IMG/VR virus record: IMGVR_UViG_3300033145_000274
Location: 61,080-125,079 of that record
Origin: a virus
Length of the DNA stretch: 64,000 nucleotides
Reading direction: 5' to 3' (one strand)
The notes under the pieces were generated by a model, which was not told the origin of the DNA, did not search any database, and saw nothing but the letters and a program-made list of their open reading frames with translations. Positions 1 through 64,000 of this stretch are shown here, one piece after another. A program made the translations under genes and the position numbers. How positions within the stretch are numbered: position 1 is the first letter of the stretch; each line of letters starts with the position of its first letter.

Positions 1-110
1 TAATATCGTAACACCACATGCTTATGTTGACGTAGACGCACAAGTGGGACCATGCACAACACGTGATGAGGCCATGACTAAAGCACTAAAACTTTTAAGG
101 GAACTGAAAA

Positions 111-398
111 ATGACGAGTAAGACCACGGTCTTTTTGCATGATATGATTACCACCTCTGTATTGATAGTCGTGGTAGTTGGTTCAATACTAACGGGTGCA
201 ATGTTTGGCTTTACCAAGGGCTATACTGATGCAACCCTAGAGGTTCAAACCCAAGCTATGCTCCATGAGTTTGCCGAATGTCCCACGAATGGCGAGTGGA
301 AGAGTAGACACACGGTAGCCTATGAGTATCTAGCTACTACCGAAGCTCCTCTATACGCAGAAGATGAACAATGGAACAAACCAGAGCAACCAAACTAA
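111..398 (+). CDS. hypothetical membrane protein
   Basis: ORF with N-terminal hydrophobic segment (LIVVVVGSILTGAMF). Confidence 0.6.
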   Translation: MTSKTTVFLHDMITTSVLIVVVVGSILTGAMFGFTKGYTDATLEVQTQAMLHEFAECPTNGEWKSRHTVAYEYLATTEAPLYAEDEQWNKPEQPN

Positions 399-607
399 CA
401 CAGTGGCATGTCGTCTATATACACCCAATCCATCACGATGGCGGCGTATGGAAGGTCATGGCGTCTTCAGCAGATGATACACTGCACAAGTTCAGGACTT
501 GGGTAGGTTGGAGTACCCACAGGCATCGTTGGGTACCACGTAAAGCCCGTGTGGTGTGCTGTACACAAGACTATGCATGGGCGTGTGTTCAATTACTAAC
601 AGGATGA
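371..607 (+). CDS. hypothetical protein
   Basis: ORF fills gap and abuts next start. Confidence 0.5.
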   Translation: MEQTRATKLTQWHVVYIHPIHHDGGVWKVMASSADDTLHKFRTWVGWSTHRHRWVPRKARVVCCTQDYAWACVQLLTG

Positions 608-1504
608 ATGATGATTACCAAAATGAAACGTTTTGACGGTGGTGAAGGTAACGTATGGAAGTACGTCGTCCATTTTGATAAGCCGACACCAGCCATTGCT
701 GAAGCCGTATTATATCGCTATGGTTCCTTCAACGAACGCACGGTTGCGTGTTGTAGCGTGCAAAGCGGTTGTCCGGTCGGTTGTACGTTCTGTGGTACAG
801 GCAAGAAGTTTATTCGCAATCTGTCTACTAGTGAGATAGTGCAGCAAGTCATTGAGGTTTTCAAAGACCAGGGCATTGCTGATATTAACGACAACTGCGC
901 CAAGCTACAGATTATGTTCATGTCTATGGGTGAGCCGTTTCTGAATTACAACAGCGTGAGCCTAGCCATAGAACAACTGCATGATTTGTATCCCAATGCC
1001 GAACTCCTGGTATCAACCATAGCTCCTATGAAACCCATGAACTTGAACGATTTCATCACTTTGTCTAAGCGATGCTCCAAGGTTGGCCTACAGTTTTCCA
1101 TTCATGCGTCCGATGATACAAAACGTAACGCACTAATTCCTTACAACAAGTTGTCGCTAGTTGAACTGAGGAATTATGGAACACAGTGGTGGCATAAGAC
1201 TGGGAGGAAGCCGTATATCAATTACTGTGTTACCGAAGACTTTAATTACTACGACATGCGGCGCCTGCATCAGTTATTTCCCACCAATGTGTTCAACGTA
1301 ACACTATCGGTGTTATGTTCTACAGAGGAAACCATGAAAGAGGCTGGTTATCGTGACATACAACGTATTCGTTGGATTGCCGACGAGTTTATGTCGTTAG
1401 GATACAATGTGCGTGTGTTTGACCCCGCTGGACAAGACGACATAGGTGGTGGTTGCGGCCAATTGTGGTATGTTCAACAACATCTACTAAGGAGCCAAGT
1501 ATGA
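608..1504 (+). CDS. rlmN: RlmN/Cfr-family radical SAM RNA methyltransferase
   Basis: CCSVQSGCPVGCTFC (CxxxCxxC plus preceding Cys), MSMGEP, FSIHAS, C-terminal DIGGGCGQL. Confidence 0.85.
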   Translation: MMITKMKRFDGGEGNVWKYVVHFDKPTPAIAEAVLYRYGSFNERTVACCSVQSGCPVGCTFCGTGKKFIRNLSTSEIVQQVIEVFKDQGIADINDNCAKLQIMFMSMGEPFLNYNSVSLAIEQLHDLYPNAELLVSTIAPMKPMNLNDFITLSKRCSKVGLQFSIHASDDTKRNALIPYNKLSLVELRNYGTQWWHKTGRKPYINYCVTEDFNYYDMRRLHQLFPTNVFNVTLSVLCSTEETMKEAGYRDIQRIRWIADEFMSLGYNVRVFDPAGQDDIGGGCGQLWYVQQHLLRSQV

Positions 1505-2160
1505 AAGACATGACTATTACGGCTGGTCCAGGTGATAAAGTTCGATTCTTCTTCATTGACGCAGGGCGTGATGATGATATCGAACACGCCATAAGCCACA
1601 ATTTACAGTTTGATAAGGTGTATACCATTACACGTGTTGTGGTACATAAATACACTACGCGCGTATGGCTTGATGGTATATCAACGCCCGTTGGCTTCAA
1701 TAGCGTGTTGTTTGTTGATGAACAAATTGACCGTGTTGCCTCTGCCGCTCGTCGGGCATACTACACAGACCAGGAACGTCGCACCGGCCTACCGTATGAT
1801 ACCGATAAGATAAACATCAAAGATACAATTTATGGTATTCGCGCCCTGGTGAAAGGCATCATATTTAATGACCCAATGTATGATGTACGAGATAACGAAT
1901 CATATGACATTGGCATTATGCTGATGTCGGCTCTGGTCGTTGGTCCATATTTACCAGCCCTTATTGAATTTACTGACCTGCTAGCAGAAGACCTGGCGTA
2001 TTACTTTCACATGGCCATGCAGTTCAATATATTTACGGATGATGATAAGATTGCATGTGCGTGGTTTGAGAGGGACGGCGCTATGGCTTTTCTAAGCGAC
2101 ATATGGTGTATCCAAGGTGTCCCACACAAACAATTGAGAAACGGAGGCGTAGTATTATGA
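1501..2160 (+). CDS. hypothetical protein
   Basis: ATGA overlap with upstream stop; long ORF. Confidence 0.6.
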   Translation: MKDMTITAGPGDKVRFFFIDAGRDDDIEHAISHNLQFDKVYTITRVVVHKYTTRVWLDGISTPVGFNSVLFVDEQIDRVASAARRAYYTDQERRTGLPYDTDKINIKDTIYGIRALVKGIIFNDPMYDVRDNESYDIGIMLMSALVVGPYLPALIEFTDLLAEDLAYYFHMAMQFNIFTDDDKIACAWFERDGAMAFLSDIWCIQGVPHKQLRNGGVVL

Positions 2161-2408
2161 AAATACGAAACGGTTTCGTAAGCAACAGCAGTAGTAGTAG
2201 CTTTATTGTTACAGATAAGAATCACCCATTGTGGTACTTTCTGATGGCGTTAAGCAAGGCAGGCTGTGCTGACTTTACTATTGATGAGCACAGAGTTGAC
2301 GACACATGTGATAATGGAGTATGGTTGGCTATTGGGCAGTTCAATGAGTTGGCTAACCGAAGCTTCGATTATACCGAGTTTCTCACACAAACTTCATTTA
2401 ATGGGTAA
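2157..2408 (+). CDS. FVSNSS-motif family protein (copy 1)
   Basis: N-terminus MKIRNGFVSNSSSSSF. Confidence 0.75.
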   Translation: MKIRNGFVSNSSSSSFIVTDKNHPLWYFLMALSKAGCADFTIDEHRVDDTCDNGVWLAIGQFNELANRSFDYTEFLTQTSFNG

Positions 2409-2489
2409 TGATATGAAGCGAACAAGAGCACGAAGATGAATCGTCGGACGTAGTTACTAACATGACAGTAATTTTAGAGGAGATAAACG

Positions 2490-3620
2490 ATGAGTAAAAT
2501 AGTTGTTAAAGTCTGTAAAATAGACGAAATCATACCGCATGGCAATGCCGATGCGTTAGAAGTAGCTTGTGTTGGTGCATGGACAACCTGTGTCAAGAAG
2601 GATGTATTTGCCGCAGGTGACCTGGTGGTCTTTATTCCTCCCGATGCTATTCTTCCAAAAGAATTACATGAGCATTTGGGTATCACTCAGTATTGTGGTG
2701 AAATGCCGCAGAGTAGTGGAGAAGCTGAGCAAGGAAAGAGACGTGTGCGAGCTACACGTTTGAGGGGAGTGCGGTCGTTCGGTACTCTAATGACCATAGC
2801 TGATGTAGTAGAATACTTCAGGTCGGTACATGGTCATCCTCCTTCTCATTGTTATCCTTTTATGGAGGGCAACGAACTTTCTGTGTTGCTTGGCATCACC
2901 AAATATGAACCACCAGAGAAGATTCGCCAGGGTGACCAAATGACCCCACATGCCTTGTTTCATAAGTACACAGACATAGAACGATATCAAAACTTTCCTT
3001 CCTTGCTTAAAGAAGGTGAGGAAGTGGTTATTTTGGAGAAAATCCATGGAACCAATTGTCGTGTTGGTCTGGTGATGACCGATGTGGGTCTTACGTTCAT
3101 GGCTGGTTCACACAATACACGTCGCAAAGCAGTGGATACCATAGGTCACAATTCGCTTTATTGGAAACCACTTGACGAATCTATTGCAGACATGAAGGGC
3201 TTATTGGAATATGAGCAGCATGAGCGAGAAGCCGTGTCTATCATAGTGTTCTGTGAAATTTATGGTCCTGGCATTCAGGATATGCAATACGCCGGATATT
3301 TAGCATACCGAGTATTTGATATTGCTGTCAATGGTGAATATCTAAACTGGGATGATGTAGAGCGCATCTGTAAGGCTCATGCCGTTCCAACAGTGCCGGT
3401 ACTCTATCAAGGTCCATTTAGTGAAGAGGTATTGATGGAACATACTGATGGCAATACTCAAGTATGCGAAGCCGTTACTGGTAAGTTCAAGGGTCGCGAA
3501 GGGTGTGTCGTAAAGCCCATTGTTGAACGACAGGATTTTGACATACCAAGTGGTCGAGTTATTCTCAAGAGTGTGGGTGCGGATTATCTCAACAGGAAAG
3601 GTGGTACGGATAACGCATGA
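2490..3620 (+). CDS. ATP-dependent RNA ligase (DRB0094/Rnl2-like) with N-terminal OB-type domain
   Basis: EKIHGTN adenylation motif, CEIYG, VFDI, REGCVVKP, ILKSV; N-terminal HGNADALE OB-like region. Confidence 0.85.
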   Translation: MSKIVVKVCKIDEIIPHGNADALEVACVGAWTTCVKKDVFAAGDLVVFIPPDAILPKELHEHLGITQYCGEMPQSSGEAEQGKRRVRATRLRGVRSFGTLMTIADVVEYFRSVHGHPPSHCYPFMEGNELSVLLGITKYEPPEKIRQGDQMTPHALFHKYTDIERYQNFPSLLKEGEEVVILEKIHGTNCRVGLVMTDVGLTFMAGSHNTRRKAVDTIGHNSLYWKPLDESIADMKGLLEYEQHEREAVSIIVFCEIYGPGIQDMQYAGYLAYRVFDIAVNGEYLNWDDVERICKAHAVPTVPVLYQGPFSEEVLMEHTDGNTQVCEAVTGKFKGREGCVVKPIVERQDFDIPSGRVILKSVGADYLNRKGGTDNA

Positions 3621-4000
3621 TGAATCTGTATAACAGGGCTGTATACTGGCCAGATGTAGTGGAGCGTGCTATAAATGAAGTGACTGCCGAAGCTCAGCTT
3701 CATCGCTGTTATTATGGCGACCATGCTAAAGCAGAAGCGCAACAAGACCGTTTTGGTCGTATCGTGTTGCCGTTACATTTGCCCGTGGTAAGTGAGGATA
3801 TATTTGAAGCAGAACTCACTGGTGGGGGTAGGTTACATAAATTCCTGACGCGAATACCCCTAGACCAAAGTCGAGATATTGTTATGGTGTTAGTGCCACG
3901 TGGACCTGGTCACCTGTTTTGTAAGACCGTGTGGATAAATCATACGTATGACCACCACCAGACTCTCAAGCGCGAGCACTATATTCAAGAACCGGCTTGA
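3617..4000 (+). CDS. hypothetical protein
   Basis: ORF coupled to ligase stop. Confidence 0.6.
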   Translation: MMNLYNRAVYWPDVVERAINEVTAEAQLHRCYYGDHAKAEAQQDRFGRIVLPLHLPVVSEDIFEAELTGGGRLHKFLTRIPLDQSRDIVMVLVPRGPGHLFCKTVWINHTYDHHQTLKREHYIQEPA

Positions 4001-4024
4001 CAAAGTCGAAAAATATGCTACAAT
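3997..4024 (+). promoter_or_regulatory. sigma70-like promoter
   Basis: TTGACA-16nt-TACAAT with TGn extension. Confidence 0.75.
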
Positions 4025-4033
4025 GGAGAAGTT

Positions 4034-4459
4034 ATGAAACAACGAAACGGTTTTGTTAGCAACTCGTCATCGGCTGCTTATGTCCTTAGCAAAGATGTAT
4101 ACCCAACTATTTGGGACGTGGCTATCGTCATGCTAACCACAAGAGACGTGGACCATGACGAGACACTTGGCAAGGACCATGGTTTCGACGATGGTGAATT
4201 GGAACGTGCAGTACGTAACTTAGATACGGGTGTCAATGCAACAGCCATTACATTCTCAACGTGTAACTTTGCAACATACATTTGGGACGCAGGAGATTCG
4301 TGGTGGGTAAGTACCTGTACTAATCATCCATTCTATCAACTGTTTTGTGATGACGGGGCGTTTACATCAACTACTGTGCCATCACCATATGTAGATTACG
4401 ACGTAATGGGTTTTATCGAGTTCAAACTAGAAGACTATTGGGACTTTGTTGAGGTTTAA
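4034..4459 (+). CDS. FVSNSS-motif family protein (copy 2)
   Basis: MKQRNGFVSNSSSAAY. Confidence 0.75.
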   Translation: MKQRNGFVSNSSSAAYVLSKDVYPTIWDVAIVMLTTRDVDHDETLGKDHGFDDGELERAVRNLDTGVNATAITFSTCNFATYIWDAGDSWWVSTCTNHPFYQLFCDDGAFTSTTVPSPYVDYDVMGFIEFKLEDYWDFVEV

Positions 4460-4461
4460 TC

Positions 4462-4860
4462 ATGCGTACACGACACGGTTTTGTAAGTAACTCATCTGTC
4501 ACCAGTTTCATTATTGGTATCAAACGGGTAGCCGAGGTATGTCCCAGTTGTGGGCGTGGTGGTGAAGACTTGCTAAAGATATTAGATAGACACAACCATG
4601 AAGAAACAACGATGGAGTGGTCGGATGTTGATGCACACATTGCACAGCTACGTGCTAACATTAAACATTGCAGGTGGCAGGGCTGGGTTGATGAGGCTAA
4701 CGCATACCAGCAGACAGTAGATATGTTAGTTGAAGCTCAACAGCGTGATTTTCTTCAAATCATAGGTGTAGACATAAGTCATCACGACCCAGTCATGGAT
4801 AAAACACTTGATGACATGAAGCGCAGTGGTGATATTACAATTCTACAAGGAGACGAGTGA
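4462..4860 (+). CDS. FVSNSS-motif family protein (copy 3)
   Basis: MRTRHGFVSNSSVTSF; CPSC motif. Confidence 0.75.
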   Translation: MRTRHGFVSNSSVTSFIIGIKRVAEVCPSCGRGGEDLLKILDRHNHEETTMEWSDVDAHIAQLRANIKHCRWQGWVDEANAYQQTVDMLVEAQQRDFLQIIGVDISHHDPVMDKTLDDMKRSGDITILQGDE

Positions 4861-5960
4861 TGATGTATCCATATATGATACAGGATGATGAGCAGGTTAA
4901 AAACCTATGTAGCCCTGACTACTCGTTTCATTTCAACAAGCAAACCGGCTTCTTTGCCAGGTGGGGTAAAACCATTAACAAAGCCGATGACCCACAATGG
5001 AGTCCGTATGGTCCCGAGATTCTTGATTTAGAAATTTCTACTGGAGAATGTAAGGGGCGATGTAAGTTCTGTTACAAAGAGAACGGGCAGCCAAAGGCTG
5101 CAACCCAACACATGACGTTTGCTACATTCAAAGATATTCTGAGTAGAATGCCACCCACCTTGACGCAGATAGCATTAGGAATTACTGACGTAAAAGGTAA
5201 TCCAGATTTCTTTAGAATCATGAGACATACTCGTGAGCAAGGAATCATCCCTAATTACACGACACATGGGCTAGATATGGACACATACGATGCAGACTTG
5301 ACTGCTGAACTGTGTGGTGCAACGGCGGTTTCGATTGTTAATAAAGAAAAGGCATACGATACCATAAAGATGCTCACTGACCGTGGTATGGACCAGGTTA
5401 ATATCCATTGGATGTTATCAGCCGAACGTATTGACGCCGCTATGGCATTGATAGATGACATTAAAAGCGACCCTAGATTGGCGAAGCTCAATGCGGTTGT
5501 TTTTCTGCAATATAAACCTAAGGGTAGTAACGCTGACTCATTCAGTACGCCGTCTATGACGCGCTTCAAAGAACTGATTGAATACTGTGACGAACATGAG
5601 GTTAGGTATGGCTTTGACAGTTGTACTGCACCAATGTACATGCGTGCCATCCAGGGACATCCCGATGCCGAACAATTAGAACAGTGTGTTGAGCCTTGTG
5701 AGAGCGGGTTGTTTTCGTCGTACATCAATGTTAATGGCGATTTCTTTGCTTGCTCATTTTGTGAAGGCGAAGCCGGTTGGACTGAGGGTATCAGCGTATT
5801 GGATTATGACAACTTTGTGGACCTGTGGCGTTTGCCGCGACTGGATGAGTGGAGAAAAATCCTACTCGCCAATCAACGCGCTTGTCCCATGTATGTACTA
5901 GGAGATGGTTCCAGTGGAAAACTATACGGTGTGGCGTTATCCGATAAAGCTAACGTCTAA
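4857..5960 (+). CDS. radical SAM protein with C-terminal SPASM/Twitch-like Cys cluster
   Basis: CKGRCKFCY; YTTHG; C-terminal CESG..YINVNGDFFACSFC..CPMY. Confidence 0.85.
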   Translation: MMMYPYMIQDDEQVKNLCSPDYSFHFNKQTGFFARWGKTINKADDPQWSPYGPEILDLEISTGECKGRCKFCYKENGQPKAATQHMTFATFKDILSRMPPTLTQIALGITDVKGNPDFFRIMRHTREQGIIPNYTTHGLDMDTYDADLTAELCGATAVSIVNKEKAYDTIKMLTDRGMDQVNIHWMLSAERIDAAMALIDDIKSDPRLAKLNAVVFLQYKPKGSNADSFSTPSMTRFKELIEYCDEHEVRYGFDSCTAPMYMRAIQGHPDAEQLEQCVEPCESGLFSSYINVNGDFFACSFCEGEAGWTEGISVLDYDNFVDLWRLPRLDEWRKILLANQRACPMYVLGDGSSGKLYGVALSDKANV

Positions 5961-6240
5961 GATTGCACGCGCACAGAAATCCGTAATGCTTAAAGTGCCA
6001 ACCGGTGCAAAGCTGTTGTCTGTGGGATTAACTCCATGGCAATACAACGCAGTCCAACTATGGTTCATGGTAAATTCAGAAGTAACATCAACCACATTTG
6101 TGGAAGTGTTGATTATGGAAACTGGCGTGGCCATGGTATCAAAAGAAATGATGGAGCGATTGACGTTTGTGGGGACAGTAACAACCGTTGCTAAAAAGGT
6201 GTATCACGTGTTTACCGTATGTACAGAAGAAAGAATATGA
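5905..6240 (+). CDS. hypothetical protein
   Basis: ORF overlapping neighbours. Confidence 0.55.
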   Translation: MVPVENYTVWRYPIKLTSKIARAQKSVMLKVPTGAKLLSVGLTPWQYNAVQLWFMVNSEVTSTTFVEVLIMETGVAMVSKEMMERLTFVGTVTTVAKKVYHVFTVCTEERI

Positions 6241-6689
6241 TGAAAATACGACATGGCTTCGTAAGCAATAGCAGTAGCAGTGGATTTGTGGTGCGCATGT
6301 GTGGTTGGTTGACCACGAAAGAACGTTTTCTTACACCTGAGCAAGAAAGCATGTTACGTGAATATGGTTTTCAGCCCTCAAGATATTCGTATGCTAGTCA
6401 AGTAGAAGCGTCGCAGGGAGATGCTAAAGCCCCGACGCCATTGGATAGCGATGCACTGTTCTATTATGTAGTGTGTAATGAGCAAAGCGTAATAGCGTGG
6501 TTGGTTAAAAATCGTATTCCGTTTCACGCCTCGACACACTACAGTCATCAGACTATCATATATGATGGCAAGGGTACAAAGATTACCGAGATTCCTAACT
6601 ATGGACTGTTAGCTGAAATGCATGGCATAGAGCACTTAACCGAAGAGTTTCCAGACAAAGACCTTAACATAGAAAGTTATGAACCATGA
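6237..6689 (+). CDS. FVSNSS-motif family protein (copy 4)
   Basis: MMKIRHGFVSNSSSSGF. Confidence 0.75.
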   Translation: MMKIRHGFVSNSSSSGFVVRMCGWLTTKERFLTPEQESMLREYGFQPSRYSYASQVEASQGDAKAPTPLDSDALFYYVVCNEQSVIAWLVKNRIPFHASTHYSHQTIIYDGKGTKITEIPNYGLLAEMHGIEHLTEEFPDKDLNIESYEP

Positions 6690-6961
6690 AAGCATTAGTA
6701 AAGTATGTGCGTGGCAGTAAGAACAGTCGAGTCGGTGTTGTTGTGGCCATTGGCCGAGGTCAGGTCGGTTGGAGCCGGTGTAATAATCGCCTGGATACCT
6801 TCGACAAACAACGTGGACTAGTTATCGCCATGGGCAGAGCAGGTGCGTATTGCAATGTCGCCATGACTGCCTTGGAGACCATACCTTCCAGCATGAGAGA
6901 TGCTGTTATGGACATGCACAATAGGTCTCAACGTTACTACAAAGAAGGAGCACAGTCGTGA
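6686..6961 (+). CDS. hypothetical phage protein
   Basis: ATGA-coupled ORF. Confidence 0.6.
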   Translation: MKALVKYVRGSKNSRVGVVVAIGRGQVGWSRCNNRLDTFDKQRGLVIAMGRAGAYCNVAMTALETIPSSMRDAVMDMHNRSQRYYKEGAQS

Positions 6962-7368
6962 AAATTCGCCATGGTTTCGTAAGCAATAGTAGCTCCAATA
7001 GCTTCACATGTGATATCAGTGGTCGTACCAAATCGGGTTGGGACTTCAGCCTAGACGATGCTGATATGTATATCTGTGAAAAGGGTCATGTTATGTGTGG
7101 GCATTACGTACGTGACTTCATTACGGACTTAGTAGCCAAGGGTGATGTTGACGCTGTTATACAAAGCATTGAAGGACTACGTATCGTGCCAACCAGCATG
7201 TGTCCCATATGTCAACTCAAGTATATATCGGAGGAGAATATACTGCGCTACCTATGTGCGCGTCGGGGCCAAACATATGATGAAGTGCGCCAGGCCATTG
7301 GAGATGATTACGGTGATGCGCCCGAGGAATTTTACGAGTTTATCGACATTGTTGAAAAACGGCCTTGA
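6958..7368 (+). CDS. FVSNSS-motif family protein (copy 5)
   Basis: GTG start, KIRHGFVSNSSSNSF; CxxxH..C and CPIC motifs. Confidence 0.75.
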   Translation: MKIRHGFVSNSSSNSFTCDISGRTKSGWDFSLDDADMYICEKGHVMCGHYVRDFITDLVAKGDVDAVIQSIEGLRIVPTSMCPICQLKYISEENILRYLCARRGQTYDEVRQAIGDDYGDAPEEFYEFIDIVEKRP

Positions 7369-7393
7369 CAAAATTCAAGTCGTATGCTAGAAT
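7365..7393 (+). promoter_or_regulatory. sigma70-like promoter
   Basis: TTGACA-17nt-TAGAAT, TGn. Confidence 0.75.
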
Positions 7394-7447
7394 GGTCGAT
7401 AACACGGGTGAGCACTAACTTTCAAACTTTTGTTGAAGGACACAAGA

Positions 7448-9595
7448 ATGATAACCAAACCCAAACACTTTGTTCAAAGAGATGGTGGTAAGTTTGTACG
7501 AAAAGAATTTACAATTGCCGCCACACCAGAAGCCTTCAGAATACTTAGTGACGGCTTGTATTCTAAAAAAATTGAAGCCGTAATACGTGAACTCAGTACA
7601 AACGCCGTCGATGCACACATCGTGGCTGAAAATGATGATGTATTTGAGGTTCACCTACCGTCGTTTGAAGAACCCTGGTTTGTCGTTCGAGATTACGGCA
7701 CGGGCATGTCACATGATGATGTGATGGACCTTTATTCCACGTATTTTGGAACTAATAAGGCAGACGACCTAAACACGACCGGATGTTTGGGTCTTGGGTC
7801 CAAGTCTCCACTGGCTAAGGTGCGGTCCTTCACCGTTGTATCGCGTTTTGACGGCATGGAACGTCACTATATCGTAACACTCAATGAAGACCGTATTCCC
7901 GAAGTTGACCACCTGGTTGAACAATCCAAGCCCACTACCGATAGCGGCATGGAGATTCAGATGGCCGTGGCAACCAGTGATATTTCTGAGTATATTCGCA
8001 AAGCTGCTCAGGTATACTTCCATTTTGATGCTCAGCAACGACCACGTATTATCAATGGGCGTAGTTATGAGTTGTCCAAACCAGAGATTCTAATCGAAGG
8101 TACTGGATGGCGCATGTATAAGGGTGCGGGTACTCCCGTGGCCGTACAAGGTAGTGTTGGTTATCCAATTGCATCTGCACAAATCAAACACATCAAGCCC
8201 CATCATGAAATGGTCTTGTCGTGCAATCTGGAGATTGATTTTCCCAATGGTAGTGTTCACTTCACTCCATCACGTGAGCATCTGTCGTATGATAAAACCA
8301 CATGTCGGTCATTGACCAGTCGTTTGGATAAAATTGTAAGCGAAGTCAACGACATGATTGGTAAACGTTTCGACACATGTACCACATTGTGGGAAGCGCG
8401 TACGTTAGCCTATGATATGTTTTGGACCAATAGTGCCGACCTGCGTCATCTACACTCACTGGCTGAGACTGGTGAGATTACTTGGAAGGGTCAAAAGATT
8501 GCTGGAAAACAGTTGTCTTTCAGTGACATACAAGGAGTGGCGGGTTGGTCGTTTGAAACACGACGAAATCGTAATAACTATTGGGATAAAAACACCAAGG
8601 TATCACGAAATGAACGTAGCATTTTCACCCCACGTGGTAATGTGGTGTGGTGCGAAACAGATATCCCGCGTGGTAGCTATTCCCGATGTCATCAATACAT
8701 ACAAGACCATCAAGATACGTGTATATACCTGGTAAGTTTCAGTGCGCCCAAGGCACGCCAAGAGTTCTGTGACGAAATGGGACTTGACGGCACGGAGTTC
8801 ATTAAAACCTCTACCATGCCAAAGCCTGTTAGCACACGCAGTGGCAGCGGTAAGCTGCATCGGTCCACCTCGTTGGTCTACAAACATATAGGAGGCGTCC
8901 ATCGTACCCGTTTGTATCAGTATTGGAAGAAAACCGAAGTAGACCTGGATAACGGTGAGGGTGGTGTATATGTCGAGATGAAAAACAACAAGGTTGTCAA
9001 CCCTCAAGGTCACCGGGTTGAGCCCACTGTGGTTTCCACGTTGGTAAGCCTACTCGATGACGTTGGACAAGAACATATTGAGGTTATCGGCGTACGTCCC
9101 CAGGTTGCCAAACGGTTTCGTAAGTCGGACGACTGGGTAGACCTCTTTACATACGCACGCCACGTTGTTGAGATTGAAGTTGTGCAAAAGCAGTTGGCAC
9201 AACATATCGTCAATGCCGAACATTTGCGTGATTTGACCAACAGCAGCATATGGTGTTCAATGATGCAGAAAGCAGATGCACTTGGTAAGCTAGACAAGAC
9301 CATGGCTTTGCATAAGCTCATTGAAGACCTACAACACATGCAGAAGTCCAATGATGCCTGTCGTGCTTATTCGCATTGGCGCACACTAGCCACAGAATGT
9401 GGTGTTAGTTTGGACGACGTAGAACCCGAACGTTATATCAGCGTGTCAATTGAAAACATGTATAGTCAGTATCCTATGTTGGAACTGATTCTGGATATAA
9501 AAACCTCTAATTACCATCATCATCCTTTTCAAACCAATGAACTTCAACACATACGGCATTACGTAAGTTTGGTAGAATCTCAGAATTGCGGTTGA
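7448..9595 (+). CDS. rIIA: rIIA-like protein (N-terminal GHKL/HATPase domain)
   Basis: LSDGLYS..IRELSTNAVDAH, VRDYGTGMS, STYFGTNK, GLGLGSKSP-like motif, FTPSREHLSY; precedes rIIB-like gene. Confidence 0.8.
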   Translation: MITKPKHFVQRDGGKFVRKEFTIAATPEAFRILSDGLYSKKIEAVIRELSTNAVDAHIVAENDDVFEVHLPSFEEPWFVVRDYGTGMSHDDVMDLYSTYFGTNKADDLNTTGCLGLGSKSPLAKVRSFTVVSRFDGMERHYIVTLNEDRIPEVDHLVEQSKPTTDSGMEIQMAVATSDISEYIRKAAQVYFHFDAQQRPRIINGRSYELSKPEILIEGTGWRMYKGAGTPVAVQGSVGYPIASAQIKHIKPHHEMVLSCNLEIDFPNGSVHFTPSREHLSYDKTTCRSLTSRLDKIVSEVNDMIGKRFDTCTTLWEARTLAYDMFWTNSADLRHLHSLAETGEITWKGQKIAGKQLSFSDIQGVAGWSFETRRNRNNYWDKNTKVSRNERSIFTPRGNVVWCETDIPRGSYSRCHQYIQDHQDTCIYLVSFSAPKARQEFCDEMGLDGTEFIKTSTMPKPVSTRSGSGKLHRSTSLVYKHIGGVHRTRLYQYWKKTEVDLDNGEGGVYVEMKNNKVVNPQGHRVEPTVVSTLVSLLDDVGQEHIEVIGVRPQVAKRFRKSDDWVDLFTYARHVVEIEVVQKQLAQHIVNAEHLRDLTNSSIWCSMMQKADALGKLDKTMALHKLIEDLQHMQKSNDACRAYSHWRTLATECGVSLDDVEPERYISVSIENMYSQYPMLELILDIKTSNYHHHPFQTNELQHIRHYVSLVESQNCG

Positions 9596-9619
9596 CTTTT
9601 GCAATCTACATGCTATAAT
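9592..9619 (+). promoter_or_regulatory. sigma70-like promoter
   Basis: TTGACT-16nt-TATAAT, TGn. Confidence 0.75.
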
Positions 9620-9667
9620 CTATAGAACGGGTGATGACCAGTCACCCATCGAACCCCTGATAGGAGA

Positions 9668-10699
9668 ATGAACATGTCTTCAATTCACTCAATTATGTCT
9701 GGCGATGGTACTATCTGTTTGGTTGTGGATGGTAAGCACTACACTGTGTCTGTCACTCACCCATCATACCACGAGATGCGTGAACTGATACTCGCTAGAC
9801 CTCTTAACGAGCCAGCCTTGTTACAAACGTTGAACATCACCGACAAGATTGCCCACTTGCTGGAGGGTAAGGTACGTGTTGATTTGGAAGAGGGCAAGGT
9901 CTGGTACAACGATACTGAGTTTCACGACCCGGCATTCTGTGAACGCATACTACGACTTATGTCGGAAGGTCAGGATGTATCCTACTTGGTTAACTTCTTG
10001 AACAACCTTGGCCAGAACCCTGAGTTCCGTGCCATTATGGAAACCTTCAAGTTCATCTGTCAGGAAGGTATGCCCATTACTCCCGACGGCTGTTTCCTGG
10101 GCTACAAGGGCGTGCGTGATGACTTCTATGATGAGTGGAGTGGGACCATAGACAATACCCCTGACGGTCGTCGTGTAGAGTATGACCGGGCCAAGGTCTG
10201 TAACAATCCTAACAATTCTTGTGCTCAGGGATTGCACGTTGGGTCTCATCGCTATGCTAGTAACTGGTCACAGCGCGTAGTTCTCGTAAAGGTTAATCCC
10301 AAGGACGTTGTTAGTGTTCCTAACCATGATTGCGAAAAGATGCGTGTTTGTGGTTATTGGATACTGAAGGAGTTCGGTAAAGACCGTGATGTCCTCAAGG
10401 GTGAAGTTTATGACTCGACCGGACAACGTGTTGAGGGTTCTGTATTTACAGAACTGGAGGAACGCGGTCAGTTCGACCATGATGTGGCTTCACACTGGGA
10501 TGACGAAGAGGGTCGTACGTACGCCGATGGCCTGGAAGACGGGCGTGATGACGATATCGAGCCCGAACCTGAGTTCTGCGATGAATGTCGTGAACTGGTT
10601 GAAGACTGCATATGCGAGGACTTATGTCCAACGTGTGGTATGCTGGATTGTGAGTGTGATGATAACTACGACCCTTGGGGAAAAGACGACGATGACTAA
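9668..10699 (+). CDS. rIIB: rIIB-like protein with acidic Cys-rich tail
   Basis: ITPDGCFLGYKGV, CAQGLHVGS..YA, VKVNPKDVVSVP, KMRVCGY. Confidence 0.8.
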   Translation: MNMSSIHSIMSGDGTICLVVDGKHYTVSVTHPSYHEMRELILARPLNEPALLQTLNITDKIAHLLEGKVRVDLEEGKVWYNDTEFHDPAFCERILRLMSEGQDVSYLVNFLNNLGQNPEFRAIMETFKFICQEGMPITPDGCFLGYKGVRDDFYDEWSGTIDNTPDGRRVEYDRAKVCNNPNNSCAQGLHVGSHRYASNWSQRVVLVKVNPKDVVSVPNHDCEKMRVCGYWILKEFGKDRDVLKGEVYDSTGQRVEGSVFTELEERGQFDHDVASHWDDEEGRTYADGLEDGRDDDIEPEPEFCDECRELVEDCICEDLCPTCGMLDCECDDNYDPWGKDDDD

Positions 10700-10868
10700 G
10701 GATTATGTAAGTCGTAAACTTCAGGTTGGTGATGACGTAGTCTTTATACAATCGAGCTACAGACACTTTCAACGTGGTGTTATTACGAAGATAGGTCTTG
10801 TGATGCTTACCATTAAAACCGTGGGGGGTACCACCACACGATTTCCAGAACGAGTTATAAAGGTGTAA
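10692..10868 (+). CDS. small hypothetical protein (KOW/SH3-like)
   Basis: LQVGDDVVF pattern; overlaps rIIB stop. Confidence 0.5.
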   Translation: MTKDYVSRKLQVGDDVVFIQSSYRHFQRGVITKIGLVMLTIKTVGGTTTRFPERVIKV

Positions 10869-10935
10869 TTTGGAATGAATCGGCCACACAAGTGCTGCAT
10901 GAATTCAAATTGAAGCTTCAGATAGAGGTATAGTC

Positions 10936-11457
10936 ATGCCTAGAGGACAAAAGACCTGCGCTAGCTGCGGAAAAATCGTCGGCCCCAGAACATGGCAATG
11001 TCCAGCGTGTGGCCTAGGTTTCACGTTGAGGGGCATTAAAAAGCCTGACATAGATGTGACAGCCAAGCCTGCCAGGTCCAAAGCCGCACCGTCAGACCGT
11101 CTGTGGAGCTTGGTAGAGCTTTACGATGGAGATGATGAGCTTGACGTGCGCAAACGATACGCTATGGAGGGCCAAACCTGGCAATCCAAGTGCGGGCGAT
11201 ATCGCATACGTGAGCAATTTACCTTTATGCGCGTGCGCCTAACTGACCACTTCTCCAAGTGTGTGTATCTCTTTAGGCTTGATAATGCCCGGTGGAATAT
11301 CGTGAGACCGAAGGGTAGGTTTAGGACTCCGCTGGCGGCTATCAGAAGGATGATGAAAGATAGCAGTGGGCTAAAAGTCAAAGCAACTACGCGCTTAGAA
11401 AAGCTACAGGTTAGAGTTGCAGCGTTACAGAAACAGAAATCAACCCTGACAATATAG
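10936..11457 (+). CDS. hypothetical protein with N-terminal zinc ribbon
   Basis: KTCASCG..CPACG; RBS gaggt upstream. Confidence 0.65.
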   Translation: MPRGQKTCASCGKIVGPRTWQCPACGLGFTLRGIKKPDIDVTAKPARSKAAPSDRLWSLVELYDGDDELDVRKRYAMEGQTWQSKCGRYRIREQFTFMRVRLTDHFSKCVYLFRLDNARWNIVRPKGRFRTPLAAIRRMMKDSSGLKVKATTRLEKLQVRVAALQKQKSTLTI

Positions 11458-11565
11458 GAACTCACCATGCTATCAGCCGATGCACGAACCATTTTCTATC
11501 TTCGTGGTCGCGTTACACTACTCATGGCTCAACTACGCGCCGCCAAAGAACAGGTCATAACATAA

Positions 11566-11934
11566 ATGAAGATAAAGCCCCTGCGGATTGAGATTGATTG
11601 TGTATATACCTGTCCGTCTTGCAAAGCTGATACGTGGTATACAATTCGTGAGTTGAAGTACCGCAAACACCTTACATGTGTGTGTGGAAAGCAAACGCTA
11701 TTGGAACCAGTGCGGTGTGTTGAAGTAAGATATGCAGGAAAGGCAATTGAACAGTTGGATAAGTCTGGCCAACGAGTATCGCCAGCATTTCCACTGGAGG
11801 ACTTTGTGGTCACTTTGACTACACTTGGGTACACCAAATCCAATGCGCGACAGTTGGTGCTGCAACATCAACACGAATATCGGGACAATGACAGTGAATT
11901 CCTCGCCTTTTTACTTCAACAAGGAGTATTATAG
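11566..11934 (+). CDS. hypothetical zinc-ribbon protein
   Basis: CPSC..CVCG; C-terminal LTTLGY helix resembling RuvA C-terminal domain. Confidence 0.55.
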   Translation: MKIKPLRIEIDCVYTCPSCKADTWYTIRELKYRKHLTCVCGKQTLLEPVRCVEVRYAGKAIEQLDKSGQRVSPAFPLEDFVVTLTTLGYTKSNARQLVLQHQHEYRDNDSEFLAFLLQQGVL

Positions 11935-12096
11935 ATGCAATGGTTGATTTTCGCATGTATCATACTGGGTTGTGTTGAGGCTTTTGCATTGGCTCATAAT
12001 GGCATCAATGCTCAGCATGATAGCAGAAAAGACGCTAGTATGGGGCATCATTATCAGCGTGATAAGATTTTTCACGATATGATGGGGTTATAGTGG

Positions 12097-12124
12097 TTGA
12101 CAATCGGCCCGTACGGTGTATAAT
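12097..12124 (+). promoter_or_regulatory. sigma70-like promoter of Ro60 gene
   Basis: TTGACA-16nt-TATAAT. Confidence 0.8.
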
Positions 12125-12186
12125 TAAGGGCTTAGGAACCTTCCTTGTCGTGATTTTTTTTGACACGAATAACCGGAGACAAACCA

Positions 12187-13830
12187 ATGAACAAGAATCT
12201 ATTTCAGAATCGTGGTATTCAGCGTGGCGTTCCTACGACAGACAGCCTGAACGCAGCCGGTGGAGCCGCCTACCGTTTGGACGACAAGAGCGCCCTAGCG
12301 CAATACGCGGTCACAGGGACGTTTCAGGACACCTTTTATGTGGGTGCTCAGGACCATTTGCATAATGTCGAGGCATTGGCAGCAGGTTGCGAAGCTGAGT
12401 TTATTGCCAAGCTCGCCGTCTACGCACGCGAACGAGGTAAAATGAAGGACATGCCAGCGTATCTCTTGGCTGTCCTAGCCGCGCGTGGCGAAACCGACCT
12501 GGTAAAGCGTATCTTTTCGCGTGTGTGTAACAATAGCAAGGTGCTATTAGGTTTTGCTCGTATCATTCGTTCGGGCGCCACTGGTCGTAGTTCGTTCGGT
12601 ACTGCTATGAAGCGACTAATCCAAGATTGGATTACAGACAAGAGTAATAAAGGTCTGTATGTATCTAGTATTGGTCATAGCAATCCGTCAATGGCGGACC
12701 TTATCAAAATGGTACATCCACGACCACGGGATAATGAGCAGTCGGCGATGTTCTCCTACCTTTTGGGTAGGGAATGTGACCACGACCTGTTGCCCGAAGA
12801 TATTCAGATATTTGAAAGGCTAAAGCGTGGCGAAGCCATGCGCGGTGGCACGTCATTCGGACCATCCGACAAGATGCCCGACATTCCATTTCGAGCGCTT
12901 ACAAATTGCGACCTCAGCGCAGCACAATGGCGCGATATTGCTCTGAACATGCCCTGGAACACCCTGCGTCAATCCCTCAACCTTTTGAGTCGTCGCGGCG
13001 TATTTGATGACCTGGGTGTTGTGCGCAACTTGGCCGTGAAACTAGCCGATGAAGAAAACGTGATGCAATACAATGCTTTTCCGTTTGAACTACTGGCAAC
13101 GTGGAAGGCCACAAAGGACCAGGTACCGGTAGAGATTTCTAATGCTCTACAAGAAGCCATGGAAGTAGCTACGCGCAATGTGCCGAAGCTTCCTGGTGAA
13201 ACCCTGTTGGCAGTAGATGTTTCTGGCTCCATGTGTGGTGCTGCCATTACCGGACGTAGCGCCAAGCCATCCATCGTAACGGTTGTAGAATGTGCGTCTC
13301 TTATTGCGTGTGCCCTGCTACGCAACAACAAGTCGGCCTCGTTGATTGGATTTGACAGTGCTCGATATCCGTCTTATCGTCCCAAGGGTCGCTTGGCCGG
13401 CGAGGGTGGTATCTATGTTATGGACCACATCAATCCGTTTGATAGTGTGATGACTAACGTGTCAAAAATGAATCATAGTGGGGGTGGCACTGACTGTTCA
13501 CTACCATTTCAATACTTGTTGGCTAACACTCGTGCCGTAGACAACATCATCATATTGTCAGACTATGAGAGTTGGACTTCGACCTATCGTACCGCTGGTG
13601 GTGCCGCAAGCTGTGAACAATGGCATAGATATTCGGCCAATCACAAGAAAACCAAGTTGGCCTGTGTGGACCTACAACCACAAGATACAACGCAAGTGCC
13701 CGACCAACCAGGTCGTGTAATTAACATCGGCGGCTGGAATGACCCCATGTTTCGTGTATTGGGCGATTTCTTTAACCGTAACGACAACATTGACTTCGTG
13801 ACCGTGATTGAAGACAGTGTTGAACTTTAG
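12187..13830 (+). CDS. rsr: Ro60/Rsr TROVE-domain RNA-binding protein with C-terminal vWA domain
   Basis: NAAGGAAY, GTFQDTFY, MKDMPAYLLA, vWA MIDAS DVSGSM, GGGTDCSLP, IILSDYESW. Confidence 0.9.
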   Translation: MNKNLFQNRGIQRGVPTTDSLNAAGGAAYRLDDKSALAQYAVTGTFQDTFYVGAQDHLHNVEALAAGCEAEFIAKLAVYARERGKMKDMPAYLLAVLAARGETDLVKRIFSRVCNNSKVLLGFARIIRSGATGRSSFGTAMKRLIQDWITDKSNKGLYVSSIGHSNPSMADLIKMVHPRPRDNEQSAMFSYLLGRECDHDLLPEDIQIFERLKRGEAMRGGTSFGPSDKMPDIPFRALTNCDLSAAQWRDIALNMPWNTLRQSLNLLSRRGVFDDLGVVRNLAVKLADEENVMQYNAFPFELLATWKATKDQVPVEISNALQEAMEVATRNVPKLPGETLLAVDVSGSMCGAAITGRSAKPSIVTVVECASLIACALLRNNKSASLIGFDSARYPSYRPKGRLAGEGGIYVMDHINPFDSVMTNVSKMNHSGGGTDCSLPFQYLLANTRAVDNIIILSDYESWTSTYRTAGGAASCEQWHRYSANHKKTKLACVDLQPQDTTQVPDQPGRVINIGGWNDPMFRVLGDFFNRNDNIDFVTVIEDSVEL

Positions 13831-13880
13831 TTCTCGCTAATAAGCAAGAAAGGCATGTCTCGTTTCTTGCTTATTGAGAA
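13831..13880 (+). terminator. long hairpin after Ro60 (terminator or processing stem)
   Basis: AATAAGCAAGAAA/TTTCTTGCTTATT 13-bp perfect stem plus TTCTC/GAGAA. Confidence 0.55.
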
Positions 13881-13882
13881 CA

Positions 13883-14012
13883 AGGCAAATGCAGTAAAGC
13901 ATACATGATGAATGTGATGTTTTGGGGGTGTCGGACGCAAGTCCTAGTCCCCCGCGCTGGCTGATGACCTAAGTATGTAGCCGCAATTAGCGCTTTGCAT
14001 TATTTGTTGCCT
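13883..14012 (+). ncRNA. candidate Y RNA 1 (adjacent to Ro60)
   Basis: 5' AGGCAAATGCAGTAAAGCATACATG pairs with 3' GCTTTGCATTATTTGTTGCCT; same terminal architecture as three other loci. Confidence 0.7.
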
Positions 14013-14080
14013 AAAATAAATACCGAGGATGACTATTGTGGTCATCTACGAGACAGACAACAAGGGTCATCGGTCGGTTT

Positions 14081-14154
14081 CTACTAGGCACGCCTGGGCG
14101 TGATAGAAGAATAGCATATGCCTTTTATCAGGAGTTCGACTCTCCTCTAGTAGG
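14081..14154 (+). ncRNA. atypical tRNA-like RNA
   Basis: CTACTAG/CTAGTAG acceptor, CACGC-CTGG-GCGTG hairpin, GATAGAAG/CTTTTATC stem with 12-nt loop, AGGAG-TTCGACT-CTCCT T arm. Confidence 0.55.
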
Positions 14155-14167
14155 TTTGGAGTGATAC

Positions 14168-14845
14168 ATGATACGTCATTTTTCGTTTGCCGGAATGCAG
14201 CGCGTGGGTAACCATGCTATTATCAACTGGTGGCTTTCACATTTTGATGGTTATGTTTGTCGTAATAACATCTTGGGTTTATCTTGCAAAGACCAAAGTG
14301 CTCAATTATCCATCAAGGGTAAACCAGCAACACAGATACGATTAGACTCATGGGAAAACTATGACCCGGAACTCATTCAAATCTCTCCACGTAGCGAGCC
14401 GCTTATCATTCTTGTGCGTGACCCATATAATTGGTGGGCGTCCTGGTTTGGCTATACCATTCCCAATCCAGTAGTTCATAACATGTTCCGGCAAGATACT
14501 ATTCCAATGTATTTGGCCTACATAAAGTATATTCGTGAGCACCCCAATGCTTGTATCATTTTCAATCATTGGTTTTCCTCATCGGAATATCGTCGTGAAA
14601 TAGAATCGCACTATGAACTTGGTCCACCAGTAGACACATCCCTGAATTGTGTAACAACGGTTGGAGCAAGTACCTTTGATGCCATATATGAGTATCAAGG
14701 ACGTGCGCAGGACATGGCCGTGTTGACTCGTTACGAACAGGTTAGACACCAACCAGACTATTATGAACCACTGCGTCAATATCCTGAGTTGGCTGATATT
14801 GCCCGTGAGGTTTTTGATTTTGAGCCCCCAGCAGGATTACACTAA
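14168..14845 (+). CDS. putative sulfotransferase-like protein
   Basis: GMQRVGNHAI P-loop-like start; ILVRDPYNWWAS. Confidence 0.45.
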   Translation: MIRHFSFAGMQRVGNHAIINWWLSHFDGYVCRNNILGLSCKDQSAQLSIKGKPATQIRLDSWENYDPELIQISPRSEPLIILVRDPYNWWASWFGYTIPNPVVHNMFRQDTIPMYLAYIKYIREHPNACIIFNHWFSSSEYRREIESHYELGPPVDTSLNCVTTVGASTFDAIYEYQGRAQDMAVLTRYEQVRHQPDYYEPLRQYPELADIAREVFDFEPPAGLH

Positions 14846-15417
14846 TGGATATCGATGTATATGAAGCAATTGCTGAACGCGAGCAAGAAAATGAATATCG
14901 CTTACAAGTGCTCGAACAACTGTTGATAGCCGACATGGTGCTACCATTCAAGAGGTTGCACGAAGACGCAAGGCTACCGTTCAAATCTGGCGAGTTGGAA
15001 GCATGTTATGATATGACATGTGTAGAAGATGATAGTTTTCGGTCATTTGATTGTTATATGGGCCTAGACCACTGCGTGCGGGAGAACTTCAAACCTCTTA
15101 AACCTGGTCAGAGCCACATATTTCACACCGGTGTAGCCTGTGCCATACCACAGGGTCGCGTGTTGTTCCTTTGGGACCGCAGTGGCATGGGAGCCAAACG
15201 AAACATTCACAGACTGGCCGGTGTAATTGATTGCACATACCGTGGTGAGATAATGGTGTGTTTAACCAACCTAAGTAAGGATGTTCAGATAATTGAAGCA
15301 GGAGATAAAATTATCCAAGGTCACCTTGCACTAGTGTTACCAGGTACACCAAAGTGGGTAGTTGAATTGCCTAGCTCTTATCGTGGAGAAGCTGGCTTTG
15401 GTTCAACAGGAAAATGA
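14845..15417 (+). CDS. dut: dUTPase
   Basis: DRSGMG, GVIDCTYRGEI, RGEAGFGSTG. Confidence 0.92.
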   Translation: MDIDVYEAIAEREQENEYRLQVLEQLLIADMVLPFKRLHEDARLPFKSGELEACYDMTCVEDDSFRSFDCYMGLDHCVRENFKPLKPGQSHIFHTGVACAIPQGRVLFLWDRSGMGAKRNIHRLAGVIDCTYRGEIMVCLTNLSKDVQIIEAGDKIIQGHLALVLPGTPKWVVELPSSYRGEAGFGSTGK

Positions 15418-15427
15418 GGAGAATCTA

Positions 15428-16075
15428 ATGGCGCAACCAGGTCTACCACCACCAGCAATACATAGTCGTTTGTGGGGCATGAGAGCGTATCTAATAGGCG
15501 CAATGGACCGTGCGCCCGATGCAGGTGTCGAGTGGAGACGACGTATTACGCCCTTCCTGGCTAAGCTGGGCGTGGTTGTATTAGACCCGACCGACAAACC
15601 CATTGATATTGGTCTGGAGCGCAGCGAGGACCGTGAGTATCGTCAGAATCTCAAAGCGCTTGGGTGTTACGATGAATTGTCCAAAGAAATCAGGGCATTG
15701 CGCGTAGTTGACCTGGGCATGGTAGACATGAGTGATTTTCTTATAGTCCACATCGACACAGATATTCATGCGTGTGGTACGTATGAAGAAATCTCATGGG
15801 CAAATCGTATGAAAAACCCCATACTTGTTCATTGTGAGCAAGGAAAGGATGGCGTGTCGGACTGGTTATATGGCATGATTCCACATCAACATATGTTTTC
15901 CACATGGGTAGACATGTGTAAGTATTTATGGGAAGTACATACGGCACCGGCAGTAGAACACTACAAGCGATGGATGTTTTTCAATTATCAACAAATGGTT
16001 CCCCAAGTAACACCTGATGAATCACGTGCTTATCGGTGGGAATGGGACTCTTTAGCAAAGGAATTAGACAGATGA
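15428..16075 (+). CDS. nucleoside 2-deoxyribosyltransferase-like protein
   Basis: YLIGAMD, MVDMSDFLIV, CGTYEEISWA. Confidence 0.65.
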   Translation: MAQPGLPPPAIHSRLWGMRAYLIGAMDRAPDAGVEWRRRITPFLAKLGVVVLDPTDKPIDIGLERSEDREYRQNLKALGCYDELSKEIRALRVVDLGMVDMSDFLIVHIDTDIHACGTYEEISWANRMKNPILVHCEQGKDGVSDWLYGMIPHQHMFSTWVDMCKYLWEVHTAPAVEHYKRWMFFNYQQMVPQVTPDESRAYRWEWDSLAKELDR

Positions 16076-16263
16076 GTTTATTCGCATTTTTCTCACCTGG
16101 ACCTGCGGAAATTGCTATTATTTGTGTCATTGGCGTGATACTGTTCGGTACGCAATTGCCGAAGATAGCGCGTTCACTTGGACAATCCATTCCGGCCTTC
16201 AAAAATGGCCTAAAAGACATAAATGACGAAGTGAAAGACATACAGCAAGAACTCAAAACTTAA
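16072..16263 (+). CDS. tatA: twin-arginine translocase subunit TatA/E
   Basis: PGPAEIAIICVIGVILFG-TQLPKIARSLGQSIPAFKNGL: TM helix, FG hinge, amphipathic helix. Confidence 0.9.
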   Translation: MSLFAFFSPGPAEIAIICVIGVILFGTQLPKIARSLGQSIPAFKNGLKDINDEVKDIQQELKT

Positions 16264-16316
16264 TTGCATCGGTGTATATTAGAGTAGACTCATACACCAC
16301 TTAGGGGGAGCATATC

Positions 16317-16838
16317 GTGCGATTATTCATTTGTGTTATCTTGTTGTTGTTAAGCAGCGTCAACATTGCGTTTGGGGTAAATTATCCTGAAGGCACGGTT
16401 ATAGTATGGGAAAACGGCACGTATCTAAACGCCGTGCAACGCCAAACCGGTAGTAATAAGACACATGTTGGTATCATTTTGTATGATGGAGTACAGCCGT
16501 GGGTATATGAGGCATCGCGCCCTGACGTTCACCGCTACACATTCCAGGACTATGTCAAACGTGTTGATATACTTCATAAACAGCTACCTAAGCTACGCAT
16601 ACATTTTTTGACGCCTTTCACACCATATCATCCTACTCAGATAGTAGCGATGAAACGCTATGCACATGCTCAATTAGGGCGTCAATTTGGACTCAAGAGT
16701 TATATGCTGGGACGACCAATGGCAACACTTCATTGTTGTGAATACATTGGTAATATCCTGGCGCAGACAGGACGTTTTAGGACTATCGGACCAAGGGAAA
16801 CCCCAAAGACCATTTACGAAAAGGCCAGGAAACTATGA
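16317..16838 (+). CDS. permuted papain-like (YaeF/YiiX) amidase-like protein, secreted
   Basis: signal peptide; THVGI before LHCCEYI (His-before-Cys order). Confidence 0.65.
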   Translation: MRLFICVILLLLSSVNIAFGVNYPEGTVIVWENGTYLNAVQRQTGSNKTHVGIILYDGVQPWVYEASRPDVHRYTFQDYVKRVDILHKQLPKLRIHFLTPFTPYHPTQIVAMKRYAHAQLGRQFGLKSYMLGRPMATLHCCEYIGNILAQTGRFRTIGPRETPKTIYEKARKL

Positions 16839-17353
16839 CACCGCAACCACCAGCAAAAGTGTATGAATATCTATATCCCATGCCATCAATAGTCACAGAT
16901 ATAGTGGTGACTGTACTGTCTGATGATAAAGATGGAATCGAGCTATTGTTGATAGAACGCAAAAATGAACCATGGAAAGGTTGCTTGGCATTACCGGGTG
17001 GCTTTGTCGAGCCCAACGAACTCGTCATGGACGCCGCCAAGCGCGAATTGTTGGAAGAAACAGGTGTGGTGGCTCGGGATTTGGCATTCGTAGGATGGTA
17101 TGATGAACCCGACCGTGACCCACGAGACCGTATTATTTCCATGGCTTTTCTCATGTGTTGTGGTCATAACAAGCCAGAAGCTAAAGGCATGGATGATGTT
17201 TGTAATGCACAATGGGTGACAAAAGAACAGTTTGAAAATCTACCAGCAGAGCGCATAGCGTGTGACCATGCTACTGTTATTGGTGACGCAACGGGTTGGG
17301 GCAAATCACGTAGTGCAGTAAGACTATCTTGGGGTGGGGGTCATCAAACATGA
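16835..17353 (+). CDS. Nudix hydrolase (ADP-ribose pyrophosphatase-like)
   Basis: LPGGFVEPNE..AAKRELLEETG Nudix box; RDPRDR. Confidence 0.9.
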   Translation: MTPQPPAKVYEYLYPMPSIVTDIVVTVLSDDKDGIELLLIERKNEPWKGCLALPGGFVEPNELVMDAAKRELLEETGVVARDLAFVGWYDEPDRDPRDRIISMAFLMCCGHNKPEAKGMDDVCNAQWVTKEQFENLPAERIACDHATVIGDATGWGKSRSAVRLSWGGGHQT

Positions 17354-17736
17354 TATCACTAGAAAACGCCGCTCAACGAGTTGCCACGAACGATGACTCC
17401 GAAGTGTTCGTTGACCCACTGACACTTATGCTTATTTGCTCCATTCTTTCCACTGTTTTTAATGCCTTGCGCATGTGGTGTCAATGGAAGCAGAATCAAA
17501 AAGCCGATGGAAATACCATCAAAGAAGTATGTGCAAATCCACCCCTACGAATAAGACGTAGATTACACAGAGTTGTGCGCCAGCAAATGGGCGATGAGCA
17601 ATATAGGCGAGACGGAGATAGGGTGGTGACTAACATTCTAAAAGCTGGTGCTGATGCCTTTCCTGCTGAGCTTGAGTATTTGGCAAACCAGAATGTCTAT
17701 GTTAATCAGTGGGGTGAAACAGAACAGGAGATTTGA
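17350..17736 (+). CDS. hypothetical protein
   Basis: ORF with VDPLTLMLI hydrophobic segment. Confidence 0.55.
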   Translation: MISLENAAQRVATNDDSEVFVDPLTLMLICSILSTVFNALRMWCQWKQNQKADGNTIKEVCANPPLRIRRRLHRVVRQQMGDEQYRRDGDRVVTNILKAGADAFPAELEYLANQNVYVNQWGETEQEI

Positions 17737-17737
17737 C

Positions 17738-17932
17738 ATGGAAGCCGAAACCAGGGCTCGCAAGGGTGAGGTTATCAAAACTGTGATAGGTGGGGGTCAT
17801 TGCTGTATTGAACCACCACTGACCAAGTACCACAGGGTAGTTGATGAACGTGGACACGGTGGGTTTAACGGCAGAAAGACGGTTGTTGAGACAGATTATG
17901 ATGATTATAAACAAAATGGAGTATCACGATAA
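17738..17932 (+). CDS. hypothetical protein
   Basis: short ORF with upstream ggag. Confidence 0.45.
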   Translation: MEAETRARKGEVIKTVIGGGHCCIEPPLTKYHRVVDERGHGGFNGRKTVVETDYDDYKQNGVSR

Positions 17933-17937
17933 TTGAA

Positions 17938-18280
17938 GGGCCTGTCATGGTTTCGACAGGATATTGGAGTTTGTGATTGCGTGTCGTGGTTTACCGAATG
18001 GCCACGAAAAAAATCGGTAAAAAACCTTTAATTGGCAATAACATTGTCGAAGGCTTCGCAGTAGCCGGGTTCGCCTCTCAAAAGGCCCCCAACGCTGCCC
18101 CTCAGTTCAGCTTTGTTTAACGACAAGTTATCTGAGGCGACGGCTTAATCTTGTGCCATAACAAGAGCATATCATATTTAGAGACAGTTTTGTTTGTTGT
18201 ACAGCTTAACAACAAACTACACACGTAGACGTTGCTTAATAAGGTATCGCTGGAAATGGGTTCGACTCCCATCAGGTCCA
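17938..18280 (+). ncRNA. ssrA: tmRNA
   Basis: GGGCCTG/CAGGTCC-A acceptor with G3.U70, 5' GGTTTCGACAGG, T arm GGGTTCGACTCCC, internal tag ORF 18034-18120. Confidence 0.9.
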
Positions 18281-18315
18281 CTTATTTCATACTATTGAAA
18301 ATTCACATGTGAAAC

Positions 18316-18345
18316 TGGACAATGGGATAGTTTTCCGTGTATAAT
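18316..18345 (+). promoter_or_regulatory. sigma70-like promoter
   Basis: TGGACA-18nt-TATAAT. Confidence 0.55.
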
Positions 18346-18389
18346 AGTATGGGTAGACGTTAATTTTCAATACATTAGGGGAGAGAGAA

Positions 18390-20198
18390 ATGAAAAAGTG
18401 GCTTATTACAACCGTAGCTATGTTAGCTATGCTGTTTAGCACAGTTGCTCTCGCCCGACCGCTGACACTTAACGAGATTTCGGAAGCCGTTTGTCGTGTC
18501 AAGATGGGTCCGTTTGTAGGCAAGCAAAACGCCGGAACGGGAACGTGCATCGGTGAAACACCAGACGGTCAAAACTACTATGTTTTGACAAATGCACATG
18601 TGGTCGGACAGCACAGCCAAGGTACTGTTGAATTCTTCAAGGGTGGTTATAAGACCAGGCCGTTGCCCGCTACCGTTGTGTGGCGAGCGTATAATAAAGG
18701 TAGTGACGTAGATTTTGCTATTGTTATGGTGTCCAAGGCGATATTTGGTGATTATCCCCCCAGGGTAATTCCATTGGCTCCCGCTGGATATCGTCCAACC
18801 ACCGGCAATTATATTGCTACTGTTGGATGTCCCAACGCTCGTTGGGCTCAGGCTTGGGAAGGTCGTATTACGGTTGAACGGCAATCTCGCGTGTTATTTG
18901 TCCCTGCACCCGTTGGTGGTCAAAGTGGTAGTGGTATCACTGTATTGATTCAGGATAAAGATGGTATATGGCATACGCGCGTTGGTGCCGTACTCACCTG
19001 GCGATTGGGTGACAACATGGGTAATTTCCATGGTGGTGCAATTCCAGTCAGCACACTATATAATGTTTTAGCTGGAACTCATGTGGCGTATCAAGTACCA
19101 GTACATTACACCGAAGTATCCACTGTTGATACTGGTAAGTGGGCCATGGGTAGTAACCAAAGGTTGTATAGGGTTTATTCGGTTAATGGTAATAATACTG
19201 TTAATTTTGGCCAGGGACCCCACGTACGAATCTTAACATGGGATTACTACAAGACTGGGTGTTGTCCTCCGTCATTTGGTAGTGGTAGCGGTAGTTGTCC
19301 ACCGTCCTTTGGTAGTGGTCCTAGTCCGTGGCGTGGACCCAGTCCACAGCCCCAACCACGTCCGAGCCCAGGCGTACCCCCATATAGTCAGCAACCCCCC
19401 AATGGTGGTGGTAATCCATATGGTGTCAAACCGCCTAGTATTGGCGCGCCGTGGCCAGGTATCACTCCAGAAGCACCCAAGGCCGAGGCCGAGGAAGAAA
19501 AGCCACCCTTGCCACCTTTGAGTGATGAACTGCAAGACTTGGGTGATAAGTACAATGTGTTGTCCGCAGATAAGAAAAAGTTAGAAGACCAGATTGCGGA
19601 GCTAGAAGACCAAATTTTGGTTCAAGCTGATGCCGATATTGCAAAAGCTAAAGCTGAGGCTGACGCCAAGGCTGAAGCCGAACAACAAGCCGTTGAGCAG
19701 GAAAGTGAGACCGCTATAACCGATGTTGGTCTATGGCAGAGATTCAAAACTAACGTGAATGGATTCTTTGGTGGCATCCTTATGGGTGCTGGTATTGGTC
19801 TGCTTATTTTTGTGTGGAATAAGTTTTTGAAGAAGAGGGTTATACAGCGAGTGGATTCCCTACAAGATTATCTTGAAAACAAAATCAAAGGTAAGTGGGG
19901 TCCCGAATTGGCTGGGGAAGCCCGAGATGTAATGGAGGGCGTTGAAGACGCGCTGCTGGGCTTTGCAGACGACTTCTTGGAAGACATACAGGCTCGCAAG
20001 CAAGTGGCTAAATCCGTCGCCAAGGGCCAGCCCGCCGCACGTGTGGTGAATGGTTCACGTAGGTCTAATGTGTCTGAAATCCTCGAAGCCGTACGAGAAG
20101 CCTCCCGCGAGGTCGGTGATGAAAATGTCACCACAGAAGTACCCCGCAGGGTGGATGAAATCTTGGCGCAGGTAGCCAAGGACAAATTGAAAAACTAA
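18390..20198 (+). CDS. secreted trypsin-like serine protease with Pro-rich linker, coiled coil and TM segment
   Basis: signal peptide; LTNAHVV, DFAIV, GGQSGSG triad; CPPSFGSG repeat; FFGGILMGAGIGLLIFVW. Confidence 0.8.
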   Translation: MKKWLITTVAMLAMLFSTVALARPLTLNEISEAVCRVKMGPFVGKQNAGTGTCIGETPDGQNYYVLTNAHVVGQHSQGTVEFFKGGYKTRPLPATVVWRAYNKGSDVDFAIVMVSKAIFGDYPPRVIPLAPAGYRPTTGNYIATVGCPNARWAQAWEGRITVERQSRVLFVPAPVGGQSGSGITVLIQDKDGIWHTRVGAVLTWRLGDNMGNFHGGAIPVSTLYNVLAGTHVAYQVPVHYTEVSTVDTGKWAMGSNQRLYRVYSVNGNNTVNFGQGPHVRILTWDYYKTGCCPPSFGSGSGSCPPSFGSGPSPWRGPSPQPQPRPSPGVPPYSQQPPNGGGNPYGVKPPSIGAPWPGITPEAPKAEAEEEKPPLPPLSDELQDLGDKYNVLSADKKKLEDQIAELEDQILVQADADIAKAKAEADAKAEAEQQAVEQESETAITDVGLWQRFKTNVNGFFGGILMGAGIGLLIFVWNKFLKKRVIQRVDSLQDYLENKIKGKWGPELAGEARDVMEGVEDALLGFADDFLEDIQARKQVAKSVAKGQPAARVVNGSRRSNVSEILEAVREASREVGDENVTTEVPRRVDEILAQVAKDKLKN

Positions 20199-20199
20199 G

Positions 20200-20258
20200 C
20201 TGAGATAGCGTTGCCCAAGGGCGGTCTCAGGGTTTCCTGAAATCGCTCTTTTTTTTTG
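20200..20258 (+). terminator. intrinsic terminator
   Basis: GC-rich stems followed by a long T run. Confidence 0.65.
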
Positions 20259-20259
20259 G

Positions 20260-20287
20260 TTGACAATAAATTTTCTTGGTGTATAAT
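20260..20287 (+). promoter_or_regulatory. sigma70-like promoter of RNA cluster
   Basis: TTGACA-16nt-TATAAT. Confidence 0.8.
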
Positions 20288-20293
20288 ACAAGT

Positions 20294-20356
20294 GAGGCGA
20301 ATGAATTAGCGCTTACATGTCCAAAAATGAACGGCGCTGAAAATCCTTGTCGCTTC
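20294..20356 (+). ncRNA. candidate minimal Y RNA 2
   Basis: GAGGCGAATGAATTAGCGCTTACATGTCC...GGCGCTGAAAATCCTTGTCGCTTC; begins 6-7 nt after -10 box. Confidence 0.65.
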
Positions 20357-20362
20357 TTGTGT

Positions 20363-20448
20363 TCCGTGGGGGCAACTGTTGGAAGTTGCGGGCGTCTGTT
20401 AAACGTCTATGGGTAACACCTACGCTGGTTCGATTCCAGCCTGCGGAG
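20363..20448 (+). tRNA. tRNA-Asn(GTT), long variable arm
   Basis: TCCGTGG/CTGCGGA-G, anticodon arm GGCGT-CTGTTAA-ACGTC, 16-nt variable region. Confidence 0.85.
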
Positions 20449-20489
20449 CTTATGTGATTTACTTAGGATTCTTGTGAAGGAAAAGTGCT

Positions 20490-20831
20490 TTGAGCAAAAA
20501 CAAAGAACGTCAGTTTAAGTTGCTTCGTCTTGTTAGCGGCAGTACGGTATTAGCCAATGTGTTATATCAACGTGAAAACACAGGACAAGAATACGAGTTG
20601 ACGAAGCCGATGGAAGTAATTGTCATGCCTGACCGGTCGGGCCAAACGATGATTACTCTCATGGATTTTATTCCCGCAAGCCGACAAGAGGTTATTCGTA
20701 TTGGTAAGGCCCACGTAATGTGTTCCGCCGTACCCGATGATAAAGTAGCGGCTTTGTATCAACAGGCCACTAATCCGAGTGCCGTGATAGCACCGCCTGA
20801 GCAAAAGCTGGCGTTGCCGCCAGGAGTATAA
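20490..20831 (+). CDS. hypothetical phage protein
   Basis: TTG start with gaagga RBS; LLRLVSGSTVLA. Confidence 0.6.
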   Translation: MSKNKERQFKLLRLVSGSTVLANVLYQRENTGQEYELTKPMEVIVMPDRSGQTMITLMDFIPASRQEVIRIGKAHVMCSAVPDDKVAALYQQATNPSAVIAPPEQKLALPPGV

Positions 20832-20834
20832 TAT

Positions 20835-20908
20835 AGGGCTGAGGGCTTGATGGTAAGCCGCCTGGTTTGGGACCAGGAGTTGTGTGGGTTCGACTCCCAC
20901 CTGCCCTA
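20835..20908 (+). tRNA. tRNA-Pro(TGG)
   Basis: CCTGG-TTTGGGA-CCAGG; GTGGG-TTCGACT-CCCAC. Confidence 0.9.
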
Positions 20909-20919
20909 CTGACAATCAT

Positions 20920-21006
20920 AGCGCAGGGTTCTCTGTTGGTAATGGGTGCCCAGACTTTCAATCTGGGGGTCGTAAGGCCACGCGGGTTCAATTCCCGTCT
21001 GCGTTA
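20920..21006 (+). tRNA. tRNA-Glu(TTC), long variable arm
   Basis: CCAGA-CTTTCAA-TCTGG; variable hairpin GGTC-GTAA-GGCC. Confidence 0.85.
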
Positions 21007-21014
21007 CTTATAAT

Positions 21015-21089
21015 GGGGGATGGTTCACTGTTGGGAGTGTTGCTTGGTTTGCAACCAAGTTGTCGTGGGTTCGATTCCCATATCCTCCA
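21015..21089 (+). tRNA. tRNA-Ala(TGC)
   Basis: G3.U70; CTTGG-TTTGCAA-CCAAG. Confidence 0.92.
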
Positions 21090-21091
21090 CT

Positions 21092-21178
21092 GCGTACGAG
21101 TCGGATATTAGTTGGCCGAGCCTGACTGTGAATCAGGAGGCTATTAAAGCCATGCGGGTGCAATTCCCGTCGTTCGCC
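21092..21178 (+). tRNA. tRNA-His(GTG), long variable arm
   Basis: CCTGA-CTGTGAA-TCAGG; variable hairpin GGCT-ATTAA-AGCC; C73; genomic -1 base is T. Confidence 0.85.
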
Positions 21179-21336
21179 CTTGAGGTTCTGTGTCATAGGA
21201 GACCCGCGCACCCTCTTATTACCAGTCGATACAACATGGCGTGCGGAATAGCCGGATACGTTCGTATGGTCTTGTGTTGTTTAGGTTAAAGCGACTTATA
21301 ATCGTGGCGAGCCTCAAATTTATAAGGATTTATTTT

Positions 21337-21600
21337 ATGAGTCTTTTTGGACATTGGGAATGCCCCAACTGTGGAACGACTTGGACTGGTAGTATAGGTT
21401 GGCAACCCCCAACAGATGAAGAAGAGTTAAAGAACATGCTACACAATATGTGTGGTTGTAGTGGACCAATCGAGGGTGCTCAAACACCTGTTATGAGTGC
21501 ATCTGTGATGAATGTTAAGCTTTCAGACAAGCGATTGGCAATGAATCTTGATATTGATAAACCACGCGAAGGTGACGCCGAAAGCGCCGGGCGCAACTAA
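21337..21600 (+). CDS. hypothetical zinc-ribbon protein
   Basis: HWECPNCG..CGC; 3' end overlaps tRNA-Trp. Confidence 0.5.
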   Translation: MSLFGHWECPNCGTTWTGSIGWQPPTDEEELKNMLHNMCGCSGPIEGAQTPVMSASVMNVKLSDKRLAMNLDIDKPREGDAESAGRN

Positions 21601-21643
21601 CTCTCCAAAGGTTAGATAAGGGGTTCGACTCCCTCGTTGCCTG
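21570..21643 (+). tRNA. tRNA-Trp(CCA), atypical D arm
   Basis: CTAACT-CTCCAAA-GGTTAG; T loop TTCGACT; AGGTGAC/GTTGCCT-G. Confidence 0.7.
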
Positions 21644-21752
21644 CTAGAAGGTAGGACATCATGTTGCAAATATCTCCAGAAGAAAAAGAACTAAAACTAG
21701 AGCAATAAGTAGTCGTTTCAGCCAGGACTCAGAAAACTTTTTGGAGACACGC

Positions 21753-22241
21753 ATGGACTTTGTTCTGGGATTTGATGGTGGCAACGCCCAAAATCTTGCA
21801 TGTTATGGCTATGTCATCTGGACCGTCTCCGACAAAGAAATAACTACAGTGGGCGAGGGCTACGGCAAATGTCACGACGACCTACAAACTAGCAATGTGG
21901 CTGAGTGGTCAGCGCTCATGTATGGTTTAATGGCGGTGTTACCGCAGATTGTAACCATAAAACGCGAACACAAGATTGCGAAGCTGTTCTTGCACGGCGA
22001 CAGCCAGTTGGTCCTGCGACAATTGACAGGAGAATACGGCGTGACCCAACCTCACCTAAAGTTTTACTATGGTAAGTGTCGAAAAATAGTACAGAGGATT
22101 GAGCAAGAAGGTGTTGAGGTCATAACCCATTGGGAGGGGCGCGACAATAACGATGGACCAGACAAACTTACACATTTAGCCCGTAAGAGGTATCTTGATG
22201 TGCGACGAAGAAAGCGCGGTACTAAATCTGTCACCAGGTAA
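21753..22241 (+). CDS. rnhA: ribonuclease HI-like protein
   Basis: FDGG, TSNVAEWSAL, GDSQLV, NDGPDKL. Confidence 0.85.
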   Translation: MDFVLGFDGGNAQNLACYGYVIWTVSDKEITTVGEGYGKCHDDLQTSNVAEWSALMYGLMAVLPQIVTIKREHKIAKLFLHGDSQLVLRQLTGEYGVTQPHLKFYYGKCRKIVQRIEQEGVEVITHWEGRDNNDGPDKLTHLARKRYLDVRRRKRGTKSVTR

Positions 22242-22407
22242 TAATCTGTCTGAGTTGGTAAACGCCAAGCCAATTGATGCACTGAATATACCTGATAACT
22301 TTACCGGTGAGATTCGTGTGATAGACAAGGAAGTGACTTTTGTTTATGAATTTGAAAAACACCAACTGAAATCTATTACGGTAAAATCTACCGTACAGGA
22401 GAAATGA
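22195..22407 (+). CDS. hypothetical protein
   Basis: short ORF. Confidence 0.4.
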   Translation: MMCDEESAVLNLSPGNNLSELVNAKPIDALNIPDNFTGEIRVIDKEVTFVYEFEKHQLKSITVKSTVQEK

Positions 22408-22584
22408 GATGTTTGTTGTATTTTCAAGCAACGATGAAATAATTATAACCACTCCAGAGTTGGAAACACAAGTCCTAGACGATTTTTTCATAAATGGTGG
22501 TAGGGTTATGGAAGATTACGACCGAGAGGAAGTAGACGAAGTTGGAGTGGAAGTTTCCAGTCGTGTGATGTGGGAATAATACGT

Positions 22585-22667
22585 GGGAGGGTTGAGCAGG
22601 TGGTGTGCTTAGCGGACTGTAAATCCGTGCCCTTTTGGGATTGCAGGTTCGATTCCTGTCTCTCCCA
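22585..22667 (+). tRNA. tRNA-Tyr(GTA)
   Basis: GCGGA-CTGTAAA-TCCGT; long variable arm as expected. Confidence 0.9.
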
Positions 22668-22800
22668 CTTGTGTTCAGTCAGTTTGCGCTTATATAGTCT
22701 GGTTAGTTACTGACGAAAAATAAAGAACAGCGCCAGCCGTGGTCAATCACTCCACGAAAATCAGTGATGGTGGCTCGGTTCGACCCCCACGCCACAACTT

Positions 22801-22871
22801 GCGCCTGTGATGTAGTGGTAGCCTATCAGCTTGCCATGCTGAATGTGTGGATTCGATTTCCACCAGGCGCT
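22801..22871 (+). tRNA. tRNA-Gly(GCC)
   Basis: GCGCCTG/CAGGCGC-T; TCAGC-TTGCCAT-GCTGA. Confidence 0.9.
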
Positions 22872-22905
22872 CTTAAATATGACGTTATAACTCAAAGGAA
22901 TTACC

Positions 22906-23160
22906 ATGAAGAAAAAGAGTATGAGTATTGGTACGCTGTCCATGTTGATTGGCTTTGCCCTGTGTATTATTAAAGCCAGCGGACTTGGATTAGTCACATG
23001 GCCATGGTGGGTTGTTACCGCGCCTGTGTGGGGACCATTTGCTATCTTTGCCATCTTCATGCTGTTTGTGTATATGTTGGTGGGCACCCGCATAAGTGTA
23101 GATGCCGCAGCAGAAATAACATTTGATGCCGATGGTAAACCAAACAACCAGGGCAAATAA
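22906..23160 (+). CDS. small membrane protein
   Basis: two hydrophobic segments, WPWWVVTAPVW. Confidence 0.7.
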   Translation: MKKKSMSIGTLSMLIGFALCIIKASGLGLVTWPWWVVTAPVWGPFAIFAIFMLFVYMLVGTRISVDAAAEITFDADGKPNNQGK

Positions 23161-23164
23161 TGCT

Positions 23165-24394
23165 ATGAATGACATTCTTTGTATCATACCCTACTATGAT
23201 TTTCATGGCAATGAACGCCTACCAACGAATCATTATACGGGTGTGAAATCACTACAAGAACAGGGTGTTGATACGTTGGCTATTGAGGCCGTATATGATA
23301 ATCAGCCACGACTATCGGGTGATAACACGGTACAAATTGATGTACAACATCCATTGTGGTACAAGGAAAACCTGATTAACTTAGGCATACAAGAGTTTCG
23401 TGACCAGTATAAATACATCGGCTGGATTGACTCGGGGTTGTTGCTTAATGATGGGTGGGTAGAGTTAGCCCTGGACAAATTACACCACGTAGACCTCATA
23501 CAGTGTTTTCGGTCGGGCAATTGGTTCAATGAACACGGCATGATTGAATACATAACAGATGGTTATATTTATACACAAGTAATGGATGTGAGATTTCCCA
23601 ATCGTCCTTCTCCGGGAGGCGCGTGGGTTGCACGGTCCAGTGTATTATCGGATAACTTTTTGTATGACCGCAACATTGTGGGTGGTGGAGATTCCCTGCT
23701 GGCATATACAGTGTTACGTAACGGAGCAGTACATTCAGAACTTAAACACTACACACAGGAACACGGCGAACACTATTTAGAATGGCACGAACAACTATCA
23801 CAACGCAACTTAACATGTTCATACATTCGAGGTAGCTTTACGCACCTGTGGCACGCCACCCTAAAACAACGACAACACATACAACGACATCAAATTCTCA
23901 AACAGTATAACTACAATCCAGTGCGAGACCTGTTATACGACCCAAGTGGTCTGCTAACTTACAGTCCCGACGTAAATACTGACTTGCCCGATGCAATACA
24001 TAAGTATTTGGTGCATAGAACTAAATTCACACCACAAAACGCCACATCATCACGACCAGCGTCCGTTAGGTTTCTTTGTAACATAGACCTGCCTGTATTA
24101 CACAAGGGCCATGAGCGCATAGTACATTTTAATGCTGGTGATACACATCCAGCAATCAGAATTGAAGTGCATGATGGTAACCAAAATGATATTTACAAAC
24201 CAGATGGTAGTGTAATTTTGGATGTTGCAGATGACATGTTTGAAAACGGGTGCAATCGTGTTCTTGTAACACATGGTGTGCCCGTACGCCAACCAATGCC
24301 AGTTACATCAAAGATAGACGACTTTAGAACCGGACCGCCTACCAATCCCACACGAATGTCCTATGCTATGGGCGGGAAACCACACACAAAATGA
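23165..24394 (+). CDS. glycosyltransferase-like protein (paralog of 43282-44256)
   Basis: LWYKENLIN, WIDSGL, PGGAWVAR, NIVGGGDSLL, HLWH shared with paralog. Confidence 0.6.
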   Translation: MNDILCIIPYYDFHGNERLPTNHYTGVKSLQEQGVDTLAIEAVYDNQPRLSGDNTVQIDVQHPLWYKENLINLGIQEFRDQYKYIGWIDSGLLLNDGWVELALDKLHHVDLIQCFRSGNWFNEHGMIEYITDGYIYTQVMDVRFPNRPSPGGAWVARSSVLSDNFLYDRNIVGGGDSLLAYTVLRNGAVHSELKHYTQEHGEHYLEWHEQLSQRNLTCSYIRGSFTHLWHATLKQRQHIQRHQILKQYNYNPVRDLLYDPSGLLTYSPDVNTDLPDAIHKYLVHRTKFTPQNATSSRPASVRFLCNIDLPVLHKGHERIVHFNAGDTHPAIRIEVHDGNQNDIYKPDGSVILDVADDMFENGCNRVLVTHGVPVRQPMPVTSKIDDFRTGPPTNPTRMSYAMGGKPHTK

Positions 24395-24897
24395 TATTTA
24401 CCACACAGCGAAAACTAGTTGAATTAGCCGAGAAGGATATGTATTGGCATCCGTGGAACATACGCTGGGAATATATGCTGGTCACCATGGCATGGCTACA
24501 AGATATTCAACCTACGACTATCCTAGAAGCAGGCACCAATGGACTTACAGTGTGTGAGGATAGTGATACGATTGGTTTAGGCAAAGCAGATACAATTCAC
24601 GACCTGCGATGTACACCATGGCCATTTGAAGACAAACAATACGATGTATTCATTGCATTACAGGTATGGGAACATCTTACATATAAGCAGGAAAGTGCAT
24701 TCACCGAGGCTAGTCGCATTGCTAAACACATCATCATGAGCTTTCCGTATATGTGGGACTACGCCAATGGACATTGTCATAATGGCATAGACGAAGACAC
24801 AATCAATGAGTGGGCCGGTAGCCAACCCGACAAAGCACTATTGGTCAATGATTCTTATACACGTTCACGCCTGGTATGTTATTGGAACAAGACATGA
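24391..24897 (+). CDS. SAM-dependent methyltransferase-like protein
   Basis: ILEAGTNG, PFEDKQYDVFIALQVWEHL. Confidence 0.65.
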   Translation: MIFTTQRKLVELAEKDMYWHPWNIRWEYMLVTMAWLQDIQPTTILEAGTNGLTVCEDSDTIGLGKADTIHDLRCTPWPFEDKQYDVFIALQVWEHLTYKQESAFTEASRIAKHIIMSFPYMWDYANGHCHNGIDEDTINEWAGSQPDKALLVNDSYTRSRLVCYWNKT

Positions 24898-25298
24898 AAG
24901 TCATCATAGCGGGATGCCGTTGGATTGAAAATTACGACATAGTCTGTGAAGCCATTGAGGACAGCGGTTTTACGGTCACGGAAGTGGTGTCGGGCACAGC
25001 CAATGGAGTGGATACGTTGGGGGAAAACTGGGCAGAGGCACACGATATTCCTATTAAGCACTTTCCTGCTAATTGGAAAAACCTCAAGGTTAAGGGCGCT
25101 GTCATCCGAAAGAATAGGTATGGGAAGTACAACGCCGCCGCCGGACATGTGCGCAACGAACAAATGGCAGAGTATGGTGATGCTCTGGTGGCTATTTGGG
25201 ACCAAAAATCACGAGGTACCGCCAATATGATTGAGTTGGCACGTAAACATGGATTGAAAGTACACATTTTTCTAGTAGAAGCAAAGGATGAACGATAA
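24894..25298 (+). CDS. SLOG/YspA-like (DUF2493-type) protein
   Basis: VIIAGCR, VVSGTANGVD, AAGHVRNEQMA, SRGTANM. Confidence 0.8.
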   Translation: MKVIIAGCRWIENYDIVCEAIEDSGFTVTEVVSGTANGVDTLGENWAEAHDIPIKHFPANWKNLKVKGAVIRKNRYGKYNAAAGHVRNEQMAEYGDALVAIWDQKSRGTANMIELARKHGLKVHIFLVEAKDER

Positions 25299-25361
25299 TG
25301 AGAACTCATTCTTACATTCTCCATAGGTTTAGTATGCTTTAATATAGCACTACTTTAACCT

Positions 25362-25982
25362 ATGGAGTTGCAAATGCGTGACAAAACCAAACACCCAACT
25401 TATCGACGTGAGCCTCGTACGACCCAGGAACGTCGGGCTAACGGCAAGCGCAGCGAATGGGGACGTGGCAGGCGCAATCAAAGCAATTTGGTTGATGCTT
25501 ATAGTGACCGTCCGGTGACCATCCAGAAGACCTGGAAGGTTAAGCGTCGTCACCAATACCGTGAGCGTAGCCGTGGACAGCAGCACACAATCTTCCTGCC
25601 GAATGGCAGCGGGCCAAGTTGGCGCTTCTGGATAAACATCTGGGAGTTGGAACAGTGGTTCAATAACCACGACATTCCGTGCTGTGTTGAAAAGGTGGAG
25701 AAAATTGAGACGCGAATTGAAACACATCGACGTGAGTACAGGGCGATTGGATGGGAATCGTATACCTATGTCCGCCCCGTGCGTCCGCGTAAGAAGGGCG
25801 CAAAGAAAACCCTGACCCGATATGAGACCAAGACCTCATGGCGTAATGTCTGCGGTTGGGTGAAGATAAAGCTACCTAAGCCACGTGTGAGTCATTGGTC
25901 TACCTTGATAGGCTACAACGTAACGTGGTGGAGTGGCAAGGACATTGGTATTGAACGTGTTTTGCAACGTAGTGTTAGGTAA
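25362..25982 (+). CDS. basic hypothetical phage protein
   Basis: Arg-rich ORF of 206 aa. Confidence 0.6.
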   Translation: MELQMRDKTKHPTYRREPRTTQERRANGKRSEWGRGRRNQSNLVDAYSDRPVTIQKTWKVKRRHQYRERSRGQQHTIFLPNGSGPSWRFWINIWELEQWFNNHDIPCCVEKVEKIETRIETHRREYRAIGWESYTYVRPVRPRKKGAKKTLTRYETKTSWRNVCGWVKIKLPKPRVSHWSTLIGYNVTWWSGKDIGIERVLQRSVR

Positions 25983-26211
25983 AGTGGTCATTTGAATATC
26001 TTTATTCAACAAATTTTTGGACTTGATTACACACGTGGGAATTGGGACGATTAGTAGGCCCCTTAATCAGAAATGCTCACTGCCGTTGGCGCTGAGTTCC
26101 CACGTTTTTGATACACTCAGCCCTAGTTGGCAAGGGTGCGGCGAGCGCTAGTCGCTAAGTGGTGATGGTTGACAACGAGCCATAATCGTTGATGGGATTT
26201 GCCATCCCTAT

Positions 26212-26287
26212 GGAGGTCTGGTGTAGCTGGTGCGCACGGTAGTCTGAAGAACTACAGGACTTGACGGTTCGATTCCGTGGGCCTCCA
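26212..26287 (+). tRNA. tRNA-Phe(GAA)
   Basis: GTAGT-CTGAAGA-ACTAC; GGAGGTC/GGCCTCC-A. Confidence 0.88.
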
Positions 26288-26289
26288 CT

Positions 26290-26412
26290 GGTGAATGCAG
26301 TGAGACTTACATGCATTTTAAGCCGTAGTTGCGAGTGCAAGACTCGTCCACGCCTAGCGTGGTAGCTTAATTAGTAAAGCAACGCCAATTTGTCTTACGT
26401 ACCTTGTCACCA
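26290..26412 (+). ncRNA. YrlA-type Y RNA 3 (circularly permuted tRNA mimic)
   Basis: order: T arm GCGAG-TGCAAGA-CTCGT, closed acceptor CCACGC-CTA-GCGTGG, D arm TAGCTTAATTAGTAAAGC; closed by GGTGA/TCACC stem; T8 follows. Confidence 0.85.
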
Positions 26413-26421
26413 TTTTTTTTA

Positions 26422-26494
26422 CCTGCCTAGCCCATCCGGTGGTGGGGGCTGGCTGTCAACCAGTTTGTGGCGAGTTCGACTCTCGTAGGTGGGG
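26422..26494 (+). tRNA. tRNA-Asp(GTC)
   Basis: GCTGG-CTGTCAA-CCAGT; G73. Confidence 0.88.
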
Positions 26495-26554
26495 CTAAAC
26501 GGTCGGGCGACACGCTATTAAGCATCGCCCAATTGCTAGGGCCGTTTTTTAGAC

Positions 26555-26582
26555 TTGACATTTCTCATTTTGGTCGTAAAAT
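26555..26582 (+). promoter_or_regulatory. sigma70-like promoter upstream of Y RNA 4
   Basis: TTGACA-16nt-TAAAAT. Confidence 0.7.
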
Positions 26583-26629
26583 AAAAGTGAGTGGTGGAGG
26601 TGGGGAGCGAAAGCTCCCGTCTGTATCTT

Positions 26630-26761
26630 GGCGAATGTAATAAGACTTACATGTCCCGTTGTATGTTGCGAGTTCAAATCTCGTCCGTGCCGCTTTGTGG
26701 TGCGGTAGCTCAATTGGCAGAGCGACGACCCTAAAAAACGGTCTTATGTTGTTAGTCGCCA
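26630..26761 (+). ncRNA. YrlA-type Y RNA 4 (circularly permuted tRNA mimic)
   Basis: GGCGAATG 5' motif; T arm GCGAG-TTCAAAT-CTCGT, closed acceptor CCGTGCCGC-TTT-GTGGTGCGG, D arm TAGCTCAATTGGCAGAGC; GGCGA/TCGCC closure. Confidence 0.9.
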
Positions 26762-26796
26762 TTTAATTTGTTAAGGTGAGTAAAGGAAATAGGAAA

Positions 26797-27156
26797 ATGA
26801 AAACTTTTGGATTGGTAATTGGTGGACTGGTTTCTTTTGTTGGATTGGTTATTCTCTTGGGCGCATTGGGCCTCGGGGGAAGATGGGTCAACATGAAAGT
26901 CGAAGCCTGGTTTGCACCACGAGAGCAGAACATTCAACGTGAGGTCTTCGAGAATACGAAGTCATATAACGAAGCCAAGGAACAAGAGCTTGTTAAGCAC
27001 AAGTTTGAGTGGGAAAAAGCAAAGGGAAAAGATGACGTTGGCACTATGAAAGCTGTTGAGTCTGCCGTGCGTCATAAGTTTGCGGATTACGAGGATAATC
27101 GTTTGTCTCCTGAACTTCAGGAGTTTGTTCGTCACTGTAAATATGGAGGATTGTAA
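26797..27156 (+). CDS. membrane-anchored hypothetical protein
   Basis: N-terminal TM; RBS aggaaa. Confidence 0.7.
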   Translation: MKTFGLVIGGLVSFVGLVILLGALGLGGRWVNMKVEAWFAPREQNIQREVFENTKSYNEAKEQELVKHKFEWEKAKGKDDVGTMKAVESAVRHKFADYEDNRLSPELQEFVRHCKYGGL

Positions 27157-27158
27157 GG

Positions 27159-27722
27159 ATGAAGTGTGTACTGGATAACCTATTTCGATTGGTGGTACTA
27201 ACCCTGGTAATTGGTTGCCTGAGCGGCTGCGCAGCCGATAAACGACCGGCTCAAGATGCTGACCTGATTCAGCAAAAGGCAACTGCACAGTCGATGGCTG
27301 AAGCCCAACGTCAAATTGGAATGCCAGCTATCAAAAACTTCCAAGAAAAGAAATTGGCAAAGATGATTTTCGAGTTGCGTGACCAGGAGGACTACATATG
27401 TCATGCATACCTGATGAATCAGATGACTGGTAACATTGGTCAGTACCTTGGCAAATGCCTGGGTTATGGCTTGCCGTACTCAGTACAGTTTACAAACCCG
27501 GAAAAACCCGAGTTTGTTGACGGTGGTCAGTATGGAGCAATCAATCCATATACATTGCCACAAGCTGACCCCAATGGCTTGTTCATGCCTTCCGGCCTGA
27601 GTGCCACGTGGATTATGTTGTATGACAAGGAAAAAGAGGACTTTCGACCCGTTTATGTCGAGCCTTTAATCATTGTTAGTCCCTTCCCATTGGAAACTGG
27701 TATGTCAATGGAACCTACGTAA
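27159..27722 (+). CDS. putative lipoprotein
   Basis: lipobox LSGC after hydrophobic signal; GYGLPYSVQFTNP, DPNGLF. Confidence 0.75.
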   Translation: MKCVLDNLFRLVVLTLVIGCLSGCAADKRPAQDADLIQQKATAQSMAEAQRQIGMPAIKNFQEKKLAKMIFELRDQEDYICHAYLMNQMTGNIGQYLGKCLGYGLPYSVQFTNPEKPEFVDGGQYGAINPYTLPQADPNGLFMPSGLSATWIMLYDKEKEDFRPVYVEPLIIVSPFPLETGMSMEPT

Positions 27723-27723
27723 T

Positions 27724-27797
27724 GGGCGCTTAGCTCAGGGGTTTAGAGCATCACGTTGACATCGTGAAAGTCGCTGGTTCGATTCCAGTAGTGCCCA
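27724..27797 (+). tRNA. tRNA-Val(GAC)
   Basis: TCACG-TTGACAT-CGTGA. Confidence 0.93.
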
Positions 27798-27964
27798 CTG
27801 TGAATAACCCGACGACCGTTAATCTGAGGGTTCGGTTGAAGCTGGCCTGTTGGACGCAATTAGCCCGACATTACATGTAGTGTCTAAACCAGCCGCAACA
27901 CACGGAGAAGTCTGATATTTTGCTGGCTTTCAAACTCCGTTACCAAAGTCGAAAACCAGCGCGC

Positions 27965-28035
27965 GGGCGTGTAGTATAATGGAAGTGCATCTGGCTTACA
28001 TCCAGAAAGCGGGGGTTCAATTCCCTTCATGCCCA
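27965..28035 (+). tRNA. tRNA-Val(TAC)
   Basis: TCTGG-CTTACAT-CCAGA. Confidence 0.92.
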
Positions 28036-28060
28036 CTAAGCAGGATGCCCACTAAGCAGG
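28029..28060 (+). repeat. 16-bp tandem duplication overlapping tRNA-Val 3' end
   Basis: ATGCCCACTAAGCAGG x2. Confidence 0.9.
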
Positions 28061-28069
28061 AAAGCAAAC

Positions 28070-28285
28070 ATGATTAAATTTACCAGAGCCGAGTGCCTAC
28101 AACGCGAGCGTGACTGTACACACGCGCGTAGTCTCACATGCCTTCCAGGCTCAGGTAGTTATTATTTTTGTGATGATTGTGGTACTTACTTCTCCATGTT
28201 TGACTATCCAAAAACTACTCCGATGCGCATAGGCAAATGGAGTGACCACCTATTGGGGCGTGATAATGCCCGTAGACTTTGGTGA
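28070..28285 (+). CDS. small zinc-binding protein (paralog of 39912-40277)
   Basis: CTH..TCLPGSGSYYFCDDCG. Confidence 0.6.
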   Translation: MIKFTRAECLQRERDCTHARSLTCLPGSGSYYFCDDCGTYFSMFDYPKTTPMRIGKWSDHLLGRDNARRLW

Positions 28286-28530
28286 GAGTGGCCAAAATGA
28301 CAGATGACCCAGTTCAACGCGACGAACGTATCAAAAAGGGCGTGGTGCTGTCCACAGAACGTGGTCAGCTTTACGTAGCACAAGGACGTTATTATAGAAA
28401 GTGTGATGGGACCTCAAATGGCTGGTACGGCATGGGCTTTAATGGGGAGCGTGTGAAGGCCGATGTACCTGAGTTTGTAGCGTCTACCATAAATGCTTAT
28501 ATAACTAGTACATATGGAAGTGAGGATTAG
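28279..28530 (+). CDS. hypothetical protein
   Basis: ORF overlapping neighbours. Confidence 0.5.
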   Translation: MVRVAKMTDDPVQRDERIKKGVVLSTERGQLYVAQGRYYRKCDGTSNGWYGMGFNGERVKADVPEFVASTINAYITSTYGSED

Positions 28531-28964
28531 TGATGTTAAGGACTTTATTGTTTGCGCTAGTATTAACGTTGGGTTTTGCTAACCAATCATTAGCCATCGA
28601 GCCACTGATACTAATGCGCTATGGTGATGCCTACCATGCAATACAAAAGTATAATGTGAATGGTATCTTTGTTTTTACGGCCTCATGGTGTGAGCCGTGC
28701 AAAAAAATGAAGAAGGATACATGGACACCCTTGATGTCACAAATCAAGACCAAGTACATTATTTATTTTGTGGATGTAGAAGCTGAACCAGATATTGTTA
28801 AGAAATGGCAAGCCATGGGTATGGTTCAAAACATACCGGCATACGCCTTGACAACCAGGGGTGGGACGCGCATTATTTCATATGACGCTGGTTACCGCAA
28901 CAAAAGTAACCTAATGAAGTGGGTCAATGATGGTATTCTGTCATTGAAAAAGAGACGACGATAG
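28530..28964 (+). CDS. secreted thioredoxin-like protein
   Basis: signal peptide; FTASWCEPCKKM; NIPAY. Confidence 0.85.
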   Translation: MMLRTLLFALVLTLGFANQSLAIEPLILMRYGDAYHAIQKYNVNGIFVFTASWCEPCKKMKKDTWTPLMSQIKTKYIIYFVDVEAEPDIVKKWQAMGMVQNIPAYALTTRGGTRIISYDAGYRNKSNLMKWVNDGILSLKKRRR

Positions 28965-28967
28965 TAT

Positions 28968-29039
28968 TGTCCTGTAGTGTAATTGGTAGCACGAGACACT
29001 CTGAATGTTTTAGTTTTGGTTCGAGTCCAAACAGGATAG
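28968..29039 (+). tRNA. tRNA-Gln(CTG)
   Basis: AGACA-CTCTGAA-TGTTT. Confidence 0.9.
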
Positions 29040-29045
29040 CTTGCT

Positions 29046-29116
29046 TGCTCTATGGTGTAATGGTAGCACATGTGCTTTTGGCGCACAGAGTCCGAGTTCA
29101 AATCTTGGTGGAGCAT
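29046..29116 (+). tRNA. tRNA-Gln(TTG)
   Basis: TGTGC-TTTTGGC-GCACA. Confidence 0.9.
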
Positions 29117-29190
29117 CTTTAGTCTAACTTAAAAGATTTTGGTTGTCTTGGGTTCGATTTGGTGTATGGTATTATATAGGAGATAATACT

Positions 29191-29919
29191 ATGCGAAAAA
29201 AAACCAGCCCAATCTGGCAAGTGTCCAAGGCAAAGTTGATAACTTATGTCAATGCTAGCAAAACTTTTACTGAGGTGTTGGAAAAATTTGGATTACAATT
29301 GAAGGGCAATAATAACCAAACACTAAAGCAAAGATTACATAAAGACAACATAGACTATGGTCACATAACACCGACACATAAATACGAAGGTGTTCCCATA
29401 GCAGCTAAACCACTTGAGAACATACTGGTTGAAAACTCTCAGTATAATAGATGCCACCTAAAAAACAGACTCATAAAGGAGGGTATTCTACAATATCATT
29501 GTGCTTCGTGTGGGTGTGATACATGGCTTGACAAACCACTAATGTTGCAACTTGACCACATCAATGGCATTAGTAATGACAATAGAATAGAAAACTTACG
29601 ATTATTGTGTCCTAATTGTCATAGTCAAACAAATACCTTTGGTGGTAAGAATAAAAAGACATCCGTGGGTTCTGGTCGTGGTAGATATTTTACAAATAGT
29701 TGCAAAGATTGTGGAACACCCATATTAAACAACTCAACTAGATGTAAAAAATGTGCAGCTAATAATCGAACAGACAATCGCAAGGTTCTGAATAGACCAT
29801 CATTGCAACAACTATTGTTGGATGTAAAACAACTGGGTTATGTCGGTGCTGGAAAAAAATATGGAGTGTCTGACAATTCTATCCGTAAATGGATAAAAAA
29901 ATACCAGACGTTGCCGTAA
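29191..29919 (+). mobile_element. free-standing HNH homing endonuclease
   Basis: CASCG..LQLDHINGISNDNRIENLRLLCPNCHSQT; C-terminal zinc finger and HTH (YGVSDNSIRKW). Confidence 0.9.
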
Positions 29920-30001
29920 TTAGAAGTGGTATCGAATCCTGGAATAAGGTTGGTCTTGCGCTGGCTCGACTCCCTACGTCGCTGCTTTATAGGAGAACCG
30001 T

Positions 30002-30577
30002 ATGCATAACTACACACCGCGTAGATTTTTTAACCACCGTGCTGGTGTACAGTACATTGAGATGCCCAAGGTAGCATCCAATTCTATTCAACAAGCTCTG
30101 CGACATGACGTAAAACCACATAGACCACGGTCCAAACTTGTGTTTACTTTTATTCGACATCCATTAGCCAGGCTAGTATCGGCGTACGTAGAAAAAATAC
30201 AAACTGGTAAGGTTAAATACCTGGTCGGCGCCACAATGGCCAAGGACCTACCACCAAGTATAACATTGGATGCATTTATAGACTTCCTACTAAACTTCTC
30301 ATCACACAAGAAGTATGGCGCGGAACAAATCAACAATCACTTTTGTCCACAGTCATGGATATTGGAACACGAAGTTGATATAGATTTCATTGGACAACTG
30401 GAAAGCATAGATGAAGACTGGCAGATACTTGTTAAACGAGGACTACCGTTCCTATCACATAAACATCCAACTGAAGGTATTCAACATTGGTCGGAAATGT
30501 TAACTTCAGACATGGAGGACCGAGCCAGACATTTTTATCAGGATGACTTTGAACGATGGGCGGGTTGGTGGGATTAA
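30002..30577 (+). CDS. sulfotransferase family 2 protein
   Basis: MPKVASNSI, FTFIRHPLARLVSAY, HFCPQ, DFIGQLE. Confidence 0.85.
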   Translation: MHNYTPRRFFNHRAGVQYIEMPKVASNSIQQALRHDVKPHRPRSKLVFTFIRHPLARLVSAYVEKIQTGKVKYLVGATMAKDLPPSITLDAFIDFLLNFSSHKKYGAEQINNHFCPQSWILEHEVDIDFIGQLESIDEDWQILVKRGLPFLSHKHPTEGIQHWSEMLTSDMEDRARHFYQDDFERWAGWWD

Positions 30578-30581
30578 ATAC

Positions 30582-30650
30582 GGTGCGGGGTCCGGTGACC
30601 GAATGACTCTTATAAGGCCGTTTAGCTGGGTTCAACTCCCAGACGCACTA
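30582..30650 (+). tRNA. tRNA-Ile(TAT), short D arm
   Basis: loop CTTATAA; CTGGG-TTCAACT-CCCAG; 69 nt with mismatches. Confidence 0.65.
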
Positions 30651-30676
30651 CTGACTACAGATAAGCAGGAAAGGCA

Positions 30677-31294
30677 ATGGATATGAATGCACAACCGACA
30701 TTCGAGCAATGGTTCCGTAACGCTCAATATGATTTGGAACATGCCCATGGTGGTGACATAGAACAAATTCGTGCGATTGCGAAGACAGCATACGACCTGG
30801 GTAAAAAAAGCCCAGATTCCCTGGCCCTCCGAGTGTGTAAAACACTTGAGGGATTAGCGATGTTGGAAGAGAAGATAAACTCTTCTTTCCCCCACTGGAG
30901 TGATGTGGTTTATAGGTTTTGTCATATTGCACGCTGTGAGTGTAAGAATCCACATTTAGATTGGATGAAACAGTTTGAAGAGATGGAAGCCGAGATACAT
31001 GAGGCGTGTGCCGCTCCCGCTGATAAGAAAAAAAAACATTATGACAGCATTGAAGTGGGCAAGAAATACTGGATAACATACGACGACCCAGATTATCCAT
31101 GTGATTGTCCATGTCATACGTCTGAAGGGGCTATCAGACATTGTATACCATGTTGTCGTGACAATAGTTACACTGGAGAAGCAGTGTGTGTTCAGAAACG
31201 TGATGACCAACAACTATGTATATTTGAAGACCCAAGAAACTCATTGCATAAGTATGCACTGGACCCATATTCAGTACATGAGATAATAACATGA
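30677..31294 (+). CDS. hypothetical protein with Cys/His clusters
   Basis: CHIARCEC; CDCPCH..HCIPCC. Confidence 0.6.
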   Translation: MDMNAQPTFEQWFRNAQYDLEHAHGGDIEQIRAIAKTAYDLGKKSPDSLALRVCKTLEGLAMLEEKINSSFPHWSDVVYRFCHIARCECKNPHLDWMKQFEEMEAEIHEACAAPADKKKKHYDSIEVGKKYWITYDDPDYPCDCPCHTSEGAIRHCIPCCRDNSYTGEAVCVQKRDDQQLCIFEDPRNSLHKYALDPYSVHEIIT

Positions 31295-31352
31295 AGAATG
31301 GCACACTTCCTTGCTCAAATTGGAATACTTACAGAAGCTATTACATGGGCAA

Positions 31353-31420
31353 GCCGGTGAAGGTGGTCCAAACGACTCACTCGTAATGAATTGTTCCGAG
31401 TTCGATTCTCGGCGCTGGCT
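31353..31420 (+). tRNA. tRNA-Thr(CGT), reduced D arm
   Basis: ACTCA-CTCGTAA-TGAAT; CCGAG-TTCGATT-CTCGG. Confidence 0.7.
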
Positions 31421-31432
31421 CTTTCTGAAAGG

Positions 31433-31678
31433 ATGATTATGATTGTTTGTCGAAGAAAGGAGAGAGAAAACAATGCTTTAATTGTGATTGATGCACGGAC
31501 AACCTCTGAAGCACACGAGGTGTTACGGTCGGTGGGTCTGAACCCTAGTGATTACCTAAGTCCATTCACTGTTATAGCAAGTGTATCAAGATTTGTTACC
31601 CCACAAGGAAACTCGACAGTATGTTGGGCCAGAGAAGTTAAGTCGGATGACCTGCCCAACCCATATGCGGAGTGTTGA
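31433..31678 (+). CDS. hypothetical protein
   Basis: ORF between tRNAs. Confidence 0.45.
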   Translation: MIMIVCRRKERENNALIVIDARTTSEAHEVLRSVGLNPSDYLSPFTVIASVSRFVTPQGNSTVCWAREVKSDDLPNPYAEC

Positions 31679-31681
31679 GAT

Positions 31682-31766
31682 AGAGGAGATTGCAGTTGGC
31701 TTGCAAAGCGCTCTCGAAAAGCGTATCCGGTAAACCCGGACGGGGGTTCAATTCCCTCCTCCTCTG
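31682..31766 (+). tRNA. tRNA-Ser(CGA)
   Basis: GCGCT-CTCGAAA-AGCGT; long variable arm; G73. Confidence 0.9.
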
Positions 31767-31841
31767 CTGCCGTGATTTCTACCAGTGGTAGGTGTCCTGT
31801 AAAGGGCTGCGCAGTCCCAGCCTGGCAAAACTGCGCTATAC

Positions 31842-31921
31842 AGAAGGTATCCGAATGGTTAGGAACCCGCTTGGAAAGCGGGCGGGCGAAAGCCTTGGGG
31901 GTTCGAGTCCCCTGCCTTCTG
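31842..31921 (+). tRNA. tRNA-Ser(GGA)
   Basis: CCCGC-TTGGAAA-GCGGG; G73. Confidence 0.9.
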
Positions 31922-31987
31922 CTGTAAGGGTGTTTTCTTACCGTTCATCCATAAACAAAAACGGTTACTCAAGAATTAAGGCACTAT

Positions 31988-33082
31988 ATGAATGCACAAT
32001 ATACCTGGCCACTCAATGATAATCATTTTTCATTGATAGATAAGCTACAAATTGCCTACTTTATTCTCAATCCAAAAAATAGATGGACAGAGGACAGGCG
32101 CGTACGACAATTAGAGAACGTCTGGGCAGATATTACTGGATATAAGTACGTTGTGGCCACTAACAGTGGCACATCTGCAATAGAATTGATGGCGCGTGTA
32201 TATAGAGAAATGCACGGTGTGGGAACAGTAGCGGTCCCCGCAGTAACATGGCCAACGTCTGTTACTCCATGGATACACGCTGGTTATACGCCTGTGTTTA
32301 TTGACATTGACCTCAAGACCCTGTGCATGTCCGAGACGGACTTAAAAAATAAACTGAATGGTCAGAAAGCAAAAGTCGTCTTTCCAACATCTGTGCTGGG
32401 CTCACACTGTGAGACAGCTACGCTAAAACCCTACGGCACATTGATAGGCGTAGATAATTGTGAGTCAAGCTTTAGTCTCGTAGATTGTCACGAGACATCC
32501 GTCACATCGTTATACTTTGGACATCAATTTACTACCGGCACAGAAGGTGGATTATTATTCACAAACTGCCAGGAAGAATGTAGATTAGCCGTTCATATGC
32601 GCGGACACGGTATGACCAGTTCGTGGGCTAAATATAACAATGAACCGTGTGAAAAATTTAAGTTTGCAGTTATGGGTTCAAACTATCGTAGTAATGACAT
32701 CGCAGCATACATGGGCCTGATGGACATGCGTAAGTTTGAACACAAACAACGACACAGGAATGCTTTGTATAATGTATTCTGTAGAAATATACGTAAGGAA
32801 TACCAGCTATTTAACTTGCGCGGCCCATTTGCTTTGCCAATCATAACTAGTGTAGTTCCACGCGCAAGCCTGATACGCACGGTTGAAGCATTCGGTATCG
32901 AAACTCGCCCCATTATTAGTGGTAATATACTGCGACAACCAGCATTTCAGCAGTATGATAATGGTTCCTGTCCCAATGCAAATTATATACATGACCATGG
33001 TTTTTATGTTGGACTACACGAGGGGGTACCAACGCGAGACATAGTCATGTTAACCGATGTGCTCAACGAAGCATTTTCATAG
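31988..33082 (+). CDS. DegT/DnrJ-family PLP enzyme, ColD-like 3-dehydratase
   Basis: TNSGTSA, DNCES, SLYFGHQFTTGTEGG (His at the usual PLP Lys position), ETRPIISGN. Confidence 0.8.
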   Translation: MNAQYTWPLNDNHFSLIDKLQIAYFILNPKNRWTEDRRVRQLENVWADITGYKYVVATNSGTSAIELMARVYREMHGVGTVAVPAVTWPTSVTPWIHAGYTPVFIDIDLKTLCMSETDLKNKLNGQKAKVVFPTSVLGSHCETATLKPYGTLIGVDNCESSFSLVDCHETSVTSLYFGHQFTTGTEGGLLFTNCQEECRLAVHMRGHGMTSSWAKYNNEPCEKFKFAVMGSNYRSNDIAAYMGLMDMRKFEHKQRHRNALYNVFCRNIRKEYQLFNLRGPFALPIITSVVPRASLIRTVEAFGIETRPIISGNILRQPAFQQYDNGSCPNANYIHDHGFYVGLHEGVPTRDIVMLTDVLNEAFS

Positions 33083-33163
33083 AGGGTCAAGCCAACCGGT
33101 GATGGCACTTGATTTGAAATCAAGCGAGCGCAAGCCTTGAGGGTTCGATTCCCTCACCCTCTG
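33081..33163 (+). tRNA. tRNA-Ser(TGA)
   Basis: CTTGA-TTTGAAA-TCAAG; G73. Confidence 0.92.
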
Positions 33164-33185
33164 CCTTTTATTTAAGGATACACAC

Positions 33186-34097
33186 ATGAACGTATTAGTT
33201 ACAGGACACACTGGTTTCGTTGGAAGAAACCTAATGGAGTATTTGACTCAGCCCACAGATAAAAGTTACCATTTGTGTCAACCCAGCCGACATAATTTGC
33301 TAGACCCGATAGACACGCATCGCATGTTTGCCGAACACCTACCAGACGTTGTGGTTCATCTGGCCGCGCGCGTTGGTGGAATTAAGGACAACATGGAGAA
33401 TCCCGTTGATTTTTTCCTTGATAATATACAAATGGGCATGAATGTATTTAGTGCCTGTCACAAACATAAGGCATACTGTATTTTAGTCGGCACCGTGTGT
33501 AGTTATCCACGTGATTGTCCCATCCCATTTACAGAGATAGACCTGTGGAACGGAGACCCAGAACCTACAAATGGTGCGTACGCCGCAGCCAAGCGTGGAT
33601 TATACAAACTACTCGGGGCATATAACCAACAGCATGGCCTACGGGGCACCATACTACTTCCAACTAATATGTATGGCAAGTACAACAACTTTGACCCAGA
33701 TACTAGCCATGTGATACCAGCAATGATACGTAAGTTCAATGCGGGCACCGATGAAGTGGTTTTGTGGGGCACAGGACAGGCTACACGAGAGTTTCTACAT
33801 GTGACAGATTTTTGTCGTGCAGTATTGCATACCATACACACATGTCCAGATTATCCATTGCCAATGAATATCACTGGTGGTAGTGAAGTTTCCATGATGG
33901 AGTTGGCCTATATGATTGCGGATATAACTGGATTTATTGGTAAAATTAAGTTTGACCCAAGTAAACCCGATGGTCAACCACGTCGCAAGTCTAATGGAAG
34001 ACTTGCTAGAGATATGATACAGTATCAACCTACACACAATCTATATGATGGCATTACAGAACTAAACAAGTGGTATAAATCAGAGGTAAGCGCATGA
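33186..34097 (+). CDS. fcl: GDP-L-fucose synthase/ColC-like epimerase-reductase
   Basis: VTGHTGFVG, HLAARVGGI, YAAAK, PTNMYG, SHVIPAMIRKF, WGTGQATREFLHV, KPDGQPRR. Confidence 0.88.
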   Translation: MNVLVTGHTGFVGRNLMEYLTQPTDKSYHLCQPSRHNLLDPIDTHRMFAEHLPDVVVHLAARVGGIKDNMENPVDFFLDNIQMGMNVFSACHKHKAYCILVGTVCSYPRDCPIPFTEIDLWNGDPEPTNGAYAAAKRGLYKLLGAYNQQHGLRGTILLPTNMYGKYNNFDPDTSHVIPAMIRKFNAGTDEVVLWGTGQATREFLHVTDFCRAVLHTIHTCPDYPLPMNITGGSEVSMMELAYMIADITGFIGKIKFDPSKPDGQPRRKSNGRLARDMIQYQPTHNLYDGITELNKWYKSEVSA

Positions 34098-34291
34098 TAA
34101 CACGTAGACAAGCCATGTTGAGCGGGCTGGGTGCAACCCTAGCGCTGCCGTTTATGGGCATGGGTACGAGTGTTAGCCCAGAGTACCAGAACTTCTTGGG
34201 CGATAATCCGCAAACCTCCGATGTTGAATTGATTGTTGGTCTGGACCTGCGCACTAACGATACCATTGTTGTTAACCATCCCGTACTTTGA
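34094..34291 (+). CDS. small protein with twin-arginine-like signal
   Basis: MITRRQAMLSGLGATLAL. Confidence 0.55.
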   Translation: MITRRQAMLSGLGATLALPFMGMGTSVSPEYQNFLGDNPQTSDVELIVGLDLRTNDTIVVNHPVL

Positions 34292-34299
34292 GACGATAA

Positions 34300-34491
34300 A
34301 TGACACAATGCATTACCGCTATTGAAGGACCGATAGATATAGTACGTCGCTTGAACGACATGGGAGTGTACATTGGTCAAACCATACGTTCAATAGGTCC
34401 TGGATTGTGGCGTGTTGGCAATCAGTTTACATTGGTATATCGTTTACCTGATAGCGTAGTTATTAGTACAGAATGTAGCTCAGCTTGGTAG
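34300..34491 (+). CDS. small FeoA-like protein
   Basis: RRLNDMGVYIGQTI; overlaps tRNA-Pro start. Confidence 0.45.
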   Translation: MTQCITAIEGPIDIVRRLNDMGVYIGQTIRSIGPGLWRVGNQFTLVYRLPDSVVISTECSSAW

Positions 34492-34542
34492 AGCGCCTGG
34501 TCGGGGGCCAGGAGGTCGCTGGTTCAAATCCAGTCATCCTGA
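34469..34542 (+). tRNA. tRNA-Pro(GGG)
   Basis: CCTGG-TCGGGGG-CCAGG; canonical D loop. Confidence 0.9.
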
Positions 34543-34548
34543 CTCAAT

Positions 34549-34639
34549 AGAAGGTAGCCGAATACTGGTTCGTCGGAACTGATTGCTAATCAGTGCCGCA
34601 TCGCAAGGTGCGGTGAGGGTTCGATTCCCTTGCCTTCTG
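34549..34639 (+). tRNA. tRNA-Ser(GCT)
   Basis: ACTGA-TTGCTAA-TCAGT; long variable arm. Confidence 0.9.
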
Positions 34640-34663
34640 CTTATTGAGGGAAAGGTACAGTAT

Positions 34664-35239
34664 ATGAAACGCATTGCTATAGTAAGTAACAATCCACGGC
34701 AAAGCAATACGGCTAGCTTTGTAGATAGTTGTGATGAAGTTATACGCTTCTCTAATTGTGTAACACATGAGGGTTTTACTGGAAACAAAATTACTGCATG
34801 GGTAACACGTAGTAGATGTAATCATACCAATAGTATATATTCCCTGTATGCTGGGATAATGAAACGCGCAGTTTCACACGTCAACGTAGCATTTATAACA
34901 CATGGATTTCCAGAGTATAGTGGCGACGGTAAACTTATTGGTCCCGAAATTGTACCATATGATACATTTCCAGTGCAACAGCTTTGTTCATTAGACACAA
35001 TTCGATGCATACCTATAAACGCACGTGGTCTCACCTTGCTGCATCCAGGATTAAACCCAACTGTAGGATTTGTGTTTCTATGGAACATCCTACATCAACA
35101 ATGGTTCAAAAACTATGAAATTCATCTGATTGGTTGGGATTTTGTTGGTATTGACGACCCACATAAGATTGCATGGGAAGAACAAATTACTCGGACCTGG
35201 ATAAAACATGGATACTTTCAGTGTAACACGGGGGAATGA
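34664..35239 (+). CDS. GT29/sialyltransferase-like protein (paralog of 36676-37296)
   Basis: IAIVSN..FVDSCDEVIRFSN..GNKIT; NPTVG; LIGWDF. Confidence 0.55.
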   Translation: MKRIAIVSNNPRQSNTASFVDSCDEVIRFSNCVTHEGFTGNKITAWVTRSRCNHTNSIYSLYAGIMKRAVSHVNVAFITHGFPEYSGDGKLIGPEIVPYDTFPVQQLCSLDTIRCIPINARGLTLLHPGLNPTVGFVFLWNILHQQWFKNYEIHLIGWDFVGIDDPHKIAWEEQITRTWIKHGYFQCNTGE

Positions 35240-35243
35240 CCAC

Positions 35244-35984
35244 ATGCGTTGGTTCAATAAGGTGGTGTTAGAAGTAAACTCGGACTGTAACCGTAGCTGC
35301 TCTTTTTGTAATCGTCATGGTGATAGTAAAGACAGGTTTTTTACATCTCAGGGAATGCGTATTAGTAAGTTCATGCCCATGAAATTTATCGAGAGTATTT
35401 GTCAACAACTCCAACAGCTTAAATGGCATGGTGATATATTTTTTGGTCATATGAGTGAGCCCACACTGGACCCCCGTATTGTTAAAGTCGTATCTATATT
35501 CCACAGTGCCGGGTTTCCAATTACATTTCATACCAATGGAGATGTGCTGAAAAAAAACAAGAAATTGTGTCGAGCACTCAGCCAGATAGTTGATAGATTT
35601 GTTGTAGGCATCTATGATGTAAAAAACAAACGTGACATTGTTGTGCTAAAAAACTGGTGGACACAACGACTAGCCCCGGCATTAACTATATTTTCAGTCG
35701 CTACCACTAGATTTCAACGGCGGTTTTCATTAGGGGATGACAAACATATTGGATATCCCACGAGCCGTTGCGATTTACCCAATAATAACCTAGTAATCTA
35801 CTACGACGGCCAGGTAGCATTATGCTGCGAAGATATTAACTGCGACTTTAACCTGGGCAATGTATTTGAAACACCCATCGTGGATATTTGGACATCTCCA
35901 TATCGTCTGGAACTAGTACAGAAACTTAAAGCACGTCGCGCAAATCACCCCATATGTACAGCCTGTCCCATTGTACCAAACTAA
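35244..35984 (+). CDS. radical SAM/SPASM protein
   Basis: CNRSCSFC; SEPTLD; HTNG; C..VIYYDGQVALCCED..LGN..CTAC. Confidence 0.85.
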   Translation: MRWFNKVVLEVNSDCNRSCSFCNRHGDSKDRFFTSQGMRISKFMPMKFIESICQQLQQLKWHGDIFFGHMSEPTLDPRIVKVVSIFHSAGFPITFHTNGDVLKKNKKLCRALSQIVDRFVVGIYDVKNKRDIVVLKNWWTQRLAPALTIFSVATTRFQRRFSLGDDKHIGYPTSRCDLPNNNLVIYYDGQVALCCEDINCDFNLGNVFETPIVDIWTSPYRLELVQKLKARRANHPICTACPIVPN

Positions 35985-35999
35985 TGGAAATGTTTAGAC

Positions 36000-36662
36000 A
36001 TGAAACTCGCCGTAGTTGTACCACTGAAAGCAAACAGTGAAAGATTGCCCAATAAAAACTTTTTAATGCTAGCGCACAAACCATTGTATCGCTGGGCGCT
36101 AGACAAGTTGGTAGCCTTACAATATCAGTGTGATATAGATGTATATATTTATTGTGATAACAATACTTGGACTTTAATTAACACAGAGGTCAAAAACCTT
36201 GGAGTCACACAGATAATTGAAGACACAGCCAGTAGTCGCACAGACAGCAATGGATTCTTTCAAGATATAGCTAGCAACCTAAGAAATTATCAAGGCATTA
36301 TGTATGCCAATGTTACATCTCCCTTTGTTAAGCTAAGCACTTACAAACACTGTATATCCATATACAAACAAGATAACCAATTTGATTCTGTAGTAACGGC
36401 CATTCCTATTTATGGCAGGGTATGGAATAGTGATGCCCAGGCATTAAACCACAACCCCACAACCTGTCCACGTACTCAATCACAAGAGCCCGTGTGGATT
36501 GAATCAGATGCACTGTGGATATTAGATATAGAAATGATGCTAAGATTTAGTCGGCGCATTGGTATACATCCATACTTTCATACAGTAGACCTAATGGAAC
36601 AACATGATATTAATACGGTGGCAGATTTTCACATGGCAGAAACACTAGTCGGGTCCACTTAA
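36000..36662 (+). CDS. CMP-sialic acid/KDO synthetase-like cytidylyltransferase
   Basis: VVPLKANSERLPNKNF, TSPF, DINTVADF. Confidence 0.85.
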   Translation: MKLAVVVPLKANSERLPNKNFLMLAHKPLYRWALDKLVALQYQCDIDVYIYCDNNTWTLINTEVKNLGVTQIIEDTASSRTDSNGFFQDIASNLRNYQGIMYANVTSPFVKLSTYKHCISIYKQDNQFDSVVTAIPIYGRVWNSDAQALNHNPTTCPRTQSQEPVWIESDALWILDIEMMLRFSRRIGIHPYFHTVDLMEQHDINTVADFHMAETLVGST

Positions 36663-36675
36663 CGTTCAATAAAAT

Positions 36676-37296
36676 ATGACACGCAAAGCAGTAATCGTAG
36701 GACACAGCACCACCACACTCTGTGACCATAGACAGTTCATTGATAGCTGTGACGAAGTCATAAGATTTTCGTGTTGTTATGGTCTAGGGGGGCGGAACGG
36801 AATAAAAACTACCCGGTGGGTCACTCGTAGTTATTGTATACATACGGCACGACCAGGATATCCTTTTTGGTGGGGTGGTGAACCCAAAGAAATACTCAAG
36901 TCTTTAAGCACTATATCGACGGCATATGTTACGTATGGTTTTGCTGAATGGAACATAGAGAATGGAGAGCCCGTAAAATACGACCAACATATCGTATCTA
37001 ATCTTCTGTGTATAGACAACATATCATGCATACCACTAAACATGAAGGATTTAGCCTGTTTACATCCCAATCGCAATCCAACCAACGGGCTTATGTTCCT
37101 GTGGGAGATATTGCGTTCTCAATTGTTCATTGATTATGAAATCTTTTTGGTTGGGTTTAACTTTGACGAAATATGTAGTACACACAATCCAGATTGGGAA
37201 CAACCAATTATTCAACGATGGATAAAACATGGATACTTTACATCAGTAATGTGTACCAGTCCATTAACATGTCAATGTCACATTAACACACAGTAG
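36676..37296 (+). CDS. GT29/sialyltransferase-like protein
   Basis: AVIVGH..FIDSCDEVIRFS; NPTNG; LVGFNF. Confidence 0.55.
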   Translation: MTRKAVIVGHSTTTLCDHRQFIDSCDEVIRFSCCYGLGGRNGIKTTRWVTRSYCIHTARPGYPFWWGGEPKEILKSLSTISTAYVTYGFAEWNIENGEPVKYDQHIVSNLLCIDNISCIPLNMKDLACLHPNRNPTNGLMFLWEILRSQLFIDYEIFLVGFNFDEICSTHNPDWEQPIIQRWIKHGYFTSVMCTSPLTCQCHINTQ

Positions 37297-37300
37297 GCCC

Positions 37301-37771
37301 ATGGATGAAGAAAAACCCATTCGTATGCTTTTGCGCCACATACGTAACGTGCAAGACGAGTGTGAACTTTTATCAGAACGGTTAATTGAGCAAGGAAAGC
37401 ACAGTCTGGCCAGGGCTCTCCTTGCTAATGGTATGCTGCACGACAATAGTAAATTTCGCGGCGTAGAATGGGACTATCTGGGCGAGGCCGCCAAAAACAA
37501 CCACCCCGACCAGTTTAAGGCCGCTGTTCAACAACACACACGCACAAACATGCATCATCCGGAATACTGGTGTGGCATTGATAACATGCCTGGTGTGTAC
37601 ATGGCTGAAATGGTATGTGATTGGAAAGCTCGGAGTGCAGAGTTTGGTACGGATTTGCGCGAATGGATAAAAGATAAAGCTACAAAGCGCTGGGACTTTA
37701 CATCTAAGGGTCGTGTTTATAAAGACCTGAAGGAATACCTAGACCTGCTGCTTGACCAGAAGTTCACATGA
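37301..37771 (+). CDS. HD-like phosphohydrolase (DUF5662-type)
   Basis: HIRNV, LHDNSKF, HHPEYW, EMVCDWKA. Confidence 0.7.
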   Translation: MDEEKPIRMLLRHIRNVQDECELLSERLIEQGKHSLARALLANGMLHDNSKFRGVEWDYLGEAAKNNHPDQFKAAVQQHTRTNMHHPEYWCGIDNMPGVYMAEMVCDWKARSAEFGTDLREWIKDKATKRWDFTSKGRVYKDLKEYLDLLLDQKFT

Positions 37772-38343
37772 AAACCCCCAAGGTCTTTTGTATTGGCTTT
37801 CATAAAACTGGCACCACCAGTATGCACTGGGCACTGCATCGTTTAGGCTATAGGGTGGCATCTTGTTATGGTGATGCCTTAAACCAAGTTGATACAAAAA
37901 TCCTGACTGATATAGCGGATAAGAGGTTAAAGTGCTTTGATGCATTTGAAGACCAACCATGGCCCGTGCTATACAAATACCTAGATGTGAAATGTCCTGG
38001 TAGTAAGTTCATCTTAACCGTGCGTGACTCAAGGTCGTGGTTAGGAAGCATGGAGCGACAATTTCGTTCCAGATGTATATGCTTACATGAGTACATATAT
38101 CAAGTCAAATCCGTTCGGGGAAACCAGGATGCGTATGTAGCGAGATTTGAACGACACAATGCTGAAGTAACGGATTACTTTCGATTAAGGCCCAACGACT
38201 TATTGTCACTAGATTTATCACATGGTAATACTTGGGAAAAGATATGTGGATTCTTAAACATACACACAATACCAACGAAACCATTTCCGCACGCTAATAA
38301 AAGGTTATGTGGCCAAGCATTGCCATGGTTTAAGGGGTTGTAG
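37768..38343 (+). CDS. sulfotransferase-like P-loop protein
   Basis: KVFCIGFHKTGTTSM; KFILTVRD..WL.SM. Confidence 0.8.
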   Translation: MKTPKVFCIGFHKTGTTSMHWALHRLGYRVASCYGDALNQVDTKILTDIADKRLKCFDAFEDQPWPVLYKYLDVKCPGSKFILTVRDSRSWLGSMERQFRSRCICLHEYIYQVKSVRGNQDAYVARFERHNAEVTDYFRLRPNDLLSLDLSHGNTWEKICGFLNIHTIPTKPFPHANKRLCGQALPWFKGL

Positions 38344-38406
38344 CTCAATTGGGAGAGCGTTTGACCGGCAGTCAAGAGGTTGTGGGTTCAAGTCCCATCA
38401 ACTCCG
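38334..38406 (+). tRNA. tRNA-Ala(GGC)
   Basis: G3.U70; TTTGA-CCGGCAG-TCAAG; G73 instead of A. Confidence 0.9.
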
Positions 38407-38420
38407 CTAAGGAAATAATT

Positions 38421-38738
38421 ATGTGGTATTACTGGTGGGTGCCCATCGTCATAGCGTCGTCAACTTGGTATGCGTATGCCTCCAAGTGTGCCAATGATAA
38501 TCCCAGTAGTATGCAACCGATGTATGTGATGTATGGTCTCCAATGCCTGTGTGTGTGGCCTATCGCCGCCCGATATTCCAAGAGTTTATTATTTGATGGC
38601 ATGTTATATGATGGCCTAATGATGTTGGCGTACTACCTATGTCTAATATATCTAGGAACGGCAGCGGGCTTTACACCACTACAGTGGGTAGGAACCGTGG
38701 CGGTACTAATCGGGATGTTAATGATAAAAATAGGTTGA
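38421..38738 (+). CDS. small multi-pass membrane protein
   Basis: four hydrophobic segments. Confidence 0.65.
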   Translation: MWYYWWVPIVIASSTWYAYASKCANDNPSSMQPMYVMYGLQCLCVWPIAARYSKSLLFDGMLYDGLMMLAYYLCLIYLGTAAGFTPLQWVGTVAVLIGMLMIKIG

Positions 38739-38762
38739 CGGGGGGGGAAATAAGTGTATAAT
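38735..38762 (+). promoter_or_regulatory. sigma70-like promoter
   Basis: TTGACG-16nt-TATAAT. Confidence 0.65.
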
Positions 38763-39464
38763 ATACTAAGGCTCATATGCCTCTGGACAATATGGATATC
38801 GTGTACCTGCGCTCAAGCTCAGTGGTACCAAGCGCCCGCCTTGCGGTACGCCAGTAATTACTCCGGTGTGCTCGGTGAGGTTGAGGAGAGGATGCCCGCT
38901 CAACATATTTATCGTGACACCGACAAGATAACCCACGTGCATGAAACTACTCATGGACTTAACTCACGATTGCGAGTCAAGTACGGTGGTAACTGTGCAT
39001 ATATTGTAAACACTGGTGGATTGTTCATCATGTTACAAGAACCATCAGTTACATTGACGCAAATTGCAGCCAGGGTGCCATCACAGTTACGTGACAACAT
39101 ATATCAGTTATACCTAGTGGAACAATGTCAGCATTGGAACGAGCAACCGCTGTACGTCTTGGATGAATTTTCAAGCTATTATAATGGTACGGTGTATGGT
39201 ATAGAGAAATACAATCCCAAGGTTGGTAATGCCCGACGAGTACAAAGCTCCATAACTGGCACACTGAAGTTTTTGTACTACTCCCTGATATTGGTCGAAC
39301 TTGCTCCACAAGAACCACAACTACAAAAAGTCGTCGATTGTCTTGGTAGACATACACAGGCATGTATAGTACAACCTGCATGTGACAAGGGATTGTTTGG
39401 TACAGAGCAACACGGGCTGTGGAAATTGTGTTGTGATAAGGCGCGCAACGCGCCCCTAAAGTGA
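38754..39464 (+). CDS. secreted protein with HExxH motif
   Basis: signal-like N-terminus; HVHETTHG; LDEFSSY. Confidence 0.55.
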   Translation: MYNILRLICLWTIWISCTCAQAQWYQAPALRYASNYSGVLGEVEERMPAQHIYRDTDKITHVHETTHGLNSRLRVKYGGNCAYIVNTGGLFIMLQEPSVTLTQIAARVPSQLRDNIYQLYLVEQCQHWNEQPLYVLDEFSSYYNGTVYGIEKYNPKVGNARRVQSSITGTLKFLYYSLILVELAPQEPQLQKVVDCLGRHTQACIVQPACDKGLFGTEQHGLWKLCCDKARNAPLK

Positions 39465-39524
39465 TAATGGTTAGCACACATCCTTGGTAAGGATGGAGAG
39501 TGGGTTCGATTCCCACTAGGGGCT
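39452..39524 (+). tRNA. tRNA-Thr(GGT)
   Basis: CATCC-TTGGTAA-GGATG. Confidence 0.92.
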
Positions 39525-39528
39525 CTGG

Positions 39529-39610
39529 GTCGGAGTGGTGGAACGGTAGACACGCCAGTTTTAGGAACTGGTGCCCAATGGGCGTGAGGGTTCGACTCCC
39601 TCCTCCGATA
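39529..39610 (+). tRNA. tRNA-Leu(TAG)
   Basis: CCAGT-TTTAGGA-ACTGG; A73. Confidence 0.92.
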
Positions 39611-39639
39611 CTTATTACGTCAGTATTAAAAGGTGAAAC

Positions 39640-39912
39640 ATGAAACGACGAGGCTTTCTAAAAGCGTTGGGTTTGGGTGCTACAACGGCAGCCACAGTAC
39701 CAATGCGTGACCTTTTAGAATCAGAAACACACCGAATACGAAGAACTAATCCGGAATCTACACGGGGCATGGCTACATACGTAGCTAAGAGTAAGCAACG
39801 CGACGACAAAGCCAAGGTTATTCAGCCTGGTACTGGAAAAGATTACGTTGCCTATGACATAACTTGTAGCGGCGTTATGCCATGGCCAAAACATGAATTA
39901 CAGGTGTTGTAA
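39640..39912 (+). CDS. protein with twin-arginine signal
   Basis: MKRRGFLKALGLGATTAA. Confidence 0.7.
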   Translation: MKRRGFLKALGLGATTAATVPMRDLLESETHRIRRTNPESTRGMATYVAKSKQRDDKAKVIQPGTGKDYVAYDITCSGVMPWPKHELQVL

Positions 39913-40277
39913 TGTTCGATAGACGCAGATTTCTGAAAGCTATAGGATTAAGCGTACCGGCGATTGCCATTATACCATTGGTAACGCTTGAATCCACACC
40001 GTGTCAACACGACAGACACATTACCTGCATTCCTGGCTCCGGTAGCGCGTTTTTCTGTACTGACTGTGGTGAACACGTAGATGAAATGAAGTATTTGGAT
40101 GTTACTCATCGGACTCTCAAGGTTTTAGACGACAAGTTTGGTGTTAAAGTCAGGGAAGAAAACTTTACTAAAATAGTGACTTCCTTTCAGCGTCCATGTT
40201 ATGGTCGTGATGCACGTAAACTCGTAACAGAATACTGGGAATCTGATTACAAAGCTACCGGTTTTGGAGATTGCTGA
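39912..40277 (+). CDS. protein with twin-arginine signal and zinc motif
   Basis: MFDRRRFLKAIGL; CQH..TCIPGSGSAFFCTDCG. Confidence 0.7.
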   Translation: MFDRRRFLKAIGLSVPAIAIIPLVTLESTPCQHDRHITCIPGSGSAFFCTDCGEHVDEMKYLDVTHRTLKVLDDKFGVKVREENFTKIVTSFQRPCYGRDARKLVTEYWESDYKATGFGDC

Positions 40278-40483
40278 AGACCCTGGCCCGTCATACCCAT
40301 TAGACATAAGTAAAGTAATCTGTAGCCCGGAGCACATAACACATGAGTGATTTTGACCTAGCCGACCCAACCACATCACAGCCAGTACCAGAATTGTGTG
40401 ATGGACGATGGGCGGAATTAGAGGCACGTCGAGTTGCCCAAGAACGCTTAGAGCGTATGTTTGGGTGCCTACAACAACTACCT

Positions 40484-40567
40484 GGTGGAGTGGCGCAAAT
40501 GGTTGACGCAGGAGTCTTAAAAGCTCCCGAGCAATAGCTCATGCGGGTTCGACTCCCGTCTCCACTA
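40484..40567 (+). tRNA. tRNA-Leu(TAA)
   Basis: GGAGT-CTTAAAA-GCTCC; A73. Confidence 0.92.
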
Positions 40568-40576
40568 CTTATTGGG

Positions 40577-40604
40577 TTGACAAACAGCATTTCCGTGCTA
40601 AAAT
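40577..40604 (+). promoter_or_regulatory. sigma70-like promoter
   Basis: TTGACA-16nt-TAAAAT, TGn. Confidence 0.75.
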
Positions 40605-40619
40605 AGAGGTACACACGAC

Positions 40620-40820
40620 ATGGATTCTAAGTGGCCGGGATTTACAGTGCTCGACTATCGCCTTGGCACTTCAGAAACCGAGTTAGAATGTACACACTGT
40701 GGTCATATATTTGCAGTGGATTTAGATACAGAAGAAAACATGACATATGTATGTTGTGTCGTGCCAGTACCACAATGCCCAGAGTGTGGATGGCATATAA
40801 TGCAGAGTGTTATAGATTAG
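40620..40820 (+). CDS. small zinc-ribbon protein
   Basis: CTHCG..CPECG; RBS gaggt. Confidence 0.6.
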   Translation: MDSKWPGFTVLDYRLGTSETELECTHCGHIFAVDLDTEENMTYVCCVVPVPQCPECGWHIMQSVID

Positions 40821-41166
40821 GCTACCAAAACGGACCACCTGACAGGTTGCTACTGTCTTTATTGTAGGTGGTGGGTTGACACAAGCTGTTCCTTAGCCAA
40901 GAGTAAATGTGAAAATTATTATACTTAGAGGCGGCGCTTGCAAACCGTCCGTTGTAACAAGCAGGGTGTCCTTTCTATAAGCAGGGAAAGCAGTTCATCC
41001 GATTCAATCTTGTTTAGTAGCTGAGTGCCGTACCCAACCATGAACAGCGAACAGTTGATTGAACTTTGACGAGTAGGTATCTGGTACATTTTATGGGTTC
41101 GACTCCCGTTGCTCGTCCTGTTTTTATGTAATGTAATGTATCTTTATCTCAATTGGAGGAAGAAGT

Positions 41167-41604
41167 ATGGCTGGAAGTTTTAACAAAGTCATCTTAATGG
41201 GCAACATAACTCGTGACATAGAACTCAGATACACCCCTGGTGGTACTGCGGTAACTGACATGGGTTTGGCTGTTAACGAGAAACGAAAAAACGCCAGTGG
41301 AGACCTGGTAGAAGACACAACTTTCGTGGACGTGACCCTTTGGGGTCGCAATGCTGAGGTTGCAGTAGAATACCTCGGTAAGGGCTCACCGGTTTTGGTT
41401 GAGGGTCGCTTGAAGCTCGACCAATGGGAAACCGACGATGGTGAAAAACGTCAGAAGCTCAAGGTGGTATGCGACCGTATGCAAATGGTCGGTTCTAAGC
41501 GTGACAATGGTAATGGTAACGGCAATAACAAGCCTGCTTCCGCTCCCACGCCCGCATCAGATTCAGATGCACCCGACGCCGACCCTGATAAAGTGCCATT
41601 CTGA
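41167..41604 (+). CDS. ssb: single-stranded DNA-binding protein
   Basis: [25 protein letters not shown], acidic C-terminus ending VPF. Confidence 0.95.
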
Positions 41605-41679
41605 TTGTGTCAAACGGAATAATTATGAGTGGCATAGACTTGATGTTTGTGTCACTTATTTTTTTTGCTGGACATACAT

Positions 41680-42420
41680 ATGAAAGCCAAAGTTGCCTAT
41701 CTGTTTTTGACCTATGGTGATATTAACCATCCTCGTCTGTGGGAACGTTATTTCCAGGGACATGATGACACTACGGTAATTTGTTGTCATGCAGCAGATA
41801 GAGATAGTGTGTCTACTCCCTTCTTAAAGGACAACTTAATACCATATTGGGTATCTACAGATTGGGGTAAAATCGGCCTGGTCATTGCGCAGCTTGAACT
41901 GACACGCCACGCTTTGCGTGACCCACTCGTAGAACGCCTGGTGTTGTGCTCTGGGTCGTGTGTACCAATCAAAACTTATTCACGTGCATACGATTCCCTA
42001 TTCGAGCACGATAAGTCTTGGCTTACCATGCATCGTCAGTATATTGCACGCATGTCTAAGGTAACACACCTGGACCAGGCTAGTCATCGTAAGAATTCTC
42101 AATGGGTAATGCTAACTCGCCAACATGCCATGATGCTGGTGAGGTGTAATTACATATCTGATTTTACTCGGTGTGTGATTCCGGATGAACATTATGTCGG
42201 GTCGGTATTGGTACACATGGGACAACAAGAACACATTCTGCAACGTGAACAAACGTGCGCGCGTTGGCATACGATTTCACCAGTGCAAATGACACCTACG
42301 GAACATAGTATATTGACAAGCCATGATATACAATTCTTTAGGAATAGCTCGTCTATTTTAGCCCGTAAATTCAAAGCAGATAGTGATATTTCTGAACGCT
42401 GGAATGATATAGTAGCATAG
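41680..42420 (+). CDS. core-2/I-branching (GT14-like) glycosyltransferase
   Basis: KVAYLFLT, LCSGSCVPIK, SQWVML, PDEHYV, LARKF. Confidence 0.8.
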   Translation: MKAKVAYLFLTYGDINHPRLWERYFQGHDDTTVICCHAADRDSVSTPFLKDNLIPYWVSTDWGKIGLVIAQLELTRHALRDPLVERLVLCSGSCVPIKTYSRAYDSLFEHDKSWLTMHRQYIARMSKVTHLDQASHRKNSQWVMLTRQHAMMLVRCNYISDFTRCVIPDEHYVGSVLVHMGQQEHILQREQTCARWHTISPVQMTPTEHSILTSHDIQFFRNSSSILARKFKADSDISERWNDIVA

Positions 42421-42431
42421 GAGACTCCCGC

Positions 42432-43295
42432 ATGGGATTTATTAGTAGGGTACACGAACGTCTCAAAAGCGTTGAAAAATATAGCGTATTCAAAGATTTA
42501 CTGGCAGCCTATCAAACAGTATCGCAAGTGGGTGTACCGCGCCCAAAATTATATCTTAGCTTAACCAGACAGGACATACGTGATTTGGATTGGGCCAACA
42601 TTAGTCGTCGTGTACCAAATATATTCGTTATACGACCTAACATATTCTTAAATGCATCGCATGACTACTTCTTGAGAGACGACGGAAGTCACTTGTTGAT
42701 GAACTTTACAACGGGGACTCAGCAAACACGTATGGCCACCCTGGAACAACAAGTTAAAAATCTGGAACGGTTTCCAGCATCCGCTCGTCTCTTGTTTGAA
42801 GAATTTCCCTTAACTGCTTCTAACACATTACATTATCCAGCACATTATCGTGTACATGCCTTTCACGATACCATTGGCATGATACAGGTATCAACACCAG
42901 ACAATGTTTTCTGGATGGATGTCACTGGTCAGATATTAGATTTCACTAACGATAAAGATGTAAGTCACTTAGTACCAGAAACAAAAACACTAGAAGATTT
43001 ACGAGCCGCCGCCAAGACCATATCTATCGTCACGGAGTTACCATACATACGTATAGATTTTGTGTTGTCTACCAGAGGAGCGCTGTTTCGCAGCCTGGCC
43101 TGTATTCCTGGTGATGTTAGGTCAGAGGCATTTGCATGGCTATACTCTAAACATGACGAAACCATGGAAACACTATGGACACAAGCAGAAGATAAAATCA
43201 AAATTAGAAAGAACAATCGTGTCGTCAAACCACAACATGACAATAGTCAACGACCCAACCAAACCAACATCACCACGCCGGATGACAACGCCTGA
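42432..43295 (+). CDS. TupA-like ATP-grasp protein
   Basis: LFEEF, YRVHAFHD..IQV, LPYIRIDF. Confidence 0.5.
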   Translation: MGFISRVHERLKSVEKYSVFKDLLAAYQTVSQVGVPRPKLYLSLTRQDIRDLDWANISRRVPNIFVIRPNIFLNASHDYFLRDDGSHLLMNFTTGTQQTRMATLEQQVKNLERFPASARLLFEEFPLTASNTLHYPAHYRVHAFHDTIGMIQVSTPDNVFWMDVTGQILDFTNDKDVSHLVPETKTLEDLRAAAKTISIVTELPYIRIDFVLSTRGALFRSLACIPGDVRSEAFAWLYSKHDETMETLWTQAEDKIKIRKNNRVVKPQHDNSQRPNQTNITTPDDNA

Positions 43296-44256
43296 GATAG
43301 ACTCTAAGCCCCTGAATGGTTCGCTTTATTGTATATCGGCGTATTTTAATCCAATGGGGTTGTCCAATCGTTATGAAAATTTTTGTGTATTTTATCAACG
43401 CATGATGCAACATGATGCTAATGTGTTATTTGCTGAAATGGCACTGCACGAACGTGGCTTTGAATTACCTAAAGTCGTCAATGATAATCAGCTACCCGTA
43501 CAGGTATGCACAAAACATATCTTGTGGCAAAAAGAAAACCTGTTGTCGTTGTTGTTAAAACACTTGCCGGACGACTGTGATAAAGTATGTTGGGTAGACT
43601 CCGATATACTATTTCAACACCCAGACTGGCAAGCTGAAATACATGCGGCCCTACAAAAGTACCGAGTAATACAAGGTTATTCATTTGCCGCCATGCTACC
43701 CAAGGGCGTTGAGTTTGTAGATACTATTGAAATTGATAGTTTTCCAACGCGCTTTGACGATTGCGGTAAGGTGTATGGCTATATGTGCGGCATGTTACAT
43801 CCTAAAATTCAACAATGGAATGGTCATCCTGGGTTTGTGTGGGCGGCACGGCGTGAGGAATTAGAAAAAATCAACTTCTACAACGAATCTATCATCGGTG
43901 GTGGTGATTTGTTAATGGCCCGTGCCTCTACATACCATCATTATTCTGCTGATATTTGTGAACGCAATAGTCGTTTCCAACTAGCAAGCTATTTTCCATG
44001 GGCACAACGATGGTGTGATACCATGGGGTTTAGTGTTGGCTTTGCTAACAACTCAATTTATCATTTGTATCATGGCAAAATTAGCAACCGACACCTTGAT
44101 GCACGTCTGGAAACGTTGAAAAACCTAGACTTTGACCCATCACGCGACCTCATAATGCAAGATAACGGACTATGGTCAGTAACCGACGAGGGAGAACGGT
44201 TGTTGACCCCCGTACGACTATATTTTTCTAGTCGTCAAGAGGATGCCATAAGATGA
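43282..44256 (+). CDS. glycosyltransferase-like protein
   Basis: LWQKENLL, WVDSDILF, HPGFVWAAR, IIGGGDLL, YHLYHG. Confidence 0.6.
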   Translation: MTTPEIDSKPLNGSLYCISAYFNPMGLSNRYENFCVFYQRMMQHDANVLFAEMALHERGFELPKVVNDNQLPVQVCTKHILWQKENLLSLLLKHLPDDCDKVCWVDSDILFQHPDWQAEIHAALQKYRVIQGYSFAAMLPKGVEFVDTIEIDSFPTRFDDCGKVYGYMCGMLHPKIQQWNGHPGFVWAARREELEKINFYNESIIGGGDLLMARASTYHHYSADICERNSRFQLASYFPWAQRWCDTMGFSVGFANNSIYHLYHGKISNRHLDARLETLKNLDFDPSRDLIMQDNGLWSVTDEGERLLTPVRLYFSSRQEDAIR

Positions 44257-44798
44257 TACCCAACGACATTTGGTTTACAGCCGACACACATGCATGGCAT
44301 ACTAACATTATTGGTTATTGCACCAGGCCATGGACCGATTCCAATATCATGACACACGACCTGGCTGATAATATCAATGACCACGTTCCTGCTAATGCTA
44401 CATTATATCATTTGGGTGATTGGTCTTGGGGCAATGTCTTGTGGGTGGAGGGTTTTCGGTCAATGATTAACTGTAAGAATATCATATTGATATTGGGTAA
44501 TCATGACAAGCTCATTCGACAACAGGTATCCCTACAACGTTTATTTGTAAGCACTTCGGACCTTATAGAACTTAATTTATCACAGCGTCACAAAATTGTA
44601 ATGTGTCATTATGCCATGCGAGTGTGGAATGCATCATTTCATAGGTCATGGCATCTCTATGGTCATAGTCATGGAACACTACCTGATGACCCGCAGTCAC
44701 TAAGCTTTGATGTTGGTATAGACTGTTGGGACTATAAGCCCATTTCGTTAGACCAAGTTTATGATAAAATGAAAGGTAAAGCCAAGCATGTGTCGTGA
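44253..44798 (+). CDS. calcineurin-like metallophosphoesterase
   Basis: FTADTHAWH, YHLGD, GNHD, HLYGHSH, DVGID. Confidence 0.9.
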   Translation: MIPNDIWFTADTHAWHTNIIGYCTRPWTDSNIMTHDLADNINDHVPANATLYHLGDWSWGNVLWVEGFRSMINCKNIILILGNHDKLIRQQVSLQRLFVSTSDLIELNLSQRHKIVMCHYAMRVWNASFHRSWHLYGHSHGTLPDDPQSLSFDVGIDCWDYKPISLDQVYDKMKGKAKHVS

Positions 44799-45900
44799 TA
44801 CTATTGAGGCGTTGATACGTAAGGGTATACCAACTGTGTTTTATATAACCGGTGGTGGTTCAGGTGCTATCTATGAACTATTGCGATATGGTGGAGCATC
44901 ATCGTTTTTTCTGGAAGCTCAAGTACCATACGATAACCAATGCGTAACGGAATTACTGGGCGGATATAAGCCAGATAAATTCTGTGCGCAAAGTACGGCT
45001 AGCATGTTGGCGACCTGCGCCTATAAACGTGCCACTACCCTGACTGGCACACACTCCGTGATAGGTGTTGGGTCTACAGCCAAGCTACAAAAAATAGGTA
45101 CAGAACGTGATGGTAGAGAGCACATATTATACATAGCTATTCATAGCAAAAATCGTACTCTTACTTCACAGTTGAGGTTTTGTAATATGGTACGTGACCG
45201 TAGAGAAGAAGAAGAAACTGCCATGGGTATGATTGTCAAGGAATACTGCTACTTCCTTGGCATTCCATGCTTTACACCATCATTATATCAATCAGAGCAA
45301 CCATTGGTTGAAGACGTAACATCACCCTGGCACATGACTCCACATGTACAACCATTTGATATGGGCGCCATTACTTATAATCCACTCACTACTAAAAATC
45401 CGGTGATTTTTCCTGGTTCGTTCGACCCAGTACATAGTGGTCACATCAAGATGGCCGAACATGCCTATAAAATAACCAACAAGGCCGTGTGGTTTGAAAT
45501 CTCATTGACAAATTGTTCTAAGCCACCCATAGACTGGGTTTCACTCGTAAAACGCTGTGGTTACTTTGATGCACACAAAGATAATCCAGCATTTGCGGGT
45601 TTGATATTCACCGATGCCCCATTGTTTATGCACAAGGCACGTTTGTTTTACGAACCCATATTCATTACTGGACATGACACCGTATTACGCATTGACAACC
45701 CAAGATATTATAGTAGTAACATTGCTCATTGCGATTCCATCAATGATTTAATACAACAACGTGTACAATTTCTAGTATTTGACCGTAAGGGTTCTATGAA
45801 CGTGCCATTCCGACACCTGGGAATGGAAACTCTTTGTACTAACGTGATAGAGTATTTTGACGCAGGTGAAAATTCTACTGATTTAAGAGGAGGAACATAA
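44788..45900 (+). CDS. CinA-like/NadD-type nucleotidyltransferase fusion
   Basis: N-terminal TGGGSGA..EAQVPY (CinA-C-like); C-terminal FPGSFDPVHSGH and TGHDTVLRI. Confidence 0.8.
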   Translation: MCRDTIEALIRKGIPTVFYITGGGSGAIYELLRYGGASSFFLEAQVPYDNQCVTELLGGYKPDKFCAQSTASMLATCAYKRATTLTGTHSVIGVGSTAKLQKIGTERDGREHILYIAIHSKNRTLTSQLRFCNMVRDRREEEETAMGMIVKEYCYFLGIPCFTPSLYQSEQPLVEDVTSPWHMTPHVQPFDMGAITYNPLTTKNPVIFPGSFDPVHSGHIKMAEHAYKITNKAVWFEISLTNCSKPPIDWVSLVKRCGYFDAHKDNPAFAGLIFTDAPLFMHKARLFYEPIFITGHDTVLRIDNPRYYSSNIAHCDSINDLIQQRVQFLVFDRKGSMNVPFRHLGMETLCTNVIEYFDAGENSTDLRGGT

Positions 45901-45901
45901 A

Positions 45902-46507
45902 ATGGAAAGACGCAACTTTATCAAGTGGGTAGCCGCAATGTTGCCCGCTACGCTAGCTACTAAGATGGTGTCAAAACAAGCAGACGCGGCTCCGCAACCC
46001 ACACCAGCATCACAGGTGTACCCGAAGACTGTGAAAGCACCATCAATGTTGAAGGCTCGACGCCACACACAGATGGTGTACGACCAGGGCTTTTGTGACT
46101 GTCCGGCTGAACGTGGTATGGTCGTAGAATTTGCCAAGTTTATTCCCAGTCCTAGCGGCGGACAATATCCTATTGTAAGACCTGGCTCTCATAGCGGACA
46201 GCCGTTGGGGATATTATTGCAGGATGTAGTACACATAGATAATACAAAGTTGTGTAATGTAATATCAGACAGAATACCCGTTGGTGGACGGGTTGATATA
46301 GGCATAGACGGCTGGGTTATAGTTGGGCAATTTGATAAGCCCGTAGAAGACGGTGAACGGATATTTTATGATAGGGTAGGACGTTTAACCACCGTGTCAA
46401 CTGGACGACCTATTGGCGTGGCCATTGGTCCTAGTGATGCAGATAACTTTGTCAAAGTAAAGATACAACTCTATGTCAACACAAATGCCGAACTGCCCAG
46501 ACCTTAA
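45902..46507 (+). CDS. twin-arginine-signal protein with capsid-decoration-like domain
   Basis: MERRNFIKW; PLGILLQDVVHID, GGRVDIG, GRLT, DADNFVKVKI. Confidence 0.5.
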   Translation: MERRNFIKWVAAMLPATLATKMVSKQADAAPQPTPASQVYPKTVKAPSMLKARRHTQMVYDQGFCDCPAERGMVVEFAKFIPSPSGGQYPIVRPGSHSGQPLGILLQDVVHIDNTKLCNVISDRIPVGGRVDIGIDGWVIVGQFDKPVEDGERIFYDRVGRLTTVSTGRPIGVAIGPSDADNFVKVKIQLYVNTNAELPRP

Positions 46508-47579
46508 TTATACCGCACCCATCAACTCACTAGGATATGGCGTGGCGGGTTTGAATATCTTGCTAGCCTTAGCAGAGAAGGGTGTGAAGGTCAAATTATG
46601 GCCAATAGGACAGATAGACGCACATCCAAAGCACACGCTCGTATTACAGGAAGCCCTGGATACTCGTCATTGTTATCGAATCGACGCCCCCAGCTTACGT
46701 ATCTGGCATCAATATGACTTGGCACAACATGTAGGTAGCGGTGTCCGTGTGGGATTTCCTATATTTGAACTAGATAAATTTAATGCAATAGAACATGCGG
46801 AACTCTGTGCCATGGATGTCTTATGTGTGTGTTCAAACTGGGCTAAGGGCGTGGTGTTGAGAAACTGTCCAGAGATTCCCCAATTTGCTATTATCGTAAC
46901 ACCGCTGGGGGTGGACAGAACTACTTTTCATCACGAAAATGCTGGAGTATCGGACCCCAAATGGACGACGTTCTTAAATATCGGCAAGTGGGAATATCGT
47001 AAGGGGCATGACATTCTCATAGAGGCATTCAACAAAGCGTTCGAGCCCAAGGATAGAGTACGCCTCTGGATGATGAATCATAATCCATTCTTATCGAAAC
47101 AACAAACCAAAGAGTGGGAAGACCTGTATACCAAATCCAAAATGGGACATCGTGTGAGTATCCTACCACGGGTACAAGACCATGCCGAGGTGGCTAAGGT
47201 TATGTCCGAAGCTGATTGTGGTGTATTTCCATCACGTGCCGAGGGCTGGAATTTAGAGTTGCTTGAAATGATGTCAATGGGTAAACAAGTTATTACCACC
47301 AACTACTCTGCTCATACTGAATTTTGTACTACAGATAATGCACATCTCATTCCTATTGACGAATTAGAACATGCATATGATGGTCACTTTTTTACTGACG
47401 ACGACGCCGGTCAATGGGCGACTCTCGGTAGTACCCATGTGGATTGTTTAGTAGACCACATGCGCAACATTCACAAAAACAAACAGCAGATTAACCACAG
47501 TGGCATTGCTACCGCCAAGGAGTTTTCATGGGCAGCCACCGCACAAAAAATTCTAACAGTGGACCAAATTTGGGCTTGA
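46473..47579 (+). CDS. GT4-family glycosyltransferase
   Basis: GKWEYRKGHDIL, FPSRAEGWNLELLEMM. Confidence 0.88.
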   Translation: MSTQMPNCPDLNYTAPINSLGYGVAGLNILLALAEKGVKVKLWPIGQIDAHPKHTLVLQEALDTRHCYRIDAPSLRIWHQYDLAQHVGSGVRVGFPIFELDKFNAIEHAELCAMDVLCVCSNWAKGVVLRNCPEIPQFAIIVTPLGVDRTTFHHENAGVSDPKWTTFLNIGKWEYRKGHDILIEAFNKAFEPKDRVRLWMMNHNPFLSKQQTKEWEDLYTKSKMGHRVSILPRVQDHAEVAKVMSEADCGVFPSRAEGWNLELLEMMSMGKQVITTNYSAHTEFCTTDNAHLIPIDELEHAYDGHFFTDDDAGQWATLGSTHVDCLVDHMRNIHKNKQQINHSGIATAKEFSWAATAQKILTVDQIWA

Positions 47580-47603
47580 CATAGCCAAAAAATGGTGTAT
47601 AAT
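47576..47603 (+). promoter_or_regulatory. sigma70-like promoter
   Basis: TTGACA-16nt-TATAAT. Confidence 0.8.
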
Positions 47604-47838
47604 GCAGTAGATGCTTTACAACAATCCTTTTTTTCACAGGAAATGCCATGTTTGAACTGGACCGAACGCGCTCCAAGCAAAGTGTCCAACAACTCAGCAG
47701 CCAAGAGTTTCGCGTAGTGGATACCAATGGACATGTTTGTATTGTCAATGATACCAATAACACCTATTGGATGAGTGTTCCTCTTGCTAATCATGTAGAC
47801 CTATATCCCATGCGAGCCATATAACGTAGGAGATTACC

Positions 47839-48525
47839 ATGACCATCAAAATGTATCTTGTTGGTGGTGCTGTACGAGACCAGATTCTTGGTATTCCATC
47901 CAATGACCTAGACTTTGCCGTAGAAGCCCCGTCGTATGAAGCCATGAGGGCTGAGATTGAACGACGTGGCGGAACCATCTTTTTAGAGAAGCCAGAGTAC
48001 CTAACGATTCGTGCTCGCATACCTGAACTAGGTGCTGCGGACTATGTATTGTGTCGTAAGGACGGCTCCTACATTGATGGACGACGACCAGAAGACGTGG
48101 AGCCCGGTACGTTGATAGACGACCTATCCCGTCGTGACTTCACCATGAACGCTATTGCCATGACTGAAGATGGTGAATATATTGACCCGTTTAATGGTCG
48201 TCAGTCTATGGACGGGGATATCATTCACTGTGTTGGAGACACATACAAGCGGTTTGAGGAGGACTATCTACGTATGCTGAGAGCAATTCGGTTCTCGATT
48301 ACCAAAGATATGACAATGTCCCCACAAATTTTTGCATGTCTTGAACACCCTGAAATGGTACGACACATACGACGTGTGGCGACCGAACGTGTTCGAGAGG
48401 AAATGCTCAAGTGTTTCCATTGTGATACGTTAAAGACGCTCAAAATACTAGAGTGTCTGCCCTTGGTACGTGATGCTATCTTTGACCACGGGGCTTTGTG
48501 GCTGAAGCCGACGTTGGAAAAGTAA
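47839..48525 (+). CDS. cca: class II tRNA nucleotidyltransferase (CCA-adding enzyme, short form)
   Basis: YLVGGAVRD, DLDFAV, DDLSRRDFTMNA, EDYLRMLRAIRF, ERVREE. Confidence 0.9.
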   Translation: MTIKMYLVGGAVRDQILGIPSNDLDFAVEAPSYEAMRAEIERRGGTIFLEKPEYLTIRARIPELGAADYVLCRKDGSYIDGRRPEDVEPGTLIDDLSRRDFTMNAIAMTEDGEYIDPFNGRQSMDGDIIHCVGDTYKRFEEDYLRMLRAIRFSITKDMTMSPQIFACLEHPEMVRHIRRVATERVREEMLKCFHCDTLKTLKILECLPLVRDAIFDHGALWLKPTLEK

Positions 48526-49112
48526 TGCAACAAATTGTGCCATTCAGAACGAACGAACCAGACGTTTGGCGTTCATCTGATGGGTTGCGTGATTTGGTAC
48601 GTTTTACCCAACTCACCAACTTTAATATGGCAGAGCTTGGTAGTTATTCTGGTGATAGTACCGAAGTGTTTTTAGAATTCCCCATACAACGATTATATGT
48701 GGTAGATAGTTGGTTACCTCAAGAAGATATCGACACGTATAATCCACGTATGGCGGAAGTCATTTTCGATAGACGATTAGCCTGGTGGCGTACCCACAGT
48801 AGTTGTGATATAGTCAAACTCAAAATGGATACCAGTGATGCAGTACATCACATTCCAGACAACTCACTTGACTTAATTTACTTAGACACAGAGCATACAT
48901 ATGAGTGTGTAATGCAAACAGTACAACTATGGACATGTAAACTCAAGGACGATGGATTTTTTGCTGGACATGATTACTCGCAGGGCTGGGCTGGTGTTAT
49001 GTTGGCGGTTGACCAATTAGCGTCACAATTTGGACCATTTGAAACATTTCAAGATACCAGTTGGGCATTTCAAATACATAAAGCTATAGATACAGTTATC
49101 ATATGTCTGTAG
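48525..49112 (+). CDS. class I SAM methyltransferase (Methyltransf_24-like)
   Basis: ELGSYSGDS, DLIYLDTEHTYE, FAGHDY. Confidence 0.8.
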   Translation: MQQIVPFRTNEPDVWRSSDGLRDLVRFTQLTNFNMAELGSYSGDSTEVFLEFPIQRLYVVDSWLPQEDIDTYNPRMAEVIFDRRLAWWRTHSSCDIVKLKMDTSDAVHHIPDNSLDLIYLDTEHTYECVMQTVQLWTCKLKDDGFFAGHDYSQGWAGVMLAVDQLASQFGPFETFQDTSWAFQIHKAIDTVIICL

Positions 49113-49128
49113 ACAGGAGCACAAACCC

Positions 49129-50547
49129 ATGGATTTCAATAATAACATTTGCATGTTGACAGATTCCTACAAAATGACCCACTGGAGACAATACCCACCA
49201 GGTACCACCAACGTATACTCTTATTTTGAGAGTCGTGATGGTGCTCGCTGGCGCAAGACGGTATTCTTTGGCCTGCAATACTTCTTGCAACGTTATCTAG
49301 TTGGTCAGGTCGTAACAGTTGATATGGTCGAGGATGCGGCCCGATATGCCAAGTTACACTTTGGTGCTCAGTTGTTTAACTATGATGGCTGGATGGACAT
49401 TGCTAAGACCCACAAGGGCCGCCTGCCCCTGTGTATTAAAGCCGTCCCAGAAGGCACGCCTGTTCCCGTTAGTAACGTAATGATGACCATTGAGGCTACC
49501 GACCCAGACCACGCATGGCTAACCAACTACATGGAGACGCTGTTGGTTAATGTATGGTATCCTTGTACGGTGGCTACTCAGAGCCGTGAGATGAAAAAGA
49601 TATGGCTACGCTACCTACAAGAGACCGGCGACCCACAAACAATTGATTTCAAACTACATGATTTTGGTTGTCGTGGTGTGACATGTCCCGAACAAGCCGG
49701 TTTGGGTGGCGCGGCCCACTTGGTAAATTTCAAGGGCACCGATACTCTGCCAGCAATCGTATTGCTTGACCAGTATTACGATGAAGAAATGGCTGGTTTT
49801 TCCATCCCCGCCAGTGAACACTCAACCATTACAAGTTGGGGCAAAGACAATGAAATAGACGCCATGCGTAATATGCTTCGGGCCTATCCAGAAGTCCCAC
49901 TAATTGCATGTGTAAGTGATAGCTATGATATTTGGGATGCCTGTGCCAATAAATGGGGTGGGGTACTCAAGGATGAAGTGTTAAGCAGGAAAGGCACACT
50001 GGTAATACGACCAGATTCGGGTGACCCCCCATCGACGGTCAAGCGTGTAATTACTACGCTTATGAAAGCCTTTGGGTATGAAACCAACGACAAGGGATAT
50101 GACGTATTGCCTCCACAAGTACGAGTAATTCAGGGTGATGGGATTGACTTTGAAATGATGCCCCGTATCCTAGAAACCATGAAAGAAGATGGACTGTCGG
50201 CTGATAATCTGGCTATGGGCTCTGGTGGTGGGCTTTTGCAAAAACTCAATCGTGATACACAAAGGTTTGCATTCAAGTGCTCGGCTATTGAGGTCAATAA
50301 CCAGTGGCGAGATGTCTATAAAGACCCGGTAACTGACGCTGGTAAAAGGTCCAAGCGTGGTAGAATGAAGTTAATCATGGAAAGAAGTAGTCATGGTTCA
50401 TGGCTTAGTACCACACCCGACCTAGACTCACGCACTGATATAATGCAAATTGTATTTCAAAACGGTCGTTTGAAGAAACAATATGACCTAGAAACCGTTA
50501 GAACAAACGCGACCATTCATCCGTGGGAGTTGACCGGAGTTCTCTGA
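49129..50547 (+). CDS. nadV: nicotinamide phosphoribosyltransferase
   Basis: TDSYKMTH, LHDFGCRG, PASEHST, VSDSYD, IRPDSGDP, IQGDG, GSGGGLLQK, KDPVTD.GKRSK. Confidence 0.95.
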   Translation: MDFNNNICMLTDSYKMTHWRQYPPGTTNVYSYFESRDGARWRKTVFFGLQYFLQRYLVGQVVTVDMVEDAARYAKLHFGAQLFNYDGWMDIAKTHKGRLPLCIKAVPEGTPVPVSNVMMTIEATDPDHAWLTNYMETLLVNVWYPCTVATQSREMKKIWLRYLQETGDPQTIDFKLHDFGCRGVTCPEQAGLGGAAHLVNFKGTDTLPAIVLLDQYYDEEMAGFSIPASEHSTITSWGKDNEIDAMRNMLRAYPEVPLIACVSDSYDIWDACANKWGGVLKDEVLSRKGTLVIRPDSGDPPSTVKRVITTLMKAFGYETNDKGYDVLPPQVRVIQGDGIDFEMMPRILETMKEDGLSADNLAMGSGGGLLQKLNRDTQRFAFKCSAIEVNNQWRDVYKDPVTDAGKRSKRGRMKLIMERSSHGSWLSTTPDLDSRTDIMQIVFQNGRLKKQYDLETVRTNATIHPWELTGVL

Positions 50548-50594
50548 AAAACGTGTAATTAGTAGTTGTTTTCTCAAAGTATAAGGAGCTTAGT

Positions 50595-51509
50595 ATGAGA
50601 AACTTATTTGGAATGATACTAGTAGCGTGTTTGCTGCTGGTGGGTACGACATTGGCAGATGAAGCATCTGTACATTGTCAACAGGTGTCGGTCATGGTAA
50701 AAAGTGACAGCGGTTCGGGTTCGGGTGTGCTCATCAAGAGAGATATCTCTATGAAGGATGGTACGGTAAGGCCGGTTACGTTTATTCTATCGGCGGCACA
50801 CGTTGTGGATAACACACGACATGTTCGCAGTGTGATTGTCAAGGGCAAGGAATTCAAGATTGTGGAGTTTGACGAGCTTGGCTTGATAAGAGAAGAACGT
50901 GAGGATGGACGACCGGTTGGTGAATCCAAGATGATTTGTAAGGTCATCAAGTACAGTGACGCCAACAATGAACGAGATGTAGTCGTGCTGATGATTCTCA
51001 AGAAAGACTTTGGTGATGCTTCTACTGAATTTTATCTGGACGAACAACTCCCTGAAGTTGGTTTGGATTTAATTCATTGTGGGTCATTGAAAGGACAACT
51101 GGGCGTGAATAGCATTACGAAAGGCCCATTGTCTCAAGTGGGGCGCGTACTCGACGAAAAAGTGTTTGACCAAACCGCCGTGCCTGCTTTTCCCGGTTCG
51201 TCTGGTGGTGGCGTGTGGATAGTACCAGATAAGAAAGGCGATAAGCCGAAGTATCTGGGCATGTTAACTCAGGGTTCTGGTGAAACTTTCAACTTCATCG
51301 TTCCCATACGCGAACTTATGAAGTGGGGCAAAGAAGCCGGTGTGGAGTGGTTGTTCAATCCAAGCGTGAAACCACCATCATGGGAAGACCTGACGAAGTT
51401 ACCCATTGAAGGAGCCGGTAGCAATATATCCGACGAGGAAGAAAGTAAGCCCAGTGGTAAGAACCACTTCTTTCTCTATACGTCTGATATGAGTCGGCCA
51501 CCCTGTTGA
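50595..51509 (+). CDS. secreted trypsin-like serine protease
   Basis: signal peptide; LSAAHVV, RDVVVL, FPGSSGGG. Confidence 0.85.
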   Translation: MRNLFGMILVACLLLVGTTLADEASVHCQQVSVMVKSDSGSGSGVLIKRDISMKDGTVRPVTFILSAAHVVDNTRHVRSVIVKGKEFKIVEFDELGLIREEREDGRPVGESKMICKVIKYSDANNERDVVVLMILKKDFGDASTEFYLDEQLPEVGLDLIHCGSLKGQLGVNSITKGPLSQVGRVLDEKVFDQTAVPAFPGSSGGGVWIVPDKKGDKPKYLGMLTQGSGETFNFIVPIRELMKWGKEAGVEWLFNPSVKPPSWEDLTKLPIEGAGSNISDEEESKPSGKNHFFLYTSDMSRPPC

Positions 51510-51521
51510 TAAGGAGCAACA

Positions 51522-51737
51522 ATGAAAGACGATGACAACCAAGAGCTAAATCCTGGTGATGATTTCGAGTTTGCAGGCCAAGTAGATGAATCCATAGATG
51601 CAGAGTTAGAAGAAGACAATGTATTGTATGCGGGAGAGTACATAGTTTATGTACCTCCAGGGCAGCGGGCTACGGTCCGCTATGAACTGGCACTAGATGC
51701 CAATAGCGACGTATTTAACGTCAATAAAGGAGAGTGA
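51522..51737 (+). CDS. acidic hypothetical protein
   Basis: RBS aaggag; D/E-rich. Confidence 0.55.
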   Translation: MKDDDNQELNPGDDFEFAGQVDESIDAELEEDNVLYAGEYIVYVPPGQRATVRYELALDANSDVFNVNKGE

Positions 51738-51740
51738 AAG

Positions 51741-52100
51741 ATGATTAAGGGATTACTACTCGCATTAGCACTATTGTGTGTTAACACCGTTGAAGCAGCG
51801 GAACATGTAGACCATGACCGAACCGTACAGGTGATGCCATACATGCCTACGTATCAGCTTCCGTACTACCCCTATCCGCCGCGATATTCTTATCGCCCCC
51901 AACCACGGCCACATCCCGTGTACCCACAACCCCCACGCCGTCATTGGCAATGGAATCCGTGGCCATCACATAACACACCGTCACCTGGTCGTGGCCAGGG
52001 CAAGGGACCTATGTATCGTTATTGGTACAGTCCTCATGGTGGATGGGGATTTAGTATCGGTCCTAATTGGAGTCCTCCCAATGCCAGACCCAGATACTAA
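51741..52100 (+). CDS. secreted Pro/Tyr-rich protein
   Basis: signal peptide; low-complexity PYYPYPP. Confidence 0.6.
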   Translation: MIKGLLLALALLCVNTVEAAEHVDHDRTVQVMPYMPTYQLPYYPYPPRYSYRPQPRPHPVYPQPPRRHWQWNPWPSHNTPSPGRGQGKGPMYRYWYSPHGGWGFSIGPNWSPPNARPRY

Positions 52101-52308
52101 TGTCGCATTAGAGCGTGCCAAAATTGCACTAAGAAACCTAACTATACTTGCTGACGACATGACATGTTACGGAATTTCTGTGGAGGATTTCGACCGGGAG
52201 TCACTTATCATTATGTTAAAACTTTCTCACCAAGAGAAGGAACACATGACATTACTACATAATGGCACATTAGAAATACTCACAGCCTGTACGAGGAAAA
52301 AACCATGA
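52081..52308 (+). CDS. hypothetical protein
   Basis: ORF fills gap. Confidence 0.45.
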   Translation: MPDPDTNVALERAKIALRNLTILADDMTCYGISVEDFDRESLIIMLKLSHQEKEHMTLLHNGTLEILTACTRKKP

Positions 52309-52568
52309 CACGTGTTGTACATTGTAGGCGTTCCAAATACGATGTATACATAGGGCGTGGCAGTCGTTGGGGCAATCCGTTTTTCATTGGACCAGACGGA
52401 ACACGAGAAGAAGTATGCGCCAAATACCTCAAGTATTTACTTGACAACAAAGAGTTGTTGGCCGCACTTCCCTCGCTAAGGGGCAAGGTGTTGGGATGTT
52501 ACTGTGCTCCCAAGTTATGCCACGGTGACATACTAATACATGTTATGCAACAAAGGAGAATCATATAG
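52305..52568 (+). CDS. DUF4326-family protein
   Basis: VYIGRGSRWGNPF, LRGKVLGCYCAPKLCHGDIL. Confidence 0.85.
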   Translation: MTRVVHCRRSKYDVYIGRGSRWGNPFFIGPDGTREEVCAKYLKYLLDNKELLAALPSLRGKVLGCYCAPKLCHGDILIHVMQQRRII

Positions 52569-52939
52569 TGGAACAATTTGACCTAAAAGCTGCCATACGC
52601 AAAGGCGTAGATGACGATATCATTGTTTTCAACGGTGAAAGTGACGATGATATGGATACACTAACTTTAAGACTTGTTTTTTTGATGTTCAACGTCGCCA
52701 AAGAAAAAGGCATGAATCTTTCACATATTATGGTTGGACAAGATGTGTTGCCTTACATAGTAGACAAAATAACTATCAACGGTGTGGACATTTGTGTATG
52801 TCCCGCACTTGACAGGGGTGGTAGTTTACAGAAACTTTACACGGACGAGCTACAGTGTAGGTATCCACCCTTGTGTGATAGTATGATTGTCGCCCTGTGC
52901 GCTGAATCTCCAGACGATGTTTTATTGGGAGGCGTATAA
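52568..52939 (+). CDS. hypothetical protein
   Basis: GTG start abutting upstream stop. Confidence 0.55.
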   Translation: MEQFDLKAAIRKGVDDDIIVFNGESDDDMDTLTLRLVFLMFNVAKEKGMNLSHIMVGQDVLPYIVDKITINGVDICVCPALDRGGSLQKLYTDELQCRYPPLCDSMIVALCAESPDDVLLGGV

Positions 52940-53374
52940 ATGAGTGAGTACGAAGTATCAATACCAATTAAAAATCAACGTGTGTTTAGTAAGGTGCTAC
53001 AGCAGCAGCTAAATTGGTTGGTATGGAATTGGCACAGCAAAGAAATGGCTGTAGAAACCCCGCCAGATAGACGGTGGTGGGAGTTTTGGAAGTTGGACAA
53101 GACTCGTCAAACTAGTCTGTTGGTCATTGGCCGATATTTGCTTGAGGGTATTGATGATTTTGTTCGTATTGCTAGCTCCAAAAGCAGTGGTAAGCCCGGC
53201 TATTATAAGTTAACCATTTTGGACGCCACGGGCTCTTTATACGATACTGTAATTAGGGACGCCAAGCTGCCGTGGTGGTCGAGGCCATTCGGTGGCTCCA
53301 TCAAAACACTATTCATCAATGTCATCGCTTCCTTGCTTATTGACTATATCATTAGGCATTCTACATCATCATAA
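52940..53374 (+). CDS. hypothetical protein
   Basis: ORF with RBS ggagg. Confidence 0.55.
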   Translation: MSEYEVSIPIKNQRVFSKVLQQQLNWLVWNWHSKEMAVETPPDRRWWEFWKLDKTRQTSLLVIGRYLLEGIDDFVRIASSKSSGKPGYYKLTILDATGSLYDTVIRDAKLPWWSRPFGGSIKTLFINVIASLLIDYIIRHSTSS

Positions 53375-53406
53375 TACATCACTTAATAAAACTCGAAAAA
53401 TCGCGG

Positions 53407-53434
53407 TTGACAACGAGGAAAAGTGGTGTATAAT
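53407..53434 (+). promoter_or_regulatory. sigma70-like promoter of RNA cluster
   Basis: TTGACA-16nt-TATAAT. Confidence 0.8.
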
Positions 53435-53527
53435 AAGTATAGCGCGGGTGACAGAGGGTAACAAATGCCTCACGCAATTCAAAGCGGCCCTCAGTAATTT
53501 GAGTAAAGTTGGGCAATCCCGTTCCTC

Positions 53528-53598
53528 GCAAGTGTCGTACAATGGTAGTACCTTTGACTTCCAATCAAAAGACGCCTGTTCGATTCAGGTCACTTGCA
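53528..53598 (+). tRNA. tRNA-Gly(TCC)
   Basis: GCAAGTG/CACTTGC; TTTGA-CTTCCAA-TCAAA. Confidence 0.92.
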
Positions 53599-53603
53599 CT
53601 GCC

Positions 53604-53675
53604 GGCTCTATAGTTCAACGGTCAGAATTGCTGACTTTTAATCAGCGGATTTCAGTTCGATTCTGAATGGGGCCA
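53604..53675 (+). tRNA. tRNA-Lys(TTT)
   Basis: GCTGA-CTTTTAA-TCAGC. Confidence 0.92.
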
Positions 53676-53676
53676 C

Positions 53677-53748
53677 GGCTCTTTGGTGTTAAGGTAGCAT
53701 TGCACTCTCTTAAAGTGACGGGTATGAGTTCGAGTCTCATAGGAGCCA
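53677..53748 (+). tRNA. tRNA-Lys(CTT)
   Basis: CACT-CTCTTAA-AGTG; ATGAG-TTCGAGT-CTCAT. Confidence 0.88.
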
Positions 53749-53781
53749 CTTACTAAAATAGGATTACTTAAAGGAGACGAC

Positions 53782-53994
53782 ATGGGATTTTTCAAAGCAT
53801 TTAATTCGCTTCAAATCACAGGACTATTCGCTGCATTTCCATTCTTGATTGGATGGCTATTTAGTACAGCAACGTTCCCTGGAGTGACTGCCGCAAGTTG
53901 GATAGCGGTAATCGTATACCTAATCTTTTTTGCTATTATGACTGGAACGGTTTGCCATTCCATGTTGGATGAAAGAACAAATTGGTGGACATGA
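53782..53994 (+). CDS. small membrane protein
   Basis: two TM segments; RBS aaggag. Confidence 0.65.
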   Translation: MGFFKAFNSLQITGLFAAFPFLIGWLFSTATFPGVTAASWIAVIVYLIFFAIMTGTVCHSMLDERTNWWT

Positions 53995-54260
53995 CAATAA
54001 CCTGGGGTGATGCGTGTCAGTGTATTGCTGATGTCTGGAACGGTGGCAAGTGTGAAGTTAAACTTACCGCCCAAGACATATGGGAGTTGCACCCCACGGG
54101 TGAGTTGTACTGGTTACCGTATCTCTACGAGGTTGCCAAAGAGGGAACGGAGATGCTAGAAGGTTTGCTGGTAACAGACGAGTTGTACGCTAAGTTATTT
54201 GTCAAGAAGATTGAGAGTAAAGTTGGTGACGCTAAAGTTACCGTTAGCGATTGTGATTAA
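53991..54260 (+). CDS. hypothetical protein
   Basis: ATGA-coupled ORF. Confidence 0.5.
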   Translation: MTITWGDACQCIADVWNGGKCEVKLTAQDIWELHPTGELYWLPYLYEVAKEGTEMLEGLLVTDELYAKLFVKKIESKVGDAKVTVSDCD

Positions 54261-54265
54261 CTACT

Positions 54266-54344
54266 GGCAAGAGAACTAATGTCGAGGGAATCGGCAGCGA
54301 GTTTGCAAAGCTCGTGTTTATGGGCTCGACTCCCACTTTTGCCT
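54266..54344 (+). tRNA. tRNA-Cys(GCA), expanded D region
   Basis: CGAGT-TTGCAAA-GCTCG; U73; T loop CTCGACT. Confidence 0.7.
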
Positions 54345-54960
54345 CTATGTACCCCTTGTCGCAGGGTTACTCAAAACTGAGTTGCTGTTCATGTTGGGGC
54401 GCTCAGGCGTGTTCTCGAATACGTATATGCGAAAGGCAGTTTGTTGTTCGTAGTACCCTCTACGGGCCAACAACAAGGTTGCCGGAACATAAAATGGTGG
54501 GGACCATTGAGAGTTCTAAGTAGCTGGATAGCAAGGGCCACATCCCCGTGTGGATTACTGCTTGTAAGGCATAGCGGTTTTTCTGTGTTTATCGGACGTA
54601 CCAACTAAGACATAACTAGTCAATAGTTTATTTGTCTTGGGAAAGAGCGTAAGCTCAAAGCGCAGTAGTGGTGTAAGGAAGTGTCTACGGGCGAAGCTGA
54701 AAGGCATCGTCGTCACACCCGAAAGGGACATAGTTCGGCCATCGCCCAAGGGTGGTAGAGTTGTGTGAGGCAAGCTAAAGGCATCTTGCAAATGTTCTTT
54801 AGTAACCTTAGAACGAGCACTGCTATAGTAACGTGCTGTTGCGTGGAGTAGCGTCCAACAACAGGGACAAAATTGGTGAAGCGGTTCGCAGCCGCGTGTA
54901 CAGACGGGCTACCATGAGAATGTGTCGCTATTAAACGCCCGGTCACCAGCCGTACCTAAG
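54345..54960 (+). ncRNA. candidate large structured ncRNA
   Basis: ~600 nt with no convincing ORF between tRNAs; multiple GNRA hairpins. Confidence 0.6.
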
Positions 54961-55028
54961 AACTTGTGCTTAAAGGTACTTTAATTATACAATGGCATAG
55001 TATCGGGGAACCGATACTATGTCGTTGC

Positions 55029-55099
55029 GGCCTCTCCGAGGGAATGCGGCACCGTGACTACGAATCATGGATGCGATGGTTCAACTCCATCAGGGGCTA
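55029..55099 (+). tRNA. tRNA-Arg(ACG)
   Basis: CGTGA-CTACGAA-TCATG; GATGG-TTCAACT-CCATC. Confidence 0.82.
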
Positions 55100-55103
55100 C
55101 TCT

Positions 55104-55176
55104 GGTACATGAGCACCGGTATGTGCTAGCAAAGCTGATAACTTTGCCGTGCAAGGTTCAACTCCTTGATGTACCA
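55104..55176 (+). tRNA. tRNA-Ile(GAT)
   Basis: CAAAG-CTGATAA-CTTTG; GGTACAT/ATGTACC. Confidence 0.9.
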
Positions 55177-55213
55177 CTTGTGTTTATCACGTTCAATAAG
55201 GGAAAATATACAC

Positions 55214-55435
55214 ATGAGACTTGATGAAAAAGACATTGATGCATTAGCTGGCGAACTCAAAGAACTAAATCATAGTGACACATCAGTGTCCGACCAACAT
55301 ATAGAGTATTGTATTCTTAAACTCAAGGTCAAAGCTTTTAGACGCCGATTGTTCTGGCGTCTCAGAGAGTATGGATTATTTTGGAGATTGAGACGACGTT
55401 CAGACCATATTGTAGGTTATCATTTTTCTAACTAA
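55214..55435 (+). CDS. hypothetical protein
   Basis: short ORF. Confidence 0.45.
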   Translation: MRLDEKDIDALAGELKELNHSDTSVSDQHIEYCILKLKVKAFRRRLFWRLREYGLFWRLRRRSDHIVGYHFSN

Positions 55436-55448
55436 GCAGGAGAGGCAC

Positions 55449-55739
55449 ATGCATATTAGATGTGGATTTGTGAGCAATAGCTCGACGACTAGCTTTTCTA
55501 TCTTTGGTTCTATCACTTCGTTGAGTGAGGACGAATGCGATTTGCTTGCCGAGGCTAAGAAGCTGGGATTGGAAGTACACCATGGCTATGAAAACACTTA
55601 CCTGGGTGTATCATGGCATGAAATTGGTGATGATGAAACGGGCCGACAATTCATGGATAGGGTTGCAACAGCCGTGAATGAGTTAGACCCACAGGCAGAT
55701 GAATGTGGACATTGTGAAGAAGCATTTAGGGATGGTTAA
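55449..55739 (+). CDS. FVSNSS-motif family protein (copy 6)
   Basis: MHIRCGFVSNSSTTSF. Confidence 0.75.
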   Translation: MHIRCGFVSNSSTTSFSIFGSITSLSEDECDLLAEAKKLGLEVHHGYENTYLGVSWHEIGDDETGRQFMDRVATAVNELDPQADECGHCEEAFRDG

Positions 55740-55741
55740 AT

Positions 55742-56785
55742 ATGGCGATATGGACACAAGAAGGCAATCGGGTTCTCTTACATGCCCCGCACCTACAACG
55801 TCAGAGCAAGTGTTATTTTGTAATGCCTGACAACTTTAAGCTTTCGGATGTGCATCCGGACTTACTGCGTCTGTGTGAATTCATTTTGATTCCACAAGAT
55901 AAACAGCCACATAAGTTTACTCGACAACCAGGTAAGGGAGTTGGAGTTGCATTTAGTGGAGGTACGGATTCGTCCGCTGCGTATTGTTTGCTGCGTGACC
56001 TGAATCCCCACCTGTTTTACTTGATGCGCGATGGCATAAAGCCGACTATTATGAAGCACGATAACCCACTAAAGGTTTTCAGTGATAATAATATAGATGT
56101 GCATTGTATGAAAACAAACAGTGAATTACTCAGACTCAACCATGCGCCAGAGGTGGGGTTTGTAACAGATTATCATGTATCCATACCATTGATATTGCTT
56201 GCTGACCAATATGACTTGGGTTGTATGTGTACTGGAACCATGTTGGGGTCTACGTTTCTATGGAAGGGCTACCAATATCGTGAGTTTGAAGAAACGGGAC
56301 ACTGGAAATACTGGGGGGGGCTTTTTAAGCAAGCTGGCTTACAAATGTTCATGCCGGTTATGCCATGTTCAGAAATTCTAACTAGCAGTATTGTACAACA
56401 AAGTGGATTTCAGTCGGAAAGTTGTGCCCGAGGTTGCGGCAAACCATGTTTGAAATGTTACAAGTGTTTCCGTAAACAAGCTATTAGTGGTATCAAACTG
56501 GATTCATATATTGGCACACCCATACAGGGCTCACTTAAACAGCGTCCTTTGAAACAGGGCGCTAGTATGATACAGGCCAATAACAAGTTTCATCTTGGTA
56601 TTGCTGAATTAAAAGAGTATGAGACTCTGGACATGTCATGGACTGAAAGATATTATGCCAGAGGCATAGAACTTGCACCAGAACGATATCAAAAGCATTT
56701 GACCGCCCGGCTAAATCAATATGCTGATGCAATGACTAGCGATGATATAGATAAACTACAACACTTTGATATTTCTGGTGATTGA
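55742..56785 (+). CDS. PP-loop/adenine-nucleotide alpha-hydrolase-like protein
   Basis: VAFSGGTDS; C-terminal SC..C..C.KC cluster. Confidence 0.7.
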   Translation: MAIWTQEGNRVLLHAPHLQRQSKCYFVMPDNFKLSDVHPDLLRLCEFILIPQDKQPHKFTRQPGKGVGVAFSGGTDSSAAYCLLRDLNPHLFYLMRDGIKPTIMKHDNPLKVFSDNNIDVHCMKTNSELLRLNHAPEVGFVTDYHVSIPLILLADQYDLGCMCTGTMLGSTFLWKGYQYREFEETGHWKYWGGLFKQAGLQMFMPVMPCSEILTSSIVQQSGFQSESCARGCGKPCLKCYKCFRKQAISGIKLDSYIGTPIQGSLKQRPLKQGASMIQANNKFHLGIAELKEYETLDMSWTERYYARGIELAPERYQKHLTARLNQYADAMTSDDIDKLQHFDISGD

Positions 56786-57341
56786 ACTAACTATGGAACA
56801 CTCTGCAACATTGCCAGCCGAAGTCATGCGTGAGTTTATTAACCATGCATTTGTGGAATGTGGCATAGGGCATAGTACGCTGTTGGTTTTAGCTAAAACA
56901 TTGGGTTTTGTACAACAGTACGGTATTGATATTGTAGACCAGTATTGTATGAGGGCACAACAAGATGCACCACAAGCCACTATCTACTGGGGGGACACGC
57001 GGGAATTCTTGCCGGTTGTGTTATACAAACTTAACGGACCTACTACATTTTGGTTGGATGCTCACACCAAAGAAGATAGCCCCCTGAAGGACGAATTGAA
57101 ATTCATCAGTGGTTTTAGACACTTGCGCGGTTCGGTTATATTGATTGATGACCTACGCATGATTAGAAGTGGTACGTACTGGGCCAAAGACTATCATACC
57201 TTAGAACAGGCTTCGTTTAGTACCTTTTTGAGTTACATTCATGCTATCTTTAAGAACTTTGACTTACACATTGGTTATCGCAACCGCCATGCAAATACCA
57301 CACAACATGTTGATGATATTATGGTAATCCAAATACAATGA
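56766..57341 (+). CDS. methyltransferase-like protein
   Basis: GDTREFL, FWLDAH, VILIDD. Confidence 0.55.
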   Translation: MIFLVIELTMEHSATLPAEVMREFINHAFVECGIGHSTLLVLAKTLGFVQQYGIDIVDQYCMRAQQDAPQATIYWGDTREFLPVVLYKLNGPTTFWLDAHTKEDSPLKDELKFISGFRHLRGSVILIDDLRMIRSGTYWAKDYHTLEQASFSTFLSYIHAIFKNFDLHIGYRNRHANTTQHVDDIMVIQIQ

Positions 57342-58339
57342 AACCCAAAATATACCACGATGTACCACGTGATAGCCACGCACTAGACCACACCCAGGTG
57401 GAATACGTTGAAAAAGAACAAGATGCTGATTTCTTATTGTGTTGTAGTACATTTCCAACACATCAAGACCCAACTAAAACCATTTTGTGGCAAAAGGAAA
57501 GTCCGATAACATCTCACAGGCGATGGACATACGACAACTTTCACTTATTTCATACGGTTGTTACACACCATCCCTTGGGTGATAATCAAATCCAGTTTAC
57601 TGACTACCCCGCAACATATCCATGGATGCCCGTACGTACCCCAATACACATACGTGAGAACACAACCATAACTAAACGCACAATATGTTACTTTGGTCAC
57701 GCAAATAAACACAATGCTGATTTAGAAGACCGGTGGGGAACCACCACACTATACGGAACCAGAACATATATCTCAGAAGACCTGTTGGACTGTGACCGCT
57801 ACGTAGTGTATGGTCCGACCACCGTACCAAAGTTCAAAATCCCTGGCGCTATCATGGGTGAATCTGCCAAGTATCACTATAAACATTGGCCAGGTATGAA
57901 TCCCGTTAGCAAATGGTCTGAGTTAGTTCCGAAGTGTGAACATTCATCACAGCCATCTCAATGGTTACCGAAGTTACATGATATCAATGCTTGTGGAGCA
58001 GACTTTATTTTGGTATTGGAGAATTGTCTACAGCCTAATCTCATAGCAGACAAGTTATTTGATGCAGTAGCCTCCGACCGGGTTATGTTGTATTTAGGAG
58101 AACCACACATTGAACGTCATGTACCACCCGAATGTTTCGTAGACTTACGACCCATATTTGATAGAACAACCAGACGTATTGATGCGCGAGCACTCTTGGC
58201 CATTACAGACAACATGACCCAACAAGAGTATGATGGATATATTTACGCCGCACGAGAATGGCGAAGCGCCTTTACAGAGTCCAGGTGGTATGAAGAACGC
58301 GCCAAGCTTACTGCTAGAATAGTAAAAAGACTAGTCTAA
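57338..58339 (+). CDS. GT10 (alpha-1,3-fucosyltransferase-like) protein
   Basis: FILVLENCLQPNLIADKLFDA..MLYLG. Confidence 0.7.
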   Translation: MKPKIYHDVPRDSHALDHTQVEYVEKEQDADFLLCCSTFPTHQDPTKTILWQKESPITSHRRWTYDNFHLFHTVVTHHPLGDNQIQFTDYPATYPWMPVRTPIHIRENTTITKRTICYFGHANKHNADLEDRWGTTTLYGTRTYISEDLLDCDRYVVYGPTTVPKFKIPGAIMGESAKYHYKHWPGMNPVSKWSELVPKCEHSSQPSQWLPKLHDINACGADFILVLENCLQPNLIADKLFDAVASDRVMLYLGEPHIERHVPPECFVDLRPIFDRTTRRIDARALLAITDNMTQQEYDGYIYAAREWRSAFTESRWYEERAKLTARIVKRLV

Positions 58340-59286
58340 TGAACCAATATACATCTGCCGAAATTATACCACATAAATTGATATCAAATCCTCGCGTGTT
58401 ATCCCGTTTGGTTGCACGACAATTAGTTCCAACATGCGTTCATCTAAGCCCAACTAATAAATGTAATCTACATTGTACATTTTGTAGTTGTGCTAATGTT
58501 GATAGACAGCAAGAACTACCGCTGAAGGATATTAAGACATTTTACAATAAATATCGTGCGTCAATTTTGGCCACATCACTTAGTGGTGGAGAACCATTGA
58601 TGTATCCAGATTTTGATGCATTGATAGAGTTTCTGGTTCAACGACGAATAGATATAGGTCTAACCACCAACGGACTATTGCTAAAGACCAAAGACAGTAA
58701 CATATTAAACGCACTTACCTGGACAAGAATATCTTTAAGTGATACATCACTACCACATCTAAAAGATTTTCACACTACGATTGATAACGCACCAAAGTGT
58801 GACTGGGCGTTTTCACTGGTGTGTGGAACTGACTTAGATACAAATTATGATATACTCTCAGCATATCTACATGAGTATGGCGATAAAATAACACACATGC
58901 GTGTGGTAAATGATATTCTGAATGTTGACGACCGTGTGTATAACTTGATAGAACAGGTCAAGTTCAGTGAGCTAGACACCAGCAAGGTTATATTTCAACC
59001 CAGGACACACCCAACACGAGGACATAAGCGTTGTAGACTCGGTGCATTAAAACCAGTCGTGGCCGCTACCGGTAAAATATACTCTTGTTGTGGTGCTCAG
59101 TATGCCATTAAGGGTAAGGAACGACAGCGTTGCGATGAATTACAAATTGGTCACATAGCAGATAACACATCTCTTTCCAACATAAGCTTTGATGGCACAG
59201 TTTGCGATGTTTGTTACTATAATCACTATAATGAACTTCTTGATTTGTTTTTTTTAGCCCATACTACGCATGACAATTTTATATAA
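58339..59286 (+). CDS. radical SAM protein with C-terminal Cys cluster
   Basis: CNLHCTFCSC, SGGEPLM, TTNG, C..GKIYSCC..CDVC. Confidence 0.88.
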   Translation: MNQYTSAEIIPHKLISNPRVLSRLVARQLVPTCVHLSPTNKCNLHCTFCSCANVDRQQELPLKDIKTFYNKYRASILATSLSGGEPLMYPDFDALIEFLVQRRIDIGLTTNGLLLKTKDSNILNALTWTRISLSDTSLPHLKDFHTTIDNAPKCDWAFSLVCGTDLDTNYDILSAYLHEYGDKITHMRVVNDILNVDDRVYNLIEQVKFSELDTSKVIFQPRTHPTRGHKRCRLGALKPVVAATGKIYSCCGAQYAIKGKERQRCDELQIGHIADNTSLSNISFDGTVCDVCYYNHYNELLDLFFLAHTTHDNFI

Positions 59287-59303
59287 CCACATGGAACTAT
59301 TGA

Positions 59304-60239
59304 ATGAAGCTTTGCACAACCAAAAAAGACACCATTGATGATACAATTGATGGCCTAGAGTTGGTAGACGAAGAAAGTTGTGCGGACTTTATGGTCTATG
59401 TCAGCACTTTTCCGCGCGACAAAGACCCATCGAAATGTATTTTGATACAACGAGAACCACCCATTACAAAACATCGACGTTGGACCTATGACAACTTCCA
59501 TCAGTTTCTAGTGGCTGCCGTGTACAATCCCACTGGAGATAACCAGGTGGCGCTCACCCATAATCCTGCTGTATATCCCTTTAGTCCTACACGAACAGTA
59601 TGCGCCAACAGACACGACACCACCATCACACAACGAATTATGTGTTTCTTTGGTCATAATGGTGATACAAGCGATAACCTGGTAGATAAGTGGCAGGCGT
59701 CATCACTATTAAAAGTTCGTAGTCAGTTATCCAACCAATTATTACATCACGATAGATACGTTGTATATGGTCCAATGACACCACCGTCTATTAAACTTGC
59801 TGGTTCTCGTTGTGGCGCATTTATCCGAGGTAAAACTAGTTGGTGGCCAGCCAAGTTACATGACTTAGACGCATGTGGTGCGGATTTTGTTTTGGCATTA
59901 GAAAACAGTATGCATCCAAACTTCATAACAGAAAAACTACATGATGCCTTAGCATCTGACCGCGTTGTGTTATACCTAGGGGAACCCAATATAGAACGAC
60001 ACATTCCGCCCTCGTGTTTCATTGACTTGCGCCCTATCTACAATACAACCACACGATGCTTGGATGTCCCAGCTTTACTAGATATAACAGCTAACATTAC
60101 TCAGGAAGAATACGATGGTTATATTCACGCGGCACGCGAATGGAGAAACTCACTATCTCCCGAATTATTTTTAACAGAACGTACCAACTTTACTCATAGA
60201 CTAGTGCAATGTATTAAAGAACGAGGGGTCGTAGCTTAG
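59304..60239 (+). CDS. GT10 (alpha-1,3-fucosyltransferase-like) protein, paralog
   Basis: FVLALENSMHPNFITEKLHDA..VLYLG. Confidence 0.75.
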   Translation: MKLCTTKKDTIDDTIDGLELVDEESCADFMVYVSTFPRDKDPSKCILIQREPPITKHRRWTYDNFHQFLVAAVYNPTGDNQVALTHNPAVYPFSPTRTVCANRHDTTITQRIMCFFGHNGDTSDNLVDKWQASSLLKVRSQLSNQLLHHDRYVVYGPMTPPSIKLAGSRCGAFIRGKTSWWPAKLHDLDACGADFVLALENSMHPNFITEKLHDALASDRVVLYLGEPNIERHIPPSCFIDLRPIYNTTTRCLDVPALLDITANITQEEYDGYIHAAREWRNSLSPELFLTERTNFTHRLVQCIKERGVVA

Positions 60240-60299
60240 CTGGCCTAAAGCATCCGCCTTTTAAGCGGAAAATCGTAAGTTCAAATCTCACCGGCCCTA
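60225..60299 (+). tRNA. tRNA-Lys(TTT), second copy
   Basis: TCCGC-CTTTTAA-GCGGA. Confidence 0.88.
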
Positions 60300-60302
60300 C
60301 TT

Positions 60303-60641
60303 TTAAGGCAATGTTCTAACCAATGTTCTAGGCAATACTATAAGAACAATCGAACCGAGCATAAAAAAGCAACCAGAAGACGCACGATTATTTGTGTTCA
60401 GCAAAACAGGGCTTGGATACTAAATCTAAAACAAGCTTCTGGATGTACACTGTGTACAGAAAATAATCCTTGCTGCTTAGACTTTCATCATGTGCAGCCA
60501 AATATCAAGGAAAAGGATATCAGTTGGCTCGCACATAATGGATATTCCAGGGCTAGATTACAAGTTGAAATAGATAAATGCATAATTGTTTGTGCTAATT
60601 GTCATAGGAAAATTCACGCAAATAACATGCATGTCCCCTGA
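60303..60641 (+). pseudogene. 5'-truncated HNH endonuclease
   Basis: open frame GCTLC..CLDFHH..EIDKCIIVCANCHRKIH with no upstream in-frame start before a stop inside the tRNA. Confidence 0.75.
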
Positions 60642-60703
60642 GTGTGACAGACGCACGATAGCCTCCTAAGCTATAAGAATAGGTGCAATTCCTATAGGGG
60701 ATA
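60633..60703 (+). tRNA. tRNA-Arg(CCT)
   Basis: ATAGC-CTCCTAA-GCTAT; T loop TGCAATT. Confidence 0.85.
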
Positions 60704-60723
60704 CTCACACAAGGAGCCCAACG

Positions 60724-61317
60724 GTGAAACTAAAACGACGTAAGTTTTTACAACTTGGTGGCTTGGCAACCTTTATGCCAGCGTGTGTGTGGTCTACCAA
60801 GGCTAAGACTAAAGTCAAACCTATCCAATCCAGAAAACACACGGCACTAAGCGTTCAGGTCGCAAAATCCCCCGTGTATCGTGGACCCAACATGGACCTT
60901 GGTCCCTATAAAGGCCACAGTGTAACCTATGACCCAACTGAATCCAACGACATGTGTCGTCGTTATTCCACATGGCCAGTCGTGGTAAACCTAATCATAA
61001 ATTATCAACACGGTGAAGAAACTTATGACACATTTGCATCTGGATTAACCGCAAAGGAAACCGTATCACGAGCCAATTTTTTGGTTAATCGCATAGGTTT
61101 TATGATGAGTCCTGACCAGTTATTTGCTGATGCACGGATTGACCCACTGTGTAAATATCGCCAAAGAGAAAAAGAATTCTACTGCGGTTTCTTACGTCAG
61201 AATTTGACACGACCATTGTTGTCTGACCTACACAACCTACATATTTTAGGACAAACATTCAAACTTTCCAGTATTGCACTACACAACCGTGATAAACAAA
61301 AAAGACCTAAAAATTGA
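60724..61317 (+). CDS. protein with twin-arginine signal
   Basis: KLKRRKFLQLGGLATF; RBS aaggag. Confidence 0.65.
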   Translation: MKLKRRKFLQLGGLATFMPACVWSTKAKTKVKPIQSRKHTALSVQVAKSPVYRGPNMDLGPYKGHSVTYDPTESNDMCRRYSTWPVVVNLIINYQHGEETYDTFASGLTAKETVSRANFLVNRIGFMMSPDQLFADARIDPLCKYRQREKEFYCGFLRQNLTRPLLSDLHNLHILGQTFKLSSIALHNRDKQKRPKN

Positions 61318-61741
61318 AACCATACGGGGTAAGGGACCCGGCGGTCAACACAAAAATAAGACCGATTCTATGGTGCGCATCACCCACATTCCGACTGGGA
61401 CTGTGGTAGCTGTAGATGGTAGACACCAGCACCGCAATCGTAAACGAGCCATCGCTGAGTTAGAACGTAGGCTTCGTGAGTTACAGTTGCAACAAAAAGC
61501 TGCACAGAAAAAGGCGCGTCGAGACGTTAAAATTCACGAGCACACCATTATTAGAACGTACGATTTTAGCAGAGGAGTAGTCAAGGACCATAGAACAGGT
61601 AAGACAGCCTCGTTAAAGAACATACTCCAAAAAGGAAAGCTAGGACTATTACATGACGACACCATTTCTGAAGGACGCGACCGTTCGCAAAAGAATCTTG
61701 CGTGTCCAAAGGTCGAAGAAGGACTTGCAGACGGTATATGA
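61289..61741 (+). CDS. short GGQ peptide-chain release factor homolog
   Basis: GPGGQHKNKTDSMVRITHIPTG; QHRNR..A; IRTYDF..VKDHRTG; lacks codon-recognition domains. Confidence 0.88.
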   Translation: MINKKDLKIETIRGKGPGGQHKNKTDSMVRITHIPTGTVVAVDGRHQHRNRKRAIAELERRLRELQLQQKAAQKKARRDVKIHEHTIIRTYDFSRGVVKDHRTGKTASLKNILQKGKLGLLHDDTISEGRDRSQKNLACPKVEEGLADGI

Positions 61742-61967
61742 CCGTGAAATGCGCAGATTAGATGCTGAGAAAGCTGATATTCAAGCTCGTTGTCCACACA
61801 CAGAAATTACATATCACGGTGACCCTTCTGGTGGGTCAGATGGTTACTACGAATGTACTACTTGTAGATATAACAGTAAATGGTATTTTGAAGCAGATGA
61901 ACAACGCGCCCGAGAAATAGTACAAAGAAACTCGACCCCTCGGGCACCGGCCCGGTCAATACAATGA
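61653..61967 (+). CDS. hypothetical protein with zinc motif
   Basis: CPH..DPSGGSD..CTTC. Confidence 0.55.
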   Translation: MTTPFLKDATVRKRILRVQRSKKDLQTVYDREMRRLDAEKADIQARCPHTEITYHGDPSGGSDGYYECTTCRYNSKWYFEADEQRAREIVQRNSTPRAPARSIQ

Positions 61968-62038
61968 GGCTCGCCTGACGGATTTCAGACCCGATTCTTC
62001 TAAAATTGGTGTGACAGGTTCGACTCCTGTGCGAGCTA
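61968..62038 (+). tRNA. tRNA-Arg(TCT)
   Basis: CCGATT-CTTCTAA-AATTGG; ACAGG-TTCGACT-CCTGT. Confidence 0.82.
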
Positions 62039-62051
62039 CTTGGAGACACAC

Positions 62052-63059
62052 ATGAAGATACTATTCACCGGCGAAAACGTGTTAGACCCACAAATCCATG
62101 GCATTGGGCGCATGTCTCGTTGTGTGTTGCGCGGCTTGATGGATATTGGTCACACTTGTATTGCGCGTGGTGTGTACGAAGACCTATTCGATGACCGTTT
62201 GCAAACCTCAACTGACATAAACGATGGTGATGTCCTATTGCTTCCTGCTAATGGCCTCGTGGGTGTAAATTCACAAACACGTGAGCTAATACGGTCATCT
62301 AAACTACCAATCGTATCATTGATATATGATATGATTCCATACATATTTCACCAAGACAAAAATCCCAACTACATTCATTGGATAGAAGAAACCATAGAGG
62401 TGTCTGACCACATCATAACCATATCCCATCACTCTGAATCAGATATTATTGAACATCTACAATGCAACAAGCCTATCACCGTAATACATCCTGGCGTACC
62501 CTTTGAGCCACCTGAATACGAACCGATTGAACCAGAGGATTACTTCTTGTCTGTTGGTGGCTATGGAGAACATAAGGGATACCACGAATTATTGCGAGCC
62601 ATATTACAAAACCAACAACAACTGATTATGGTAGGCATACCCTTTGGGTATGATTGGCCGAAAACATTTCAAGAAGAAACAAAAGCGCTAGTTAGTCAAG
62701 CTTGTAATCAAGGGCTATTGGTGGAGTTCCATGGTATTAGCGATGAGATGCTCATTGACCTATATCAACACGCACAGGCTCTGGTATATCCTACAAGGTA
62801 CGAGGGATTTGGTCTTCCAATTATTGAAGCCATGAGTTGTGGATGTCCTGTAATTACCACGGGATTAACTGCCACCTGCGAGGCTGCTGGAGGTGCTGCT
62901 TTATTCATTAAGCCCACCACGGAGGATATTGTTACAGCCATGCATTATGTTGTATCTCAGAGAACAGAACTTATACAATTGGGATTACAGCGCACGCGCG
63001 ATTGTGCTAATTGGCGTAAAATCGCCGCCCTTTACGCAAATGTGCTTGACAAAATCTAA
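62052..63059 (+). CDS. GT4-family glycosyltransferase
   Basis: IYDMIP, HKGYHELL, YPTRYEGFGLPIIEAMSCGCPV. Confidence 0.92.
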   Translation: MKILFTGENVLDPQIHGIGRMSRCVLRGLMDIGHTCIARGVYEDLFDDRLQTSTDINDGDVLLLPANGLVGVNSQTRELIRSSKLPIVSLIYDMIPYIFHQDKNPNYIHWIEETIEVSDHIITISHHSESDIIEHLQCNKPITVIHPGVPFEPPEYEPIEPEDYFLSVGGYGEHKGYHELLRAILQNQQQLIMVGIPFGYDWPKTFQEETKALVSQACNQGLLVEFHGISDEMLIDLYQHAQALVYPTRYEGFGLPIIEAMSCGCPVITTGLTATCEAAGGAALFIKPTTEDIVTAMHYVVSQRTELIQLGLQRTRDCANWRKIAALYANVLDKI

Positions 63060-63073
63060 ATTTATGTTAAGAT
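63046..63073 (+). promoter_or_regulatory. sigma70-like promoter
   Basis: TTGACA-16nt-TAAGAT, TGn. Confidence 0.7.
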
Positions 63074-63102
63074 AGTGGTGGGTAGCTGCCGATATCTTTT
63101 AT

Positions 63103-63174
63103 GCCTCACGAGTGTGCCGGAACGCACGGTGGTCTTCGGAATCACAAGACGGAGTTCAATTCTTCGGTGGGGTA
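63103..63174 (+). tRNA. tRNA-Arg(TCG)
   Basis: GTGGT-CTTCGGA-ATCAC. Confidence 0.85.
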
Positions 63175-63221
63175 CTATCGTTCACAATACGTAAATCTAA
63201 GTCATAACACTGGAGATAGAC

Positions 63222-63851
63222 ATGACTGTAGTTCTATGGGGTATTGATGCCAACAAACGTCGTAAAAACAATAGTCTTAACACCGTCAGTGCTCAGGACT
63301 GGACCCTGGAAGAATACTACGACGTAGCTCGGCGTTGTATTGGTGCTTTCGCAGTTGGTTCACTGGCACGGTCAATGCTACGCAACGAAGATGCAATATC
63401 CTTTGTGGCAGAACATCTCATGTATGCCGCATTTCGCTGGGACGCATCAAAAGGCAGAACACTTACCAGTTATCTTAATCAATGTGCTATTTGGAGCATT
63501 CATCGTTGGCTTGTCTTATCAAACAAATCAACCCAACAGTCTATGTCGTCACTCAATGTTAATGTATGTGATAATTCCAACACACAGTTGTATGAACTTA
63601 TTGAAGACACCACGGTGCAACCACCAGACGACATTGTGTCAGAACAAGAATACCTTGCATATGTGCTTGATGATGCTGGGTTAACTCAACGTCAACGCCA
63701 TTGTGTAGAGGTTGTATATATACAAGGACAAAGACCGTCAGACGTTGCCCGTGACCTGGGTATTAGCCGTCAGGCAGTAGACCAATGCTTAAAAAAAAGC
63801 ATTCATAAAATTAGGGTAGTAATTGATGACCAAAAATCGCTTTCTGTATGA
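63222..63851 (+). CDS. sigma70-family sigma factor-like protein
   Basis: region 2-like AAFRWDASKGRTLTSYL; region 4 LTQRQR..DVARDLGISRQAVDQ. Confidence 0.8.
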   Translation: MTVVLWGIDANKRRKNNSLNTVSAQDWTLEEYYDVARRCIGAFAVGSLARSMLRNEDAISFVAEHLMYAAFRWDASKGRTLTSYLNQCAIWSIHRWLVLSNKSTQQSMSSLNVNVCDNSNTQLYELIEDTTVQPPDDIVSEQEYLAYVLDDAGLTQRQRHCVEVVYIQGQRPSDVARDLGISRQAVDQCLKKSIHKIRVVIDDQKSLSV

Positions 63852-64000
63852 CCTGGCACGTGGAAGTAAAGCAGAACGACTGGTGTGCAAACTCTTTACG
63901 GCTGCTGGGCTGCCTAGTAAGGTTGACACTACGGTTCGGTCACGATGGGATATAATATCTAAACATGGTCAAGTCGATATTACTACTGAAGTCAAATATG
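63826..64000 (+). CDS. PD-(D/E)xK nuclease-like protein (3'-truncated by window)
   Basis: frame MTKNRFLYDLARGSKAE..WDII..TEVKY. Confidence 0.55.
   Translation, partial: MTKNRFLYDLARGSKAERLVCKLFTAAGLPSKVDTTVRSRWDIISKHGQVDITTEVKY

Follow-up and report, generated by a model that had tools for sequence, protein, structure and literature searches.

A portable N-terminal tag is shared by otherwise unrelated phage proteins and is linked in both directions to the gene of an uncharacterised radical SAM enzyme, the tag leading to the enzyme and the enzyme to the tag in hundreds of genomes of phages and bacteria. We consider it rather probable that whole proteins are modified on their tag by this enzyme, in a two-part system consisting of the enzyme and an N-terminal tag of about 18 residues.

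Tagged proteins of the phage genome

A six-frame scan of the window (the 64-kb stretch of DNA analysed) and of the whole 125,079-bp genome detected six ORFs with an MKIRxGFVSNSS-like start and no others, all on the plus strand and each with the tag at its very beginning (starts at 2157, 4034, 4462, 6240, 6958 and 55449); the chance expectation was a mean of 0.02 motif copies per genome in 100 Markov-randomised genomes. The preliminary description of this DNA, which had reported six ORFs with a common N-terminal motif, five of them flanking a radical SAM gene, is thus borne out, with five copies located inside 5.2 kb surrounding that gene, now placed at 4857-5960. The features are as follows.

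2157-2408, plus strand: tagged ORF, 83 aa, net charge -4, preceded by a GGAGG-like site
3997-4024, plus strand: sigma-70-like promoter match (11/12, TG extended -10), just upstream of the tagged ORF at 4034
4034-4459, plus strand: tagged ORF, 141 aa, net charge -15
4462-4860, plus strand: tagged ORF, 132 aa, net charge -8
4857-5960, plus strand: radical SAM enzyme, 367 aa (PHROG 7293, E = 1.6e-80)
6240-6689, plus strand: tagged ORF, 149 aa counted from 6240, net charge -6
6958-7368, plus strand: tagged ORF, 136 aa, GTG start, net charge -8
55449-55739, plus strand: tagged ORF, 96 aa, net charge -13, the dispersed sixth copy

The 3' end of the ORF at 4462 overlaps the start of the radical SAM gene by 4 nt. 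The fourth tagged ORF, previously said to begin at 6237, is taken here to start one codon downstream, with the Met at 6237 and position 6219 as alternative starts. The dispersed copy lies 49.5 kb away from the radical SAM gene, and GAP161 likewise has dispersed tag copies, 20-24 kb off its own radical SAM gene. The promoter is a consensus match only; the end of its -10 hexamer lies 10 nt ahead of the ATG at 4034, which makes its use uncertain. A site matching it occurs at 7365-7393, ahead of rIIA. Megablast against phages, with the initial 12 kb of the window as query, gave no match.

Met1, Arg4, Gly6, Phe7, Val8, Ser9, Asn10, Ser11 and Ser12 are invariant in all six copies of the tag, which extends over some 16-18 residues. 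The Ser codons vary between AGY and TCN from copy to copy, hence conservation acts at the protein rather than the DNA level, and the peptide sequence of the tag is under selection. A DNA-level repeat or recombination site was rejected on these codon differences and on the 86% DNA identity of same-locus pairs that are identical over their first 12 residues.

Among 495 tagged ORFs, positions 2, 4, 6, 8-12 and 15 are near-fixed, and Phe7 is exchanged almost exclusively for His, Tyr or Trp (His 5, Tyr 3, Trp 1, Leu 1). The tag always begins at residue 1 and contains no conserved Cys. Positions 6 and 9, flanking Phe7-Val8, co-vary, Asp6 being paired with Thr9 in 42/42 tags, and tags of the same locus are more similar to each other than tags of different loci. 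Phe7-Val8-Ser/Thr9 corresponds to the aromatic-x-x motif of triceptide substrates; the anSME/AtsB substrate motif Cys/Ser-x-Pro-x-Arg is absent from the tag consensus, which has no Pro. A glycyl-radical protein was also considered and rejected: the Arg-Val-x-Gly-Tyr/Phe spacing is wrong, with Arg4 two residues ahead of Gly6 instead of three, and the essential Gly is replaced by Asp at position 6 in 42 tags. The structural Z of PFL activase against the phage enzyme model is only 13.6.

Bodies behind the tag

When stripped of the tag, the bodies of the six proteins fall into separate BLAST components, and profile-profile comparison (hhalign) finds no relation between them, with a probability of at most 1.6% in 20 of 21 pairs of body families; the C-terminal bodies are therefore unrelated, as the first reading of the sequence had held, and a shared fold was rejected. 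Tag carriers range from 83 to 811 aa (median 134 aa), some measuring 630-811 aa, and one is an LRR protein. Tagged homologues at other loci number 15 for the body of the ORF at 4034, 5 for that at 4462, 16 for that at 6240 and 57 for that at 55449, while the body of the ORF at 2157 has none among 764 tagged proteins. A tblastn search with the ORF at 6240 against cultured phages found nothing useful. No family was assigned to the tagged bodies by Pfam, NCBIfam or PHROGs, the protein atlas returned only unannotated viral clusters, and PADLOC gave no match for the tagged proteins. PHROG 7397, a 170-position profile, matches residues 1-24 only, in two of the six copies, so that the tag is held in common and the body is not.

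The protein encoded at 6958 consists of the tag, a zinc-ribbon-like module and a helical bundle. A single-sequence search with its body retrieved only itself, whereas the tag-free body profile reached 1,924 representative clusters (50% identity), the best 150 of which all carry the tag or a near variant. In its AlphaFold model, residues 1-10 have a mean pLDDT of 57 versus 88 overall, and residues 13-17 belong with good confidence to a strand of the body; judging by the one model made, some of the tag may have a structural role. Foldseek searches with this model gave weak zinc-finger resemblances only and no self-processing-type fold.

These data bear on the view, named beforehand as one that would overturn the tag reading, that the carriers are a single diverged paralogous family whose N-terminus is the best-conserved strand of a common fold. 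The strand at residues 13-17 would suit it, as would the small size and acidity of all copies, but it is largely refuted, and we find it scarcely credible, given the hhalign result, the low confidence of residues 1-10 in the model and the presence of the tag on LRR, zinc-ribbon and 700-800 aa proteins.

The radical SAM enzyme

In an alignment of 32 homologues, the SAM-cluster motif CxxxCxxC (Cys65/69/72) is invariant, and so are four auxiliary cysteines only, Cys256, Cys281, Cys299 and Cys343; a Cys281-x12-Gly-x4-Cys299 piece (CX12GX4C) is conserved, and CX2CX5CX3C is absent. The phage enzyme accordingly lacks the seven-cysteine SPASM signature (CX9-15GX4C, CX2CX5CX3C, C; two auxiliary clusters; PF13186/TIGR04085), and the Pfam SPASM model gave no match at E <= 1. 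The four invariant cysteines, CX12GX4C and a structural Z of 22.6 with SkfB would be compatible with the Twitch type (BtrN, SkfB, MoaA, TqqB), a truncated SPASM with one auxiliary cluster. The enzyme, earlier labelled SPASM-type, is a SPASM relative in a truncated, Twitch-like form and not a canonical SPASM enzyme.

Its score with Pfam PF04055 (18.7 bits) is below the gathering cut-off of 29.5; despite this, the radical SAM fold is clear in the AlphaFold model (pLDDT 90.5), with Z of 24.7 for SuiB and about 19 for anSME, PqqE and viperin. The nearest folds are those of SuiB (with bound peptide), SkfB, anSME (Z 19.8), CteB, PqqE and ChlB (Z 18.8), and the modelled fold is thus peptide-maturase-like. 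Curated maturase families returned no match for the enzyme: the WgkB model, with its cut-off at 650 bits, scored 12.7, and other maturase models came nowhere near their cut-offs.

Linkage of enzyme and tag

Co-occurrence with the radical SAM gene had been set beforehand as a test, and it proved strong both ways in viral contigs, cellular assemblies and cultured phages. The enzyme is encoded in 49 of 118 viral loci fetched with the motif (median gap 290 nt; same strand in 48/49), and of the 69 enzyme-free loci only 3 extend for 5 kb or more in each direction. Conversely, 72 of 80 enzyme-fetched loci are tag-positive by strict regex and four more by variant spellings (about 76/80), with 1-11 tag copies per enzyme locus and 305 of 306 copies on the strand of the enzyme. 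In cellular assemblies, 73 of 116 tag loci include the enzyme at a median gap of 27 nt. Among cultured phages, the records of the enzyme (173) and of two tagged proteins (174 and 175) come from the same genera. Tags without a detectable enzyme are seen in some viral records that are long but incomplete, and tag copies can sit 20-50 kb from the enzyme.

The radical SAM enzyme alone recurs as a neighbour of tagged ORFs. No third component was found, untagged families each occurring in at most 6 of 68 enzyme loci, with no recurrent protease, exporter, peptidase or other tailoring gene. Since no protease or exporter recurs, a leader in the RiPP sense is unlikely, and the earlier proposal of a "leader or tag for modification" fits best in its second half, as a common tag for the enzyme. 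The RNA ligase that had been noted amid the cluster is a real gene (2490-3620), but it is no recurrent neighbour (4/118 motif loci) and was rejected as a partner, its presence being incidental; an RlmN/Cfr-like radical SAM gene (608-1504) was likewise rejected (0/118).

Tag spelling follows enzyme clade: enzymes without CX2CX5CX3C are accompanied by Gly6/Ser9 tags in 360 of 388 cases and full-SPASM enzymes by Gly6/Thr9 tags in 29 of 36, an association that may stem from few independent events.

Proposed mechanism and alternatives

How enzyme and tag bind, where hydrogen is abstracted, which product forms and what the modification does for the proteins are inferred. The tag, borne by several otherwise unrelated small, acidic phage proteins, would be offered to the enzyme as the exposed N-terminus of each new protein, docking through Lys2, Arg4 and strand-forming residues in the manner of SuiA on SuiB. 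The enzyme would cleave SAM, and the 5'-deoxyadenosyl radical would take a hydrogen from a side chain within Phe7-Ser12, the electron being accepted by a single auxiliary Fe-S cluster. No leader would be removed, and the covalent change would stay on the mature whole protein. The likeliest products, both at -2 Da, would be a three-residue cyclophane from Phe7 to the C-beta of Ser9 (triceptide-like) or the conversion of Ser to formylglycine (AtsB-like).

Co-occurrence alone does not distinguish a substrate from a binding partner, and the alternatives differ in what they ask of the enzyme. It could be a merely co-regulated neighbour, with the tag acting as a sorting, packaging, degradation or secretion signal for other machinery. 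T4 internal proteins share a capsid-targeting N-terminus, and their loci resemble the present ones in a common N-terminus on unrelated bodies and in clustered polymorphic genes. Some tag copies are also distant from the enzyme. This is nonetheless improbable in view of the two-way linkage in phages and bacteria at gaps of tens to hundreds of nt, the agreement of tag spelling with enzyme clade and the lack of any other recurrent gene; moreover, the tag has neither a hydrophobic signal-peptide core nor a Leu/Ile-x-Glu protease site. Asn-Ser junctions serve in intein-type and pyruvoyl-type self-processing, and the invariance of Asn10 and Ser11 would allow autocatalytic processing between them (succinimide or N-to-O shift) that frees or activates the body without the enzyme. 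Such processing would leave both the obligatory enzyme linkage and the conservation of the upstream Lys2, Arg4, Gly6 and Phe7 unexplained, and with no fold resembling a self-processing domain among the Foldseek matches of the model of the protein at 6958 it appears very doubtful.

Equally remote is a role of the tag as precursor of a small molecule or cofactor, excised and matured like PqqA or MftA with the bodies as carriers. The SPASM relatives PqqE and MftC do build cofactors out of peptides (PMC10114670), and multiple gene copies could boost yield, but no peptidase or tailoring gene recurs, the bodies are conserved families themselves (1,924 clusters for one), and some carriers reach 630-811 aa. 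The tag might instead bind the enzyme and stay unmodified. The tagged proteins would then be exchangeable adaptors or specificity subunits, directing a single catalytic subunit to different targets such as host proteins, nucleic acids or small molecules. Up to 11 tagged proteins per locus for one enzyme and binding-type modules among the bodies (zinc ribbon, LRR repeats) speak for such a docking handle, and the exposed N-terminus and the match of tag spelling to enzyme clade suit binding as well as catalysis. We judge it unlikely, though less so than the other alternatives: in all of the closest relatives with solved structures, the bound peptide or protein is also what the enzyme acts on (PMC10114670); a docking strand does not usually require constraints as strict as near-invariant Asn10, Ser11 and Ser12 and aromatic-only substitutions at position 7; and in bacteria an enzyme mostly has a single tagged protein beside it.

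If the enzyme does modify the tag, this would represent a third mode of radical SAM maturation. Radical SAM/SPASM enzymes are known for the maturation of RiPPs, which are short peptides, and of a small number of dedicated proteins; here a portable N-terminal tag would let a single enzyme serve whole proteins of many unrelated kinds, as a protein-level counterpart to RiPP chemistry. Should the tag suffice, proteins might be modified enzymatically by way of a handle that can be genetically encoded. The findings also point to a functionally linked group of phage proteins that are small, acidic and possibly expressed early, and the system is common in uncultured phages, one body family alone comprising 1,924 clusters at 50% identity. 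Tentatively, phages, cultured T4-like enterobacterial ones among them, might have a radical SAM enzyme dedicated to marking a whole set of proteins that are early, acidic and directed at the host. Each would receive the same covalent mark at its N-terminus, either a strained cyclophane or an aldehyde, which could act as a cap against proteases or as a reactive warhead while the phage takes over the host or counters its defences; the bacterial sister would then belong to an undescribed conflict operon.

Relation to known systems

The enzyme-plus-tag system is apparently undescribed. Cultured phages of the RB43/KP15 group have it too, with its genes annotated as hypothetical; a literature search for the enzyme in such phages found no paper on the system, and one for the motif strings no apparently relevant paper, as judged by title and abstract.

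The best structural match is the radical SAM/SPASM Lys-Trp cyclophane synthase SuiB/StrB, which acts on the streptide precursor SuiA (Z 24.7, rmsd 3.2 A over 309 residues, spanning nearly the whole phage-enzyme model, N-terminal region included). As in the phage, where the substrate is putative, its gene adjoins that of its peptide substrate. Identity is only about 14%, however, and the cysteines of the second auxiliary cluster (CX2CX5CX3C) are missing from the phage enzyme. A single phage locus can encode as many as 11 partners, which are whole proteins (83-811 aa) whose conserved segment starts at residue 1, and neither a protease nor an exporter accompanies them. A RiPP pathway, with short precursor, removed leader and protease or exporter, likewise differs from carriers with a median of 134 aa, folded bodies and untagged families in at most 6/68 loci.

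The anaerobic sulfatase-maturating enzymes anSME/AtsB are SPASM-type enzymes that oxidise the C-beta of Ser/Cys in a short motif of whole proteins, not RiPPs (PMC10114670). The structural Z of 19.8 and the Ser-rich tag recall them, whereas the sulfatase motif is missing from the tag, anSME has two auxiliary clusters, and the phage carriers are many and unrelated with a strictly N-terminal motif. The radical SAM/SPASM enzyme QhpD similarly leaves a functional protein, introducing intra-protein thioether crosslinks into the dehydrogenase subunit QhpC (PMC10114670), but with one dedicated substrate and Cys-based chemistry; the tag has no conserved Cys.

Triceptide synthases form aromatic-to-C-beta crosslinks on aromatic-x-x motifs with any aromatic (PMC11499958), which resembles Phe7-Val8-Ser9, the nearly always aromatic or His position 7, the co-variation of positions 6 and 9 and the Z of 18.8 with ChlB; the crosslink in the phage tag is hypothetical, and WgkB and other maturase models score far under their cut-offs. 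The FxsB/FxSxx-COOH system (Haft and Basu, 2011, cited in PMC7159879) is counted with these synthases, and its motif is C-terminal on short peptides, whereas the phage tag is N-terminal on folded proteins.

The bacterial sister system pairs a full-SPASM enzyme, usually with a single tagged partner, with a 132-137 aa protein bearing a Gly6/Thr9 tag. In the two isolate loci examined, the operon holding this enzyme has five genes and also encodes a metallo-beta-lactamase-fold protein and a protein of about 950 aa, one copy of which has a weak trypsin-like domain; a known defence system was rejected, the bacterial enzymes resembling viperins in PADLOC only by the generic radical SAM core. The phage form is without these operon partners, and its enzyme, unlike the sister enzymes, neither keeps the canonical SPASM cysteines nor passes the Pfam and NCBIfam SPASM cut-offs. 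The two systems are nevertheless alike in that their enzymes (about 30% identity) and their tags are homologous and are encoded as neighbours on the same strand.

Tagged open reading frames and their neighbourhood

The window forms the second half of a single phage contig (125,079 bp) and carries six open reading frames (ORFs) which begin with a common peptide of about 16–18 residues, hereafter the tag, the remainder of each protein being termed its body. Five of them lie around a radical SAM protein, hereafter the enzyme, a name also used for its homologues elsewhere.

Features of the tagged cluster and of the distant sixth copy (window coordinates)
Start 2157, + strand: c2157, tagged ORF, MKIRxGFVSNSS-like N-terminus
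3617-4000: interspersed ORF, no known function
3997-4024: sigma-70-like site, consensus match only (11/12), 5' flank of the c4034-c6958 cluster
Start 4034, + strand: c4034, tagged ORF, MKIRxGFVSNSS-like N-terminus
Start 4462, + strand: c4462, tagged ORF, MKIRxGFVSNSS-like N-terminus
4857-5960, + strand: the enzyme, radical SAM protein of 367 aa
5905-6240: interspersed ORF, no known function
Start 6240, + strand: c6240, tagged ORF, MKIRxGFVSNSS-like N-terminus
6686-6961: interspersed ORF, no known function
Start 6958 (GTG), + strand: c6958, tagged ORF, MKIRxGFVSNSS-like N-terminus
7365-7393: sigma-70-like site, consensus match only (11/12), 3' flank of the cluster, ahead of rIIA/rIIB
7430-10699, + strand: rIIA-like gene (721 aa) and rIIB-like gene (343 aa), immediately after the tagged cluster
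Start 55449, + strand: c55449, tagged ORF, MKIRxGFVSNSS-like N-terminus

The preliminary description had claimed six ORFs with a common N-terminal motif, and a six-frame scan of the whole genome returned exactly that number of copies, every one at an ORF start, compared with a mean of 0.02 in randomised genomes. Met1, Arg4 and Gly6 to Ser12 are invariant across the six, each tagged start is preceded by a purine-rich, ribosome-binding-like site, and the net charge of the proteins ranges from -4 to -15.

From c4034 and c4462 through the enzyme and c6240 to c6958, genes abut or overlap by 4 nt; the three interspersed ORFs do not recur beside the enzyme in other loci. The rIIA and rIIB genes of T4 are early genes, and early expression of the tagged cluster is plausible by analogy, since their homologues follow it. 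At 3997-4033, the -10 hexamer of the strong sigma-70-like site ends just 10 nt before the c4034 ATG, with GGAG in between, so that this promoter, if used, would leave the c4034 mRNA almost leaderless.

Other genes of the window
608-1504, + strand: RlmN/Cfr-type RNA methyltransferase-like radical SAM gene (NCBIfam RlmN, E 2.7e-30, scoring far under its curated cut-off)
12160-13830: RNA-binding protein (Ro-like PHROG 850), auxiliary gene
31988-33082: aminotransferase, auxiliary gene
46473-47579: glycosyltransferase, auxiliary gene
49129-50547: nicotinamide phosphoribosyltransferase (E 1e-159), auxiliary gene
55742-56785, + strand: DUF6395 protein (E 4.7e-25), PP-loop-like motif Ser-Gly-Gly-x-Asp-Ser

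The radical SAM gene at 608-1504 was found near tags in none of the 118 motif-fetched viral loci listed, and the DUF6395 gene, which begins 3 nt past the end of c55449, is no recurrent neighbour of tags elsewhere.

Conservation of the tag and diversity of the bodies

Tag anatomy was drawn from 495 non-redundant ORFs, in which Met1, Lys2, Arg4, Gly6, Phe7, Val8, Ser9, Asn10, Ser11, Ser12 and Ser15 are fixed or nearly fixed; Phe or Tyr occupies position 16, followed by hydrophobic residues at 17-18. Substitutes for Phe7 are almost exclusively aromatic (His 5, Tyr 3, Trp 1, Leu 1), and positions 6 and 9, on either side of Phe7-Val8, co-vary: Asp6 occurs with Thr9 in 42 of 42 cases and never with Ser9. 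Conservation acts on the peptide, the Ser codons of the window tags being AGY in some copies and TCN in others, and tag pairs across loci with identical first 12 residues sharing only 86% DNA identity.

The bodies were said to be unrelated, and tag-free hhalign comparison of seven body families agrees, with a probability of ≤1.6% in 20 of the 21 pairs. No Pfam, NCBIfam or PADLOC family was found for the tagged bodies, and a match to PHROG 7397 is confined to residues 1-24. Other carriers include a leucine-rich-repeat (LRR) protein, zinc-ribbon proteins and proteins of 630-811 aa; across 764 collected tagged proteins, the median length is 134 aa and the median net charge -8. Stripped of its tag, the c6958 body gave a profile that matched 1,924 representative clusters, the best 150 of which all bear the tag or a near variant from residue 1.

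The idea that the motif is merely a strand of a shared fold is very unlikely to hold. In the model of c6958, the sole tagged protein modelled, residues 13-17 do form a strand within a zinc-ribbon module; against this idea stand the unrelated bodies and the low confidence of residues 1-10, where conservation within the protein is highest. As these residues average pLDDT 57 against a mean of 88, the front of the tag looks exposed in the model.

Linkage of tag and enzyme

A motif-first search of viral contigs, using a degenerate DNA pattern of the first 12 codons, recovered at least 350 tagged ORFs within at least 118 loci, which were queried with every ORF of this genome. Among the 118 loci listed, the enzyme matched 49 and the next untagged gene 4; the nearest tagged ORF lies at a median gap of 290 nt, on the same strand in 48/49. 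Many loci are fragments: just 3 of the 69 lacking the enzyme have ≥5 kb on both sides, many of their contigs have the enzyme at another site (e.g., L124), and some incomplete records carry tags with no detectable enzyme.

The enzyme family is rare, with at least 201 confirmed stretches among 2.9 million viral contigs (pattern-based). In the enzyme-first search, a profile built from 32 homologues yielded 80 loci with 10 kb flanks, 72 containing tagged ORFs by the strict pattern and 4 more having variant spellings (Lys3 or His7). Each locus holds 1-11 tags, 305 of 306 on the enzyme's strand, and the nearest lies downstream of the enzyme in 62/72 loci (median gap 420 nt). The proposed co-occurrence of motif and radical SAM genes was thus recovered from both directions. 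When all co-directional ORFs of 68 distinct enzyme-anchored loci were clustered de novo, the sole universal family was the enzyme and the next eight were all tagged bodies; untagged families occurred in no more than 6 loci, and neither a protease, an exporter nor a second enzyme was conserved. The system is one of two parts, enzyme and tag.

Among cultured phages (50,697 records), the enzyme occurs in 173 and the two tagged proteins encoded by Cronobacter phage GAP161 in 174 and 175, with nearly identical genus counts; RB43, KP15, KP27, Miller and Margaery are among these phages. GAP161 keeps its tagged genes 20-24 kb from the enzyme, which matches the sixth copy of the window, c55449, 49.5 kb away from its enzyme.

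In one-genome-per-species cellular assemblies (8-kb loci), the tag was found in 116 stretches, 73 with the enzyme, always on the same strand and separated from it by a median of 27 nt. A phage-like configuration combines several tagged ORFs with an enzyme 45-60% identical to that of the window, and a bacterial one usually a single tagged protein of 132-137 aa with an enzyme about 30% identical. Several many-tag MAG contigs binned as Nanoarchaeota, Patescibacteria or Omnitrophota may be large phages assigned to the wrong bin. On a contig in a Promethearchaeota bin, a leucine-rich-repeat protein of 423 aa (L239, 2640-3908) bears the tag and adjoins an enzyme homologue.

Bacterial sister operon (two isolate loci examined)
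L226, 342-7998: Veillonella parvula
L205, 1-7997: Acetatifactor muris

Its conserved gene order is a metallo-beta-lactamase-fold protein, a protein of ~950 aa, one of ~140 aa with no known function, a 137 aa tagged protein and a radical SAM/SPASM enzyme, and the whole resembles a hitherto undescribed operon of the conflict type. A weak trypsin-like domain is present in the ~950 aa protein of L226 only, not L205. A DMP19-like protein adjoins the operon in L226.

The enzyme and its co-variation with the tag

Besides the invariant radical SAM triad, four more Cys of the enzyme are invariant, some of them forming a C-x12-G-x4-C piece, as is typical for SPASM and Twitch domains. The "SPASM-type" label given to it earlier fits this piece, but not the absence from the phage form of the CX2CX5CX3C block kept in bacterial sisters, nor the Pfam search, which fell under the radical SAM cut-off and gave no SPASM match. 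Its AlphaFold model (pLDDT 90.5) is structurally closest to SuiB in complex with a precursor peptide (Z 24.7), then to SkfB (Z 22.6), both alignments beginning at residues 9-13, with anSME, CteB, PqqE and ChlB lower (Z ~19).

Gly6/Ser9 tags make up 360/388 of those that accompany enzymes lacking CX2CX5CX3C (120 loci, with a median of 3 tags each), and Gly6/Thr9 tags 29/36 of those beside full-SPASM enzymes (30 loci, with a median of 1 tag), both counts including related loci. Tag similarity is 0.809 within and 0.787 between loci, the observed value being reached in 0 of 1,000 shuffles, again with related loci included; in one locus, all four tags have His7. Judged from these sequences, enzyme and tag appear to change together. 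Three enzyme homologues (L033, L031, L039) each have one in-frame stop under table 11, which could reflect pseudogenes, sequencing errors or phage stop-codon recoding.

Proposed mechanism and relation to known systems

Most likely, the enzyme would recognise the exposed N-terminal tag and alter it by radical chemistry, the mark being retained on the whole tagged protein. The tag might instead serve, unmodified, as a binding handle for the enzyme, which we consider less likely. For modification, the aromatic demand at position 7 and the co-variation of positions 6 and 9 point to Phe7-Val8-Ser9 as the candidate unit, which takes the form of the motif of triceptide systems (PMC11499958); the main alternative to chemistry there would be an AtsB-like oxidation of Ser (PMC10114670). 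The nearest published idea found is the FxSxx system of Kaur et al. (PMC7159879), in which a C-terminal FxSxx peptide is paired with a radical SAM-SPASM partner, and which differs from the tag system in position, substrate and enzyme family.

What the first reader, a model, noticed from the sequence alone, without database searches (positions are those of the whole stretch)
12187..26761. Phage Ro60 with a dispersed family of four Y RNAs sharing a covarying Ro-binding stem but different cargo domains
Seen in sequence: loci 13883, 20294, 26290 and 26630 all begin GG(C/T)(G/A)AATG-N2-6/7-bp helix-(T/A)TACATG. The outer helix covaries (GGCAA/TTGCC, GGCGA/TCGCT, GGTGA/TCACC, GGCGA/TCGCC), and so does the inner helix (TAAAGC/GCTTTG, TTAGCGC/GCGCTGA, GTGAGAC/GTCTTAC, ATAAGAC/GTCTTAT). 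Established: GGCGAATG fits the GNCGAAN0-1G motif described for the Rsr-binding stem of bacterial Y RNAs, and Y RNAs normally lie next to rsr. Unusual here: only one copy is adjacent; the others sit 6.5-13 kb away inside tRNA operons, and the distal domains differ (multi-hairpin, none, two permuted tRNAs). Inference: a modular Ro60 adaptor system tethering one ring protein to different partners (nuclease, ligase, tRNA-modifying enzymes) during infection.
Basis: partly seen in the sequence, partly recalled or inferred. Interest (0 to 1): 0.92.

Follow-up and report, generated by a model that had tools for sequence, protein, structure and literature searches.

The report
Phage Ro60 with four Y RNAs
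An uncultured large phage carries a gene for the RNA-binding ring protein Ro60 and four small "Y RNA" genes sharing one conserved docking stem, three of them set among its tRNA genes. This is a clear new example of a known protein-RNA partnership, and the layout turns out to be common in such phages.

Summary
The 24-nt motif occurs four times on the + strand (13884, 20296, 26290, 26630), against 0.06 expected. In all four copies, 13 of 13 base pairs form in two helices, and 7 of those pairs show compensatory changes.

The ORF at 12187-13830 is a Ro60/Rsr homologue (TROVE plus Ro60-vWA domains).

- **Y3 and Y4** are full-length matches to Rfam YrlA at 58 and 45 bits, below the curated cut-off of 69.
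- **Y1** (multi-hairpin) and **Y2** (a 61-nt hairpin) lack that module but keep the docking stem.

A covariance model built from the four stems found 87 further sites in 160 other Ro60 loci. All 87 lie on the rsr strand.

Orthologues of Y1 sit right after rsr. Orthologues of Y2 sit between a consensus promoter and tRNA-Asn in related phages.

The "unusual" dispersal is not unusual. Phage rsr genes generally sit inside co-oriented tRNA clusters, and Y modules often lie more than 4 kb from rsr or abut tRNAs.

Phage Ro60 with several Y RNAs is already published (mycobacteriophages, Thermus phage phiLo). This scan has also noted the theme many times on other DNA.

Verdict: a new member of a known kind. 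The adaptor idea is the standard model and remains untested here.

The parts
12097..12124 (+). Consensus sigma-70-type promoter (TTGACA-16-TATAAT) upstream of rsr
   Evidence: 12 of 12 hexamer matches; sequence read.
12187..13830 (+). Ro60/Rsr homologue. 547 aa from the ATG at 12187; the ORF is open from a TTG at 12160.
   Evidence: Pfam vWA_Ro60 49.4 bits (cut-off 27.7) and TROVE 26 bits (cut-off 23). PDB matches: D. radiodurans Rsr 2NVO at E 1.3e-12, phage phiLo Ro60 9KOP at 1.9e-12, and RNA-binding protein RO60 (9NEN) and 60-kDa SS-A/Ro (1YVP). 1558 homologues, many named 60 kDa SS-A/Ro.
13839..13875 (+). 13-bp perfect inverted repeat between the rsr stop and Y1, with no U tract. Likely a processing or stabilising hairpin, not a terminator.
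   Evidence: Read from the sequence. An equivalent hairpin follows rsr in L122.
13883..14012 (+). Y1: 130-nt Y-like RNA. It has the docking stem (AGGCAA/UUGCCU and GUAAAGC/GCUUUGC) and a multi-hairpin interior, with no tRNA-like module.
   Evidence: Orthologues lie directly after rsr in L122:9467, L123:11853, L126:4085 and L011:11629, with compensatory changes. There is no Rfam match.
14080..14155 (+). tRNA-shaped element: 8-bp acceptor-type stem, D-like hairpin, canonical T arm (GGAGUUCGACUCUCC) and an irregular long 'anticodon' arm without a 7-nt loop.
   Evidence: Fold. Conserved with a covarying acceptor stem after Y1 in L122, L123 and L126. Not called by ARAGORN or Rfam.
20260..20287 (+). 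Consensus promoter (TTGACA-16-TATAAT) that places the transcription start at the base of Y2
   Evidence: 12 of 12 matches. The same promoter-Y2-tRNA-Asn order occurs in L122 and L123.
20294..20356 (+). Y2: minimal 61-63-nt Y RNA. It is the docking stem closed by an A-rich loop, and it ends 6 nt before tRNA-Asn (20363).
   Evidence: R1 score 67.8 bits. Orthologues at L122:17238-17300 (51.1 bits) and L123:19453-19518 (32.9 bits).
26289..26412 (+). Y3: YrlA-type Y RNA. It starts 1-2 nt after tRNA-Phe (26212-26288) and is followed by U8 and the next tRNA (26422-26495).
   Evidence: Rfam YrlA RF02553, 58.2 bits, E 3.4e-11 over 16 kb, model positions 1-114 of 114. Variant T loop UGCAAGA, and a D arm without GG.
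26555..26582 (+). Near-consensus promoter (TTGACA-16-TAAAAT) for Y4, preceded by a compound terminator with a T6 run after the tRNA
   Evidence: 11 of 12 matches; sequence.
26629..26761 (+). Y4: YrlA-type Y RNA with a canonical T loop (UUCAAAU), a 9-bp acceptor-like hairpin and a canonical D arm (GCUCAAUUGGCAGAGC). It is followed directly by an ORF.
   Evidence: Rfam YrlA 45.5 bits, E 1.5e-7 over 16 kb, model positions 1-114 of 114.

Best explanation
The region encodes a phage Ro60 (Rsr) ring protein and four Y RNA genes that are its likely RNA partners. All four RNAs close with the same two-helix, internally looped docking module: 5' GGYRAAUG-N2-7 bp-WUACAUG, and on the 3' side 7 bp-N8-9 ending UUG/UAG-6 bp. 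Ro60 is expected to bind this module on its outer surface (inferred).

Y3 and Y4 carry the YrlA tRNA-like module (T arm, acceptor-like hairpin, D arm). Y1 carries a different multi-hairpin interior. Y2 is the docking module alone.

Y1 is probably co-transcribed with rsr. Y2 is the 5' leader of a tRNA operon that starts at a consensus promoter. Y3 lies between two tRNAs, and Y4 has its own promoter. The ends of Y2 and Y3 would therefore be made by the tRNA-processing enzymes RNase P and RNase Z (inferred from the 1-6-nt spacing).

By analogy with characterised systems, the Y RNAs would gate Ro60's cavity and tether it to host exoribonuclease (PNPase) or to tRNA-recognising enzymes. The minimal Y2 would act as a gate only. 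In a phage carrying about 30 tRNAs, a tmRNA, an RNA ligase and a CCA-adding-type enzyme, the likely purpose is RNA or tRNA quality control, or counter-defence, during infection. That purpose is inference and is not shown.
For: - **Ro60 identity:** Pfam TROVE and vWA_Ro60 above their cut-offs, and PDB Rsr, phiLo Ro60 and animal Ro60 (9NEN, 1YVP) matches.
- **Motif:** 4 copies against 0.06 expected.
- **Pairing:** 52 of 52 pair cells form, and 7 of 13 pairs are compensatory.
- **Y3 and Y4:** full-length YrlA alignments that include both the stem and the tRNA-like domain. ARAGORN calls no tRNA there, so they are not the tandem-tRNA artefact that Chen 2014 warns about.
- **Link to rsr:** model R1, built only from the four stems, finds 34 + 53 = 87 sites at E<=0.01 in 2.37 Mb of other Ro60 loci. 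All 87 are on the rsr strand.
- **Family-level covariation:** in 30 distinct sequences of A8, 98.2% of cells pair and 12 of 13 pairs change on both sides.
- **Orthologues:** Y1 and Y2 keep their positions in relatives with 52-66% Ro60 identity, with compensatory changes.
- **Promoters:** perfect consensus promoters precede rsr and Y2, and a near-perfect one precedes Y4.
- **Literature:** Y RNAs tether Rsr to PNPase, and each studied species has at least 2 Y RNAs, one of them tRNA-like (PMC4201824). Phage phiLo Ro60 binds two phage Y-like RNAs and host PNPase (PMC12135203).
Against: - There is no transcript, binding or processing datum. Everything is computational.
- Y3 and Y4 score below the Rfam gathering threshold (58.2 and 45.5 against 69).
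- Y1 departs from GNCGAA (GGCAAAUG; orthologues have GGCAGAUG or AGCAGAUG), so its affinity for Ro60 is the least certain.
- A8 was aligned to the model, which inflates pairing counts.
- The four window copies are paralogues, so part of their similarity is common descent.
- No PNPase or RtcB is encoded in the contig, which is 69% complete. Any tethered partner would have to come from the host.
Confidence: 0.78

Rival explanations
1. The shared stem is a tRNA-operon processing or leader element, for example an RNase III/E site or a transcript-stabilising hairpin. On this reading it works independently of Ro60, and its closeness to rsr is only shared residence in the phage tRNA cluster.
For: Three of the four copies sit in or at the head of tRNA transcription units, 1-6 nt from tRNA ends. 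In the survey, 33 of 176 modules abut tRNAs. Phage rsr genes themselves usually lie in tRNA clusters, so co-orientation with rsr could partly reflect co-orientation with tRNAs.
Against: The 5' and 3' strands match the Ro-binding part of the curated YrlA model (AUGC, CUAC, cUuGuCGCC). Many R1 hits lie directly next to rsr in loci without nearby tRNAs, for example about 100 nt upstream of the rsr start in L027, L030, L085, L179, L196 and L198. In the survey, 86 of 176 modules are within 500 nt of rsr. Y1 abuts rsr, not a tRNA.
Confidence: 0.1
2. Only Y3 and Y4 (and perhaps Y2) are real Ro60 partners. Y1 would be a diverged or decaying copy, or an rsr 3'-UTR structure that no longer binds Ro60.
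For: Y1 has A in place of the G of GNCGAA. Its orthologues change the next position as well (GGCAGAUG, AGCAGAUG). It has no Rfam match. Its MFE fold offers alternative pairings.
Against: Y1 orthologues are kept directly after rsr in five related loci. Both helices are maintained by compensatory changes, with 6 of 13 pairs changed on both sides. AUGC, AUACAU and UUUG are conserved. The Y1 orthologue in L011 scores 36.9 bits with R1. A decaying copy would not keep this structure.
Confidence: 0.1
3. The four loci are copies of a repeated DNA element, such as a protein-binding site or a recombination or mobile repeat. On this reading they are not RNA genes.
For: A 24-nt motif is repeated four times on one strand.
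Against: The conserved parts are split into 5' and 3' halves separated by 20-95 nt of unrelated sequence. They covary as RNA helices, including G-U pairs that would not pair on the opposite strand. All are on the transcribed strand downstream of promoters or tRNAs. Y3 and Y4 match an RNA covariance model.
Confidence: 0.02

Closest known systems
YrlA (Rfam RF02553), the tRNA-like Y RNA of bacterial and mycobacteriophage Rsr/Ro60 (Chen et al. 2014, PMC4201824)
   Same: Y3 and Y4 align over all 114 model positions. They share the terminal bulged stem with the GNCGAAUG-type motif, T arm, acceptor-like hairpin and D arm. They lie on the same strand as rsr.
   Different: Their scores are below the curated cut-off (58.2 and 45.5 against 69). 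They lie 12.5-12.8 kb from rsr, whereas Chen et al. reported only hits within 4 kb. They are embedded in a tRNA cluster, and Y3 abuts tRNAs on both sides. Y3 has a non-canonical T loop and D loop.
Second, non-tRNA-like bacterial Y RNAs: S. Typhimurium and M. smegmatis YrlB, D. radiodurans Yrn2 (PMC4201824)
   Same: One Ro60 is served by several Y RNAs that share the binding motif but differ elsewhere. At least one is a simple long hairpin, as Y2 is.
   Different: The published hairpin Y RNAs have a small pyrimidine-rich loop, whereas the Y2 loop is A-rich (conserved AAARAAUGA). There is no detectable sequence homology. Y2 is a tRNA-operon leader and is not next to rsr.
Thermus phage phiLo Ro60 with Yrl1 and Yrl2 (PMC12135203, 2025)
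   Same: It is a phage-encoded Ro60 with more than one phage-encoded Y-like RNA. Binding and a ternary complex with host PNPase were shown experimentally. That phage also encodes no PNPase of its own.
   Different: Both phiLo RNAs lie immediately upstream of the Ro60 gene. The present phage has four, three of them distant and linked to tRNAs. The proteins are only remotely similar (E 1.9e-12).
Metazoan Y RNAs (for example human Y1, Y3, Y4, Y5) with Ro60
   Same: They follow the same design principle: a conserved Ro60-binding stem formed by the 5' and 3' ends, plus a variable effector domain, with several paralogous RNAs per genome.
   Different: They have a different binding-motif sequence, are transcribed by Pol III and have no tRNA-like module. 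This part of the comparison rests on general knowledge, not a test made here.
Felix O1-like phage Bas63 gp130, a Ro60-like protein upstream of the tRNA genes (PhageMaP preprint, PMC11482910)
   Same: A Ro60-like gene sits at a phage tRNA cluster. The authors suggest that some of the 'tRNA genes' may be Y RNAs.
   Different: gp130 was shown genetically to counter the ppl defence system. No such datum exists for this phage, and homology between the two proteins was not tested here.

Membership tests
Ro60/Rsr (TROVE) proteins | TROVE (HEAT-repeat ring) domain | tested here: met
   PF05731, 26 bits against a cut-off of 23. The alignment to Rsr 2NVO spans residues 30-475.
Ro60/Rsr (TROVE) proteins | C-terminal Ro60-type vWA domain | tested here: met
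   PF25045, 49.4 bits against a cut-off of 27.7, residues 348-537.
Ro60/Rsr (TROVE) proteins | Binds Y RNA on the outer ring surface | not testable with these tools
   This needs EMSA, RIP or a structure.
YrlA (RF02553) | Terminal stem formed by the 5' and 3' ends, carrying GNCGAAN0-1G on the 5' strand | tested here: met
   Y2 and Y4 have GGCGAAUG, an exact fit. Y3 has GGUGAAUG and Y1 has GGCAAAUG, each with a compensating change in the partner strand.
YrlA (RF02553) | tRNA-like domain: T arm, acceptor-like hairpin, D arm | tested here: met
   Met for Y3 and Y4 (CM alignment). NOT met for Y1 and Y2 (no Rfam hit; folds), so Y1 and Y2 are not YrlA members.
YrlA (RF02553) | Score at or above Rfam's gathering threshold (69 bits) | tested here: not met
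   58.2 and 45.5 bits. None of 50 other Ro60-phage records reaches it either; the best is 61.9.
YrlA (RF02553) | Encoded within about 4 kb of rsr on the same strand (operational criterion of Chen 2014) | tested here: not met
   The strand is the same, but Y3 and Y4 are 12.5 and 12.8 kb from rsr. Only Y1 is adjacent (53 nt).
YrlA (RF02553) | Bound and stabilised by Rsr; substrate of tRNA enzymes | not testable with these tools
   This requires experiments.
YrlB/Yrn2-type hairpin Y RNAs | [quoted passage not shown] | tested here: not met
   Y2 is a hairpin with the motif, but its loop is A-rich. It works like one, but membership is not shown.

The most novel reading that the evidence does not exclude
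In a large group of uncultured, tRNA-rich phages, Ro60 and a graded set of Y RNAs (minimal 55-70-nt 'gate-only' forms and 110-160-nt tRNA-like forms) would be built into the phage tRNA operons. The Y RNAs would be excised by RNase P and RNase Z in fixed proportion to the phage tRNAs. The resulting particles would act as a phage-run tRNA surveillance or counter-defence device, for example against host anticodon nucleases or nuclease-based defence. That would give Ro60-Y RNA a defined physiological role in viruses.
Probability: 0.25. Interest if true: 0.7.

Novelty: new member of a known kind. Interest (0 to 1): 0.4.

Why it matters
What Ro60-Y RNA particles do in bacteria and phages is still poorly understood. 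This locus is a compact, well-delimited case: one Ro60 gene and four Y RNAs of three architectures, each with a definable promoter or tRNA-processing context.

The survey made here has two further consequences:
- The published "within 4 kb of rsr" search rule misses many phage Y RNAs.
- Minimal Y RNAs, and Y RNAs fused to tRNA transcription units, are frequent in large phages.

That gives a concrete, testable link between Ro60 and tRNA metabolism during infection. It does not reveal a new kind of system.

Tried and rejected
- **Rfam at gathering threshold:** no Y RNA found. The hits appeared only with E-value thresholds.
- **Phage GenBank collection:** megablast of the region gave no match.
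- **The search for related loci with the single Ro60 protein in IMG/VR:** nothing found. An alignment query was needed.
- **The 15-base Y motif scanned in IMG/VR:** one hit only (L121). The descriptor found no matching 3' strand there, so I judged it chance.
- **MAFFT on the full-length four RNAs, and on a first set of shortened versions:** the 3' strands were misaligned. Equal-length shortened versions were used instead.
- **Model R1:** it cannot bridge long internal domains, so it mis-scores Y1, Y3 and Y4 in the window. It serves only as a detector of short and medium forms.
- **The look-up of encoding contigs:** The closest relatives (Ro60 72-75% identical, P0002-P0005) could not be fetched.
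- **Metagenome records L122, L123 and L126:** they could not be searched beyond the fetched stretch, so close orthologues of Y3 and Y4 could not be examined.
- **Tandem-tRNA false positive for Y3 and Y4:** rejected, because no tRNA is called there and the stem is part of the alignment.
- **RtcB and PNPase in the contig:** absent.
- **Review papers PMC10870794 and PMC6047535:** not held.

Full report
**What the window is.** It is the last 64 kb (61080-125079) of a 125,079-bp IMG/VR viral contig, estimated 69% complete. It carries 30 tRNA genes and a tmRNA, all on the + strand. Nothing similar is in the GenBank phage collection.

**The protein.** The ORF at 12187-13830 (open from a TTG at 12160) matches Pfam vWA_Ro60 (49.4 bits) and TROVE (26 bits), both above their curated cut-offs. 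It also matches these solved structures:
- D. radiodurans Rsr (2NVO, E 1.3e-12)
- Thermus phage phiLo Ro60 (9KOP, 1.9e-12)
- RNA-binding protein RO60 (9NEN) and 60-kDa SS-A/Ro (1YVP)

It has more than 1500 homologues, many on contigs of 150-180 kb. A 12/12 consensus promoter lies at 12097-12124. The gene is a phage Ro60/Rsr.

**The observation.** The motif GGYRAATG-N9-WTACATG occurs four times, all on the + strand, at 13884, 20296, 26290 and 26630. Shuffles expect 0.06. There is no other copy in the whole contig.

Each 5' half has a matching 3' half 20-95 nt away. Together they form a 6-bp outer helix, an asymmetric internal loop (5' AUGNA; 3' 8-9 nt ending UUG or UAG) and a 7-bp inner helix followed by WUACAUG.

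On an alignment of the four stem modules, all 52 pair cells are standard pairs. Seven of 13 pairs change on both sides, and no shuffle or register shift comes close.

**What the four RNAs are.**

- *Y3 (26289-26412) and Y4 (26629-26761).* These are full-length matches to Rfam YrlA (RF02553), at 58.2 and 45.5 bits and E 3.4e-11 and 1.5e-7 over 16 kb. The alignment covers the terminal stem and the whole tRNA-like domain: T arm, acceptor-like hairpin, D arm. So the "permuted tRNAs" are the defining YrlA module (Chen et al. 2014, PMC4201824).
  - Chen et al. warn that tandem tRNAs can mimic YrlA. That does not apply here, because ARAGORN calls no tRNA at either place and the stem is part of the match.
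  - Both scores are below the gathering score of 69. So are all YrlA hits in 50 other Ro60-phage records, where the best is 61.9. These phage RNAs are divergent relatives.
  - Y4 has canonical T and D loops. Y3 has variant ones.
- *Y1 (13883-14012).* It has the stem but a different multi-hairpin interior.
- *Y2 (20294-20356).* It is the stem closed by a short A-rich loop.
- Neither Y1 nor Y2 matches any Rfam family.

**Is the stem tied to Ro60?** I built a covariance model (R1) from the four stems alone. I searched it against 160 other Ro60 loci, fetched with a Ro60 alignment from IMG/VR and from metagenomes. It found 34 and 53 sites at E<=0.01 in 2.37 Mb searched on both strands. All 87 are on the strand of rsr, and many lie within a few hundred bases of it.

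In the 30 distinct IMG/VR sequences, 98.2% of cells pair and 12 of 13 pairs show changes on both sides. That alignment is fitted to the model, so the number is generous.

A separate Python descriptor gave 216 hits on the rsr strand, 26 on the other strand, and 14 in reversed-sequence controls.

**Orthologues.** The nearest relatives I could fetch have 52-66% Ro60 identity.

| Element | Where found in relatives |
|---|---|
| Y1 | Directly after rsr in L122, L123, L125/L126 and L011/L127. The A-U pair at the top of the outer helix becomes G-C (GGCAGAUG...CUGCC). |
| Y2 | L122:17238 and L123:19453, each between a TTGACA-16-TATAAT promoter and tRNA-Asn, as in the window. The helices show compensatory changes and the loop motif is conserved. 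|
| Further Y RNA | L122, 100 nt with a T arm, between tRNA-His and tRNA-Trp. |
| YrlA-type hit | The complete 172,878-bp relative G001, 16.7 kb from rsr inside its tRNA cluster. |

Close orthologues of Y3 and Y4 could not be examined.

**Transcription and processing context.**
- Y1 follows rsr after a 13-bp hairpin that has no U tract, so it is probably co-transcribed with rsr.
- Y2 begins where the consensus promoter at 20260-20287 should start transcription, and it ends 6 nt before tRNA-Asn. RNase P would release it.
- Y3 starts 1-2 nt after tRNA-Phe and is followed by U8 and the next tRNA.
- Y4 has its own near-consensus promoter (26555-26582) after a terminator.
- These processing steps are inferred from spacing and are not shown.

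**Is the arrangement unusual?** No.
- Among 67 IMG/VR rsr loci of at least 15 kb, 50 have a tRNA within 10 kb and 44 have at least three. Of their 687 tRNAs, 685 are on the rsr strand.
- Of 176 descriptor hits on the rsr strand, 72 are shorter than 75 nt (minimal forms like Y2) and 66 are 110-160 nt (YrlA size). Twenty-eight lie more than 4 kb from rsr even within the 10-kb flanks, and 33 lie within 50 nt of a same-strand tRNA.
- I combined the coordinates by hand. About half of the records with a strong full-length YrlA hit have it 4.6-23 kb from rsr (for example G025, G035, G037, G044, G029, G007, G018).
- Some loci carry four to six tandem Y modules (L175, L173, L181).

**Comparison with the literature.**
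- Chen et al. found YrlA in 254 bacteria and 22 phages, but reported only hits within 4 kb of rsr. [quoted passage not shown]
- Phage phiLo Ro60 binds two phage-encoded Y-like RNAs and forms a complex with host PNPase (PMC12135203).
- Jumbo-phage TROVE proteins have been grouped with RNA repair (PMC7824862).
- A preprint shows that a Ro60-like protein of phage Bas63, sitting upstream of its tRNA genes, counters a host defence. It guesses that some of those "tRNAs" are Y RNAs (PMC11482910).
- I found no paper that describes Y RNAs fused into phage tRNA operons, or minimal Y RNAs, as a general pattern.
- This scan has noted phage Y-like RNAs in tRNA clusters many times on other DNA.

**Mechanism.** The shared stem is the expected Ro60 docking site. 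The interiors differ, which fits the established gate-and-tether model. On that model:
- tRNA-like modules engage tRNA-recognising proteins or PNPase;
- a stem-only RNA can only occupy Ro60.

The contig encodes an RNA ligase (window about 3018-3572) and a CCA-adding-type nucleotidyltransferase (about 47851-48222). It encodes no PNPase or RtcB, so a nuclease partner would have to come from the host. The purpose (tRNA quality control or counter-defence) is inference.

**Verdict.** The adaptor hypothesis is plausible but is the standard model and is untested here. The claimed oddity is a common layout. This is a new member of a known kind, of moderate interest.

Noticed in passing
window 14080-14155 (also L122:9654-9727, L123, L126): A tRNA-shaped RNA follows Y1 and an intervening hairpin (14022-14078). 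It has an 8-bp acceptor-type stem, a canonical T arm and an irregular long arm where the anticodon arm would be. It is conserved with a covarying acceptor stem in three relatives, and neither ARAGORN nor Rfam calls it. It could be a further Ro60 partner or a separate tRNA mimic.
   Followed up: partly
window 17938-18283; L122:14760-15119; L123:17285-17615; L126:8124-8475: A phage-encoded tmRNA (113 bits) lies between rsr and the first tRNA operon and is conserved in relatives. The tag peptides of the window and L123 are nearly identical, while those of L122 and L126 differ.
   Followed up: no
window 26422-26495, 20363-20449, 20920-21007, 21092-21179: Several tRNAs are structurally odd and score best with the tRNA-Sec model. 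The tRNA after Y3 has a 9-bp acceptor stem, and its anticodon loop CUGUCAA can be read as GUC (Asp) instead of ARAGORN's CAA (Leu). The Asn, Glu and His tRNAs carry long variable arms.
   Followed up: no
L027:9415-9600, L085:9772-9957, L030:9779-9959, L179, L196, L198 (about 50-230 nt upstream of the rsr start): In many other phages, one or two minimal Y hairpins (55-65 nt) lie in the 5' leader of rsr itself. This suggests co-transcription or autoregulation of Ro60 by its own Y RNA.
   Followed up: partly
window 20320-20335; L122:17266-17280; L123:19480-19495: The loop of Y2 keeps an A-rich motif (AAARAAUGA) in all three orthologues even though the stems have changed. This is a possible contact or base-pairing site of unknown target.
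   Followed up: no
window about 3018-3572 and about 47851-48222: An RNA ligase domain (PF09414, 92 bits) and a PolyA_pol/CCA-adding-type nucleotidyltransferase (PF01743, 79 bits) are encoded in the same contig. Together with about 30 tRNAs and the tmRNA, they point to a phage RNA-repair or tRNA-maintenance toolkit.
   Followed up: partly
window 25983-26211: A 229-nt non-coding stretch upstream of tRNA-Phe holds several hairpins and a long-range stem followed by a T run. No convincing sigma-70 promoter for the tRNA-Phe-Y3-tRNA unit was found.
   Followed up: no
window 21741-22241, 24876-25298, 16835-17353: Small genes interspersed with the tRNAs include an RNase H-like protein (RVT_3), a SLOG/YspA-family protein and a NUDIX hydrolase.
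   Followed up: no

Follow-up and report, generated by a model that had tools for sequence, protein, structure and literature searches.

Tat is the cellular route for folded proteins, and its signals, the subject of the TIGR01409 and PF10518 models, follow the consensus S/T-RR-x-FLK. In Bacillus subtilis the tatAd-tatCd genes are encoded beside the gene of their cargo, phoD, and Tat can also carry signal-less partner proteins (hitchhiker export), as with the hydrogenase small and large subunits, DmsAB and PaoABC. The cement or decoration proteins of phage heads include the families PF22758 (Phage_cement, Pam3 gp6 and E217 gp24) and PF09956; we know of no cement protein with an export signal, and to our knowledge their place of action is the outside of the capsid, within the cytoplasm. 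A signal on an HK97-fold shell has been described in the encapsulin cEnc of Kuenenia, an anammox Planctomycete, where it was called ‘reminiscent of twin-arginine peptides’; this cellular encapsulin is fused to a cytochrome, and the leader as printed has no RR pair (bioRxiv 10.1101/085266). Huge phages carry auxiliary host-machinery genes, including tRNAs, tmRNA, NAMPT and others (PMC7162821). In the literature searched we found no description of a phage TatA, nor any published equivalent of a phage TatA together with export-tagged capsid copies; one marine virus figure shows a TatC Pfam match without comment (PMC10564846). A tblastn search of TatA against 50,697 GenBank phage records returned only two weak matches, both in unannotated Staphylococcus records.

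Here we analyse a 64,000 nt window, positions 61,080 to 125,079 of the IMG/VR record IMGVR_UViG_3300033145_000274 (G000 below), a 125 kb, ~69% complete genome of a large, tRNA-rich uncultured phage. The six open-reading frames picked out in the initial annotation, a tatA and five with twin-arginine (RR) N-termini, are all present on the + strand where it placed them. The phage host is likely in Planctomycetota, a call based only on the similarity of TatA and of a neighbouring Peptidase_C92 (C92) amidase, and the genome scan behind it was seeded by motif patterns and is hence biased. Planctomycetota are the source of the nearest cellular TatA sequences, and TatC is present in all five of the Planctomycetota genomes which hold them. 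A sample of 301 Planctomycetota genomes contained no match to the major capsid protein (MCP) of the phage, so prophages give no support to the host call. A search of sequencing runs gave one sediment metagenome as its sole match, at a 0.07 share of words, and listed no RNA run.

The tatA gene (16,072–16,263, +) encodes 63 residues from an ATG start that shares an ATGA with the stop codon of the gene before it. Its product matches PF02416 (TatA_B_E) at 45.2 bits against a cut-off of 21, and TIGR01411 at 47 bits, below the stricter cut-off of that model (53.9). It has a single transmembrane helix with PGPAE at its start, an FG hinge, the amphipathic helix QLPKIARSLGQSIPAFKNG and a short acidic tail, and an alignment of 14 phage-type sequences keeps this layout, PGPAE-IAIICVIGVILFG-TQLPKIARSLGQSIPAFKNG-acidic tail, with the orthologues likewise beginning MSLFAF. 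The sequences retain the membrane glutamate together with the hinge and the amphipathic helix, and the gene can be taken as a genuine TatA/E homologue, as first annotated. Its product shares 61–65% identity with TatA of the related phage record G003 and of metagenome contigs with the same synteny (G000 vs. G003, pN 0.23, pS 0.87, the latter saturated), and in a tree the phage-type sequences separate from cellular PVC TatA with 100% SH-aLRT support. No TatC was found in the ~69% of the phage genome covered by the record, and scans of IMG/VR with single proteins (TatA, the 39,912 product P0003 or the 44,788 open-reading frame) or with a back-translated TatA pattern gave no match.

That the gene belongs to the phage, as the initial annotation had assumed, is borne out by its synteny: at least ten related phage contigs, with TatA at 54–65% identity, share one gene order, namely the upstream gene followed by tatA, the C92 amidase and NUDIX. 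The upstream neighbour (15,362–16,075, +), whose stop overlaps the tatA start, has weak matches to nucleoside 2-deoxyribosyltransferases (PF05014, E 0.0017, below cut-off), and a homologue immediately precedes tatA in G003, L114–L120, L122 and L126. Host contamination or a chimeric assembly was also considered as the source of tatA, and was ruled out because the phage synteny is conserved and the sequences carry a phage-specific signature.

The five RR open-reading frames begin with MITRRQAMLSGLGATLALPF (34,094), MKRRGFLKALGLGATTAATVP (39,640), MFDRRRFLKAIGLSVPAIAIIPLV (39,912), MERRNFIKWVAAMLPATLATKMVSKQADA (45,902) and, from a GTG start, KLKRRKFLQLGGLATFMPAC (60,724). Four of them (39,640, 39,912, 45,902 and 60,724) carry RR-x-F-[LI]-[KQ] at about residues 2–5, whilst 34,094 has a looser variant, RRQAML, outside the strict motif. 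Across the 19,688 residues of the window's 107 open-reading frames the pattern RR.F[LIVM][KQR] occurs four times, each at an N-terminus (residue index 2–4), where 0.10 occurrences are expected by chance anywhere and 0.004 at N-termini. The TIGR01409 profile scores 17.6–18.5 bits on 39,640, above its cut-off of 16.7, and 12.5–13.3 bits, below it, on 39,912 and 45,902, short models scoring weakly, with no match for 34,094 or 60,724. All five have an h-region; by eye, a clear A-x-A site is found only in 45,902 (ADA|A), an imperfect lipobox in 60,724 (MPAC) and none in 39,912. A plausible ribosome-binding site precedes four of the five, strongest in 45,902 and 60,724; 39,912 has a weak one only, but shares an ATGA with the stop of 39,640. 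A loose filter for RR followed by a hydrophobic stretch gave many false positives and did not separate G000 from its relatives G002 and G003, only the strict motif and the HMM being discriminating. The original reading of these peptides as Tat signals is upheld for the four that fit the strict motif, more loosely for the fifth, and export of their products is predicted.

Sequence comparison indicates that three of the five cargoes (34,094, 39,640 and 45,902) reproduce, whole or in part, capsid proteins of the phage itself and that a fourth (39,912) copies another phage protein. The shortest (34,094–34,291, +; 65 residues), the start of which overlaps the stop of an epimerase gene, joins a Tat-type signal (TRRQAML) to a 33-residue copy of MCP residues 256–292, with 68% identity over 37 residues in BLASTP (E 3e-12) and a Smith-Waterman score of 109, against a maximum of 48 for shuffled sequences. 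In 39,640–39,912 (+; 90 residues, signal KRRGFLK), residues 61–81 copy MCP residues 76–96 in the E-loop region (62% over 21 residues, E 2e-6; Smith-Waterman 67, shuffled maximum 50). The MCP itself has the HK97 fold: AlphaFold2 gave a pLDDT of 92.9 with a deeper alignment (49 with a shallow one), the top Foldseek matches of this model are all phage capsids, including HK97 1ohg (probability 1.00), and a profile match to the 6wkk MCP has an E-value of 1.5e-11. Its gene stands in the head module, close to TerL, with the cement gene on one side and the tail genes on the other.

The third (45,902–46,507, +; 201 residues, strong Shine-Dalgarno) is a full-length paralogue of the cement protein. A Tat signal (ERRNFIK...ADA|A) and a proline-rich linker together place 48 residues ahead of the cement-like part, which shares 28% identity over 163 residues (BLASTP, E 9e-8) with the cement protein encoded next to the MCP gene (at 27,605–28,099, −, of G000); the alignment begins at the methionine of the cement protein and the mature part matches from end to end. 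Two of the four members of this family match PF22758 (best E 2.7e-4), and PF09956 falls below cut-off on the 45,902 product (P0004, E 0.053). Searches of PDB sequences with the cement protein and with a 375-residue late protein found nothing meaningful.

The fourth cargo (39,912–40,277, +; 121 residues) combines the signal RRRFLK with a four-cysteine, zinc-ribbon-like domain, and has a signal-less paralogue of 71 residues at 28,070–28,285 (+; BLASTP 49% over 35 residues, E 8e-12). It may remain anchored in the membrane, since it lacks a clear signal-peptidase site. The cargo had been described as partly Zn-binding, which is plausible for this protein only and not for the others. No significant match to 39,912 was found among the late proteins, and a likeness to a 762-residue late protein (score 50) was rejected as within shuffled noise. 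The fifth (60,724–61,317, +) is an orphan, with the signal KRRKFLQ, a possible lipobox-like MPAC and a mature part of 170 residues behind a GTG start and an upstream AAGGAG. Among 5.8 billion proteins searched by shared words, its product (P0005) has no homologue; it also has no match in Pfam, NCBIfam or PHROG and no resemblance to late proteins, and ESM Atlas feature matches at 0.85 to Tat-signal clusters are a lead only.

A survey of related phages, as the initial annotation had proposed, found tatA and RR open-reading frames together. The TatA family is present in two of 17 related records (G000 and G003) and the Tat-signal model matches the same two only, a co-occurrence that is carried by two TatA-positive full records, 11 of the 15 TatA-negative ones being <90% complete. 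In G002, a relative at roughly equal distance, the tatA site is empty and there are neither RR open-reading frames nor capsid fragments. G003 encodes three RR proteins bearing other pieces of its own MCP, and in two further contigs (L121 and L125) two RR-signal genes overlap or directly follow a phage-type tatA.

We consider it probable, as far as sequence can tell, that the phage TatA enlarges the Tat capacity of the host to export tagged copies of virion proteins. In this scheme tatA would have been captured from a PVC-type host and then kept by a clade of phages. The tagged proteins would be made from the non-structural arm, would fold or bind metal in the cytoplasm and would dock by their RR signals on the host TatC receptor. 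As the co-occurrence suggests, the phage TatA would add to the host TatA pool, which would limit Tat throughput, so that extra cargo would cross the membrane late in the failing cell. The cargo is predicted to end in the periplasm, with 45,902 cleaved at its A-x-A site, 39,912 held in the membrane and 60,724 possibly lipid-anchored. The suggestion that the phage strengthens Tat export in favour of its own cargo is therefore supported in part, in that the phage tatA, the Tat-type signals and their joint occurrence in relatives fit it.

An exhaustive search also recovered 15 full-length MCP paralogues of 330–400 residues with Tat signals, forming one clade. Neither this family nor the identities of the cargoes appeared in the initial annotation. 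The gene of one of the 15 (P0237) follows recA within a replication module and has two further RR-tagged mosaics as neighbours. A separate search for shorter MCP relatives returned mainly contig-end fragments of true MCPs, with no RR fusions among the 120 matches listed.

What the exported copies do is a more tentative matter. In this lineage of large phages, probably infecting Planctomycetota, virion-protein copies and mosaics with RR tags might be made early and pass through the TatA-reinforced host Tat, there possibly serving as bait that removes or blinds capsid-recognising host factors, or as a periplasmic capsid-like layer that protects or marks the infected cell. A specific form of this idea seems unlikely to us, namely that the tagged copies bind a cytoplasmic partner, such as a host capsid sensor, and that the Tat signal then pulls the pair to the membrane, or clear of the cytoplasm, so that the sensor is gone before the late proteins are made, TatA giving the capacity for bulky complexes. 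Hitchhiker export by Tat is its precedent, and every cargo of recognisable origin copies a signal-less phage protein. The capsid pieces are closest to the phage's own MCP and not to the old clade of RR-tagged paralogues, as expected if they mimic the current capsid; G000 and G003 share the design but differ in the pieces, a rapid turnover; and the RR genes lie outside the late module, within the replication module in the P0237 phage. However, a sensor of the folded protein may fail to recognise short linear stretches of an HK97 fold, and the scheme is pure inference.

The same comparisons bear on the idea that 34,094 and 39,640 are functionless leftovers of a full-length Tat-tagged capsid paralogue, TatA serving the intact cargoes (45,902, 39,912 and 60,724) or others. 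The full-length tagged paralogues do exist as an old clade, the signals of 39,640 and 34,094 resemble those of P0234 and P0230/P0249, and a truncated MCP paralogue without a signal, encoded in G003, is nearest to that clade. We nevertheless regard decay as distinctly improbable, as the closest sequence to the pieces is the MCP of the same phage, both open-reading frames are intact with canonical signals and ribosome-binding sites, three such frames are kept in G003 and the P0237 phage has two mosaics beside a full-length copy. In 34,094, 16 of the 25 residues identical to the MCP have different codons (pN 0.14, pS 0.86), and across the pieces pN is 0.14–0.35 with pS saturated, an estimate that is biased because only the best-preserved stretch can be aligned.

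Directly downstream of tatA is a YiiX/Peptidase_C92 amidase gene (16,317–16,838, +), with a Sec-type signal peptide (MRLFICVILLLLSSVNIAFG) and a permuted papain-like amidase; its product has no Pfam match and an ESM Atlas feature score of 0.96 to Peptidase_C92 clusters, commonest in Planctomycetota. This pairing raises a role in lysis, in which the phage TatA would be a holin-like, membrane-weakening partner of the Sec-exported amidase. TatA is small with a single transmembrane segment, its ability to thin and weaken membranes is established knowledge, and amidase homologues follow tatA in most relatives, in at least seven contigs (L114, L115, L118, L119, L122, L123 and L126). We give this little credence, however, as the G003/L116/L117 lineage retains tatA without the amidase, all residue classes needed for Tat function are conserved, the gene sits among those of nucleotide metabolism, and tatA occurs together with the RR open-reading frames across the relatives and lies right beside RR genes in L121 and L125. 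The other suggestion of the initial annotation, that the RR peptides are decoys which jam TatBC of the host and so stop its Tat export, gained no support and appears very unlikely, for although the phage makes several strong RR signals and two of the cargoes have only 65 and 90 residues, these phages also contribute the pore subunit TatA, an aid to transport, 45,902 has an AxA-type site and a complete folded domain, the mature parts of the cargo are conserved and tagged capsid paralogues of 330–400 residues exist, so that transport rather than blockage is favoured.

A virus that brings its own Tat pore subunit is apparently new, being absent from the literature searched, and there is no obvious reason for a virus that assembles in the cytoplasm to export pieces of its capsid from there. 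Should the tagged copies act as decoys, as bait or as a lattice in the periplasm, they would represent a new layer of phage–host conflict or of remodelling of the infected cell, in a phylum whose phages are almost unknown. Natural Tat signals on HK97-fold proteins might also be of use in exporting capsid or encapsulin shells.

Amongst known systems, the arrangement is similar to tatAd-tatCd/phoD of B. subtilis in that a TatA-family gene travels with the genes of RR proteins, directly adjacent to them in L121 and L125, but differs in that the phage has TatA only (no TatC in ~69% of the genome), and in that its cargo genes are scattered over 45 kb and encode copies of virion proteins, not enzymes. 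Hitchhiker export offers a possible model for a signal-bearing protein ferrying a signal-less partner, a resemblance that is conceptual only. Like cEnc, the tagged capsid copies are HK97-fold proteins with an N-terminal export signal in a Planctomycetes setting, yet they are paralogues, or short pieces, of true capsid proteins and carry canonical RR motifs. The mature part of 45,902 can be aligned over its whole length with the cement protein of this phage, and unlike the known cement proteins it carries an export signal. Finally, like the auxiliary genes of huge phages, tatA would supplement a host pathway with the phage's own copy of a limiting component.

The tatA assignment that the initial annotation gave to the gene at window 16072-16263 (+) is borne out: its 63-aa product scores 45.2 bits with PF02416 (TatA_B_E), for which the cut-off is 21, and has the TatA layout. 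A short transmembrane helix bears a glutamate close to its beginning; then come an F-G hinge, an amphipathic helix and an acidic tail. The TIGR01411 model gave 47 bits, under its own cut-off. No TatC and no second TatA/B were found in the available 69% of the phage genome (CheckV estimate for G000, the linear IMG/VR virus record of 125,079 bp whose bases 61080-125079 make up the window).

tatA is a conserved phage gene. A word-based search of 5.8 billion proteins returned one relative, P0006, 63% identical and located on a 171-kb contig, and among 16 related IMG/VR records TatA was present only in G003, a 100% complete phage record of 172,878 bp whose large terminase (TerL) is 69% identical to that of G000. 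The G003 TatA is 61% identical to the window TatA and is preceded by the same upstream gene; between the two, pN was 0.23 and pS was saturated. A metagenome scan queried with the TatA alignment recovered phage-type TatA at 54-65% identity, with the gene order of the window, on contigs L114-L120, L122, L123 and L126, the conserved order being a homologue of 15362-16075, tatA, then a homologue of 16317-16838 (7 contigs) and a NUDIX gene (several). G002, another related record, stands at roughly the same distance from G000 as G003 does (major capsid protein 75% vs. 76% identical), and there the genes flanking the tatA site are present but tatA itself is absent. In the tree, 14 phage-type TatA split from 12 cellular TatA with 100% SH-aLRT support, and the 14 have in common the motif LFG[ST]QLPK[IV]ARS.G.AIPSF and a short tail. 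A tblastn search of 50,697 GenBank phage records gave just two weak TatA matches, both in unannotated Staphylococcus records. Tandem tatA pairs occur on two cellular planctomycete-type contigs (L124:9346-10180 and L127:885-1522, GC 0.58-0.63), and their TatA end in long tails rich in Pro and Glu that are missing from the phage TatA.

The five twin-arginine (RR) ORFs, named here by start position (34094, 39640, 39912, 45902 and 60724), are all present in the window as first described, with plausible ribosome-binding sites in four and a weak one at 39912, which overlaps the stop of 39640. By sequence, their N-termini are genuinely of Tat type, far beyond chance, with export itself predicted: the 19,688 residues of the 107 window ORFs contain four matches to the strict motif RR.F[LIVM][KQR], each at residue index 2-4, where chance would give 0.10 occurrences anywhere and 0.004 at N-termini; ORF 34094 carries the looser RRQAML, outside this motif. 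The TIGR01409 Tat-signal model scored 39640 over its cut-off, and 39912 and 45902 under it. TatA and Tat-signal ORFs co-occur among the relatives, an association with few complete genomes behind it: across 17 records (G000 and its 16 relatives), TIGR01409 had matches in G000 and G003 alone, and TatA was likewise present in just these two. G003 encodes three RR proteins (MERRGFLKAAAAALLAPLALV, MQRRNFLKACVAALLAPAALV and MDRRGFMATWIGIALAPLAAAKA) and G002 none. On two short groundwater contigs (L121:554-1685 and L125:333-1236), a phage-type tatA, whose product falls within the phage clade of the TatA tree, is overlapped or directly followed by one or two genes with RR signals, which begin MPLGRRGFLGGLFGLGALPF and MGNDRRNFISSILGG and show no similarity to the cargo, the part behind the signal, of the RR ORFs in the window.

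The cargo copies the phage's own proteins. Searched against the relatives by tblastn, the RR proteins matched a 335-aa late protein, the G000 orthologue of which lies at record 26542-27552 (-). This is the major capsid protein (MCP): its profile matches the 6wkk major capsid protein (E 1.5e-11), and an AF2 model built from a 93-sequence alignment (pLDDT 92.9) gave top Foldseek matches that were all HK97-fold capsids. All five RR ORFs lie on the + strand. Residues 27-59 of ORF 34094 share 68% identity with MCP residues 256-292 (E 3e-12). In ORF 39640, residues 61-81 share 62% with MCP residues 76-96 (E 2e-6), a stretch that in the model corresponds to the E-loop region, flanked by the N-arm helices on one side and the long spine helix on the other. 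From residue 49, ORF 45902 resembles the whole 164-aa protein adjoining the MCP gene (28% over 163 aa, E 9e-8), whose family matches Phage_cement (PF22758) in two of four members. ORF 39912 has a four-Cys motif in common with the signal-less ORF 28070-28285 (49%, E 8e-12), and ORF 60724 had no relative in a word-based search and no likeness to late proteins. In Smith-Waterman comparisons with all 23 late proteins, only 34094, 39640 and 45902 outscored every shuffle. The G003 RR proteins carry other pieces of the G003 MCP (residues 201-236 and 312-320; 115-143 and 66-75; 68-95), and no MCP pieces were found in G002.

Gene decay was considered as the origin of the tagged capsid pieces. Where a fragment and the MCP share a residue, the codons differ in at least half of cases, and over the best-kept stretch, which alone could be aligned, pN was 0.14-0.35 and pS exceeded 0.8 in three of four segments compared, with 0.40 for 39640; differing codons and this pN alongside high pS indicate that the similarity is old and has been kept at the protein level. 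A decayed gene may be present in G003, where ORF L090 (record 87421-87945, -), directly behind a 344-aa ORF lacking assigned function, encodes only the C-terminal half of a capsid paralogue; this truncated protein has no signal, is closest to the clade of Tat-tagged capsid paralogues (P0229), and may come from a broken gene of that clade.

Full-length capsid paralogues also carry Tat signals. An exhaustive phmmer search of 1.84 billion cluster representatives with the MCP gave 577 matches, and in the best 150 of these a Tat signal begins 15 of the 98 that are full-length; TIGR01409 matched 7 of 10 tested. In a tree of 101 MCPs these 15 form one clade (SH-like support 98-99), with one change of state. 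The closest match of the short MCP pieces in G000 and G003 is the MCP of the phage that carries them rather than a member of this clade. One full-length member, P0237, belongs to another phage, where its gene directly follows recA in a replication module found on IMG/VR contigs of up to 89 kb. Three RR genes lie in that module (L137:5974-11137): besides P0237 there are two mosaics, with segments taken from the MCP and from a late protein of 375 aa (G000 record 16540-17667). The DnaB helicase near them contains a LAGLIDADG intein.

The long ORFs of the window lie without exception on the + strand, and ARAGORN called 30 tRNA genes there, plus a single tmRNA-like gene. The late module occupies the - strand in the other half of the record and holds TerL (-; phrog_2, E 1e-26) as well as proteins without family matches. 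The best tblastn matches of TerL in cultured phages are only 21-26% identical, which implies a phage without a close cultured relative; in IMG/VR, TerL had 519 relatives. Glycan-building genes at window 33186-47579 (NAD epimerase, two cytidylyltransferases, Core-2/I-branching enzyme, TupA-like ATP-grasp and GT4 glycosyltransferase) are interspersed with RR ORFs 34094-45902, and this stretch includes a short radical SAM/SPASM enzyme (35208-35984). Elsewhere in the window are a Ro60/TROVE-like protein (12160-13830; best cultured match Myxococcus phage Mx1, 37%) and a NAMPT (49129-50547) that shares ~50% identity with its counterparts in many large phages. ORFs 4462-4860 and 55449-55739 both begin with the tag M..R.GFVSNSS; counting the RR signals, the phage thus places at least two families of N-terminal tag on small proteins that are not otherwise related. 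Sec-type or lipoprotein-type signals begin ~7 further ORFs (16317, 18390, 27159, 28530, 38754, 50595 and 51741), an unusually large predicted exported set, besides the Tat set. The product of 28530-28964 has a thioredoxin domain with WCEPC (PF00085, E 2e-9) behind the Sec-type signal MMLRTLLFALVLTLGFANQSLA, and resembles a periplasmic thiol-disulfide oxidoreductase, here encoded by a phage.

Sequence comparisons suggest that the host is likely a member of the Planctomycetota. A TatA scan in which each prokaryote species was represented by a single genome, biased in being seeded by motif patterns, matched mostly this phylum (Planctomycetaceae, Isosphaeraceae, Pirellulaceae and Lacipirellulaceae), with TatA up to 58% identical to that of the phage and the N-terminal LFAF[FG]xPGPxE in common; one Chthoniobacterales genome was also matched. 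TatC was present in all five Planctomycetota genomes checked, and the MCP had no match in 301 sampled genomes of the phylum. A Peptidase_C92 amidase with a Sec signal is a conserved neighbour downstream of tatA, and the Atlas clusters closest to it come most often from Planctomycetota. As a rival reading, we considered that the phage TatA might act in lysis together with this adjoining amidase.

In the mechanism we propose, the RR signals would dock on host TatC, the phage TatA would raise Tat capacity and the tagged cargo would reach the periplasm. Tat transports folded proteins and would therefore suit such cargo, as domains of the HK97 or cement type, like a ribbon with bound metal, likely fold before export. 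Two other roles for the RR proteins were considered: as bait or hitchhikers, tagged copies that would remove a host factor, and, as the initial annotation had suggested, as decoys jamming host TatBC.

We found no description of a phage TatA in published literature on viral tatA, phage-encoded Tat, huge phages or Planctomycetes phages, and a TatC Pfam match is listed, without comment, in a figure on one marine virus (PMC10564846). The nearest published exported HK97-fold protein to the proposed Tat-exported capsid copies is a signal-peptide-bearing encapsulin from anammox bacteria (bioRxiv 10.1101/085266).
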